A DNA stretch of 64,000 nt from Lepidodermella squamata (lineage: Eukaryota > Animalia > Gastrotricha). A model generated the notes under the pieces. The model was not told where the DNA came from and made no database searches. It worked only from the letters and a program-made list of their open reading frames with translations. How positions within the stretch are numbered: position 1 is the first letter of the stretch; each line of letters begins with the position of its first letter. Below are positions 1 to 64,000 of this stretch, piece after piece. A program made the position numbers and the translations under genes. Location: positions 3,162,001 to 3,226,000 of the forward strand of contig JBLDXI010000015.1 in the NCBI GenBank assembly GCA_047495785.1, written 5' to 3'.

Positions 1-1200
1 GTATTAATCCAGTCCAAGACTGAGCAAACTTTGCCGTAGACGCCTGGGTACAACGGCTTACCGCAGCCATTGCCATAGCTCACGACCCCGCATAGTTTGA
101 AATACCCATCTTCAACGACCATCAGTGGACCTCCTGAGTCACCTTGGCAAGTATCAACCGCAATCAAAACAATGCCACCATTTACTTGTCCTTTTTCAAA
201 TATTAGAGAGAATATTCAAAAGGAATCTCGAAGACTCACCTGCACACATCATTCGGTCAGTATAAGGGTAGTACCGCAATGCACAGTAACTAGTTGAAAG
301 GATATCGACGACGCCATGGCGAAGAGTCGAAGTTGCTGTGGTTGCGCTTTCTGAGGTGCTACCCCATCCAGTAATATACGCGTATTGACCTGCTTGGCAG
401 CCATCGGAACATGATTTAGGCAGGCATATCCGCTGAACAGACCAGTCCGTGAAATTCAGTGGCGCTTTCATTGCCACAGAATTCATCTATCATTTTTCAG
501 CAGTAGAAAAACTCACATTCCAGTTGCAGGAGGGCAAAGTCGTAATCGTCGGTGTTAGCATTGTATAGGTTATGCTGGATCAGGGTTTTGACTGTTAGCT
601 GGAACTGGCCCTCGTCGAATATATTCACGTCGTAATCAGCAAAAGTAGCTTTGATTGATCTTGTTTAGCATATCGAAAGGAAACACGTTATAAAATGATA
701 CTTGAGGGCTGAGGGCTGAATTTACCCTGCCACAGCACGGCTGCAAGTTTAATTAAGATATGTTTGGTTCGGTCAAGTCGGAATGCTCAATGTTACCTAC
801 TATGTGCAATGAGCTGCTGTTATGAGCCAGTTGGCGCTGATAATGCTGGCACTGCAAAGTTCTGCGCCATTTATGGTCAAGCGAACAAGCCTTGAAGATT
901 GAAGACAATTATCCACCTAGGCTGCTGAGATTAAAAGCCATCCAATTACCAAGGATACTGCCCCTTGGGTGCCAACCCTCCGCCAACAATGCCTGCTCCT
1001 GGTTTATTCAGGGAGTAATAGTTTTTGTTGTGCCCGCAAGAAGAATTGACTGCCGGTGGTGGTTTAGGGGTCGAAATTGATCCTGTATTCGAAGGGTTAT
1101 TTGTGACTTGGCTACCACACGCAACTGCTTGCTGTCCACAGTAGACGACCATTGCTGCCAGCGTCAGATAGGTACTGACCATCGCCCATCTAGTTAGCAT
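1..1200 (-). CDS. Trypsin-like (S1A) serine protease A, multi-exon; last codons run off the window
   Basis: Signal peptide, short propeptide, [34 protein letters not shown] across short GT-AG introns; 15-nt exon at 726-740. Confidence 0.93.
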
Positions 1201-1400
1201 AGCTTTAACATAAATGAATAGATCTCTTAATGAATGAAAATGTAATAAGGAGCACTGATGATGCGCCCACAGCTCCTGTCATGCAGCTCGTATGGCTACG
1301 TTATTCACTATCAAACTCTATTATCAACATTTCATGCTACATTTATTGAGATTCTTTCCGTCACCAAATAAATTCGATTTGCGTTCACAATTTCGATAGT

Positions 1401-2558
1401 TCAATTGGTTACGTAAGTGTTAATCCAGCTCAGTACAGAGCAGACTTTAGAGTATACACCAGGATATGAAGCTCGAGCACAGCCCTTTCCGTAGCTGACA
1501 ATGCCGCAAAGCTTGTAAAAGCCGTCTTCCACCGTCATCAATGGCCCGCCCGAATCACCTTGGCAACTATCCACTCCACCGCCGGTGTAACCTTTGTAGA
1601 AAGATGCAACCGTCATTATCGGGTCAAATTAATCTTACCGGCGCAAATCATTCGATCAGTATAGCCCGAGTATCGCGTTGAACAAGAACTAGAACTTAAA
1701 ATATTTACGACTCCGTGTTGCATTGTCGACGACGCTTCGCTAGCAGATTCAGAGGTAGTTCCCCAGCCAGCTATGTATGCGTATTGATCAACTTGGCAAC
1801 CATCCGAGCAAGACTTTGGCAAACAAATCCGTTGAACCGACCAATCAGTGAAGCTTAGTGCAGCTGTGGAGTCAAAGCATCAACAGCGAATGATCTATGA
1901 GGTTTTTAATATTACGCTTACAATCAAGTTGGAGCAGGGCATAATCGTAATCATCAGCGTTTTGGTTGTAAAGATTGTGTTGAACTATTTTCTTTATTGA
2001 ACGCGAAAATTGCCCGCTGTCGTAATTCTGGATGTCATAATCGGCCAAGTATGCAGTAATTGAGCTAAAGGTTGGAAAAAATGACGGCAAGTCGACCTAG
2101 TTTCATGATGTTACCTAGCCGATGTTCCCCTGTAACGTCAAGACGTATAGCAATCAAACTAATTAAAAAGGCTGGTCACTAACACTGTGCAATGTGCAGC
2201 GGTAATGAGCCAGTTCGCGCTGATAACACTAGCTCCACATAGTTCGTTACCATTTATACTCAGCCGAACCAACCTACGCATTAGAATTCATGCAAAAGTG
2301 AAAGGTAACACGGTAGGAGTCTTACCATGGGTATTGGCCTTTTGGTGCAGGACCACCGCCGACGATTCCTGAGCCTGGATTATTCGAAGCGTAGTAATTT
2401 TTGTTGTGGCCGCAATTGGAAACTACTGCGGGAGGAGGCTTTGGTGTAGAAATAGTGGCCCCAGTAGAAGCGGAGTCTGTAACTCGACTACTACATCCCA
2501 CCGCTTCTGTTATATTGGAAAGCATGAATGAAAGGACAACATAGTGGAGTCTCGACAT
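1401..2558 (-). CDS. Trypsin-like serine protease B, multi-exon
   Basis: ATG at 2558 (MSRLHY), [26 protein letters not shown]; 15-nt exon at 2115-2129; same intron positions as A and C. Confidence 0.93.
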
Positions 2559-3173
2559 TTTCTTCAACAATGATCCTCCTGGAAACTGTCGTTATTTAGT
2601 TTAAATATCTGATTCGTACTGCCAGAAAAGCAGCAATAAAATTGAAATTTTACTGCCTTCCAGTTTGTAAAAGGTGTAACCTCTCATCAAAACACCTGCG
2701 TCACGCGCTTGTCATTTCATATCTAGACGTGTTTCATGTAAAAACCCGTCCAATATATTTGCCCATGTTTGTGCAAAAAACCTTATGCCTATGTGATGTT
2801 GCCAAACGGAAACAGCAAATTTACTTAGTAGTAAAATGTAAATCACGACTCGCGTTTTTTGTATATAAGAATGCCAAAGAACAGGTATTGAGCATCTTTA
2901 AGATGGCATTCCTTCAAAGACATATTAAGCGACAATTGTGTACATTTCCAACTTCCAACTTTTATTCACGCGCTTCTGCACTTCCACCCAAAGATTTAGA
3001 AAATATCATTAAACCGTCAAGTTAAAATTTAAAACTGTTTATTAGAAGATAACTGATCTTAAATGACATTGTCCATCAATATGATTTCCATAATTCTTAG
3101 CCGGGAAATTCAGAGAACTGGTATTTAGGTAATTTTCTAACGTCTATGAAGCGATAGATGAGAGGCACCATGC

Positions 3174-4334
<1,161 letters not shown>

Positions 4335-5362
4335 TTTGGCGTCTTTGTTGTCTACGGAATATAGTTGCCCACACTAACAGCTCGCGTTTTTTTATTAGAA
4401 CTTATGAGATTCTGACGGTCGGTAGGGCCGCGGCGTGTTGAAGTTTACGTGGGCAATAAATTCTGGTGGAAAGTTTTGCTCTAATCAGAGCTCATTAAGC
4501 TTAACAGGTTTTTCACGAATTACGTGTTGCGCTTGCATGTATTCGAGTTCAAAAATGACGAAGGAATTGCTACACCTAAATGCCTACAATAAAATGGTTA
4601 TCACTGCTGCTTTTAATTGCTTTCTTTTATACCTAACCGTGGAGTAATTTATGCAGATATAAACTCGATTTAGTCCCACAAGCAATTTCTCACTCGACGT
4701 CAAGTTTTGAAATTCCTTCAACATACAAACTTATATCCAATTCAGCCCGCAAGTCCACGTTTTCCCGCTGTTTTCCGGGCAGGCAACTTGTTGATGAAAT
4801 GAGGCGCAGCAAAACATAGCGCCGGATGACCAACGCGGAGCTTCAGATGTTAAAACTACGATGATAACAATCATAGTAATAAAAGGCTATATTAAATTTG
4901 ACGGCGGAAGAGCGCAAATGGGCTATGCGTGTATGTGTTCAGAGAAAGACGATACAACTCGCACTGGTCGATCAAGCTCATTTGTCTGCGCGCTTGCTGT
5001 GGTGGCGCTCTCGGTTTCAGAGCTACAAACCAAGACTCCTGAGGCCCTCGCGCACTGTCGTTTTTGAGCGTGCGCTATATAAGAAAATGCGTGTTAATTT
5101 TAGTTTGCATGCGCAAATTCAATCATTGGCGCCAATATCGATCGGTGGCGCGCGCAGCTAGTTATCACCACTACAACTGCTACACACATTGTTGAGCCTC
5201 TTTATTTTGTAATATCGCTTGCCGAAACAGCGAATCGCCGGTCCAACAACACAGATACGTATTTTTCATACTGCAGTAATTCAGCCGAAAAATGCCCCTG
5301 ATCTAGCTATTGCATTACATCTCTGCCCTGAAAAAGCCCGCCCTCCCGGTACAACGCGGTAA

Positions 5363-8983
<3,621 letters not shown>

Positions 8984-9450
8984 GTCATTTTCTTCGTATT
9001 TTCATGAATTTCACGTATTATTTTAAATGAAAACTGTAAGCATTGATATTGTAGATTCACCATGAATAATTGAAGGAACTGGCCTTATAAGCGCGACAAA
9101 TGGTAATAAAACAGGAAAATTGATTCGTTGTTTCAAAATCACACCGCAGGAGGGGATATTGTTTATACAGGTGTATGAGACGGCCTTTTTGCCTATGATC
9201 ATTCTTTAATGAGCAGAACATTCTTACGTCAGTTGCCGAGACGCTTGCCAAAACGAAAGAAAAACTTCAACTACGCCATATTGGCGACATCGATCTCTTT
9301 GACGAGCGCAAGCTGAGTTTCAGGTGATACGCTCTTAAATATAGTCGGTAAAATTGGAAATCGATTGATTCTAGTATTCTGAATAATTTATAGTAACACC
9401 TAAGAAACTCATACAACCACTTCAATGCCATAATTTTAGGGTTTACCTAT

Positions 9451-11411
9451 ATGCCGTTCGACTGGAGCGTCTCCATGTTGCCGCAACCTTGTGCCGTCAA
9501 CAATGGGTAAACGAAGCTTAGCCGATCAATCAATAGGTAACGCGAAAGTATAAGGAAATTGCTGGTGCCTGTTACTTGAATATGCAGTCACTTCACGCGC
9601 ACTCAAGCAATATATCCATTTAATCGCACCCCTTTCTTTAGCGCTGTCTCGCCAAAAATAATCCTTTCCACGATAGCTTGTTTCTTATGGGTCGACATAA
9701 GTCGAAAGGCGACGAGGAAGAAGGCGATGAAGACGAGAAGAAGAAAAAGAAGCACCACAAGAAGCACCACAGCAAGAGCAAAGACAAGGAGAACGAAGAT
9801 GGCGAAGATGAGAAGAAGCATCACCGGCGCAAGCACAAGGACAAGGATAAGGAAGCCGGCGAGGATGGCGAAGACGAGGACAAGAAGAAAGACAAGAAAA
9901 AGCATCATTCCAAGTCGAAAAAGAAGCATCACGATGAGGAAGAAGATGACGATGACGATGAAAAGGCTCTAGCTCCACCGAAATCACCCGGCACTCCTCC
10001 ACTGCTAGATAACAAACCACTGGGAGCACCTCCGCAGCCGCCGCCCAGTCATCAACCGGTTCCTAATTCACCATACGGAGGTAGTCCTTACGGCTATCCG
10101 CCATCGCCTGGAATGCCTCATAGCCCCAACGGTGGTTATCCGCCATCAGTTTCCCCAGTTCGACCAGGGCCCCAGAATGGTTATCCAGGCTACCCTCCAT
10201 CAGGCGTTCAACCACCTCCTAGGCCGGGAATGCCTCCGGGCTCTGGTCCCGGGCCTGGAGGATTCCCGCCGAATCCGCCACCAGGCTACAGGGGCCCATG
10301 GCCACCAGTAAGTCATTATCGCCAAAGATTGGATTTAATTCTCAATGAAACTGTTTTTCCTAAAGCCACCGCCACCGGGTTATCGTGGACCTTGGCCTCC
10401 GGTAGGATCTTGAACCGCAGTTAAAGCTGTAAACAACTTGATTCCATTTTTCTTTGCAGCCCCCGCCTCCAGGTTATCGCGGACCATGGCCTCCGGTAAG
10501 AAATACTTTAATTTGTTTTGTGATAATGAAATATTGTTTTCATATACCTTTTAACAGCCGCCACCTCCTCCTAATTGGAGACCAGGTTTGGATGAGGTAT
10601 TTATATTTGTTGGAAAGTCATTTTGTGGCTTTCAGGCATGCCATTACCGGCGCCGAGTGGACCTCCGAGACCTGGCGCGCCCCCTCCTGTCCATCAAATG
10701 GAAGTAAAGCCATATCAGCCTCCGCCGCCCCCTTCGGTTCAGCCCGCCAAGCACCAGGTTAGTCGGTAATTAAAACGAATTTTTTCAGGACACATCGGCC
10801 ATTTTTTCCTCAGGATGTTGTTACGCCGCGTGATATACGCTTCGAACCTGACGCTTTCGTACCCTCCGGTGGGCCAACCAATCACAGGTCGCCAGCATGG
10901 AACAACTTCACTCCTTTGCCTGTCTTACCGGATAATGACGAAGACCTTATTGACTACGATGAGGATAATCCAATGTCAAGGAAGCCACCGCCGCAATTCA
11001 ACCAACAGCCGAACAATTGGCCTCCTCCTAACCAAAATAAGTATCCTCCCTACCCTCCGCCTAGTGGACCAATAAACCACCAAGGTTTGCATGACGATTA
11101 ATTCGACTTAAATTCACATTTGCGTTGTAGGCATGGCACCAAAACCGAATCCAAATATTCTGCTACCGTCTAATGTGAATTTTGATATAGTACCGGTAGC
11201 AGTTAATTGCCCAAAGTGCAATCAAAAAGTCTTGACAGAAACACAGTCGAAAGTTTCCGGTCTTGCGATCGGATTGGGTATCCTTCTTTTCTTTGTTTTC
11301 CCAATTCTCTTCTTCGTTCCATGCGTCATGTCTAGCTTAAGGAACATCAATCATGTTTGCCCAAAATGTTCCTCTCTCATCGGCACGAAGAAAGCCAGCT
11401 GTGGAGGATAA
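9451..11411 (+). CDS. LITAF-domain protein with K/H/D/E-rich N-terminus and Pro-rich region (start 9451, or 9687)
   Basis: C-terminal CPKC...hydrophobic segment...HVCPKC signature; exons splice in frame, including 36-nt exons 10366-10401 and 10460-10495 and a 28-nt exon 10558-10585. Confidence 0.85.
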
Positions 11412-12032
11412 ACGTCACAAAAAGTGTTTTCAATTTTTTCGAATGAATAATCGCTCTATTTTGAATAAAGCATTTGTGAACATTTAGCAGTTTTTTTAAT
11501 TTATATTAGCAGCCTATCATCGAATTTTGACTTTGCATCTGCACGCAAAAATGCTTCCATTTTGGCTACTCAATTTTACAAATTTTCGTGTCGAATAACC
11601 TCAGGCCAGATAGTGGTATGGAACTGTCTTTTAAACATCATCGATGGCTGTTTATTACTGAGCTTTTTATCTGAGGCGCAGTTCGTTTGCATGCTTTCCA
11701 AATACCAGCCACTTCGTGCTCGGCGACGGGGCTGTGAAAAGAGTTGACAGCACGAAGGAAACCAGCCAAATAGGTAACCTATTTTCTGAAACTGTTCACG
11801 ACAAAAAATGGTGTTTTTTACTACACAGGTATAAGACTGAAGCGATGAATAGTTTCGTGTGATGACTACTTACACGCATTTAATAACACGTCATAACGTA
11901 GGCGCTTTGCATGCCTCGAATTGTCTCCACAGAAACACGGAGCGTTAACAGGGCATATTTAAGCCGAATCCACTCGTCAACAGGCTTATCATCCTTGTTA
12001 TAGTAATTTTTCAAATCCGTGTGCGCCAAAAT

Positions 12033-14248
12033 ATGTCAGCCCAGGTGGCCGTGATACTGCTTGCATCCCTAGCAGCCGTCGCTCGAGTTGAGGCGGCTAT
12101 CTACTGCTTCGAAGCACCCTCTATTCCTAATTCTGAGTGCTACAAAAATAACACGATAATCGACCCGACGAATCCGGTCGATGTCTTCAGAACTAACGAA
12201 TTTGTCACCTATCGCTGTTTGGCAGGTTACAAATTGGCCGGAGGCGACAAGCTTACGTGCCAAAGTGATGGAACATGGTCGCCAAAAACGCTACCACGCT
12301 GCGACAAGATTCCTCAGTGCGATAACTTGCCCACCTTTTCCAACGCCGTGTGCACAAGCACGGCATCGGCGCCCTTTGCGGATAACTCTAAAGCAACATG
12401 CTCTTGTAACTCCGGTTTCAAGTTGAGGTAAGCTATCACCCTTTGACGACTTTATGTTGGACCTAACGCCTTATATTTCTTACCAGTGGCTCTGCAACAT
12501 CGACTTGCAGCAGCTCGAAGTGGAGTACGGTGATTTGCGTTGCGAACCCGACGTGCCAGGGCGTTCCAGCCTTGACTAGTGGTACGTGCACCGGTGCCAA
12601 TGGAGCCACTGGATCGTACGCCATTGGCGCAAAGGCAACTTGCACTTGCAACTCCGGTTTTAAACTGACGGGCACAGCTAGCCCGACTTGCGGCTCGAAC
12701 GGTCAGTGGGGTTCTGTTCCCACTTGTGCGCAAGTTCTCTGCTTCGCGGCCCCATCGATCGACAATTCTGAGTGCTATCGTGACAGTAGCAAACTGAGCC
12801 AGACCGAAATGTCCCTTACCTTTCCTGTTGCAACTCTGATCACCTACAAGTGCTTAGATGGTTACGTCATGAGCGGACCTTCTGATGTCCTTTGCCAAGC
12901 TGATGGAACTTGGGGTAAGCAACCGAAATGTGAAAAGGCTTGCAAAGGAGTTCCCACGCTTGCCAATGGTCAATGTACCAGTAACAAAGACGACGACTTG
13001 TACGCACCGGCTGCCACTGTCCAGTGCAAATGCAACGATGGCTATCGTTTCTCAGCAACGGAGGCGACCAGAAATGCTACTTGCTCAACTAACAGCGTCT
13101 GGTCGGTCCCACTGTGCATGGCGAACCCGACAACAACTACGACGACAATGGCTCCAAAATGCCAGGGAAACCCGAAGCTTGACAACGGAGTTTGCCAAGC
13201 TTCTGGCGCCGATAATTCTGGCAACTTTCCTAAAGGGGCTACTGCCACGTGCTCTTGCAACGAAGGGTACCAATTTGGAACCGGTGCGTCGAAGACTGTT
13301 TCTGTGACTTGCTCAGCTGCTGGCCAGTGGCCGACACCGACCTCGTGCTCTTTGATTCCGATTTGCTCAGCTCTACCGACGTTTACAGACGGAACTTGCG
13401 CGAGAAACGACGGAGCCTCTGGGGTTATGTACGCTGGAGTATCCATCACTTGCACTTGCGCCGATGGATTTTCCACATCTGGAACTGTCACGGGTTCGAC
13501 AAGCCAAACAGTCACATGCAAATCCAAAGACACCTGGTCAGCGTCGTTGACAAAGTGCCAGCAAATTCCTAAGGATTGCAAGAGCCCTCCTCAAATTGAT
13601 GGCAGTGGCTGCTCGAACTGCAATACAGAAGGCGTTCCTTCGTCGGCAACTTATCCTTCGGGCACCATTGTCACATACACGTGCCGCTCAGACTATAAGC
13701 TTAGTGGCAATGCCAAAATCACATGCCAGAAAAACGGAACCTGGACCGAACTGCCAGTATGCACTTTGATCACGACGACGACAACTACCAAGGCAACTAC
13801 AACCATTTCAATTTGCCCGGCTGTACCGCCAGTCGACGGCGCCGGCTGTAACAACTGTAACAATCGAGCTCTGCCAACTTTCTTCACTGGCGATCAGATT
13901 CGGTACACTTGCCGAGATGGTTATCAGCTGGTTGGGAACGCAATCATAACTTGCTTGGCTGGTGGCGTTTGGTCTACGCCGCCCAAGTGCAACTTGATTG
14001 ACACGACTACAACGACTACAACGACTACAACAGCGGAACCTGACAAGGTCAATACTGATAATGGCAAAGGAAATGACGGCCAACCCAGCAACGGCGGCTC
14101 AGGCAATGAAGGTAGCGGAGGAAACAGCGGCAATAATGGCCAACAAATCGTGGGGGGAACAAGTTCTACTACTAAAGCTACAACGAAAACGACCACAACA
14201 AAAACGACCACGACAAAAACAGCCACCCGTCGAAACGGGAAACGGTGA
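12033..14248 (+). CDS. Secreted Sushi/CCP-repeat protein 1 (~9 modules, Thr-rich linkers), one intron
   Basis: Signal peptide MSAQVAVILL; repeated C..P....C...C..GY...C...GTW...P.C; intron about 12428-12486; ends RNGKR*. Confidence 0.9.
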
Positions 14249-14679
14249 ACAGGGCTTGCTGATACTTCATTAGCCACTAGTAGCTAGTAGCTGTATGAGT
14301 TAAAGAATGGGCCTAAATAAATAAAATATATGTTTTCGCATCCTGTCTTTTTGTTATCGATTGTTGCTCTATTACTTCTCGAGGCAAATGCTGATAAACT
14401 GTGTTAGACTGGTTTTCTATTAGCAAAAAAGTAATGATCTCCGTCAAATAATGATCTAAGCCTCTGTTACTTTCGGTTTAGCGCTCTATGTAGTTGAAAT
14501 CAGAGTACTTGATCATTATCACGATCCCCATTGAAATTGAATGAATGAAAAATAATTCAAGACGAACAAAATCGTGCTTACGAGCGCATACCTCAACATC
14601 ACGTTTAGCAAACCTCAGTTAATAAGGCTGTTTTTCTGTCGCCTATTTCATTCTTTGTTAAACATACATTGTTTTGTGA

Positions 14680-16876
14680 ATGGCGGACTTAGTAACAACA
14701 CTTTTGGCTCTCTGCTTGCTGCTGATCTCGCCAGCAAGCGCAGCAATCAGATGCTTCGAAGCACCTTCGATCCCAAATTCGATCTGCTACAAAGACATGA
14801 TCGAAGTGCCAGCCGATGACATGAGTGACCTAGTGTTTGAGATTGGCGAATTCGTCACATACGCTTGTATCCCTGGCTTCCGCTTGGTTGGGCCTTCAAC
14901 AGTGACATGTCAAGGTGATGGCAGGTGGTCTTTGAGGCCCAGATGCGTTGCAACAGGCAGCAGTGTCCCAGCACCTGCTCCATCCCCTGTTCAAAATGAT
15001 CCGCTCTGCCAAGGCGTTCCGATATTGCTGAACGGAATATGTTCAGGATCGATGACAGCAACTTATAGAAACAATCAGCAAGTTTCGTGCACCTGCTCCG
15101 CTGGATATCGCATCAGGTAAATTTCAAGCATTTTATCGCACGATTTGATTATCAACCATATCAACCATATTGTTTAGCAACTCAGGCATGGCAACTTGCA
15201 ATTATGGCCAGTGGATAAATGTTCCATCTTGCAGTATCAATAACACCCCGAGGTGCACCGGGGTGCCATCAATACTATATGGCTCCTGTCAAGGATCGCT
15301 TGGCGCTGCGGGATCTTATTCGCCAGGAAACACAGCGACATGTACATGCAATGGAGGCTTTACAATCAATGGCAGCCCTGTAGCATCTTGTTCTAGCAGT
15401 GGCCAGTGGATTAACGTTCCGAACTGCGCTCAAAAGCTGTGCTTCGCCGCTCCTTCGATTCCAAATTCTGAATGCTACAAAGATCTGAATATTCTGTCAC
15501 CATCTGCGATGGCAACTAGCACATTCAACGTAGGGGAGGTCATAACCTACAAGTGCTTGCCCGGATTCGGAATGGTAGGACAGTCTTCCTTAACGTGCGG
15601 TGCGGATGGAACTTGGGGATCGTTGCCTAGCTGCGTTCGCATCTGCGTCGGAGTTCCTATAATAAATAATGGGATCTGCCAGAACCCTAGCGTCGATGGG
15701 AACTACGGGATCGGGTCTCAAGTTATCTGCAATTGCGGAGAAGGGTACCAATTGAATGGCGGAAATACAGCTTCCTGTATTGCAACGGGCGCATGGGCAA
15801 ACGTTCCGCAATGCATACCAAATCCAAGATGCAACGGCTTCCCGGGTTTACTCAACGGCCAGTGCTCGGCTAACGGTGGAGATAGGGCAAATACGTTCCC
15901 AAGAGGGGCTCAGGCCACGTGCACTTGCAATAATGGGTATCAATTTGGGGGCAATGTGCCAGCCGTGTCAAGCGTCTGTGGTGCAAACGGCCAATGGAGC
16001 TCGCCACAGGCCTGTTTAGAAATCCCTGCCTGCAATTACTTGCCGGCGATATCGAACGGGCAATGCACCAGAAACGACAATGGGAACAGCCTAATGGTAA
16101 TCGGAACTTTAATTACATGCACTTGCAACCAGGGTTTTCAAGTTGGCGGCAATGAAAACCAAATTTCGATGGTGGTTTCGTGCCGGGCTAAAGATACCTG
16201 GTCGACGTTGCCTCGTTGCAATCCTATCAGAACAACGACCACCCCAACGACAACAACTACCCAGTTGCTGATATGCCCGAATCCTCCTCAGATTGAAGGT
16301 ACTGGCTGTGACAATTGCGGGCCGGCAAATCGAGCGCTTTTGTTACCTGGGACTACTGTGACATATCAATGCAGACCGAATTACCGCATGGAGGGTCCGG
16401 CTACCATTACATGCCAAAGAGACGGAACCTGGAGTACGTTTCCTCGCTGCATTCCTACTTCGAGTGGAATTTCAGGCACATCTGCTCCCAGTTCTCAAGT
16501 AACTTGTTCGAAGCCTTCTCCTGTTGATGGCGCTGGTTGTAACAATTGTAATAGAGTACTTCAAGAATTCAACATTGGGGATCAGATAAGATACACATGT
16601 CGAGATGACTACAGACTGGCGCCCGGGCAAACCGGGATCATAACATGCATGGCTGGAGGCGTATGGTCCACGCCCCCTACTTGTCTTCCAATCGGGAACA
16701 GTGTATTTATTGCATCCACAACATCTACTACCCCTCCTACTACAACTACTACCAGAAGAAGAGGTGGCAATGGAAATAACAACAATAATAACGATGACAA
16801 CAGCCGAGACAGGGACAGGAACAACGGCAGAGGTAACAACGGCAATAACAACGGCGGCGTTCGGCCACGCGGATAG
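14680..16876 (+). CDS. Secreted Sushi/CCP-repeat protein 2 (paralogue of protein 1), Asn/Gly/Arg tail
   Basis: Signal peptide; same module order and same intron position as protein 1; ends VRPRG*. Confidence 0.9.
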
Positions 16877-17218
16877 ACCGTATTTCATTATTCAATCTGT
16901 CTTTTATGATTTTCATTCAATAAATCATGCTATTTTGGAGCTTTTTTGGCTTGGCTTTTTCTCTCATTTGAAGTTTATTTTCGTGTTCATTTTTAGTCAA
17001 AACTTGAAACCCCCAAAACACGACTTGAGAATGAGAGTTGCAGTTGGATTATTTACTACTAAGCTTACATGCTGGCATTCTACTGCTTCTCACTGTTTTT
17101 GTTGCACGTGTTTTTGTTGCACGTGGGTGTTTGAGCATGCCACAACCACGTAACCACATATATACTGCGTCATCAATTTTCTGAGGTGAGCATATTGTAA
17201 TTTTTTAAGTTACCAGCA

Positions 17219-18984
17219 ATGATTTACCCTTTGATTTTAATCAGCAGCTGCCTAGCTGCGTTAGTTTCTTGCCAAAGTACCACTGTCTTCTGCAAAACTG
17301 GCCCACCTGCAGTGACCAATGCACTTATATTCCGATATGAGGCAAATGGTGCCGCCGTAGAGATAAATGAAAAAACGACGCCATCAAGTTTTCAATACAA
17401 AGCTGGTCAAGGGGTGAGGTACGCCTGTCAAAACGGTGGAAAAATGACTGGGTCGGCAGTGCTGAGTTGTCAAAATTCTGGTTTTTGGGGACCTGGTAAG
17501 CCGCCAACCTGCAGTGCCGGAACATCGGAACGCTCCTTGAGCACCGACTGCCGCAGCGCTCCGACAATCACGAACGGCGTTTGCCGACTGGAAGTTTCTG
17601 GCGGAGAGTATTCCAATGGTCTGCCAGTAGGCAGGCGTCGAAGGCAAACCACTCTAGTCCAATATGCGAATTGCGTTTGTAACAGTGGCTTCACGCTTCA
17701 GGGCACCCAGCGCCTCGCTTGCTCAACAGGTGGTTGGGGTGCCCTACCCAGTTGTCAAAGTAGATCTGTCAGCAGCTCTGGAAATTGCCAAGCAATCCCA
17801 ACAATCGCGAATGGAGATTGCGCATCAGCTGTTACTGACGGCGAATACAGTAACGGGTTACCCAGAAGCCTACCTGTAGGCACAAGCGTAGCCTCGGCAA
17901 CTAGCAGAAGGCTGCAATGTAGCTGCCGCAATGGCTTCACATTATCCGGCTCCAACATCGTAACTTGCAACTCTGGTGTGTGGTCTGCGCTACCGAATTG
18001 TCTCACAGCCAGCAGTTCAGCTATCAGTTGCCCTAACAGTGACCTACAAATTAGCAATGGTCTGTGCCAAGTTCAAGCGAGCTCGAGCGGTGAGTATTCC
18101 AACGGCCTGGGAGGAAGCAATCAAGTAGCGACTACGCAAGTCCTTAGATGCTCTTGCAATTCCGGCTACACTCTTTCTGGCTCGTCAAGTGTAGCATGCC
18201 TTTCAAGTGGGAGCTGGGCCACCTTACCGGCGTGTATCGTTGGCGGGGGAGGCGGTTCAGGTGGCCAGAAGTTTTGCGGATCGCCTCCCCAGGTGAACAA
18301 CGCTGACTGCTATAAAGGCGTACCAGGCGAGTCAGAAAGCGACGCCCTGGCAGTTCGAAGCCGCGTTCTGATTAACCTAACAACAAGATCAGGGGCCGTT
18401 TACACCGCAGGCGAGACAGTTCGTTTCATTTGTCGCGATGGTTTTACGATGAAAGGCAACAGTATAATGACATGCTTATCGAGTGGGGAATGGACGACAG
18501 CGCCTACTTGCACCCAAGCCGTTACATGTCCCAAGCCGCCTGCCGTCCCGGGCTCCGGATGCGACAACTGCGCAAGAGCTATGATAAGTTTTGTACCTGG
18601 GGATCAAGTTGGCTATGAATGCCGATCAGAGTAAGCAATACGCTTTATTGATACAAGATCGGCTAATTGAAATATCTCAATTCTAGTTACGTTCTGGTAG
18701 GAAATTATCTAATAACCTGTCAGGCTGATGGGACGTGGAGCACGCTACCTCAATGTGTTCTTCGCGCGACAACCACACCAACGGTTTGTATGGGACCACC
18801 TGTCATTCAGTTTGCTGGGTGTGATTGCGCTGATGACAATGCTGCTCTCAGAGCATTTAATGTTGGAGATCAAATCACCATAAGCTGCCGCGAAGGTTAT
18901 GTGAGAAGCGGCCCAGCTAGCGTCACATGTCAGTCGAATGGAAAATGGTCGACGTACCCCACTTGTAATCCTAGATCTGGCTGA
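17219..18984 (+). CDS. Secreted Sushi/CCP-repeat protein 3 with three GEYSNGL repeats
   Basis: Signal peptide, about 7 CCP modules, intron about 18631-18686, internal GRRRR, ends NPRSG*. Confidence 0.9.
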
Positions 18985-19229
18985 TATTTAAAGCACATTA
19001 ATTCAACTGATCTGATGAAAAAAAATAAATACTAATTTTCATTTGATGGCTTTTAAATGAAGGCTTTTAAAATTGAAATCACAATTATTCCATAATTTTC
19101 TGACAATTTCGGACGCTTAGACATAAAAGTCAATCTATGCGTGACCACTCAGAATTCGAGCTAGTTCCGCATCGATCACCGCGAGGCGAGCGAGAAATCA
19201 ATCGAGGAAAATGCTGAATCTACTTTATC

Positions 19230-19500
19230 GTGTATCTAATAGCTGCGACCATGCGCCTCGATCAACCTTTGTGCGTTCACTCTATCGGAAACCTGCTTTT
19301 ATCGGGCGATTGATGGCACTTTCCGTCGGGCGCAAGAGTTTTCTACCACTGTTATTTCTGCATACCCGAGCTTGACTTTAGTGACTTTCGAGGTACCAAA
19401 CTGTCGGATAAGCCTGATTTTCGTCGTAGGACACGAATGCATGAAGAACTCTGGGAGTAAAAGTGTTGCTGTAGTCACCGATAATTAATGTTTCTGTAGA
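19230..19500 (+). mobile_element. Possible highly decayed Mutator-like (MULE) transposase fragment
   Basis: Reads AIDGTFRRA at about 19306-19332 (DGTF-like motif) among stops and frameshifts. Confidence 0.2.
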
Positions 19501-19857
19501 CGAGGATCGATTTGAGAAACGATCACCCGAAGACGCAGTCTGTGTAACACATTAGCTTGAGGAATTTCGCTACATTACAGCGGGAAGCGTCGCATCCGCA
19601 ATTGTAACATGGCATGAATTTGTTTACAGCACGACATTTGACTCGAGCAACGGGCGCCGTTCTCTCAGCCTGAAAATATTCTGTTCGCCACGTTAGACAC
19701 GAGCGCCCCTGGTGGTGTGAAAAAGCCTGCCGCTTCTTGTTTTTTTCGAAAGAAGTCTCGCTTTCATCAACTACATGGGTAATTAAATGTGTGGCAGTAC
19801 ATTTCAGGATGCATGCAATTTCGCGATGTAGCGTCCGCTTTCACGCGATTTCAGGCT

Positions 19858-19865
19858 TATATAAA
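19858..19865 (+). promoter_or_regulatory. Putative TATA box of Sushi gene 4 (copy at 25056-25063)
   Basis: TATATAAA about 60 nt upstream of the ATG. Confidence 0.55.
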
Positions 19866-19918
19866 GGCAGCAGAACAGTATAACGACCATCAAGTCAGTT
19901 TTGGTCTTACTCGATACA

Positions 19919-21739
19919 ATGTTGAAGGCTGTTCTCTCCTTTGCCCTTCTGGGCGTTGCTTGCTTCTTCCTCAGTTCTGTCGATGGCCGTCAGTGCGGCA
20001 ATCCGCCATTTGTCTACTGTGGCAACTGCTCAACCAAGCCATGGGCGGATTCCAGCGCAACGTCTTTCATTGTCAAAACTAGCGAAGTCAAGGATCTTCA
20101 ACTCTACGACCCCAATACTGTTGTTTACTACAAGCCGATCAACTCCAGCTGGGTTTTCACCGGTCCGGTTTCAGTCACATGCCAGACTAACGGTACCTGG
20201 ACTCAGAGCCCAACTTGCGAGATGATCTGCGCGCCCCCAACTGTGTCTTTCGGTACATGCGTTGGCGCCAAATTGGGCGGGAGGTACTTCCGAGTTCGAG
20301 ACCAAGCAAACTGCACCTGTCAAGCCGGCTACATGCGCTCAACTGGTGTTCTGAACCCGACGTGTAAAGAGTGGAATACTTGGCTGAACCCGCCAACATG
20401 CAAACCCATTGTTACGACCACCACCCTATTCCCTGGCTGCGCTAAGTTACCTTTAGTCGCTTACGGTACCTGCACAAGGATCAACACTACAAATCCACGC
20501 ATCGCCCTGGGTGAGGAAGTTTCTTGCTCATGCAACTCCGGATACTTCGTGAGCGCTACAGCAACACTGTCTGGTCGTAAACGTCGTGACGCTCTGTGGC
20601 CAACCAGCGCACGCGCTAGATGCATCGGAAATGACAAGTATTTTGCGTTAATTTTTGAAGGCAACTTGAGTTATTACCCCTCGCTAACCTCTCAGATTCA
20701 ACAACGTTCCCACATGCAAGCCTATAACTACAACCACCCTCGCTCCTATATGCGCAAGGCCGAAGGACGTTCCTAATACTGGTTGCGAGGGAAGCAACTG
20801 TATCGGTGGCGCCGACAACAAACAGATCTTTAAAATCGGAGAGGCCGTTACATTTACAGTAGGCTGACGAGCTGCCATTACTCAGAAGTCAAATTGTTAT
20901 TAATTTTCAGTGCAATCCTGGCTTCCAAATGTCTGGAAATCCCACGATTACTTGTCAGACCAATGGCGTCTGGTCCAAATCTCCAACCTGCGTCCGAATT
21001 GCCACAACCACCCGTGCTGCCGGCTGCGGCAAGGCTCCCGTTATTGCCGGAGGCGTTTGCCACGCCGAAGAAGGTGATGACGATAACGATGTTGACATCG
21101 GACGCACGGTAATTCAAGAGCCAATATATTATGCATGAAGTATAAATTCTGTCCTCAACCTTTAAGGTTTCCTGCGCCTGCAACGATGAAGATGACTACT
21201 GGTTTATTGGAGATCGCACTCTCAAGTGCCAATCTACCAGGACATTTTCAGGCGTCGTGCCAAAGTGCATGAAGATGACCACCACCCTGAAACCTATCTG
21301 CACGCTGTCTGCTTTGGACACTCTGGTTAATGGCTACTGCCAGTCAGCCGCGAATGACGGCGCGACCGACTTTGATGTCGGAGAGAAGGCTACTTGCGGC
21401 TGTGACGCAGGGTACCTAACCAATGGACTGAAAGGTGCAACTGTCACCCTGACCTGCAAGGGCATGAACCAGTGGGATGGTAACAGGCCATCGTGCACCT
21501 TCAGCTCGACTACCGCAAGACCTGTGTGCGCTTTCCCGAGTGAAATCTCAGGCGGATATTGCGAGGTTGATGGTCGTGAAAACGAAGATGACTTCGTCAA
21601 TGTCGGCGAATCTTTCACTTGCGCTTGCGATGCTGGTAAGAAATTCCCAGCCGGCGTGTCTGGCAAGGTCAAGTGCATCGGTATGAAGACATACGATGTC
21701 GCCTTGCCTTCTTGCAGTCAGCAGACCATCGGCGGCTAA
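19919..21739 (+). CDS. Secreted Sushi/CCP-repeat protein 4, three introns
   Basis: Signal MLKAVLSFALL; CCP modules; RKRR site; acidic loops; ends QTIGG*. Confidence 0.9.
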
Positions 21740-22780
21740 CTCTTCCATCCCCATGGCAGACTTTGACAGCAATTATTTATTCCGGTGATTTCTGCTATAA
21801 GCACATGCAATAAAAGTGATGATATTCAAGGTACAATGTGACGCGAATTTTGGGATTAAGTTTCACTATACACAGCATTTGAGCCAGCATTCAAATATTG
21901 CAAATATTAATGAACCTTAGTAGGTGTTGCGGGCCCTGTTTGCAATTTTCATCAAGACATCAAGATGGCTGCAAAAGTCGTTGATCGGCGAACAACAATA
22001 ATGAAGGGAACGGCTTGGTGTTCAGTCATTTCAAGGTCGGCGATATCAATGCAAATTGTCAATCTCCCTTGGCAGACTTGAGTTCATTTGTCAACTTTTG
22101 TTTGGAAGAAATGTCTCAACAACCAAGCACCTTCAGTGAGCAGTGACGCCTGCCATTTTTCAGCTGCATGAGCCGAGCCAGTATGAAATGCGTCACTTCG
22201 AACAGATGTTCAAACAGGTCTTTGTGTCCCTGCGCGATACGCTAGTCTGAGTTCCGATGCCCCGATTTATGAAACCAGCTTCTTCTGATGCAAAACCAGC
22301 TAAAACGACCCATGAACTCCGCGAGGCTTCATACTTTTTATCAGTATGTATTACATATCGCGAAAAATTGCCTGCTAAATGATCTCAATGGACAATAACT
22401 TTTGCTCTGATTCATTTTGTCTGCTTATTACACTTTGTTTTTCCTAGTTGTTTTCCCTAACATTGTGAAGCTGCCCTCTCGTGGGCGTAATAGTTGCTTC
22501 ACAATAAATACATAACTAAATAAATTTCCAATAAATGGATTTAAGGCTTAATTTCAGGGAAATGTTGTCCTGAGAAGTCGAATCGGATAACAAAAGCTCT
22601 AGATATGAAGCCAGTAACTGCAGAAACCTAACATCGTAATTCTGTAGAAGAATATTCCAACAAGGAAATCTCATCGAAACACCAGATTATCAGGCTGAGT
22701 ATGCGCGCTGATTGTGAAGTCTAACTTTCTTAGTGAAAACCTAAGCAATAAGGAACGTTTCGATTATTTTGTTTACTATA

Positions 22781-24460
22781 TTAACACCGACGAGAAGCGT
22801 TTGACACAGCAGCCGTTATTATATGTGTTAGGATATCTAATGTATCTAAAAAGTTTTCCGAGATGAAGATATCCTCTTTATTGGCTTTATTTTCCTCTTC
22901 GTTATTGGCGTCAACGTCAACGAACTCGATCTCAACGTCGGCAGCAGGTTCTTCGAATGAAGCTGGAGCGACATTAGAGTCCAATTCGCTTATAATCTTC
23001 AGCTTTTGACTAACTCGCCGGCGTTTTTTCAACGTTCGCCAAACGTTGCAGGCCTTTTGAAAAGGAAACGAGACAACTTCGATTGCCATAACGCTGATTC
23101 TCATCAACTGATCCAAATGAAAGGGCAGCAGGCGATTTCGGTGCTTATTCTTGATATGATTCATTGTGGAGAATCCTCGCTCGCAGTCAGCCGAAGATGC
23201 CACGAAGCTCATGAACACAGCCACCACAACTTTTGTATGCTATCAGGCACGTTAGGCATGGTAAAAAATCACTTGAAAGTGGCGAGGAGAGGCATGAATC
23301 GATCTGCGTTGCCCTTGGAAGCTTTGATGTAGAACGGTGGCCGGTGGCAATAAAAGGAGCTTTTTGACAGCCTGCCAGTCTTCAACAAATTGAGCTCGGC
23401 TTCGTGAGAGAATCGTTAAACAGTATTTGGCGTCAGTCGCTGTGACTTAGTCATTTCCATGCACGCTCCTGAAATTCAATTCAACATATAAAACTTTGGA
23501 AGATTTTCAGATTGTTAACTTAATTACCTGTCTTCGGCAAGTTTGACCAATGCTGGATCGAATGCCATGAAATTCAAGAGGGAAGCGTCATCGGTAAACC
23601 GACTTAGCTCATCACGAACAACGCCGCACAGCCTGGTAAAATGGCCACTCAGCTGGTCTCTCTCAAATTCGGCAACTTTATTCGGCGATGATTGAACAGC
23701 TTTTTCGATCCACGTGTTCACGTTGCTGGAAAGAGTGATAAAGTTGCACACGCACATGACTTCGGTTTGAGCAGTTATCGGATCCAAATCGGAAGCTTGC
23801 AGGAATTTGCTGAGCTGGGCCAAACATTCGAGCAAATAGCCGAAAACGGTTAGCCTTAAAATGAGTTTACTTTCATTTTACGATGAAATCCCGACCCCAA
23901 AGCTCTGCTGTTTGCATCGGGCGCAGTCTTCGCCTCGCTGTCAATAAAAGCCAACAAAGCATCAAATTGACGCGTGATCGAATTGACTGCTTCAGAGCGG
24001 CTTAACCATTAACCATCGAATAGTATGAACCTGCTTCACGGCCACCGTTCAATCACTTTACCAATCTCCGCAAATCTTGTTTTCCTGTCTGCCGAATGAG
24101 AAGTTTTTGTAGATTGATCGAATCGGCCTTTCCAGAATCTTGAACAGCTTGCAAAACTTGTTTTTGATGGCATCATTCCAAAGCTTCATTATGAGCCATA
24201 CAATGTTGGTCAATCATCGACGGGCAATGCTTTCTCATCAACACTCCTACCCCTCTCTTCTTACCCCGCATCACAGATGCTCCATCTGTCACCAACTGTA
24301 CGCACTTTTTAAACTTTTAAAGATTATTGAATGGAATGGCGACCCCTTCTCCTTGCACATTCCGTCATAACTTCGACGGAGGGCCGATATCCAAGCCGCT
24401 AGCTCTCGGAGCGGAATTCCTGAGGATTAGAGGAATCGTATTCCCCAAGATGCTTCATGA
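22781..24460 (-). mobile_element. Decayed hAT-superfamily transposase (ZNF862-like) pseudogene
   Basis: Motifs in the expected order: VTDGASVMRG, HCMAH (CxxH), TIRWL-SR broken by a 7-nt duplication near 24003-24016, SSADCERGFSTMNHIK..RNRL dimerisation domain; multiple stops and frameshifts. Confidence 0.9.
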
Positions 24461-24742
24461 TTATAGTAAAACACTAGCGTGATTGAGCCGAAGAAAGATA
24501 TTTTCGCTTATTTGCAGACCCCCCCCTACAAAAGTGAACGACGTTTTTCCGCGTTTTTCCGCATGTTTTTCACTTCAAATTAAATTTGTATTTGAAAACA
24601 AATTTAAAAACTAAAATAAGAAAGAAATCAGAATTTAAAAAAATATTTTGTGTATATTTGTGCATAATTTTCTCCCCCAAATTGACATTACTCAGCCTGT
24701 AGCCGAGTACTGTCAGGGATACCCTGTTTTTGTCATAAAATT

Positions 24743-27700
24743 GCGGGAAGCGTCGCATCCGCGATTGTATGGCATGATCTTGTCAATGCTCGACATTTCA
24801 CTTGAGGAAATCTAACTTGATATGCGCCGTTTTCTCCACCTGTAAAACGTCGGTTCGCCACGTTGGACGCGAGCGACCCAGGTGATGTTTTAACGCTCTG
24901 CCGCTTCTTGTTTTTTCTAAAGAAGTCTCGCTCTCATCAGCTATAGGGGTTTTTTAATGCCTAGCCATGCATTTCAGGCTACATGAGATTTCGCGCTATA
25001 GCGCCCGTGGGTATCGCCACGCGGTGTAGCGTCCGCTTTCACGCGATTTCAGGCTTATATAAAGGCAGCAGAACAGTATAACAACCATCAAGTCAGTTTT
25101 GGTCTTACTCGATACAATGTTGAAGGCTGTTCTCTCCTTTGCCCTTCTGGGCGTTGCTTGCTTCTTCCTCAGTTCTGTCGATGGCCGTCAGTGCGGCAAT
25201 CCGCCATTTGTCTACTGTGGCAACTGCTCAACCAAGCCATGGGCGGATTCCAGCGCAACGTCTTTCATTGTCAAAACTAGCGAAGTCAAGGATCTTCAAC
25301 TCTACGACCCCAATACTGTTGTTTACTACAAGCCGATCAACTCCAGCTGGGTTTTCACCGGTCCGGTTTCAGTCACATGCCAGACTAACGGTACCTGGAC
25401 TCAGAGCCCAACTTGCGAGATGATCTGCGCGCCCCCAACTGTGTCTTTCGGTACATGCGTTGGCGCCAAATTGGGCGGGAGGTACTTCCGAGTTCGAGAC
25501 CAAGCAAACTGCACCTGTCAAGCCGGCTACATGCGCTCAACTGGTGTTCTGAACCCGACGTGTAAAGAGTGGAATACTTGGCTGAACCCGCCAACATGCA
25601 AACCCATTGTTACGACCACCACCCTATTCCCTGGCTGCGCTAAGTTACCTTTAGTCGCTTACGGTACCTGCACAAGGATCAACACTACAAATCCACGCAT
25701 CGCCCTGGGTGAGGAAGTTTCTTGCACATGCAACTCCGGATACTTCGTGAGCGCTACAGCAACACTGTCTGGTCGTAAACGTCGTGACGCTCTGTGGCCA
25801 ACCAGCGCACGCGCTAGATGCATCGGAAATGACAAGTATTTTGCGTTAATTTTTGAAGGCAACTTGAGTTATTACCCCTCGCTAACCTCTCAGATTCAAC
25901 AACGTTCCCACATGCAAGCCTATAACTACAACCACCCTCGCTCCTATATGCGCAAGGCCGAAGGACGTTCCTAATACTGGTTGCGAGGGAAGCAACTGTA
26001 TCGGTGGCGCCGACAACAAACAGATCTTTAAAATCGGAGAGGCCGTTACATTTACAGTAGGCTGACGAGCTGCCATTACTCAGAAGTCAAATTGTTATTA
26101 ATTTTCAGTGCAATCCTGGCTTCCAAATGTCTGGAAATCCCACGATTACTTGTCAGACCAATGGCGTCTGGTCCAAATCTCCAACCTGCGTCCGAATTGC
26201 CACAACCACCCGTGCTGCCGGCTGCGGCAAGGCTCCCGTTATTGCCGGAGGCGTTTGCCACGCCGAAGAAGGTGATGACGATAACGATGTTGACATCGGA
26301 CGCACGGTAATTCAAGAGCCAATATATTATGCATGAAGTATAAATTCTGTCCTCAACCTTTAAGGTTTCCTGCGCCTGCAACGATGAAGATGACTACTGG
26401 TTTATTGGAGATCGCACTCTCAAGTGCCAATCTACCAGGACATTTTCAGGCGTCGTGCCAAAGTGCATGAAGATGACCACCACCCTGAAACCTATCTGCA
26501 CGCTGTCTGCTTTGGACACTCTGGTTAATGGCTACTGCCAGTCAGCCGCGAATGACGGCGCGACCGACTTTGATGTCGGAGAGAAGGCTACTTGCGGCTG
26601 TGACGCAGGGTACCTAACCAATGGACTGAAAGGTGCAACTGTCACCCTGACCTGCAAGGGCATGAACCAGTGGGATGGTAACAGGCCATCGTGCACCTTC
26701 AGCTCGACTACCGCAAGACCTGTGTGCGCTTTCCCGAGTGAAATCTCAGGCGGATATTGCGAGGTTGATGGTCGTGAAAACGAAGATGACTTCGTCAATG
26801 TCGGCGAATCTTTCACTTGCGCTTGCGATGCTGGTAAGAAATTCCCAGCCGGCGTGTCTGGCAAGGTCAAGTGCATCGGTATGAAGACATACGATGTCGC
26901 CTTGCCTTCTTGCAGTCAGCAGACCATCAGCGGCTAACTCTTCCATCCCCATGGCAGACTTTGACAGCAATTATTTATTCCGGTGATTTCTGCTATAAGC
27001 ACATGCAATAAAAGTGATGATATTCAAGGTACAATGTGACGCGAATTTTGGGATTAAGTTTCACTATACACAGCATTTGAGCCAGCATTCAAATATTGCA
27101 AATATTAATGAACCTTAGTAGGTGTTGCGGGCCCTGTTTGCAATTTTCATCAAGACATCAAGATGGCTGCAAAAGTCGTTGATCGGCGAACAACAATAAT
27201 GAAGGGAACGGCTTGGTGTTCAGTCATTTCAAGGTCGGCGATATCAATGCAAATTGTCAATCTCCCTTGGCAGACTTGAGTTCATTTGTCAACTTTTGTT
27301 TGGAAGAAATGTCTCAACAACCAAGCACCTTCAGTGAGCAGTGACGCCTGCCATTTTTCAGCTGCATGAGCCGAGCCAGTATGAAATGCGTCACTTCGAA
27401 CAGATGTTCAAACAGGTCTTTGTGTCCCTGCGCGATACGCTAGTCTGAGCGATGCCCCGATTTATGAAACCAGCTTCTTCTGATGCAAAACCAGCTAAAA
27501 CGACCCATGAACTCCGCGAGGCTTCATACTTTTTATCAGTATGTATTACATATCGCGAAAAATTGCCTGCTAAATGATCTCAATGGACAATAACTTTTGC
27601 TCTGATTCATTTTGTCTGCTTATTACACTTTGTTTTTCCTAGTTGTTTTCCCTAACATTGTGAAGCTGCCCTCTCGTGGGCGTAATAGTTGCTTCACAAT

Positions 27701-28028
27701 AAATACATAACTAAATAAATTTCCAATAAATGGATTTAAGGCTTAATTTCAGGGAAATGTTGTCCTGAGAAGTCGAATCGGATAACAAAAGCTCTAGATA
27801 TGAAGCCAGTAACTGCAGAAACCTAACATCGTAATTCTGTAGAAGAATATTCCAACAAGGAAATCTCATCGAAACACCAGATTATCAGGCTGAGTATGCG
27901 CGCTGATTGTGAAGTCTAACTTTCTTAGTGAAAACCTAAGCAATAAGGAACGTTTCGATTATTTTGTTTACTATATTAACACCGACGAGAAGCGTTTGAC
28001 ACAGCAGCCGTTATTATATGTGTTAGGA
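24743..28028 (+). repeat. Direct segmental duplication, copy 2
   Basis: Matches 19580-22833; ends about 50 nt into the 3' end of the hAT ORF. Confidence 0.97.
25117..26937 (+). CDS. Secreted Sushi/CCP-repeat protein 5 (near-identical copy of protein 4)
   Basis: Two amino-acid differences seen versus protein 4 (S>T at 25726, G>S at 26929); ends QTISG*. Confidence 0.9.
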
Positions 28029-28373
28029 GTAAGACTTAAATTCCACATTCGCCATTAATTCGCCATGTCAGCTGCATTTTATCATACGGTATTCCGTCCG
28101 CTTTTTCAGCTTTCCCCGATGCTATTTTCATATTGAAGTGTTAATGCTTGTGATGTTTCATCTACTCCCACGGCTTTAGAGCGGCCGTTAGCTTATTATC
28201 AAATCCCTGCCACGAAAAATATAAACTGCTGCTTCTCATGTATGCCTTCCAGAAATTTAAAACCCAGGTAGAGGCAGAAACAGGATGGTAACTTGCTAAC
28301 GGAAGTTATACACCCGGTATTATAAGAATTTCCTCACGCAAATGCTGCTTTTGGATTCTTGATCACTGTGGCG

Positions 28374-30539
28374 ATGAAATCGTTAGCAATTTTATTCACA
28401 ACGCTGACTATCGGCCTATTTTATGTCAAACATACAAAAGCTGCAGTGTATTGCGCACAACCTGCCCAAGTTGTAAACGGAAAATGCTACGACGGGGACG
28501 AAGATGACGATCCTGACGATGATGAATTGGTAGAAATATCAAGTTCAAGATCGTCGAGGGCAAAAACCTACCGGCAAGGAAGCCAGCTTCATTTCCGATG
28601 CGACAGTGGCTATGAGTTGCAAGGCTCTTCCGTAATAACATGCAGGGCGAGTGGGACCTGGTCGTCACTTCCGAAATGCGTTCGATCGCAGTCAAAGATC
28701 GAGGAGGAAGAGGATGAAGATGCACCTCAGCCTCTGTGTGAGAATTCACCAACTCTTGACTTTGGATTTTGTGTAGCTTCTAGAACGTCAAGTGCATCAG
28801 ACGACGGTGGAGATGACGACACTGGGGATGATGATCATTCTGCTACCTTTGATGACGATGAGGATTCGCAAGGTTTGGCTCAGAACAAACGTCAGGCGGC
28901 AACAAAGCTGACAACGGCCAACGGACCTCGTACAAAAACTACAATAAGCTCCCGCACAAATCCTACTGCACAGTCTGGAGGCTCTGAGCGGAGGTTACCT
29001 AAGTCAACCACAACTGTTACGACAGCAGCAAGCAAGAGGGTAAAAACGACTGTACGACGAGGTAGCACGACATCTACAGCATCGAGTGCAGTGAGAAAAA
29101 TTAATCAGCAGCGAAGTTTAAGCTCTATAACTGAGGCAAAATGTCAATGCCAGGGTGGATACGTTATGCGAGGACCAGCGACTGTGAGATGTGTCGGACA
29201 GGAACGATGGTCGTCAGTGCCTACATGTTCTCCCCCTTCATCCGCAAATATCAAGCAGACTTGTGATAGATTGCCGGCTGTAAATGGAGCCCTTTGCCGG
29301 AAGGAGATGGACCAAGGTCTTGTTGCCGCGAATACTCGTGACAGCGAATGGATTGACATGGACCCGAAGACTGAAATGGAGAGCGAGAGACTTTCGAAGC
29401 AAACAACCCCGCGTCAAAACTCGACAACTGCAGCTCAGATGCTAAGAGGCGCGGCAACAAGACGACGTGCCCCGACAACTCCTTCAAAAGTCATCATTAG
29501 CCGAAGGTCGGCTGAATCTTACACAGTTGGCTCAGTTTATGAATGCCAATGCAAACCTGGCTACGCGCAGCAAACAGATACATCTAAAGTTGTATGCATG
29601 GCAAATGGCGAGTGGTCGGACCTTCCAAGATGTGCGATAGCTCCTTCCACAAGGATCACTCGCTATTGCGGCGTTCCTCGAGAAGTTGATAATGCTGATT
29701 GCTTCAAAACCGAGGATAATGGCGATGTAGCCGAAGAGGCGCTTTCCGCCCAGGGCATCCGCTCACTGCAAGTCAGAAGTGGCCAGCAAATCACCTTTCA
29801 ATGTAAGAAGGGTTTCGAGATGCGTGGCGATGCGGTGGTTACATGTTCTTCCCAAGGAACTTGGTCTGCATACCCGACATGTGTACCTCTGGTTTGTAAT
29901 ATCCCCGAAATCGACTATGGAACCTGCCTCAAAGTTCAGCGTGGAAATACTGAGATTTTGCAGGTTAATGAGCAAGCCAAGTGTAATTGTGACCCCGGCT
30001 ATCGAATGACTGGAATTCCCGTTGTTACTTGTGAATCACGAGGCAGGTTATCGGCTCTTCCGCAGTGTAGCCCTGCCCCCAGAAAGCCAGTTCGTGCAAC
30101 TTGCCCTTCCCCACCAGAGGTGTCAGGATCAGGCTGTGACTGCCCTGACGACGATGAAGATGACGACTCTCAAGTCTTTTACTCTGGAGATACAGTACGA
30201 TATTCGTGCAAAAAGGGATACCGGATGGATGGTAGACCTGAGATCACTTGTGATGAAAATGGAGAATGGTCAGACGCGCCAACTTGCATTCGAACTGTAA
30301 CGAGATCCCCTCCTGCAAGTACGAAATGCCGAGCACCCCGAAAAGTTCCTAATGCCTATTGTCCTTGCGAAGATGCTGATGAGGAAGAAACGGCTCTGAA
30401 AAGATTCGATATCGGCGATCAAGTGAGATACACGTGCAATGAAAACTATCGGTTAATCGGCACTGGCTTGATTACCTGCCTACCAACTGGGTCTTGGTCA
30501 ACTTACCCGGTCTGCACTCCAACGTCTTCAAGAGGATGA
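28374..30539 (+). CDS. Secreted Sushi/CCP-repeat protein 6 with acidic and S/T/R-rich loop insertions, intronless
   Basis: Signal MKSLAILF; 7 CCP-like modules; poly-Asp/Glu tracts; ends SSRG*. Confidence 0.9.
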   Translation: MKSLAILFTTLTIGLFYVKHTKAAVYCAQPAQVVNGKCYDGDEDDDPDDDELVEISSSRSSRAKTYRQGSQLHFRCDSGYELQGSSVITCRASGTWSSLPKCVRSQSKIEEEEDEDAPQPLCENSPTLDFGFCVASRTSSASDDGGDDDTGDDDHSATFDDDEDSQGLAQNKRQAATKLTTANGPRTKTTISSRTNPTAQSGGSERRLPKSTTTVTTAASKRVKTTVRRGSTTSTASSAVRKINQQRSLSSITEAKCQCQGGYVMRGPATVRCVGQERWSSVPTCSPPSSANIKQTCDRLPAVNGALCRKEMDQGLVAANTRDSEWIDMDPKTEMESERLSKQTTPRQNSTTAAQMLRGAATRRRAPTTPSKVIISRRSAESYTVGSVYECQCKPGYAQQTDTSKVVCMANGEWSDLPRCAIAPSTRITRYCGVPREVDNADCFKTEDNGDVAEEALSAQGIRSLQVRSGQQITFQCKKGFEMRGDAVVTCSSQGTWSAYPTCVPLVCNIPEIDYGTCLKVQRGNTEILQVNEQAKCNCDPGYRMTGIPVVTCESRGRLSALPQCSPAPRKPVRATCPSPPEVSGSGCDCPDDDEDDDSQVFYSGDTVRYSCKKGYRMDGRPEITCDENGEWSDAPTCIRTVTRSPPASTKCRAPRKVPNAYCPCEDADEEETALKRFDIGDQVRYTCNENYRLIGTGLITCLPTGSWSTYPVCTPTSSRG

Positions 30540-30709
30540 AATGAATGATATCACATGCATGCAACTTAATTATTCTAGACGGAAAACAAAAGTGAAATAA
30601 AAACTTCATTTACTTCCGTTTGCTCATTCAGTGCATTTTGAGTACAAAAGTTTCATAATAAAAACACGTGAAAAAACATGGCTTGGTAGTATCATGATAT
30701 TGGAAGACG

Positions 30710-31300
30710 TCATACATCAGCTGTAAATTCGATATCATCCTCTCTAGGTGGAGGAGCACCAAACTTGGCAACTTCGCGCCCAGGTTTTAGCCGAGGAGAA
30801 TGCCACGACAGAACATCAGCTGATATCGATGCTTTCATGTAAGGCAAGTCCTCCACAACGGTCACTTTGCGATCGCATGTGCAGAGCTGATGGGCAGATT
30901 GGCTTTTCTTACAGGAGTCGCTGTTGTCTGGCAGTGCGGAAACTTCCATGTTTCCAGCATTAGTTTTGTTGAGCGATTGAACATAAAAATAATCTGGTGC
31001 ATTGTCTATGGTTGCGTCCCGATCACTGCCCTCTGAGCTTTCATAGAGATCGTCTTCGGCTAATTTGTAGTATTTTTTCGCCATGAAACTGAGAAGTATG
31101 ATGGCAACAATGGCGCCGAACGGAGCACCTGCGAAGAAACCGCCGGCAACCGTATAGGGCTTAATTGATTTTGTGGTGAAAGGCTCCTCGTGACCGACAG
31201 AATCGAGGTAGCTAGCAATGGCGAGGCCGATCATTGCGAACAGCAGAATGCAGAAGACGCACATCAACATCCAACACCATGATAGATACTTGCAGCGCAT
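30710..31300 (-). CDS. Small two-TM membrane protein of unknown function
   Basis: 196-aa ORF with two hydrophobic helices (second GGFFAGAPFGAIVAIILL) followed by a basic stop-transfer segment. Confidence 0.65.
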   Translation of the reverse strand: MRCKYLSWCWMLMCVFCILLFAMIGLAIASYLDSVGHEEPFTTKSIKPYTVAGGFFAGAPFGAIVAIILLSFMAKKYYKLAEDDLYESSEGSDRDATIDNAPDYFYVQSLNKTNAGNMEVSALPDNSDSCKKSQSAHQLCTCDRKVTVVEDLPYMKASISADVLSWHSPRLKPGREVAKFGAPPPREDDIEFTADV

Positions 31301-32923
31301 AATACGATTGGCAGGACGTAATCATCAGAAATTTAAAAGCCAAACTAGGATAATAGGCGAGAAAATTGCATTTTTTGCACGTCCCATGAATGTTTCTATC
31401 CAAAAAAACGGGCAGTAGTCAGCGTGGTTTTTTATTTATTTATTCATTGTTGAAAAGAAGAGGAACGATTCTGCTGATACTTTTCCTACGGCAGTTCTTC
31501 TGATATAAGGGCTCTTCATGTTTGAGGCATCCAAAGATATAATGGATAGTGTAATAATAAAACACGCATTTCATCTTATCAAAGTATAGCATGCTATGCA
31601 AAACATCGCTTCCGAAGACGAGATGCCTATTATTTATGCATTGCAAATACTCCATTACAAATGGAGACATGCAAGCTAGATATGCGAGGCGAAATAGTTG
31701 CATCGTAACTATCACTGGTAAAGAGCAATCGCTGAAGATTAGCGGATTACGACTCGCCCAAATAAGACTTATCAGCCGGTGTTGGTTGTTTTCCTCTTTT
31801 TTCACAAACAAGCTATGCATTGTAAATTAGATCTGGAGTTGCGAATGATATTTTTAAGATTATCCAAAATGGGCCAAGCTTGGCCTAATTCTTTTGACAT
31901 ACAACTGGAATAAAGAATAACAATCCTCAACGAAAATTCAGAATTCAAACTATTAACAGCATGGTTCCCTAAGCTAAGTTAAATTATCCGGAGAAAGCGA
32001 ATTATGAACAACAACCTGGAACAAGCAGTAAAACGCGATCTCTGTTTCGAGTGCAAGTTGCAGTTATTAGTTTCGCCGGAGGGGCGCTTTTTTGATCGCC
32101 GAAGGCACAATACGCACGCAAAAACTGTGCGAGAAATAACGCAGCGGAGGTATTAACTCGCTATTAGTCCGACAGGTATATCGATAAGTGTTCGTTACAA
32201 AATTGTATATATGATACACCGGATAGATACCTATGTAAAAAGCCGGTATAGGTGATGGGCAATAAATAACAAAAATACACTCCCATAGCCTGGAATCAGC
32301 TGACTCTGAAGAGGAAACAAATGCGCATATACCGCACAGACCAGCATTTGCAGAAATATCGCTATTTATGATAATCGACTTCAATAGTATCCGCATCAGA
32401 TTAAAAGCAGATAAACAGATGAAAACAGATTGCACCCGGATTTTTCTTCTCATATAGTATTTCGCTCGGCCGAGTCTGGTAATTTGACCCGGTAAGTAAA
32501 CACTTTTGAAGTCAAAAACTGCCGCTATTCATATTCTGGATATTAAATACCCAACGTATTTCGTTTTAAGCTGCGTAATGAGCTGGAATAAATGTTGCTG
32601 CATGTATTGACGACGACGGTAAACGGGTCTAAGGCAGTGACTCGAAATTTTCCGAGACAATTATTCCGCAAAAATGAGCCAGAAATATTGTATCCGGTTA
32701 AAACACTCCATCTTCATTTGTTCAGTCTTCTCAGCCAGACGTAGCAGAATGTTTACACCTCAGACCAGCACGAATTGAAGAAACCTTCGCATTAGATTGA
32801 ACAGTGGGTGGTTAATGACACTGTCATACGTCATGCTCAAGTAAATAAAAGAAGCTAGGTGCTTATAACAGGCAGCTATTAGCATCCCTTTTACTCAGTT
32901 CGTGAATTACACTAGAGTTTGAA

Positions 32924-33885
32924 ATGATGGCGTGCAAACTCTTGAAGGTTTGGGTTGCAATTTCGGTTGCTGCTTTGTCGATTGAGGCAGCTCCTTTGCT
33001 ATCAGTAGCTCCTGGCAGCGCATGCCCACTACCACCGGCTGTGCCTGGTTCAGGATGCGAAGGCTCTGGCTGCCCTCAGGATTACGCTCCTCGCGTTATG
33101 AAATTCAATTTTGGTGACGAAATTACTTTCGAACGATGCCGCGAAGAATTCAACACGTAAGATAATGTTTTTCACATTTCCTCAGGATGGTAACGTAAAT
33201 ACTATAAAATAGGTATGGAAATCTGACTATACGATGCCTGAGAACCGGAAAATGGTCTGCAAATCCTGTTTGCGTGCCCAAAGCGAACTGTGGAGCTTTG
33301 CCTGTGGTCGCGAATGGAGCATGTTCCCCAGTTGGGGGTGCCGAAGATAGATATCCAATTGGTGCTGACGCAACCTGCATTTGCGACGATGGTTACGCTC
33401 TTAACTCGCCCGCTTCAACGACGATTAGCTGCCTGCGAAATGGAAATTGGAGCCTCATACCCAAGTGCCTACAGATCTCAGGAGGCAAGAAATGCGAAGC
33501 TGAATCTGCACCCAAGTTGCAGTTCGGCGCGTGTGTTAGCTTCTGGGGCGATGGAGCTTCATCATTCGATCAAGGCGAGGGTCTTCTATGTGAATGCCAA
33601 CCTGGCTACCGTATTCAGGGCAATGCGGACGTTCCTTGTCTCTCAGGAGGCAGATGGGGTCCCATGCCGACCTGTGTCGTCCCGAAAAATTGTGGCACTT
33701 TGCCGGAGGTCAGGTTCGGATTCTGCGGAGATGAAGAATCCACACTGACCTACGATGAGAACTCTGTGATTGATTGCAGCTGTAATGAAAACTACTACAA
33801 TGCCAGCCCGTACAATGCAAGTGTGACTTGCTCTAACGGATCGTGGAGCCGTACGACGCCAAACTGCGTGGCTATTCCCCGCTAA
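32924..33885 (+). CDS. Secreted Sushi/CCP-repeat protein 7 (4 modules), one intron
   Basis: Signal peptide; intron about 33157-33212; CCP Cys/Trp pattern. Confidence 0.88.
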
Positions 33886-34207
33886 GATCCTTACAACAAA
33901 TGATGAAAGATGCTTCATGATGAAAGATGAAATAGCACAGCATGTGTACCATATTCCAGCTTAAAATGAAACGAAATAAAGATATGTTGAACCCTGTCGC
34001 CTATCTGTTGTGTTTTGGTCATCTTGAATCCATAATTCTGGTTAACAGCGAAGCCTATTTATTTGATTTGGCTTTTCATTTGATCCACAGATATGAGTGC
34101 TAGAGCTGGAAAAGGTTTTAATCCGAAAAGCGTGGTTAAGTTTAATGTTTCAAGTTGCCTATATCGTCACGCTCAGCCGGGCTCATTTCATTGTAATCAA
34201 CAGAAAG

Positions 34208-35242
34208 ATGGCAGCAGAGTTTAACTCACGAGTGCTTAGCTGTTTCATCTTTATTCTATCCGCAGCGCAAATCTTCGCCGTTCGACCTTGCCGTTTGCCA
34301 ACTTACCGGTTTGCTACCTGCACAAACTGTGACAATCAAGCGTCAATCCAAGTGAGAAAATTTGTCCCCCGTTTTACATCTGTCACTTTTACATGCAATA
34401 CGGGAAGTGGCTCCTTCCGCCTCATATGTTTACAAAACGGAACGTGGGATGGAAGATCAAGCTGTGCAACTACAGGTGATGATGAGCAGACAGATGAGCA
34501 GACAGATGAGCAGACATTAGCTGTACCCGTGCCTACAGACTCCTGGGTTGGTAGCTTACTGACAGAGTGTAATGACAGTCCCTTAATACCGAATGGCTCG
34601 TGCGAAATAACTGATAATGTAAGGATTGCCCGATGCCAATGCGCAAACGGATATCAAATGTCATCAGATGAAGCAGAAGCTCAGTGCCAGCACGATGGAA
34701 CTTGGAGAATTGATTTCAGCTGTTCACGTCCGGTTTTAACTACAACCTCAGTTAGGCAATCAACAACGCCTCAATTTTCTGGATGTTTGACGTTACCTAT
34801 CGTAGAGGGCGCTGACTGCGTGGGAAAATGCGATGCCCCATTCTCGGTAAATGATACGATCAAGTTCATGTGCCGACGAAACTGGACCCTTGAGGAAGGA
34901 AGCAGTTCGTACTCCACTTGCAAAGCTTCCGGTCGATGGACTACGCTCCCAAAATGCATTTACACCCCTGGACGGGACTGCATGGCGATACCAACAATTG
35001 ACAACGGCGAATGTATCAATTGCACAAATGCAGCAGGCAATCAAGCGATTTCATATTATTCAGCGGGGCAGATGATAGCATTTCGATGCAAGAATGGATT
35101 CACTATTAGCGGCGGGAACAATTTGAGCGTGTGCAAAGCAAGTGGCAGGTGGAGTCCGATACCTACCTGCATTCAGGACGATCTCTCTAATAATTCAACA
35201 AAAGCGCCCATTAAAAATCTTCCTTCGGGTTCACTATCTTGA
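34208..35242 (+). CDS. Secreted Sushi/CCP-repeat protein 8 (4 modules), intronless
   Basis: ATG at 34208, signal peptide, CCP modules. Confidence 0.88.
   Translation: MAAEFNSRVLSCFIFILSAAQIFAVRPCRLPTYRFATCTNCDNQASIQVRKFVPRFTSVTFTCNTGSGSFRLICLQNGTWDGRSSCATTGDDEQTDEQTDEQTLAVPVPTDSWVGSLLTECNDSPLIPNGSCEITDNVRIARCQCANGYQMSSDEAEAQCQHDGTWRIDFSCSRPVLTTTSVRQSTTPQFSGCLTLPIVEGADCVGKCDAPFSVNDTIKFMCRRNWTLEEGSSSYSTCKASGRWTTLPKCIYTPGRDCMAIPTIDNGECINCTNAAGNQAISYYSAGQMIAFRCKNGFTISGGNNLSVCKASGRWSPIPTCIQDDLSNNSTKAPIKNLPSGSLS
34481..34516 (+). repeat. Coding 12-nt tandem repeat x3 (DEQT)
   Basis: gatgagcagaca repeated three times. Confidence 0.9.
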
Positions 35243-35287
35243 ATAAGGATTTATTAAATTCATTAAACTGTTAATATGAAAACTTGG

Positions 35288-36943
35288 TCATATTTTCACA
35301 CAGGATGGTAATTTTGTCCATACTCCTTCATCGGAACAAGCAACTGTAGAATCGCCATTTAATGAATAATTGGGGTTACACTGACATTCGAGGATAAATC
35401 CTGGCAAGAAGTCGTCTTTGCCTCTGTCTTCATCCGAAGTAACATCACAATACCCATTTGTTATATCTGGTATTGAGTGACAATATAAGCTAGCTTTACA
35501 CATTGGTAAGGCGCTCCATTTTCCTTTCGGAGTGCATTCGATTTTGTCTGAAGAAGATGAATATGTGAAACCAACATCGCAATCACACACCACACTCTCC
35601 GAAACTTTAAACTGAGACGCTCCATCATTCGAGCTACTCTGACAGGCGCCATTCGGCAATTCCGGCAGCTCGCACATAGTTATGTTGGCAGGTGTCGGCG
35701 TTTCTTTTGGGAGACATTTCGGAGGAGGGCTCCAAGTAAGATTGGGCAGGCAAGTTATACTTGCTTCAGCTGGTGAAAGATCAAAGCCATCATCGCATGC
35801 GCAATTTATAATGGTTCCTGTTTGATAAGACCCTGGCTCCAGGTCGGGGTCCGGAGAAAAAAGCTGAATGTTCTGCTGGCATGATCCATTCGGAACCTTT
35901 GGCTCCGCTTTACACCCTGGCTTAAGAATTCTTGCACTGCAAGTAGGATAGATGGACCACGATCCGTTACCCAAGCATGTGACGGCCGGATTTCCGACCA
36001 TGTTGAACCCAGGTCGACATTGATAGATAATTGATTCTCCTGGGGCGAAATCCCTGCTGATCGTTGAAGGATGCTGGCAAAGCTCACAACCCGTATTTGT
36101 AATGTATCTAGGACGAGTGCATTTGACCGTACTGGTAGCGGTCGTCGTCGTCGATAAAGTTGGGGTTCTTGTTGATGCCGATGTTTTCGTCGACAATGTT
36201 GTCAGCAATGTCGTAGTTAGTAACTTTGTGGTCGGAGAGGCAGGGTTGCTTCTCGTTGCAGTAGTAATGGTAGAAGTAAACGTAGCTGTAGATGTCGTAG
36301 TGATAGCAGTAGCGGCAGTAGTAGTTGTTGTAGCAGCAGTCCTCGTCGTTGTTGAAGTTTTAATTGAACCACTTGTAACAGGTGTTTGAGGGGGCAGTCG
36401 ACTGGCAAGACCCCGAACGCAGGTTGCGTTTCCCGTCCAAGTTCCGTTACTAGAACATCTTATTTTACTTATACCGCCCCTGAAAATGAAACCATCAGCG
36501 CAAACGCATTGTATCTCTTGTCCCGGACTGTAATTTGTTTTGTCACTGAAGTCATCGCAGAGTCCATTTGTGATCTCAACGGGGGCTAAACAGGTTTTTC
36601 CGTTCGGGTAGCTTGTTGATTTCGGTAACCTTGTAGTGCTTGACCTGCCTGATGTTCGACGACACTCTGGTGATTTTTCCCATCTTCCGTCAGGTAAACA
36701 TCGTATTTCCGGTTCGCCAACTAATACGTATCCTGTAGTGCATTCGTACCACACTGACTGGCCGGCGGAATAGGTGGATACAGCACGATTGGTAAAATCG
36801 ACTGGAACCCGTAATGTCCTGCTTATACCTTGGATTGCATAGCAGACGCTATTCGGCACTTCCGGTGGCATAAAGCAAAAAATGATACCGTGTACATTGC
36901 CCACTGTAAGCATGAGCACGTAAAAGGCAAGCCAAGCATGCAT
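35288..36943 (-). CDS. Secreted Sushi/CCP-repeat protein 9 with mucin-like Thr-rich spacer, intronless
   Basis: Signal MHAWLAFYVL; 6 CCP modules; long T/A/S tract. Confidence 0.9.
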   Translation of the reverse strand: MHAWLAFYVLMLTVGNVHGIIFCFMPPEVPNSVCYAIQGISRTLRVPVDFTNRAVSTYSAGQSVWYECTTGYVLVGEPEIRCLPDGRWEKSPECRRTSGRSSTTRLPKSTSYPNGKTCLAPVEITNGLCDDFSDKTNYSPGQEIQCVCADGFIFRGGISKIRCSSNGTWTGNATCVRGLASRLPPQTPVTSGSIKTSTTTRTAATTTTTAATAITTTSTATFTSTITTATRSNPASPTTKLLTTTLLTTLSTKTSASTRTPTLSTTTTATSTVKCTRPRYITNTGCELCQHPSTISRDFAPGESIIYQCRPGFNMVGNPAVTCLGNGSWSIYPTCSARILKPGCKAEPKVPNGSCQQNIQLFSPDPDLEPGSYQTGTIINCACDDGFDLSPAEASITCLPNLTWSPPPKCLPKETPTPANITMCELPELPNGACQSSSNDGASQFKVSESVVCDCDVGFTYSSSSDKIECTPKGKWSALPMCKASLYCHSIPDITNGYCDVTSDEDRGKDDFLPGFILECQCNPNYSLNGDSTVACSDEGVWTKLPSCVKI

Positions 36944-37516
36944 CACGAAGAATCTTTTATAGTGAGAGATATAATCTGATGCTCTAGTCAACAGTCAACA
37001 GCCACGTGTAATGAACAGCTGAACTGCAAAGACTTCAAAAATCCAAGTCAGCATGATAATATGTATGAAAGCGGACGTGAGACGTTATCCAGAACTTACA
37101 TTGGTTAATCGCCGTCCACCTTAAATGAAATTATTGTTAAGCCAGTGTCATAGCCATGTCAATATCTGTTTTTATCATAATCAAGTTTCTTGATCATGAA
37201 TCAAGAGGTTTTCTGTAATATTTCGGAACTCTAATATATTTCAAAACCCTTTAACCTCACAATGGCAACAACGCCAGTGACGTGCCTCAAAGACATTGAC
37301 AATACAACCAATGGATATTAACATTTATGCGGCATGTATGTGTATGATATCAATTAATAGCCAATTGCTATAAATGGTTATCTGTCAAAGGTGTGAAAAC
37401 CTCTGCCGTGATCTGCCATGTCTACGCCTAATTGCCCCACACGCATCTTAACAGTGGATAAAGGGCTGCGGTACTCGGTCAATTCTCACACCTTTTAAAG
37501 CACTAGATGAAATAAA

Positions 37517-38284
37517 ATGAAGAAAAATTATTATCAAGCCATAACATCACCGTACATTGTATCAGCTCTCATCTTACTAAGCTTCATTGGCAAGCCTTTC
37601 GTAAACTCAATATGCTTCCAAGCCCCTGGTATCGAAAATGGATTGTGTATGGCTAGATCGGCATCTATTTCGAGTCGGCGTGAGAATGAAATGCGGTGGA
37701 TGCAAACTGGCGGAAAAGCCGACTGCTTCTGCAAGCCACCATACAACCTCGTCGGCGAAGAAACGGTGACTTGTGAGGAAGATGGATCGTGGTCTGATGT
37801 ACCCTATTGCGAACTACCCCCTCTATGTTTCGTACTGCCTCAAATCACCAACGGGACATGTGTGGTCTTACACCCTGAAAAGCGTCTTGGAAATCAGTTC
37901 TACCTGAACATTGGCGATCAAGTTCTGTGTCGATGTCGACGTGGCCATGCAATATTCACGGAAAATCGTCAATGGTTCACTGACGCGCAGTTAGCGACTT
38001 GCATCTGGCGAAACAGATACGACTCTGATTACCTAACCTTCGACAATAGACTGCGTTGCAGGAAAATTTGCCGACCGTTACCAGATTATCTCGACGCAAC
38101 GTGTATCAATTGCAGCGAAAGATTGCCAACCGAAGATACAACCGTGTACGTCTACACCCCTGGTGACAAGGCGTTCGTTTGGTGTAATCAGTCTGACTAT
38201 CAACTGTCTGGCCCGTCTGTTTTAAAATGCTTGGACTCCGGTGAATGGCAGGGTCAAATGCCAACCTGTGAAGCGTTAACATAA
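37517..38284 (+). CDS. Secreted Sushi/CCP-repeat protein 10 (3 modules)
   Basis: N-terminal hydrophobic signal; CCP pattern, e.g. CKPPYNLVGEETVTCEEDGSWSDVPYC. Confidence 0.85.
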   Translation: MKKNYYQAITSPYIVSALILLSFIGKPFVNSICFQAPGIENGLCMARSASISSRRENEMRWMQTGGKADCFCKPPYNLVGEETVTCEEDGSWSDVPYCELPPLCFVLPQITNGTCVVLHPEKRLGNQFYLNIGDQVLCRCRRGHAIFTENRQWFTDAQLATCIWRNRYDSDYLTFDNRLRCRKICRPLPDYLDATCINCSERLPTEDTTVYVYTPGDKAFVWCNQSDYQLSGPSVLKCLDSGEWQGQMPTCEALT

Positions 38285-38339
38285 TGAGTTGTTTTATTAC
38301 ATTTAAACGTGTATTGCATCGCGGTGAATAAATGAGTTA

Positions 38340-39397
38340 CTATGATCTTTTGAAGCAAATAACATCGCCATTGTGAAGACCAGCGTAAATAGCCGGCTCC
38401 TCGCCGTTGTCCCCTGTTGCCGCGACGGCAACACAGCGAGGCGTTGAGTCAAGTTTGTCAGATAGCCACTCGCCGCTCGAACTAGCCAAATCATCCGGAT
38501 AGGCCGGGCTGAAAATTTGAATCTTGGAACTGCCGCAGTCTGCTATGATTAGATTGCCAGCCGAGTCGAAAACCATGCCAAGGGGGTTGACTACATATTT
38601 CGCAGGGTCACTGTGACGCTTTTTCATCTTCCCCGCAATGATTGAGACAAATCTGAAGCAATTTCGTGTCGAGTCATCTCGGCAGCTGTCAAAAAGCAAT
38701 ATTCGCTGTGTTGGAGTCGAAGAAACGGCAAGAGATTGATGCTTAGCGCTGAACGCGCAGCACTGTAGGAAGGGATATGGCCAACTATCACTGACGCCGT
38801 AGTCCAACAGCTGAACACCGTCGGCTAGACACCAAGCTCCAACGTTGGATTTTCCACGTCGATCGCAGCAATACAACAGCCCACGTTCGGAGTCGACGGC
38901 CATTCCCCAGAACTCCCTGTTGTAATTCCGACCTCGAACGAAAGTATCCAGCACAGAGTGGAGTGACTGACATGCCGTGTTTATGTTAGTTGTGAAAATC
39001 CCGTCTTTCGAAGCGAGGCTGAAGTAGATGTTACCAGTTTTCCGGTCGAACTCTGCGTACTCCAACGACTTATTCTTCCCGACGGAGTCGACAAATAAGT
39101 GTGGAAGATAGACCCGACATGATGGCTGGGTGTAAGTGACTAACCGCAGCTCTTCGTCAACAATCTTGATGTAAGATATATTGATTTTTATGGATGAAAG
39201 CTGATTTTATAACTCACCTGAATATCTCCGTTCATTTTGACTATGACTAGGTGGTTGTCGTAAGGGAAGATGCCGATGACAACTGCTGACGAAAGCTTGA
39301 GGACTTTGGATGGTTTAATCGACCATTTTTTGTCGGAATTCCGCGGATTCACGTCGACAATAGGTTCCCAAGTTTTAGTTCCAGCCTTTTTCGCCAT
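38340..39397 (-). CDS. NHL-repeat / beta-propeller protein, two exons
   Basis: NPLGMVFDSAGNLIIADCGSSKIQIF and WGMAVDSERGLLYCCD blades; intron about 39170-39218. Confidence 0.75.
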
Positions 39398-41134
39398 GAA
39401 AAATCAAAGTCGAAAATTTTCTAGGTAAAAAATACAGCTATTTTAACCCCTTTTTATACACAGGGGCTAAAAGGGTGTTTATCATTTATTTCTGAAGTGT
39501 GAAAACACTCTAGTCTCGGGGGGCATATTCAGGTGGAAATTAACGCCGGTATTGTTTCGGGCGCCGTGTTCACGTGTCTTCTATTCGCATGAGGCGCAAA
39601 AGTGTTCGTTTGACGTGTTCGCTAAACGGACGCTATTACTACATCAGTGGGGCCAGTAATTGACACTTGAACGTTCTGCGTAACGGAAATATCGCCGTGT
39701 CCCATTGTTTTGTGGCGCAAAAAACTGTTTGCATGCACCGAACGTGTTGCGCTGCAAACGGCAATTTTCTCGCACTTCATGTATTATAGCTACCGTTCGG
39801 CTTCTATGTGGACCCCGGGCAGGTGTTATCTATCTAGCTGCTGACCTGATGACTCCCAAATGCGAGCAAATAATGATCTTAAATAAACAATGACGCGTGT
39901 TATTACGGTCACGCTTCGTTTTACGCGAATCGCGCGAATATAATGCGATAGAAGTGGCGAGGGGCGGCCGACTTCGCGCCGTGATCTGGAAACAAAAGGA
40001 AATGCATCAGGTGCGCCTAGTATCGTATTAAAAACGGCATTAATCATCCGAATAAAAAAAATTGAAGTGGTTTTATCGGGTAATATACTACAATAAAATC
40101 ATTTACCCATTAATGACTGGACAGGATTTTTCTAGGTGCACCTGATATTACAGCCAAGGAGTTATCTTTTGCTCGCCGCTACGCATTTTGCGAAAATAAA
40201 CAGCAGTTATTGCCGGTATAGCCTGTATATGCGCCGAAATTATGTACTGTCTGACAGAATCACCCCATCAATCATCGGAGGATATAGCTGTTATCGGCGC
40301 TTATTATTGTTAACTGTGTTGTCTGTTTTTCCACCGACAGCAATATTATTGTTAAATAATTAATAGCCGCATAATTTACACTTAACAAAACAATGCTTTC
40401 ACGATAATATAACTCGCTGCCAAAAAAATCGTAAAAAAAATACAAAAAACATATCAAACGGCTGCATGCATAAAATTTGTCTGATGAGTCAGATAGAAAG
40501 TATAAAATCGGCCTTAATCCGAACAGACGGATGATGGCATGTATAGAAGCAACCCCATGAGGAAACGTTTTTGTTACACTTTTCTGCGCAAGTTGTGTAT
40601 AAATATTGTTGTCTGCAAATCCCACGCGCGATTCCCAAAAGGCGCCAGAAAAACCACTGAAGAAGTAGAACAAGTAAACAGTGGCGGGCGTATTTTTTAG
40701 CCCGACGGAGACAGACAAAATTTGCATGTATAATGTTTTATCAGAAAATAAATTTCGAAATACGTGGGCGTGAATTACCGCAATGGCCAAACTTGGGTTA
40801 TATTGCCTATAAATGCGTTAAAAACTTGGCCGTTGGTAGTTGCTATCGCACCTGTAAATTTGGCATACAAATTTAATGCATGACTTGACTTGAATAAGCC
40901 ACTAAAATTGGGTTCACGACGAATTTTTCTGCGGCTACTGGTCGCCAAAAGGCCTTGTTTTCACCGTGCAACAGTGCAATCTTTTGATTTTTTAATTAAT
41001 TTTTCGGATGAATTGAGCGAGAAGCACTCTTGAAGAACTTATGGAAGCAACGATTGACAAGAAATGGCGAACTTTCTAGTTTATTTTATCTCGGACAATG
41101 TCATACAAAACGACACGTATTTCGTTGATTTAAA

Positions 41135-41569
41135 TCACCTGGAAAAGAAGAATTCAATGACTGAAGAATAAGTCAGTGCCATCAAATTATCGAGCCAAAA
41201 CGAAGAAGTTGGCGCTGAATTGAGTTGAGGCGGCCGCAGTGTATTACAGCGGTCCCAGTCACAACACAGGCACGTGCAGTTGCTCTCGCGACTTTCGCAC
41301 ATTTGCAGCAGCCAGTGTGAGCAGTCGTTGTAGCACTGTGCTAGGGTTTTCCTCGGGTCACTGATGCATGTCTGGTATTTGTAATTGCCGTACTGAAGGT
41401 CGATTTTTAGCTTACACACGCTGCATTCCGCTAGCTGCAAATCGCCGTAGAAACCGCTTTCGTCAACATAACACTGAATTGTACGAGCGACAAGGGCTGT
41501 TTGTGCCCGGGTGTAAAAAGGAGCCAGAGAGCCGATAATGTAGTAAAATAGGATCTCAAGTTTAACCAT
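41135..41569 (-). CDS. Ly6/uPAR (three-finger / quiver-like) protein, probably GPI-anchored
   Basis: Signal peptide, IQCY start, CCDWDRCN end motif, hydrophobic C-terminal tail. Confidence 0.75.
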   Translation of the reverse strand: MVKLEILFYYIIGSLAPFYTRAQTALVARTIQCYVDESGFYGDLQLAECSVCKLKIDLQYGNYKYQTCISDPRKTLAQCYNDCSHWLLQMCESRESNCTCLCCDWDRCNTLRPPQLNSAPTSSFWLDNLMALTYSSVIEFFFSR

Positions 41570-42168
41570 CGATCTAAAAAAAATCGGAAAATTTACGAAG
41601 CCGCAAAAACCATTATTAACTGAGGCGAAAAATACGGACTAATTCTCTCGAAAGAAGCCTTTAAAAATCGTGAATTTTCTCGAAGTCACAAATTTAGTTT
41701 AAATTACTACGCTACATATATAGGATCAGCGTGCTCTAGATAACTCGCAAAACTATTGACGAAGAATAATTCAGATGAAGTAAATAACACAGCAAATACG
41801 CCTCGGCTGTTTACCTTATTTGTCATTAAGAGGCGTCGACGTTTGCCGTCTCAGTTCTGAGTGGAATGGCTTCGGAATATATTATTATCATTAAATATAC
41901 TTTTATTCGCTACAATACGCAAACTCTTTTTTCACATTTAAAAAAATGGATTTCAAGTCACAGCTCGTTGCCAGAAATTTCAACTTCCTGCAATTTGCGG
42001 CTATTGAACTGTCAAGGGTTCACCGTTCGTTTTGATAGCAAATATTTGCAAGGAGATGACCTATATATTCTGTAATTTCAAACGCACCTGGTGATGTACG
42101 TTTTATTAATTTCATAAAATTGAGCGCGCATTTTTTCATTTTTTATCGGTCAAAAAACATAATATTAA

Positions 42169-42592
42169 TTACACGTTTGAGATTGTGGGTAACGTCGGCG
42201 TGATGACGATTCTGCGATCTATTTTCGGATTGTACGCGTCGTAAATGCTGTTAATGGCTTTCGCTCGAGTTGGGACGTTGAAAGCGCCCAGTAATAGAAC
42301 TGCCGCCATAGCACCGAGTATGCCTCCGATGAAGAACCCCGACATTACAACACTAGGAGCTAGGCCGAAGAAATAGACGGCGATTGCTACTGCAAGAGCG
42401 GAACCCGTTACAACGAAGCAGTTCATTAGTATCAGCCAACAGCAATGGCGCCATAAAGGGGCTTCCAACCTCTGAAAATAAATTGCGATAATTGCGATTT
42501 TACGAATTTTCACGTCGAACCTTTCTCGATGGCCGGCCCATCGACTGGTACGGATGTCGTAAAGCGTTTTGAAAAGACTCTTCCAGCATCAT
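42169..42592 (-). CDS. Small two-TM protein, two exons
   Basis: Exon 1 MMLEESF...SRK splices in phase 0 to RLEAPLW; hairpin GLAPSVVMSGFFIGGILG. Confidence 0.65.
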
Positions 42593-42946
42593 GAAAGCCG
42601 CTACATAAAGGCCCGCTGCAGGAATCAGTGATCTAGAACGCGATATTCCTAGTCTATATAGCGTATATAAGTAACGCTAATACGCGTGTAAACCCGTTTA
42701 TTTTGTACTCATGCATTATAGGAAATATTTTTGGTGGTTGTCGATGAAAGATGAGAAAATTCGCCCGCTGCCTACATAATTATGTTGTTACCAGTTGGCG
42801 TGTGTTTCTTTCCGACCGGCGAGAATGAATGCTGTTATTCAAGGCGAAAAATCAATCATTTTTCAGCGCTGGCTATAAGCACTGTGATTTCAGGTTTGCA
42901 TATTGTGTTTATTTTATTGTTGTAAAAAATAACAGCACACGGGTAA

Positions 42947-43371
42947 TTATACGAAGAAGTATTGCTCTTTAGTTGCTTCGAACATTTTGCCATTTGAGAC
43001 GCTGGCAACAATCTGGTAATTACCGTGGCGGCACGGCGGAGGGCTGGGCAGGTTCAATCGCTTGTGCTTGGGTTGACGAATCCGCCTTTCGCGCTTTGTA
43101 ACAATATAGGCCACGATTATAAGCGCAATCAAACTTCCAATCGTTCCTCCAACGAAGAATCCTTGTTTTATTGAACAAAATTATCTCAGAAAATCATTCA
43201 GAGGGAATAATTACCGTAAGCTATAGTTGTTGGATTGAGGCCAAGTTGTGAGTGTGAGCCGCCGAAGATTCCTATACAAGCACCAAAGGCCACCCAAAAT
43301 GTGACGAAGGCGAAATAGCCACATCTAAGGACGCATATGTGGTTGCGGTCGTCACCCTCCTCTTGCCGCAT
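42947..43371 (-). CDS. Small two-TM protein, two exons, paralogue of the 42169-42592 gene
   Basis: MRQEEGDD...FVTFWVAFGACIGIF...GLNPTTIAY, intron, GFFVGGTIGSLIALIIVAYIVTKR. Confidence 0.7.
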
Positions 43372-43648
43372 CGTTTATAGCGATGATGATTCGTAAAAGG
43401 CTGAAATTGAGCTAAGCATTTTCTCACTGAGATATTATGACGCAATCCTAATTCGAGACGTTTTTTTGGCACGGAGGCGGTGATGAGGTTTTATCTTTGA
43501 GCCCTGGTAAATTAAAGAAAGCCCCCGTGTATCCATCCTCCGGGCTAAAATTGGCATTGCGCGGGATAATTTTCGATAAAAACGGATCTGGATAATTTAA
43601 TTGCTATCGATTATTTTTATTGTATAATTTTTTTAAAAGTGAGACTTT

Positions 43649-43993
43649 TTATGATGATAGGGTAACAAAGCACACTTCCATTTTAGGATGCTTCTGCAGA
43701 GTCATTGTAATAATTTCGATGGGAATAGCGTCAGTGTCCTGTGTTTCGGTTAACTCGACTGGATGGACTAATCGACAGGAAATCCTCGCTTTCAACCGGA
43801 GGCAGGCGATCCAAAACGTGAGGACCGAAATCGCGAGCAAACTCGATAGGCCGATTGAGCTGAAGATAAGGGCTAAAGTTGGGTCGCATTTGAACCTGAA
43901 ATAGGTCTCGCTCAGCGAAAAAATAGCCAGCGCCAGGGCTGAGCTTGCAAAGGCGAAGACAAAAATCGCCAAATTTCTTTGAAGGACATGCAT
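43649..43993 (-). CDS. Small two-TM protein (start uncertain)
   Basis: Two hydrophobic helices separated by a short loop; in tandem with similar-sized genes. Confidence 0.5.
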   Translation of the reverse strand: MHVLQRNLAIFVFAFASSALALAIFSLSETYFRFKCDPTLALIFSSIGLSSLLAISVLTFWIACLRLKARISCRLVHPVELTETQDTDAIPIEIITMTLQKHPKMEVCFVTLSS

Positions 43994-44319
43994 GAGGATG
44001 AAATAAAAGAGAATGCGCGTCACGCATAATCAATTTTTCGCCACCCTGCTCTTCATATAATTTTCGCTCAATTTTTTCACCCGCAGGTCAGTTGCACCGT
44101 GCGTACCTAATCGAGTTATATACTTGAAATTCTAAACCGCTCATATTACTTCCGTGGTGTGCGTGACAAATTGCGCCTGTAACAACAACAATGCTTCCTA
44201 ACACATAAAAGTTGAAAAAATAAATAATAAACAACGCTCAACACCTTTAAAATGAGAGGTTCATTCATCCCACGCACCGGGCGCAGAAATTTTCCCGCTC
44301 TTTAATTGTCCAGTAAAAA

Positions 44320-44943
44320 ATGGTTGCCATTGTTAGCTACATCGCTATTTCGGTATTGGTAATTTTCAACGAATTCTCAGCCGTTTTCGGCCAAGCTCGA
44401 GCTGTTTCCTACGTCGAACGGACTAACACTGGCGCGACTGGGCCGAAAAAGCGGCAATTATGGCCGACTAGCTTGCCGTTATGTGAAGGACCTCCAGTAG
44501 TCGAGGGCGCGAGATACATTCGTTTGTTACCCGGCGAAGATGTTAGCAGCAGTAACAGCTTCGAGGATAGCTATTACCAGCACTGGTTTTTCGACTCGCA
44601 AGGCAAGCGAATGCATCGATTCGTCGAGGGCGATCGAATTCAATTCAAATGCCGCAATCATCGCAAAATGATCGGCCCAGCCATTGTCAAATGTTCGAAG
44701 GGCCAGTGGACTGAATGGCCTGATTGTGTGCCGCATGGTCAGAAAAATAGCACGGTCAACCCTCATGACGCCTGGACTAGGGTTAGAACTACGAAACGCC
44801 CTACTATCGAATTTTTCCCTATGACTGTTTTGACTCCGAAACCTCCAACAACAATAGCACCGCTCGCAGTTCCTCCAGGAATGAGATTAGATCTCAACCC
44901 TAATGCAACAACTCTTCTCGGCAGTCCGAACGGTAAATTCTGA
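44320..44943 (+). CDS. Secreted single-Sushi protein 11 with propeptide and P/T-rich tail
   Basis: Signal peptide, KKR|QLWP, one 4-Cys CCP module with a long loop insertion. Confidence 0.82.
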   Translation: MVAIVSYIAISVLVIFNEFSAVFGQARAVSYVERTNTGATGPKKRQLWPTSLPLCEGPPVVEGARYIRLLPGEDVSSSNSFEDSYYQHWFFDSQGKRMHRFVEGDRIQFKCRNHRKMIGPAIVKCSKGQWTEWPDCVPHGQKNSTVNPHDAWTRVRTTKRPTIEFFPMTVLTPKPPTTIAPLAVPPGMRLDLNPNATTLLGSPNGKF

Positions 44944-45010
44944 ATGCCCTTCGGTTGCACAAAAATAATCATCTTTATTCAACCATTAATTTTGCTACTG
45001 CTGATAAGTA

Positions 45011-46807
45011 TTATTTGAATAAAATTTGGATTAAAATTAGCATCATTGTTGGAGTTAGATTTTCGGCTGAATTTCTGCGTACGGGCTGTCCAACTGGCGT
45101 AGTAGTGCGTTTCCCGGGAGTTGCTGTTGCTGAAGCTTCTCCAGGACGTGCTGTTGTCGAATTTTCCGGCCTTCCTTCCTCGCCTTTAGAATTCAGCGAG
45201 CATACTTTGTTAAAATCGCACTTTTCCGGATAACCCGTTGTAAAAGGGTAGGCAGCCTTGACGACCTCAAGTGGACAGGCGATTGAACGGGGACAAGCTA
45301 CTGGTAGAGACCTAGCCTTTCCATTCATAACGACCAACAAAAGCTGATCGAGCGGAGTCTCTTCTGCAGGGCAATCGAACTAAAATAAAAAAGTATTGAA
45401 TGATGAGACATGGTCGAAAACTCACGAAGAGGAATGCGAAATTAGCCGCGAATTTTCCGATTTCTGACGAAGAAAATTTTCTGTTTCGAATAAATTGCTC
45501 ACTTGCTGAGCCGACGAATTCGGTGGGAGGATCTTTGAATAGATTGAACGCAGCGCATATCGGTAAGATGATTTCCAGATGGCTGAATCCCAGCGTCATT
45601 GGAGGTAATTTTTTGCCTGATCTTCGCGCCTCGTAAGCCAGGTCAGCTTTCTCGAAAATATCATTCGTAAGAGCGCAGCTCATTTTCGGGAGTAATTCAT
45701 CGCCATACATGCTGCCCCAGTAAAGGTCAAGATCGTCGTAATACTCGAGTAGCGCTTCATCACTTTCATTCAATATTTTCTGAAAAAATATCAAATTATT
45801 AAATTTTAAATTATTAAATGAGTAGTAATTAAAAATCAATTAATTGTTAAATTTTAATAATTTAAATATTAAAAAAAATTACTTGTAATGCTGATTCGTT
45901 GAATGCTGCCATCTCAAACCCCGCCGTTTCGTACAGTCTGAAGATTTCAGCTATATAAATATTCGGAAAATTCCCTTTCGTGATAATTATAATTACTAAA
46001 AAATGTTACCTAGTTCAAGCGCGTTTTCCTTCAGCCCTAGACGTACTTTGTTGACTCTTTCAACAACGGAATTGGCCCAGGACGAATTTAAAGCAATCCT
46101 TTGTTGATAGCTAAACGAGTTGTTGTTAGCAACTCTTTCCCGATAAGCCGGGCAGACTTTGTGGAAGTAATGCCGAGTTTCGTTGATCGTCACATTTTCC
46201 GGGGTAGTTACCCCGATCAATTTGTCCCACTGGCCGCGAAACGCCTCGGCGCTTTCTATAGCTCGTGTTACGCTTGATGATTCGAACGAAAATTCTTGCT
46301 CTTTTCCGTCGCCAACTAAGGCGTAAAGTTTCAGAAGATTGAAATAATCACGAGCTAGGAATTCGTGTTCGAATCGGCCGCGATCGAGGAGCCCTTTCAC
46401 CATGTTAAGCTTATTCTTCCAATTTCGAATATTCATCAAATCGGTTAGCGACAGTGGCCCGTTTGTGTTATTCGTCGCAGAGAATAACGGATATTTGTCG
46501 GAAAATATTTTGGTCGCATTGATCAGCTTATCGATTGCAGTTTTAGTGTCATCGGCGTCTTCTTGCGCATAGGATCGCGTTCCATGCCTGGCCACCAATC
46601 TGAACTAAAAAATAAGGACAATTTTTATCAATCCTAATTTTTAGATGAAATGATGCTTACGTGGGCTAACTTGCAGGATTCTGGTATTTCAGCGTCTTTT
46701 ATTAACTTGACCCAGTCTGTTGGAGTCGTGTCATACGGCGTTTTGCTGCCGTAATAATGGCAATCAATCACCGAAAATACGGTAAAAAATGCATATAATT
46801 TGATCAT
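45011..46807 (-). CDS. MINPP1: Multiple inositol polyphosphate phosphatase-like histidine acid phosphatase, multi-exon
   Basis: Signal peptide, YGSKTPY, RHGTR catalytic motif, RAIESAEAF, FSHLE, FAANFAF. Confidence 0.85.
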
Positions 46808-48000
46808 GATCGGGAAGTAAGAATTCAAGATATCATAATCGTATATGTCGCGTCTGCTGCGTATATCTGACGAGCGTCGTTTTGGAAGCTTTTAATCAAA
46901 GGATCAAATAGAGGCGTCGTAGAAGTAGATACCTGCTGCCGCGCCGGGTTTTGTTTGCTCGGAAGCACTTATTCCGTGGAGAAGTCTTTACCGAGCATAT
47001 AATGGCTCTAGTTTACTATGCCGGGGCGATGGAGGGGTTATCAGACGTGACATTAAGCTGGCTTTTTGCTACGAGAGACCAGCCACGCGCCTCTGGGAGG
47101 CTCCGGAAACAATGTTGCAGCCGTAAAAGGCGTGAATTTCGCGTCAAGGTGCGCGTGTTGATTTTGCGCATCATTTTGCAAACACTGATGTAATGATTCA
47201 TCATTGCGAGACCCAGTCAAATAAAAACGGGTATTTATTTATTGCAAGCTTCGAGCTTTTTGAGGCTGTAAAATTTAATTTTGAACTAATTCAATTATTT
47301 TCATGAAATTTTCGGCATTTATTTTTCATTTCCTATTAAATGGAATAAAGAATTTAATAAAACACTTTGATAACAAGCTAAATAATACGAAAATAAAATA
47401 TTCATAATTTATAATGAATAAAATAATGATTTGCTAATAATTTGCAATTTTTGGCCGATTTTTCATGCTATTTTATGTACACGCTTTTACAGCAAACACC
47501 CTTTTTCATTTGATAGCGGGACAAAAAGTGCATGAAAAAACCTTACCGCAGCACTCCTCTTTTATTACATGAGAAATACTATCGTAGTATTTCGTCATTA
47601 ATACTAGTCAGAGTACTTATTCATTTATTATCGTATTGCGCCATGTGATGTTTTTTGAACCCAGACAGCGCAGTACTTGGCATGCGTAAAAGCGTGCCAA
47701 GTCGACACGATGAATCATGTCTGATGCAATCCAGTCATCACGTCTATCGTTCTTATAAACAAGGAAAGTTCGATAACATTCGTGAATATACTAGAAGCTC
47801 CTGCCAAAACATGTTTTTAAATCCCGAAAGCTCGCCTTAATCATTACTTTTTACCTAAAATTATGTCTTTAAAATATCATAGAAATTATTACTATTACAA
47901 AGCTTCACTTGCATTTTTGCATTTAACGCGAATTACTTGAACGTTTATTTCAAACAATTACATCTACATGAAGAAAATGGTTGGCAAAAAATATCTTGAA

Positions 48001-49522
48001 ATGATGGATACCGATGATAGTTATTCACCCTCTATGGTTAGCTATTTAATTCCCCATTTTTTAGGCCCTTTTAACTGATTTTCCGTTTTATTTAATAGGT
48101 CGATAGAGAGCTGATAGCCAAGCAGGCTACTATTATAATCGGCCTCATCGGTCATGTAGCCCATGGCAAGTCGACCCTGGTCAAGGCTCTGACCGGCGTC
48201 CAGACTACACGATTCAGGAAGGAGAAGGAGCGGAATATTACCATCAAGCTCGGCTACGCAAACGCTAAAATTTACAAGTGTTCGAATGAAGAGTGTCCTC
48301 GACCGAGTTGCTACAAGTCATGCGGGTCGGCTCAACCGAACGAGTTTCCCTGCGAGCGACAGGGTTGTGGCGGGACTTTCCAACTAGTCCGCCATGTTTC
48401 CTTTGTCGACTGTCCTGGCCACGATGCTTTAATGGCGACGATGTTAAATGGCACAGCAGTCATGGACGGCGCTATTATGGTTGTAGCGGCGAATGAGCCG
48501 TTTCCACAGCCCCAAACAAGCGAGCATTTAGTAGCGGCTGAGATGTTGCAAATGAAGAACTTGCTGATTGTTCAAAATAAATTGGACCTGGTCGCGAGCC
48601 CGGAGCAAGCCGCCGCTCAACAAGCCGCCATTCGAGAATACGTCAAGGGCACTGTTGCTGAAAATGCCCCTGTTGTTCCTGTCTCGGCTCAATTTGGCTG
48701 CAATATTGATGTCCTATGCGATTTTTTGGTCAATCAAATTCCGGTCCCTAATCGTGACCTTAATTGCCCGCCGCAGCTTTCCAGTAATTAATTTTATTAT
48801 TAATATTTTTGTTTTATATACAAATTTTTCTGATTTTAGTTATTCGTTCGTTCGACATTAACAAGCCCGGTTCTGAGAATTCAAAGGTCAAGGGAGGAGT
48901 TATTGGAGGGAGTGTTGTTAAAGGAGTACTTCGAGTCGGTCAGCAAGTTGAAATCCGCCCGGGGCAGATCAGTAGAGATGAAGAAGGTCACCCAGTCGCC
49001 TATCGCCCGATTAAAACCGTCGTTGGTTCGATGCTTTCCGAGCAAAACAAGCTTGAAATCGCCGTACCTGGCGGCCTTATTGGCGTTGGCACTACGATCG
49101 ATCCGCAGCTTTGTCAGGGCGATCGGCTGGTTGGGCACATTCTCGGCGCGGCCGGGACGCTGCCTGACGTTTATTCAAAGCTTGAGGTCAACTGTCGACT
49201 TTTGCGTCACTTGCAGGGCAATGAGAAGGGACCGAAGATTGAGAAGATTCAGCGTCACGAGACGCTGTTGGTTAACGTCGGATCTCAGGCATCGTTATGC
49301 CGTGTTATTTCGACCGCGAATAACGTGGCTAAGCTGTCACTACAAACGCCGATTTGCGTCGATATCGGCAAGAAGCTCACAATTAGCCGCCAATTCGGGA
49401 ACGCTTGGCGGTAAGCTTATCAATCTTATTTGATTTATTTTCTCTATATCGTATTTTTACTTATTTTTAGACTCATCGGACAGGGAGAAATTTTGCGAGG
49501 CATCAAAATTCAAGCTGTTTGA
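48001..49522 (+). CDS. EIF2S3: Translation initiation factor eIF2 gamma-like (divergent), four exons
   Basis: [66 protein letters not shown]. Confidence 0.93.
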
Positions 49523-50069
49523 AACCGATCATCTACCTTCATTAACCCAGGCAACATTTAAAATCGTTGAAAAGCCCTTTGGTGAAAGCTATTATTCCTG
49601 TTCGATTTACTACGCTACTTGCGGTCATCATACTTCTAATCCAGTGATCATTATACTTCATCTGCCTTTAATTTTGCTGCAGAATAATTATAGCTATTGC
49701 TTCGCCATGGGACGTATTATTATCACCTATCATAATTTTCAACCTACATGTTTGTATACGTTTTTTGGATTTTTTAATAAAATCAAAATGCTATGAAGCT
49801 TTTTGGCTTGTGAAGTTAATTCTTGATCGGAGGTTGACCGTCGAAGTACAAAATAAAAAATCCGCCTTAATAAATCTCGCAGCTGTTTTATTGCTTTTAC
49901 GTTGGCTGAAGCGGTCGTGTAATAATAAAACTAGCCGCCGCACTTCGTTGACCTAATTACTCGCCGCACATCGCGGATTTGCTGATTGCTCATAGCTCTG
50001 TTAGGTGGAGTGGTTTTCGAGCCTCGTAATAAGAATTCTCGATAATCCTGATTCCTTGAAAAACTCGAA

Positions 50070-50651
50070 ATGGAAGCTGATTTGACTACTCAATTTTGTC
50101 GCATTTGCTACGGCGATTCGATTAATGGCCCTATGGTGTCTAATTTCTGCTCCTGCAAAGGCAGTGTGGGGTTCATTCATACAAATTGCCTCAAAACCAC
50201 AATCATTACATCTCGCTCTGTTATTTGCGACCTATGCAAGTCACCCTATCAACTTCAAGTCGAACGAGTTATGAAGCCGTGGTACCGCTGGACTTGGCTG
50301 AAAAACTTCAACAAGCTACACCTAAACATTTTTATCGGCATTTCGTTCTTCTTCTTCACTATGCTGTCTGAGCTCCTTTCAATCACTGGCTGTTTTAAGG
50401 CGACGTCCGGTTTTCTATCTGCCGTTGACGAGTTGCTCTACGGCCTGCCAATTTTTTCGACTCTTGTCTCGACGATGGTGTCCGTTCGTATCGGCATCGA
50501 CGTTTACGCGTTGCATATGGTATTGTGGCCGACAGCTAAATTTGCGCTTTCAAACCTAAAAGCCAATTTTATAGAAAATAATACCGCCGCTCTAAACTTT
50601 TACTTGAAAAACTCAGCAGATCCACTTGTCAAAGCTACAAAATTGAAATAA
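50070..50651 (+). CDS. RING-CH (MARCH-type) E3 ubiquitin ligase with two TMs, intronless
   Basis: CRIC...CSCKGSVGFIHTNCL...CDLC (C4HC3) followed by two hydrophobic helices. Confidence 0.85.
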   Translation: MEADLTTQFCRICYGDSINGPMVSNFCSCKGSVGFIHTNCLKTTIITSRSVICDLCKSPYQLQVERVMKPWYRWTWLKNFNKLHLNIFIGISFFFFTMLSELLSITGCFKATSGFLSAVDELLYGLPIFSTLVSTMVSVRIGIDVYALHMVLWPTAKFALSNLKANFIENNTAALNFYLKNSADPLVKATKLK

Positions 50652-50679
50652 AATCTGCATTTTTTTCAATTTTTCTAGG

Positions 50680-52292
50680 ATGTTTTTATTGAGTATTATT
50701 TATTTGTTCTCGCTGGTTATTTTCGGGCGAGTGGATTGCCAGTCTGGTTTGACCAGCAGAGCGATTATGCCGCATCTGAAATTCAACTTCGTTCTTGCCG
50801 GCAAAGAATTGGGCTGGCCTGATCCCAGATTGCGCTACGTTTTCCCACCCTTCCCGACGACTCTTCTCATTCATTTTCGGCTGGTGATTGATTACAAAAA
50901 TGTCAAAAACAAAACCTGCGAATTTTCCAAGGAGAATGACTTGAAATGCGAACCAACGTTGCTTATGATGAAGGACAACGTGCATTTGTTTCAAGTCGCC
51001 AAGGCTCTTTCTCCACCACCAGGGCCGTATTTCAAACCGGCGTTTTTGAGCGATGGCATCGGTATTCAGACTACTGACGGCATCAGCGTAGACTACGACG
51101 GGCGAAATAAGCGTCTGACTGTTTCTGTTCAGCTGTTCGACAGCCATATTGGTATGATGCTTCGGCGCCAGATCAATCCGAACGGCCGTTATGAGGTCAT
51201 GCTCGGAGATTTCGATGAACAAGCTAAATACGAAATGCATACGCAAATCGGTGAATTCGAAATTTTTCTACCTCGAATCGCAATCTTGGAAGATTGGGAA
51301 AGTAAGTCGAAGAACATTTTTTTTTAATTTCAAAATTTTTCTGAAAATTAGTAAAGACAAAAAACTCCAACATTATCCTCAAATTATTTTAATTTTAATT
51401 TATTAAATTATTTTGCTCAATTTCTTAGCCAAATGGATTGATCGGGGTCTAATGCCATTCTATACGGAGCATTATTTGGAAAAATTGACCTTCAACTACA
51501 CGGTTTTCAGCTCTTTTTGGGCCTCCCCGCACGATCTGGTCGTAGCTGAGTGGAGCCGATATCACAACGATAAATTCCGAAATAAAACTGGCCTCGCCGC
51601 CTTGAAAGTGAAAGACGACTTTGCTTCCGCTTTTATCAACGAAACTTCAATGCAAGTTGAAAATGGCCGAATTTCCATGCTGTTATTTGGCCGGTATATC
51701 TCTCGTCATTTCGGTCTTTACCGGCTGAATTTTACTCAAAATTTGGCTGAATACGTTGAATTTCATGCGATTCTTCCGACTGATCCTCCTTCGCTGGTCT
51801 TCTCGATCGCTATTGGGCGGAAACTTTACACAGATGATCACTATTTGTGGGAAAATAACGGCATCAGCGTTGTTTTCAACGACCAATTTTGCTTCGACGA
51901 ACACGTGAACAATTCCTCGTTGAATATCAGCATTTTGATGAGTTACAACCGTTTGATTCACGCCTGCCGAACGAAAAATGTCCTGCTAGCCTGGGAAGTA
52001 TGCCACCCTGAATTTTTCGTATTTGCCGATTCGAAACGCGTCTATTCAATGATGTCCCCTAACGCGTCGATCAACACGGACGAGTATCCGATTGCGGTTA
52101 CTAATCTCGGTTTTCGATACGTCTGGCCGAAAGCCACATTCGGAGTGATGTACACTTTGTTTATTGCCTTCCAATCCGAGCAAAGGGTGAATTATCGGGA
52201 TGCTGTGACAGTTCGCGGAAAGGTTCCGGTGTATTATTTCGAGCGAACAGGACCATCAGGCGTTTGCAACTATCAGCGTGAGATACCTCAAC
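50680..52292 (+). CDS. Secreted/extracellular protein X of unknown family; two clear exons, 3' continuation uncertain
   Basis: Signal peptide; exons 50680-51301 and about 51430-52292, both ending at gtaagt donors; homologous to 58370-59889 (EWSRY, HFGLY, DPPS, YNR). Confidence 0.7.
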
Positions 52293-53026
52293 GTAAGTAA
52301 AATTTGTGTTACTAATTACGAATATTTTCTGAAAAAATACATTTTTGATGGAGAATTTGAGGAAAATTTCCTCCAAAAATAAGCTTATTTATTGGAAGTT
52401 ATCGTAAAATTTTTATGAATTCATGAGATTCTTTTGCAAGCAGGAATGTTTTGATAATTGTATGTCAACAAATGCCCGAAAATATCTCCAATAATCCCAC
52501 AAACACATTAGAAATGACCTTAAAATACAAAAAAGTTCGAGAAAACATAATTTACTTTGAACAAACGGGGTTTAAACTTTGGCAAAGAATGCAAAGAATT
52601 GAATAGAAATGATGCGAAATTCGAGCTGAGTCCATCTCCGAATTTTTGGAAATTGAGCGCAAAACATTGTAGAAGTTATTCCAAGTCTAGCGAGAACCGA
52701 ATCTTCTTGCACCCAGTGAACGAATCTTTAGGAAGATTCAAAAATCGAATCCGTTGGACTCCATTTCGGTTCACACGGCTGCTCGCCGTTTCGGTTTTCG
52801 GGGTCAACTCGGTTTTCATCCACTCGACTCGAAGTGCTCGGCCGGAAAATAGAATTGCTAAGAGCCGATTCCATTTTTACTTGCCCTGCCGGCATGAGTT
52901 TATCGTAGACGTTCAAGCTGTTAGGATTTTTAAGTGCCGGTTAGCTTTTTTTGTGACTCGAATCCAGTCTCCATCAAATTACTGATTGCAAATTATTTCA
53001 CTGAAGGATTCGTGTAATTTTTGCAG

Positions 53027-53340
53027 TTGAGAAGAGCCTCCTCGCATGCATCCTTCAATATCGGGCCAATCTATCGGATTCCAGCGCTTATCCACAACTA
53101 CACTTTTACGAAAAATTAGCATTATTGATGATACAAGATCAAACTTTTGCTACGGGATTAACTTGAAATGTATAATTTCACTTATTGTCAAATTTATTGA
53201 AAACAATAGTAAAGAAATTTATGGTGGCGGGTTTTGAAATCCTGGCCCGTGCCTGGCTCGTGGACAACTCTGGATCACACCCCATATTGGTTGTGGCCTC
53301 GCAGATTCAGATAAATTTTGTTCCATAGCCACGTTGTGCG
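53027..53340 (+). pseudogene. Degenerate exon between gene X and the Kringle gene
   Basis: Strong acceptor at 53026 in phase with the X donor; fragments SLLAC, NFCY and INFVP*PR resemble PPLAC, NFCY and IDFQPWPR in neighbours, but with stops and frameshifts. Confidence 0.4.
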
Positions 53341-53829
53341 AATCAGAGCTTATATTTTGTTTAAATATAAGACCTCCGGGCGATATATCATAAACTCCTT
53401 CACGTCTTCCGTATATTAGAGAGAGAAGCCGATTTATTGGTGGTCTGTGTTACGGAAATATACAGAAATATAACGGAACGGAACAGAAACGGAAAATATA
53501 CGGAAATATAAATTGCCTTATAAACACAGGAGCATATAATTAATTGATATTACAGATTGGTATGTTTCGTAAACTATTTGGGTTTCGATTGTTGATAATT
53601 TGAGTAAAGGTGATGATTTACTATTCGGACGCTGTCCTTCAATACTTGAGATGCCATTTCGACAGATTTGACAGTGTTGATTCCCTAACCTTTTCGGACT
53701 ACCACGACACTTGTTGACCAGAATTTTATTTGCCGACGTTTCGGTTGTTTAATAAAGTTTAGGGAAATACACGTGACAATAGTACTGAAGTAAAATTCAT
53801 TATTGACAATTCTTAAGTTAGGTTTTTAG

Positions 53830-56800
53830 GATGAATTGTATAGTGACTTTGAATTTTCAAATCTAGCGACTGGCTTCTGCAGTGTTCGCGTAACTACCAG
53901 GCAATCGCTTTACCTGCGGTCCGTTTATAACCTACGCTTCGTCATTGGCCAGTTTCAGCCGCTCAACTTCACGTTCCTATGCAAAGTTCCGTCTTTAGCG
54001 CAGCCGAATGCGTTGTGTAAAAGCCCTGATGGAACGAGTCTTGTACCTTGTCACAACTATTCAATCGCTTTGATCATGGACCACGCGGCGTATGGCGGTG
54101 CCAATTATTTCTACAACGCTACTTACTCGCCTGGTTTGCCTGATGAAATTCGTAGGCCGTTTAATAAGATTCGATTATGGTCACTGGTCGACGTGAATGT
54201 CACGATAATGGATTTGGGCATCGTGAATATTGCTGTTAGCTTTCTTCGGGATAACAAAACCTTCGAGGATGCTTACAATCTCAGCGAAGAAGACTGGCAA
54301 GTTCTGTTGTCTGGGAATTTTTCTGTTCGCTTTTCGAACCGAGGCGCGATCGAACCAATTTTCTCGCCTAGAGTCATCTTCAATTACGCAAAAGCCAAAG
54401 AAAATTGTAAGTTTTACATTATACAGCGTGTCCCAGAATTTTTGTTGGAAATTCAATTAATTTTTTAAATTAAACCTACCGAGAGGATATTTCACCTTTT
54501 ATCCGCGATTCAACCGCGATTTTTAGAAGTTGAAAATTTATCGGAGAAAACCCGGAAATCCCCGATATGGTAACGGGTTCGGTAATTCGTGGTATTTTGC
54601 CCGGTTGGAACAAATTTATCCGGGCTTTGTTAGCCTCATAAACGAGTGACATACGTTATTACTATTCTCGCGATATTTTACTGGCCATGAGATGTGACTT
54701 CGTCCCTCATTTTAGAGTTTTTGAACCCGTTCCGTGTATTTTCTTCGCTTGCGTTACTAATGGGACGCGATGGAAATACTTTTTAATTCCAAATTTTGAT
54801 TATCCTGGGAACTTCACGGGTTCATGGTATTTTCTCTCCAATTCAAAGCATGAGTCAATTTATAAAATTTGTATTAATTTTTGCAAATTTTTCAGCATTT
54901 GAAACTGATTGCAAGCGAACCTCTTTCGGCAGTGAGTACGCTGGAAATCTCAGCAAAGGAATTTGCAACGCACAATGCATGCGCTGGGACCTTATTCCTC
55001 AAAAGGATGTGAATTATCAGTAATTTTCAATTTAATTTCAATGCGAGGAATTAATATTTTTCTATTCCAGGTCAGCTTTTCCTGAGCAGAATCCCTCGGC
55101 TGCTATCAACTACTGCCGAAATGTTTGGAACAATGGTCCTCAATGCGCTACGGCCTTGGATCAAAAGCCGTCATATTGCAATGTCCCACCTTGCGATGAT
55201 CGTAAGTTCCGCGATTCTGAAGCATTTTTTTCTGATCAATTCTATTTTCTGCAGCTAACCACTTCCATCTTCGTCATTACTACCCGATCATGTTCCAAGG
55301 GCAATGCCTTTGTGGTGGGAAGACCATTTTTACCTTTGACGAATATGGCGTAGTTTTCAGAATCGCTGCATTCCCTGATTTCGGCGGGGTTACCCTAGGC
55401 GAATGCGCTTCATATTGCTGGCGCAATGCCTCATGCCAAGCTTTCGAGTTCAGAGAAATTCCTCCGAAAGGCCGTTGCCGAATGATGAATTGCACCTGCG
55501 TAGAAAAGGACATTAGCTGCCTGTCCTATGTCCCTCAAATCAAGTACTTCGAAAAGCCGTGGCATAAACCTGGCAGTCTTAGAATTAACGACAATCAGCT
55601 TTCAACTACCTCGTATTACTTTCACACGTACGAAACTGGCGCAACTGGTATAACGTTGTATTGCAACCTAACCGCCGGGCTTTGGATCCATCCTACCAGA
55701 GATATTATTTGGTGGAAATGGAGTGAAGTTCAGCAAAAATGGATAGCGTTGGAGCCCCCAATAGCCGGGCCTTCAAAATCCACGCCTCTTGGTTACAATG
55801 TGATGTTCGGCGATCTGGTCCCTCTGAATAGCTCTCACGCCGGTCTGTACCGTTGCTTCTATAGAAACAGGGTTGAGTACCACGAACTGACAGTAACGCC
55901 CCCGTTGGCGTGCCGAATTTTCTTCAACCAAACTAAAATTACAGACGAAAAATCTGTCTACGGCTTGAAATTGAAATCGACCATCAATTCACCCCCTGTC
56001 GTAGTCGATTACGTTTGCAACTGGCGAGGGGAATGGGCTGATTGGCTGGTAAATTTCCTGCCGATTACTCGAGTTAACGGCCACTCTACGGAATGGCTAC
56101 GTCCGATGAGTAAATTTGAAGTTCGGAATAACGCGGCTAGTATACATTTTCAATATCGGCTGAATTTTGATCTGCCGCGAGATGGAGAATTTTCCGTGGA
56201 TTTCCTAATCATCCCAAGGCCTATTACTAATTCTTTGACTCGATACCGCATTTTATCACTACCTGATCAAGTTCTGGTTCCGATTTCGACTCACATTGAA
56301 CCGCTGAGCTCTTTCCGAATCGATTTCCAACCTTGGCCGAGGTACAACACCCGGAACGATGATTTGGAGGATAATCAGAGGTTATACAACCCTGAATTGA
56401 TTCCGTTGAGACAAACCTCTGCATTCTCGGCAAAATATCGCGTTTTAATCCGCGTATTTCCCGGCTCTACAATGATTCTCCACGCAAGAATAACTCTGAA
56501 TAAGCAGTATCAAAATGTTACAAACGGATTTTGCTCAGTCAGCGTTACTACGAAATGCTACCCAGTCTACGATGAATTTGACCGAAATGACGGCCTAATC
56601 AATAAAAATAAGGTGATTAATAGGAACATCTACGTCGTCGAATGGCGCAATCCTATTCGCCAGCCGATGAATGCTTGGTCCTTGGAAACTGTCCGGCGCC
56701 AGAATAGCGGTTCTCATTTCGTTCGTTTCTATATCGGCGAGCCTCTCATCGGCCCGGTTCAAACGTTTGAGTTGAATGTTGAAATCGTCAATGCGCCAAC

Positions 56801-58253
56801 TTTTTTCCCGGACTATTCGCGGAATATGTACGATTGTTCCCTTACTACACCCGGCTCACCTGCTTACAAAGGCCTAAAATCGCGAACTGCTTGTTACAAC
56901 TTGCCTTGTTTGAATTGGCAAACTGCTTTTACCAAACTTGGAATTGACCCGCTGGAAGGCGCTAAGGAAAATTATTGCCGGAATACTGTTGGAATTGTCC
57001 CATATCATGCCCCATGGTGTTACATTCAGCTGAGTTCTGGCAAAATTTTACCTGATTTTTGCGATGTCCCAGTCTGCGATGATTGGGCTTACCCAGACAG
57101 TGGTAACTATGAAAAATTTGCTCAAGATTGTGCGAAATGCCGCGGAAATATTGCTCGAAGTATTAGCGCTTCAACCGTCGAAATTTGCCAAATGGAATGT
57201 GATAAATTGGAAGGCAATTGCCCTGGATTTTATTTCGACCTCGGAGCTCGGATTTGTGAGATTTACAAAACACCTTGCTATTGTTCGATTAGTGACTTGC
57301 AATCGAATTTAACGGCTTCATGTCGTAGCAATGTATTTGGCTATTACTTCCGAAAACGAATTTGGACTAAGCCTTACCACCCAAATTCGTACTTTTCTGA
57401 TGTTTTTATTCTATCTGTTCATCCTTTCGAAGCGACCAAAGAACGGGTGAAAGTGCCGATATGGATTCCTAATCATTTGAACGACTTTTCCTGGCAATTT
57501 TACATGTATCGAGATAACGCTGTTTCGTACTTTGACGATCAAATCGAGCTAGTTCATTCGCAGACGGATCCTCATTTTACAGTTCCGGCTAAATTGGTTT
57601 GGTCGTTGGCACCGGACACAAAAATTCGTTACTACCTCTATTCAAGGACTGGAAATTTGAACCATTTAGCATTTGTCAAACTTCAGGACAAATTGGAAAT
57701 TTCGTATAGAACTCAAGAAGTTTCTAGGGCAGCCAGTTACAGCTATGAAGCTAGTTTCGCTCCGAACCTTCCTTACGAAGCCAATAAACCGCGAGTTCAG
57801 GATGTCATGTTTAACCTGGAAGATAAATACATTGTTTTCTGCTTTAATTCGACCTTCATTTGCAGCCCACGCGTTTTTGTCTATCGAAATTCGGATCAGT
57901 TGATTGTTTTCGATAATTTGAAGCCGCTGTTCCAAGACGTCAAGCTCCCGTTGTCTTTTAGGCTTCGAATCAATTATTACACTGACAATCGCTTTCATCT
58001 GTTTGCAGAGGAAAAGCCGAATAACACTGCGCCTTTCAAGTTTGAAGACTATTCATTCGCCGTTCGGGTTTATCCGACCACCCAAAACTGGAACTGGAGT
58101 AAATTTCCGGCTTCGCTGTTCGAAGATGGCGTTTTCTCGCTGAGAAAGCCTGAAATTCAAATGGCGAAGGATCAAGATCCGAAAAGTCATGCTAAAACCT
58201 CCAGTCCAAGGCCCGCTTATTTTGTCTTGCTAATTTTAATTCTGATTTATTGA
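53830..58253 (+). CDS. Kringle-PAN-Ig-like mosaic protein with hydrophobic (GPI-like) tail; 5' end not found, possibly the 3' part of gene X
   Basis: Kringle 1 (EYAGNLS..CMRW..NYCRN..CNVPPC), PAN (ECASYC..CQAF), Ig-like (ITLYC..WW..AGLYRC), Kringle 2 (YKG..CLNW..NYCRN..PWCY..CDVPVC), PAN 2, ends YFVLLILILIY*. Confidence 0.85.
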
Positions 58254-58369
58254 TCTGTTTAATCCTTACTTGTTTGATTTTTGACTTTCTAAAAATTTCT
58301 TCAATTTATAGTAAAAATGATGATTCATGTGTTTAATTGTTTCAAATTTTATAGGAAATTTCAAATTTT

Positions 58370-59889
58370 ATGTTTATTAGCCGTCAATTTTGGTTTCCTA
58401 TTTCCTTCTTGGTTTTTATTTCTAAATCGGATTGTAAAGAAAACAAATTGATCGGAATCGTTAAATGCGAGTATGGATTTTCGAATTTCTCTCAGTTTTC
58501 AACCGCTCCGTTCCTGTTCCAACTGCAGGACTACCCGCAAAATTTTGATTTCCATGTGACCATTCACATGCCCTTGGATAAAGTCCCAATGTTCCACTGT
58601 CCAGAAGGTCCAGCAGGTAGAATATGTCGACCGATAGTTCGGATCCTGCTCAGGCTGATCTTTAGAACTGTGACTCTTTATTCCATGAACAATTTCTCGT
58701 CCGACTCCCATCTTCCTGGAACTGTAAAAGTTGATCATTTCGGTCTAAACATCTCGAATGGAGTCGATGTAAAAATTGATGCGGTTAATCGGAGTCTTGT
58801 TGTTCGTATACATTTCAATGAATTCAACTTCAATGCTCTATCAACTCCTGGCTATGATCCATTCGATGTCTTCTTTGTTACCTTGGGTTACGATAAAATG
58901 CCGGAATTAATCGATTACAATGATACTGATGTTTGCATTTTTGCCGTCAATTCTCGCCGAAGAAATATAAATGAAGGTATTTCTCTACAAATTCCTGGTT
59001 TTATTGAATCCTTATTTTCGAGATTTTATTAGGATTGGAGCGGTTTACCGTTTTCAATGAATTTTACCTGAGCCCGAGCTTGGATAGTTTTACCTTGACT
59101 GGTGTTGCAAGCCCGACGGTCGGAGAGTGGAGTCGTTATTTCAATCACGAATTTTACCCCAGAAATGACCCGAATAGCCTCGTTGATTTTGCGAGAAACA
59201 CTTCGGAAGAATTATTGACAGATGATCAAGGCCAATCTTTGCATCGATTGAATTTGTTTGGCGGAATTTCTCAGCATTTCGGCATTTACAAACTCAGCTA
59301 CAATAATTCACTGAGGCTTGACTATTTCCGTATCGAGCCTCTCGATCCGCCTTCTATTCGAATTTTCCTTGAAACTACCGGAGGAAAATTTAGCGATTCG
59401 TTGATAGACTGGCCGGCAAATGGTGTTCATTTAATTTTCTCGGATAATTTTTGCTATAATTCGTTTGTTAAAAACTCGACTGTTGTTGTCGGGGTGCAGC
59501 TCGCCTACAACCGGGTTTATCATCCATGCAATACTGCAAAAGGCACCGATACTCATTTATGGAAAATTTGCAGCCCGAAATTTGTCGTCTATGAAGATGG
59601 CGAGTTGGTCTATGAAATGGTGCCGCCAGTTATGCCAGACTTGGTACCCCGTGAAAGAATTCACCGGGTTGATACTATCGGGTTCAAGTATCGGTTTGTT
59701 CGACCCAGACGCGATACTAAATATACTGTGGCGATTTTACACCAAACTGAAGAACCTGATTTGCACGGAAAGCTATACCCGACTTATTCTTTCGTTAAGG
59801 CGGATGGTGTTTCGAAAAATTGCAGCTTGAAGCGAAGAGCTTTTGATCGCTCATTCACACGTTCAACTGGTATACAATTTTTTAAATGA
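58370..59889 (+). CDS. Secreted protein Y, paralogue of the first two exons of X; 3' end uncertain
   Basis: Signal peptide; intron about 58978-59032 at the equivalent position; shared EWSRY/HFGIY/DPPS/YNRVYH motifs. Confidence 0.7.
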
Positions 59890-60626
59890 ATTTTTAATGG
59901 CGGAACCAAATTTGACTATTAGCGGAATCAATGTATATTTTATTGTTATAAAGAATTTTATTGGAATTTTTGGAATTTTCAATGAACCTAAAACCACTTA
60001 GAATTTTTCAAGGATATTACGAAGATCAGCATAATTTGAAATGAATAATCTTTAAATTTAGCGTTAAATTCTGTTTAATTCACATTCTACCCCCATTGAG
60101 TTAGACGATGTTACCGTCAGCCGGTTACTTGGGCCTCTCCTTGCCGGGGAATTCGCGAAGCCGGGACCAATGACGTTAATGAAGTTCATTGTGTAATTTA
60201 CCACGGACAACTGGTAAGCACGGACTGTCAGCGGGGCTTCAGAATGAACGATCGCAAAGCAAACGTGCCGAATTGAGTCAGGTGACAAGCACTATTACCA
60301 AGGTATAAGACGGACTTCAGCGAGTTCATCCTGAGGTATGGACGTTGAACGTTGAGTTGCTACTTACGATGGCAATTTGCAAAAAAGTCTTATGCGGAGG
60401 TGGTCTAAATGGCATAATTGAAACTACGGATCAAAAGTAATGCGGCACGCACGTCACCGCGCATGTCTTGCTGACATCAATGCTAAAGTCAAAATTGGCA
60501 TGATCAGCTCCATGACAAAACTTTCTTAATGAGGTAATTCAAGCCGAAATTTGCGCAGACCGGAACGCTTAGTAATTGCGTGGAATTTGTCATAACTTCA
60601 AATTGTCAGATTGGAATTACACGATA

Positions 60627-63149
60627 ATGCAGAAATTATTGAAAATATTATTGCTGCTGGCTTCGCAAACGCCTGTAGTTTCGAGCCAGTCTAAAAGATA
60701 CAACCTTTCTTTCCTGCAGATTTTCCCTTTAGCACATGAGCCTTGTTTACCAGCAGTCAAAATCGCAATCGAAAATGTCAACAATCGATCAGACATACTA
60801 CCGGACTACAATTTGGTACCAGACATCCGTGACGAGGAGGGCTTCTTCCTCGGATACGCTCCAGTGCGAGAAATCGTCCGTTATGGGAGAATGTGGGAAA
60901 ATCGCCCGGATGATGGTCTCATCCGCTCTCCTGTCATCGTTGGACCCTTCTTTTCAATCGGATGTAAGCCAATGGGGAAGCCGTTAACTTACTTTGACAT
61001 GGTCGGTCTTGCAATGGCCTGCAACGCACCCTATCTATCGGACCACACAACCTACCCGAACCTTTATAACATACAGGGAAACGGCGAGTTGAATGCTATT
61101 GGATTGGTTAGCATTATCAAGCAAGTCGGAAAATGGACTAAAATTGGTGTTCTGACGATTGTCGGCTCGCCTCAGGATTACGCAGCGGCAACATACGTGG
61201 AGAAATACGCAACTGCTAACGGAATACATGTCCCAACGTTCAACGTTGTGTTGGAGATAACTGATGACGTGATAAACGATCTACTTTTCCATGAGGTTCG
61301 GATAATCGTGGTCTACATCACTCAGGAGGCGCTGCTGTGGCGATTCCTCTGCATGGCTTGGTATGCTGGAATTACAGGGTCGAGATACCTATTTTTCCTG
61401 AGCAACTCACTCGCCGGGGAACCTGATTTCATCAGCCCGGCAGCAATTGTTGACAAGACTTGCAATAAAGAAATAATTCGCCAGCAGTTCTACAACTCAA
61501 TTTTCTTCGGACCGGGGACACAGGTTCTTGACGACAGCCGAGTTAGCGAATTGGGGTATAATACTACTTACTTCGAAGATCGGATGTTCTCTTCCTTGAA
61601 CCGACCTCGCCTTGCAACAGCTGGGTCGCTGAAATACGTATGTCACGACGCTACATTGATGGGAATCTATGCTCTACAAGACGCGGATAACCGTTTGAAA
61701 CAGGTATACAACATGTCGTTGAGAGATATGAATACCAACCCAGGTTTTGTAATGAGAATCGTGAACGAATCTGTATTGAACGTCAACATATCCGGCTTAC
61801 GCACCCAGCTTCGTTTCAGCAAGCGGGGATATGCCGAAAATGACAAAATTATGTTCTCTTACTATGACAAGAAAGACGGTTTCCGGTTCAAGTATCACGT
61901 CTCGCAGGTTGATGAAGCTAAAGGCATGTTCTCGGGGAGATTCCAATCATTCGCATTTGAACCTTGGGATTGGGCGGCTTGGAGTAACAAAGGGAAGCCA
62001 CCGCGAGATGGATATCTTGTCATTTCTTTGAAAGACGACGTTCCTAACGAAATATCTCTCGCTGTAGTTATTCTCGCAGTTATGATTTCATCTTTTCAAG
62101 TATCGGCAATAATTCTAACAGTGAAAGATGCTTGCAAAATACATATTGTCAATTCTCCTGTTGCCAAAATTCTCGGCTATATCGGATGCTTAGGTCTTAA
62201 CGGAGCTGCAATCGCGTTCTCGGTAGAAAGTTGGGCTAGTAGCTTTGTTATTGTTGTGGTAAGATTGGTTCTGCTAATTATTTCCATGTCAGTTTTGAAT
62301 GGAGCTATTTCATTTCGGGCGTTTTTTCTGGCTCGAAAGCTACCAAAAATGCCAAAGATTCTCAAACCCAACCGGAGCAGCAAGTTACTCAGCATCTTTG
62401 TGACTCCAAAGAATCCTTCTAAGGCTCAAATCGTTATCGCGAAAGCTGATGTCGATACATCACCAGGTGGGAGCCCGTCTATGACTCCCGATCTTCAACG
62501 CCGAATCGAAAATGTATCACCGGTTCCTCGGCAAAATTTAGTTGATGCGAAACCCCAGCCGCCGAATCTCAGAGGTGCTGTTCGAACAGTCTCAAATCGG
62601 AGGAGAAATCGAGGTCGCCAACCTAGTACCGTGGCATCGGAATTTGAAAACGGCATCGATCGAAAAACTGTCGGCTTCACTACGATTTTTATGGTTATTA
62701 ACCTTCTCATTTTGGCTAGCTGGCTGCTTTCCGACTCTCTATCCTGCCGTACAGTCGTAGCGCGGGAGGCCAACAACTATGACCTTGTATCAGACACATA
62801 TTACGATATCTCCACGGAAATCTGCACCTCAGCAAATGCCATGTCGTGGATGACTTGTCTGGCTTTTCTTCACGTCGTTTTGCAGGCCTATTGCACTTAT
62901 CAAGGGTACCGTGTAAAACAGCGGTTGAAGACACTGGCAAATAATAGCTGTTCCGAGATCACAGGCGTTATTCTTGGCCCGCTGAATGGTTTCTCGTTAC
63001 TGCTTTGCTTCATCCTAGTTGTTTTCACGTTAGCCGATGAAAAACGACAGCATATTTCAGTCGCATTTATGGCGCTATTCTATTCGATGAGTACAAGCAT
63101 CACCATGAGTTATAATCTCGTTCAACGCTTTATTAAAGTAATCCGCTAA
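60627..63149 (+). CDS. Class C GPCR, GABA-B-receptor-like, intronless
   Basis: Signal peptide; Venus-flytrap domain (PAVKIAIENVNNRSDILPDYNL, LSDHTTYP, PPRDG); no Cys-rich domain; seven hydrophobic helices. Confidence 0.88.
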   Translation: MQKLLKILLLLASQTPVVSSQSKRYNLSFLQIFPLAHEPCLPAVKIAIENVNNRSDILPDYNLVPDIRDEEGFFLGYAPVREIVRYGRMWENRPDDGLIRSPVIVGPFFSIGCKPMGKPLTYFDMVGLAMACNAPYLSDHTTYPNLYNIQGNGELNAIGLVSIIKQVGKWTKIGVLTIVGSPQDYAAATYVEKYATANGIHVPTFNVVLEITDDVINDLLFHEVRIIVVYITQEALLWRFLCMAWYAGITGSRYLFFLSNSLAGEPDFISPAAIVDKTCNKEIIRQQFYNSIFFGPGTQVLDDSRVSELGYNTTYFEDRMFSSLNRPRLATAGSLKYVCHDATLMGIYALQDADNRLKQVYNMSLRDMNTNPGFVMRIVNESVLNVNISGLRTQLRFSKRGYAENDKIMFSYYDKKDGFRFKYHVSQVDEAKGMFSGRFQSFAFEPWDWAAWSNKGKPPRDGYLVISLKDDVPNEISLAVVILAVMISSFQVSAIILTVKDACKIHIVNSPVAKILGYIGCLGLNGAAIAFSVESWASSFVIVVVRLVLLIISMSVLNGAISFRAFFLARKLPKMPKILKPNRSSKLLSIFVTPKNPSKAQIVIAKADVDTSPGGSPSMTPDLQRRIENVSPVPRQNLVDAKPQPPNLRGAVRTVSNRRRNRGRQPSTVASEFENGIDRKTVGFTTIFMVINLLILASWLLSDSLSCRTVVAREANNYDLVSDTYYDISTEICTSANAMSWMTCLAFLHVVLQAYCTYQGYRVKQRLKTLANNSCSEITGVILGPLNGFSLLLCFILVVFTLADEKRQHISVAFMALFYSMSTSITMSYNLVQRFIKVIR

Positions 63150-63305
63150 AAGCTGGCGAACATGATAGTCTTAATGTTATGTCTGTCACATCTAAACTCT
63201 AAACTGCACAATCGTGTAATGTCGACAATGAATAGCAAATAAAATGGCGATTTGATGTGTACAAAAAGTAACTCTCGTCAAACGCCATGTTGACCAATAT
63301 GTGTA

Positions 63306-63469
63306 ATTCGTGGCGAGGAATCCGAATTTGATGTCGTAGAACTTACAGCAATCACTTAAAGTTCGAAAAATCGATTTCCGATAATCGATATCGATTGATT
63401 ATCGATTTTTAGGAAATCGATTCGCCTGGTCAGAAAAGTGAATCCAGATTTGGATTCCTTGCCACGAAT
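63306..63469. mobile_element. MITE A with TA flanks (Tc1/mariner-like)
   Basis: About 25-bp TIR attcgtggcgaggaatccgaatttg / cagatttggattccttgccacgaat; TA on both sides; internal ATCGAT-rich palindrome. Confidence 0.8.
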
Positions 63470-63471
63470 TA

Positions 63472-63651
63472 CCGTATTTGTTCCTATACGGGCTGCTAAA
63501 ATTTCAACCTCGAAATTTTGAAAATTTTGAAAAACAATTATGGCGAATCGTTCGTGATGTTTTCGAACCGACTTGACCCCTCAACTTGACCTGGGCTACT
63601 GTTAGGGATGGGCGATTATTAGTGGATGGGCTACTATTGGAACAAATACGG
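63472..63651. mobile_element. MITE B with TA flanks (mariner/pogo-like)
   Basis: TIR ccgtatttgttcc / ggaacaaatacgg; TA on both sides; subterminal tgggctact repeats. Confidence 0.8.
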
Positions 63652-64000
63652 TACACGTATTGGTCAACATGGCGTTTGACGAGACTTACTTTTTGTACAC
63701 ATTAATTGGCCATCTTTTATTCATTGAAATCTGACCCCTTCATAGCGTCAGATAAAATGATGAAGACTAAACGTTCTTCGACTAAATAGAATTGTCGACT
63801 TTTTATTTTACCTAGAATTCATACATTTCCTCAATTTCGTAGAAATATTCGAAATGTGACCTTTGGCTTGTCTAATATTAGGTTCCGCATCATTCAGATT
63901 AGGTTCCGCTACAGCCAAATTTGGTTCCGTAAAAGAATACAGTTTCTTTTAATTACACCCTATTTCTTTCTTTCAGCTATCAACTATTGCGGAATTTTTG

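What the first reader, a model, noticed from the sequence alone, without database searches (positions are those of the whole stretch)
12033..44943. Cluster of 11 secreted Sushi-only genes: candidate undescribed secreted-matrix system
Seen: 11 genes, each with a signal peptide, 1-9 CCP-like modules and Thr-rich linkers, and no obvious TM, anchor or catalytic domain; intron-poor and apparently still duplicating. Known: canonical CCP modules have 4 Cys and are best known from complement regulators and selectins. Inference: odd Cys patterns, oppositely charged inserts, mucin spacers and prohormone-style processing fit a co-expressed gland product (adhesive, cuticle, egg coat, biomineral matrix or venom) better than complement control.
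Basis: partly seen in the sequence, partly recalled or inferred. Interest (0 to 1): 0.8.

Follow-up and report, generated by a model that had tools for sequence, protein, structure and literature searches.

The report
Cluster of secreted Sushi-repeat genes
Eleven neighbouring genes of an unidentified small invertebrate encode secreted proteins built only of unusual "Sushi" modules on sugar-bearing spacers; the family is real, expressed, fast-evolving and found only in this animal's close kin, but what it does is untested.

Summary
Between 12033 and 44943 lie 11 genes with 64 Sushi/CCP modules (1-9 per gene). All have signal-peptide-like leaders and no transmembrane or anchor segment, and most have Thr-rich linkers. 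No module lies elsewhere in the window. G2, G3 and G4 are transcribed and spliced in RNA runs of two studies.

Only 2 of 64 modules have the classical four cysteines. The rest fall into three variants. One is a five-cysteine type whose lone cysteine is kept in a related species. Two AlphaFold models, of the five-Cys type and of one six-Cys type, match solved CCP modules.

Profiles of the variants find three more members in this 121-Mb genome, which holds at least 150 other Sushi modules. An exhaustive search of 1.84 billion proteins found kin only on scaffolds of one metagenome sample. There a housekeeping protein is 84% identical, against 32-41% for these proteins. Within-species variants are mostly synonymous (27 of 33).

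They are not orthologues of complement regulators. The gland or matrix reading fits the anatomy: odd cysteine counts, mucin-like spacers, low-complexity tails and charged loop inserts. Tissue and co-expression could not be tested. The scan had already noted the C-terminal glycines of six of these genes (s1-431082).

Verdict: a lineage-specific variant of a common protein type, of moderate interest.

The parts
12033..14248 (+). G1: 718-aa secreted protein, 9 modules (A-B-B-A-B-B-B-C-C). It has Thr runs and a Gly/Asn/Ser- and Thr/Lys-rich tail ending RRNGKR. One 59-nt intron at 12428-12486.
   Evidence: Pfam; splice and translation; modules
14680..16876 (+). G2: 711 aa, colinear paralogue of G1 (44% identity), 9 modules, Asn-rich tail ending VRPRG. 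One 61-nt intron, 15117-15177.
   Evidence: The RNA joint 15114>15176 is GT..AG with the cut +2. Translation; modules; identity.
17219..18984 (+). G3: 569 aa, 7 modules (4Cys-B-B-B-A-C-C). It has GEYSNG loop motifs and RRRR in the loop of module 2, and ends PRSG. Intron 18631-18686; poly(A) end at 19041.
   Evidence: RNA joint, poly(A) loose end and cDNA-adaptor 5' end; alignment to P0003; modules
19919..21739 (+). G4: 550 aa, 7 modules, RKRR inside the loop of module 3, ends TIGG. Three introns: 20638-20695, 20859-20910 and 21109-21166. The cDNA 5' end is at 19892, about 30 nt after a TATA-like element.
   Evidence: Two joints confirmed in RNA; third intron predicted; upstream sequence
25117..26937 (+). 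G5: recent copy of G4, with 2 amino-acid differences.
   Evidence: Self-BLAST; protein comparison; DNA differences
28374..30539 (+). G6: 721 aa, single exon, 7 modules. Modules 2 and 3 carry giant loop inserts, poly-Asp/Glu then Arg/Ser/Thr-rich. Ends SSRG.
   Evidence: relative P0262 keeps the same layout
32924..33885 (+). G7: 301 aa, 4 modules (C-B-B-B), one predicted 56-nt intron at 33157-33212.
34208..35242 (+). G8: 344 aa, single exon, 4 modules (C-B-C-C), acidic DEQT repeat linker.
35288..36943 (-). G9: 551 aa, single exon, the only gene on the minus strand. 6 modules (A-B-C-B-B-B) and a 99-aa Thr/Ser/Ala-rich linker.
37517..38284 (+). G10: 255 aa, single exon, 3 modules (B-B-C).
44320..44943 (+). 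G11: 207 aa, one long four-Cys CCP-like module plus a Pro/Thr-rich tail. It is the weakest member: no Pfam hit, and it lies 6 kb beyond G10 behind unrelated ORFs.
   Evidence: No Pfam hit; home profile E 5e-12
19822..22833 (+). First copy of a 3.0-kb tandem duplication carrying G4. The second copy is 25020-28028. They differ by 4 mismatches and one 3-nt gap.
   Evidence: The summed word depth of DNA run X1 rises about 2-3-fold from 19800, which is weak support that both copies exist.
25020..28028 (+). Second copy of the duplication, carrying G5.
22781..23227 (-). hAT transposase C-terminal fragment at the junction of copy 1 and the 2.2-kb spacer between the copies.
   Evidence: Pfam PF05699, E 6e-5. 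The spacer also holds a ~160-nt dispersed repeat.

Best explanation
The cluster encodes a lineage-restricted family of secreted glycoproteins. Each is a string of modified CCP (Sushi) modules separated by short mucin-like Thr-rich spacers.

Most likely they are exported together into an extracellular coat or secretion, such as mucus, glue, cuticle or an egg envelope. There they would act as extended, O-glycosylated rods. A conserved unpaired cysteine in the five-Cys 'type A' modules would link them covalently. Charged or low-complexity inserts and tails would link them non-covalently.

Shown here: the architecture, transcription and splicing, the CCP fold of two module types, conservation of the odd cysteine, of the polybasic loop site and of the C-terminal Gly in a related species, fast divergence between species, and purifying selection within the species.

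Inferred only: O-glycosylation, disulfide cross-linking, convertase cleavage, C-terminal amidation, the tissue of origin, and the matrix role itself.
For: - All 11 proteins have a leader and no TM or anchor segment, and no catalytic domain was found.
- 62 of 64 modules carry extra cysteines, in three regular patterns.
- The lone Cys of type A is invariant in 8 window modules and in 2 modules of the relative (A1).
- The mature Cys count is odd in G3, G4/G5 and G9. By my count it is also odd in G0, R795 and R611. An odd count means a free thiol or an intermolecular bond.
- Thr runs, a 99-aa Thr/Ser/Ala-rich linker (G9), Gly/Asn-rich tails (G1, G2, G0) and poly-acidic plus basic loop inserts (G6) are present. 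The G6-type insert is kept in relative P0262.
- Where the 5' end is mapped (G4), a TATA-like element lies about 30 nt upstream. Each of G2-G4 has its own transcript, with no cover between genes in RNA runs of two studies.
- The G1/G2-like and G3-like genes are adjacent in the relative too.
- Within-species variants are 27 synonymous to 6 nonsynonymous, so the genes are functional.
- The best named hits are non-colinear generic CCP proteins.
Against: - There are no tissue, cell-type or protein-level data, and co-expression is untested.
- No shared upstream motif was found.
- CCP modules are classically recognition modules, not bulk structural ones.
- The Thr runs are short compared with true mucins, and there is no vWD or cystine-knot polymerisation domain.
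- Fast divergence and tandem expansion fit immune or reproductive proteins equally well.
- The relative carries at least three members on two scaffolds, so clustering is not essential to the family.
Confidence: 0.42

Rival explanations
1. Soluble immune proteins. They would act as regulators or cofactors of thioester proteins (a role like complement control) or as binders of microbial surfaces, and would diversify under host-pathogen pressure.
For: - The CCP-only secreted architecture is that of factor H, C4BP and beta2-glycoprotein I.
- Models of two module types match factor H CCP19-20 and CR2 best, at up to 41% identity for type C.
- The genome has at least 10 thioester-domain genes.
- Divergence is fast between species (32-41% against 84% for CSTF3), with tandem duplication.
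- From general knowledge, C4BP forms disulfide-linked oligomers, so odd cysteines also fit this reading.
Against: - There is no colinear similarity to any complement regulator.
- No anaphylatoxin (ANATO) domain was detected, so a true C3 is not shown. That search had no positive control.
- Low-complexity tails, mucin spacers and giant charged inserts are not features of known regulators.
- Variants within the species are mostly synonymous, which gives no sign of diversifying selection in G2 and G3.
Confidence: 0.25
2. Gamete or egg-envelope recognition proteins, comparable to the CCP-only sperm protein ZP3R/sp56. On this reading they evolve fast because of sexual selection.
For: Very fast divergence between related species together with purifying selection within the species. 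They are secreted, oligomer-prone CCP strings. The family is restricted to one lineage.
Against: Transcripts were assembled from the RNA runs of two studies, whose samples I could not characterise. Eleven to fourteen paralogues with very different charge and length are more than a typical recognition pair. Nothing is known about sex- or germline-specific expression.
Confidence: 0.1
3. Organisers of synaptic or basement-membrane matrix, like the CCP-only proteins LEV-9, Hig and Hasp. An ionotropic glutamate receptor gene lies just upstream of the cluster.
For: A secreted CCP-only architecture, and neighbouring glutamate-receptor and class C receptor genes in the window.
Against: From general knowledge, such organisers are conserved and low in copy number. 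This family is absent outside one lineage and diverges fast. The receptor neighbours are probably coincidental.
Confidence: 0.05

Closest known systems
Regulators of complement activation and other soluble CCP-only proteins (factor H, C4BP, beta2-glycoprotein I)
   Same: Secreted strings of ~60-residue CCP modules. The four consensus Cys and the Trp are present. Models of two module types superpose on factor H CCP19-20, CR2, MCP and beta2-GPI (TM 0.7-0.78). Pfam and PDB sequence hits go to these proteins.
   Different: No colinear orthology (20-29% identity). 62 of 64 modules carry one or two extra cysteines. Thr-rich spacers, low-complexity tails and giant charged loop inserts are present. 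No anaphylatoxin-bearing C3 was detected in the genome.
Selectin-type six-cysteine CCP modules (from general knowledge; not verified in a paper here)
   Same: Type B modules have a third cysteine pair. One Cys follows the first strand (NGxC) and one lies just before the second consensus Cys. E-selectin structures are among the fold matches.
   Different: As I recall it, the spacing is CxC here against CxxxC in selectins. There is no C-type lectin domain, EGF domain or membrane anchor. Types A and C have no selectin counterpart that I know of.
CCP-bearing components of invertebrate secretions, such as some Oikopleura house proteins (oikosins) and a limpet pedal-mucus protein
   Same: CCP modules occur in proteins of secreted extracellular materials (PMC3390340, PMC7333891).
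   Different: In the limpet protein the CCP modules accompany several other domains, and the oikosin figure legends list CCP among many domain types. Here CCP is the only domain. No sequence relationship was shown.
Cell-surface complement regulators with Ser/Thr-rich stalks (DAF/CD55, MCP/CD46; general knowledge)
   Same: CCP modules combined with O-glycosylated Ser/Thr-rich segments.
   Different: Those proteins have one stalk next to a membrane anchor. Here the short Thr runs lie between modules and there is no anchor.

Membership tests
Sushi/CCP/SCR domain (Pfam PF00084) | Profile match over the curated cut-off | tested here: met
   10 of 11 genes, 24-197 bits against a cut-off of 20.7. G11 has no Pfam hit and matches only the window-derived profile.
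Sushi/CCP/SCR domain (Pfam PF00084) | Four consensus cysteines and a conserved Trp in a module of about 60 residues | tested here: met
   The four consensus Cys are present in all modules except module 1 of G4 and G5, which lacks the second. Trp is present in nearly all modules, and 62 of 64 have extra Cys.
Sushi/CCP/SCR domain (Pfam PF00084) | CCP beta-sandwich fold | tested here: met
   AlphaFold2 models of type A (pLDDT 90) and type C (pLDDT 84) match solved CCP modules at TM 0.66-0.78. Type B was not modelled.
Sushi/CCP/SCR domain (Pfam PF00084) | Disulfide pairing 1-3 and 2-4 | not testable with these tools
The pairing of the extra cysteines is inferred from their positions only.
Regulators of complement activation | Orthology or colinear similarity to factor H, C4BP, DAF, MCP or CR1/2 | tested here: not met
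   The named hits are generic and non-colinear, at 20-29% identity. In the exhaustive search only metagenome proteins P0003, P0246 and P0262 are kin.
Regulators of complement activation | A C3-type target in the same genome | tested here: inconclusive
   At least 10 thioester-domain genes but no ANATO hit. The ANATO search had no positive control.
Selectins | C-type lectin + EGF + CCP + transmembrane anchor | tested here: not met
   No lectin domain or TM segment. The EGF-type Pfam hits are short CxC motif matches that fall inside the Sushi modules. The whole-protein cEGF scores of G1-G3 exceed that family's cut-off, but only one stretch, in G3, passes on its own.
Gel-forming mucins | Long PTS domains with vWD and cystine-knot polymerisation domains | tested here: not met
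   Thr runs are 3-11 residues long, the longest linker is 99 aa, and Pfam finds no vWD or CK domain.
Peptide prohormones | Several short peptides flanked by dibasic sites, with Gly-basic amidation signals | tested here: not met
   Each of G3, G4 and G5 has one R-x-K/R-R site, inside a folded module. There is C-terminal Gly in G2-G6, GKR in G1 and GR in G0. Each protein is a disulfide-rich multi-domain chain, not a peptide precursor.

The most novel reading that the evidence does not exclude
The family would be the protein part of an undescribed secreted material of this lineage. Rods of CCP modules would be joined covalently through the conserved lone cysteine of type A modules. They would be joined electrostatically through conserved acidic and basic loop inserts, in the manner of a coacervate. 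They would be matured by convertase cuts inside module loops and by C-terminal amidation of whole proteins. The genome's expanded PHM/DBH-type monooxygenase family could supply the amidating enzyme.
Probability: 0.12. Interest if true: 0.7.

Novelty: new variant of a known kind. Interest (0 to 1): 0.4.

Why it matters
If the matrix reading is right, this would be a material built from a domain better known for recognition. It would have a simple and testable grammar: a lone-cysteine module for cross-links, mucin spacers, and charged loop inserts. It would also be a rare case of large secreted proteins that keep a C-terminal glycine across species.

If the reading is wrong, the cluster is one more lineage-specific expansion of CCP proteins, as many invertebrates have. 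Either way the three cysteine frameworks extend the known range of CCP modules. They also give markers for tracing this family once the organism and its relatives are annotated.

Tried and rejected
- **Organism identity.** An intronless HSP70 gave no close named relative (75-78% to bivalves, arthropods and vertebrates; one unnamed metagenome protein at 83%). Earlier notes of the scan call the animal a spiralian, which I did not verify. I considered larvacean, rotifer, gastrotrich, flatworm and sponge from indirect clues and could settle none.
- **Oikosin link.** Some Oikopleura house proteins have CCP modules, but nothing shows that this is a larvacean.
- **Amidating lyase in the cluster.** The NHL-repeat ORF at 38340-39065(-) could have been one, which would have linked it to the C-terminal glycines. 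It resembles TRIM-NHL proteins instead.
- **Shared promoter motif.** None found beyond TATA-like elements.
- **Word-based homologue searches.** The G2 search found one true relative (P0003) and the G3/P0003 alignment found no further one.
- **Exhaustive search.** The list was swamped by giant multi-CCP proteins. Filtering by cysteine motifs recovered only P0246 and P0262.
- **ESM Atlas features.** They returned only generic chordate Sushi clusters.
- **Paper search on six-cysteine CCP modules.** It gave nothing usable.
- **Not attempted.** Complex prediction of a type A homodimer, since a negative result would not inform.
Full report
**What is there**

The window is eukaryotic DNA of about 44% G+C from contig C15 of a 121-Mb assembly. 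Pfam finds the Sushi/CCP domain over its cut-off in the long open frames between 12 and 38 kb. I built a profile from the window's own modules and iterated it over all six frames. It finds 67 module hits, every one between 12105 and 44727, and none in the remaining 31 kb.

**Gene models**

| Gene | Coordinates | Strand |
|---|---|---|
| G1 | 12033-14248 | + |
| G2 | 14680-16876 | + |
| G3 | 17219-18984 | + |
| G4 | 19919-21739 | + |
| G5 | 25117-26937 | + |
| G6 | 28374-30539 | + |
| G7 | 32924-33885 | + |
| G8 | 34208-35242 | + |
| G9 | 35288-36943 | - |
| G10 | 37517-38284 | + |
| G11 | 44320-44943 | + |

- They hold 9, 9, 7, 7, 7, 7, 4, 4, 6, 3 and 1 modules.
- Introns are few (0-3 per gene) and tiny (52-61 nt).
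- All 11 proteins start with a hydrophobic leader. None has a later hydrophobic stretch of TM strength, and none has a hydrophobic tail.
- No catalytic domain appears.
- Thr runs lie between modules in eight genes. G9 has a 99-residue Thr/Ser/Ala-rich linker. G1 and G2 end in long Gly/Asn-rich tails. G6 carries poly-Asp/Glu and then Arg/Ser/Thr-rich inserts inside two modules.
- G11 is the weakest member. It has one long four-Cys module and no Pfam hit, and it lies 6 kb away behind unrelated ORFs.

**Expression**

One run-finding call and one read-laying run were allowed.

- Runs X2, X3 and X4 come from two studies. They cover only the exons of G2, G3 and G4 and leave the intergenic DNA bare.
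- They show four GT..AG joints that match my introns: 15114>15176, 18630>18687, 20637>20696 and 20858>20911.
- They show a poly(A) end at 19041.
- They show cDNA-adaptor-like 5' ends at 17218 and 19892. The second lies about 30 nt after a TATA-like element.
- So these genes are transcribed and spliced, and each has its own transcript.
- Run X1 is DNA and covers everything.
- Contigs cannot rank expression, and the samples carry no tissue label. Co-expression remains untested.

**The modules are not classical**

Only 2 of 64 modules have the four-cysteine pattern (with manual correction for modules that the profile envelope split).

| Type | Modules | Pattern |
|---|---|---|
| B | 36 | A third pair: one Cys after NGx, and one two residues before the second consensus Cys (CxC) |
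| C | 16 | Two extra Cys close together after the first strand (GCxNC, GCDC, CPC and the like) |
| A | 8 | Five Cys: a lone extra Cys in the motif N-S/A-x-C-Y/F |
| Type-C-like | 2 | Five Cys and no second consensus Cys (G4 and G5, module 1) |
| Classical | 2 | Four Cys (G3 module 1, G11) |

- The lone Cys of type A is invariant in all eight window copies and in two copies from a related species.
- The mature Cys count is odd in G3 (39), G4/G5 (41) and G9 (35).
- By my count it is also odd in G0 and in both relatives R795 and R611.
- AlphaFold2 models of type A (pLDDT 90) and type C (pLDDT 84) are CCP folds. Their best matches are factor H CCP19-20, CR2, MCP and beta2-GPI.
- In the type C model the least confident stretch is the one that holds the extra Cys pair.
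- I could not read coordinates, so the pairing of the extra cysteines is inferred.

**Place in the genome**

The genome is rich in Sushi domains. All 150 scored candidates passed the Pfam cut-off, out of 1734 first-look candidates, and they lie in many clusters. Profiles of type A and type C separate this family cleanly.

- The window's modules score 70-97 bits and the bulk of the genome scores at most 58.
- Only three further genes reach the high range.
- G0 lies on the same contig 867 kb away. It is 513 aa, 57% identical to G1, and ends NRRGR.
- Two G4-like genes lie on contig C1.
- One outlying locus that I inspected on C16 has classical four-Cys modules.
- So it is the subtype that marks this cluster, not the domain.

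**Relatives elsewhere**

- The word search with G2 found one true relative, P0003. The second, with a G3/P0003 alignment, found no further one.
- The exhaustive search of 1.84 billion representatives added P0246 and P0262 after filtering by cysteine motifs. The other best hits that I read have classical four-Cys modules.
- All three lie on metagenome scaffolds. I read the study code in their names as an ocean survey, from memory only. P0262 and copies of P0003 lie on scaffolds of one sample, which I take to be one organism.
- There a 795-aa G1/G2-like gene (R795) and the 611-aa G3-like gene (R611, the protein P0003) are adjacent and in the same order as here. P0246 is a 653-aa variant of R795.
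- The G6-like gene lies on another scaffold among unrelated genes.
- That organism's CSTF3 is 84% identical to this genome's. The Sushi proteins are 32-41% identical.

Several features survive this divergence:

- the module order;
- the type A lone Cys;
- GEYxNG loop motifs;
- a polybasic site at the same loop position (RRRR here, RGKR there);
- the acidic-then-basic giant insert of G6;
- a C-terminal Gly, or Gly followed by basic residues, in G0-G6, R795 and R611.

**Selection and turnover**

- Of 33 coding variants between the assembly and the laid runs in G2 and G3, 27 are synonymous. The genes are under purifying selection now.
- G1 and G2 are colinear whole-gene duplicates (44% identity). 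G0 is a shortened G1.
- G4 and G5 differ by 4 mismatches and one 3-nt gap in 3 kb.
- A hAT fragment and a dispersed repeat lie in the spacer between G4 and G5.
- The DNA run's summed word depth rises about 2-3-fold in the duplicated part. That is weak support that the duplication is real and not an assembly error.
- R795 holds an internal duplication of a module pair.

**What it most likely does**

The proteins are exported and anchorless, made only of binding-type modules on spacers likely to carry sugars. Several cannot pair all their cysteines within one chain.

With the low-complexity tails and the conserved charged inserts, this best fits components of an extracellular coat or secretion that are cross-linked after export. 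I put it at about 0.4.

The main rival is a humoral immune role, at about 0.25. The fold matches are to complement regulators, the genome has at least 10 thioester proteins, and fast divergence suits it. Against it:

- no ANATO domain was found, though that search had no positive control;
- there is no orthology to any regulator;
- the variants show no sign of diversifying selection.

Gamete or egg-coat recognition (0.1) and synaptic matrix organisers (0.05) are less likely. The rest of the probability I leave to functions not listed here.

Convertase cleavage and amidation are plausible, because the motifs are conserved and the genome has PHM-type monooxygenase genes (39 hits). They are untested.

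**Comparison and novelty**

This is a member of the CCP superfamily, and the sequence and fold tests are met. It is not a member of the complement-regulator, selectin, mucin or prohormone families, because defining features were tested and not met.

Secreted CCP proteins, and CCP modules in invertebrate secretions, are known. Lineage-specific CCP expansions are common. What I found described nowhere is the set of three cysteine frameworks, the conserved lone cysteine, the conserved charged loop inserts and the conserved C-terminal glycine.

I rate it a new variant of a known kind, with interest 0.4.

Noticed in passing
window 16833: All laid runs carry 12 extra bases here (TAACAACGGCAA or TAACAATGGCAA) relative to the assembly. 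That adds four residues to the Asn-rich tail of G2, so it is either a length polymorphism or a small assembly error.
   Followed up: no
G000:C13:1.99-2.36 Mb and elsewhere: 39 hits to the copper type II monooxygenase domain (PHM/DBH type), most in one region of contig C13. This is an unusually large family. The best hit (141 bits, C12:759231-759629) may be the true amidating enzyme.
   Followed up: no
G000: C13, C38, C9, C33, C29, C42, C10, C12: At least 10 thioester-domain (TEP/A2M/C3-like) genes, but no anaphylatoxin domain hit. The ANATO search had no positive control.
   Followed up: partly
window 38340-39065 (-): An NHL-repeat beta-propeller ORF inside the cluster. It resembles TRIM2/3/71-type NHL domains, not peptidyl-hydroxyglycine lyase.
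   Followed up: yes
window 41135-41569 (-): A 144-aa ORF with a hydrophobic leader and many cysteines (including CSVC and CTCLCC), and no Pfam hit. It may be a small secreted protein between G10 and G11.
   Followed up: no
window 50680-52300, 53836-54468 and 58370-59889 (+): Several ORFs look like paralogues of each other (for example 51413-52300 and 59035-59889 share EWSRY..., FGxYRL..., DPPS...). They have no Pfam hit and flank a 987-aa ORF (55290-58253) with a hydrophobic tail and, by eye, a kringle-like stretch. This may be a second local gene family of unknown function.
   Followed up: no
window 5363-8983, 48432-49414 and 60576-63149: Neighbours of the cluster: an ORF set with an ANF-receptor domain that looks by eye like an ionotropic glutamate receptor, exons that look by eye like eIF2-gamma, and an 857-aa single-ORF class C receptor, likewise with an ANF-receptor domain.
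   Followed up: partly
L002:8426-9238: In the relative's G1/G2-like gene, a pair of modules with its linker is repeated with identical protein sequence (modules 6-7 = 8-9). This is either a very recent internal duplication or a metagenome assembly effect. A 653-aa variant of the gene (P0246, locus L003) also exists.
   Followed up: partly
window 24743-25007 versus 19580-19837: The last ~265 nt of the spacer between the G4 and G5 copies match the region upstream of G4 at 75% identity. This suggests an older layer of duplication under the recent one.
   Followed up: no
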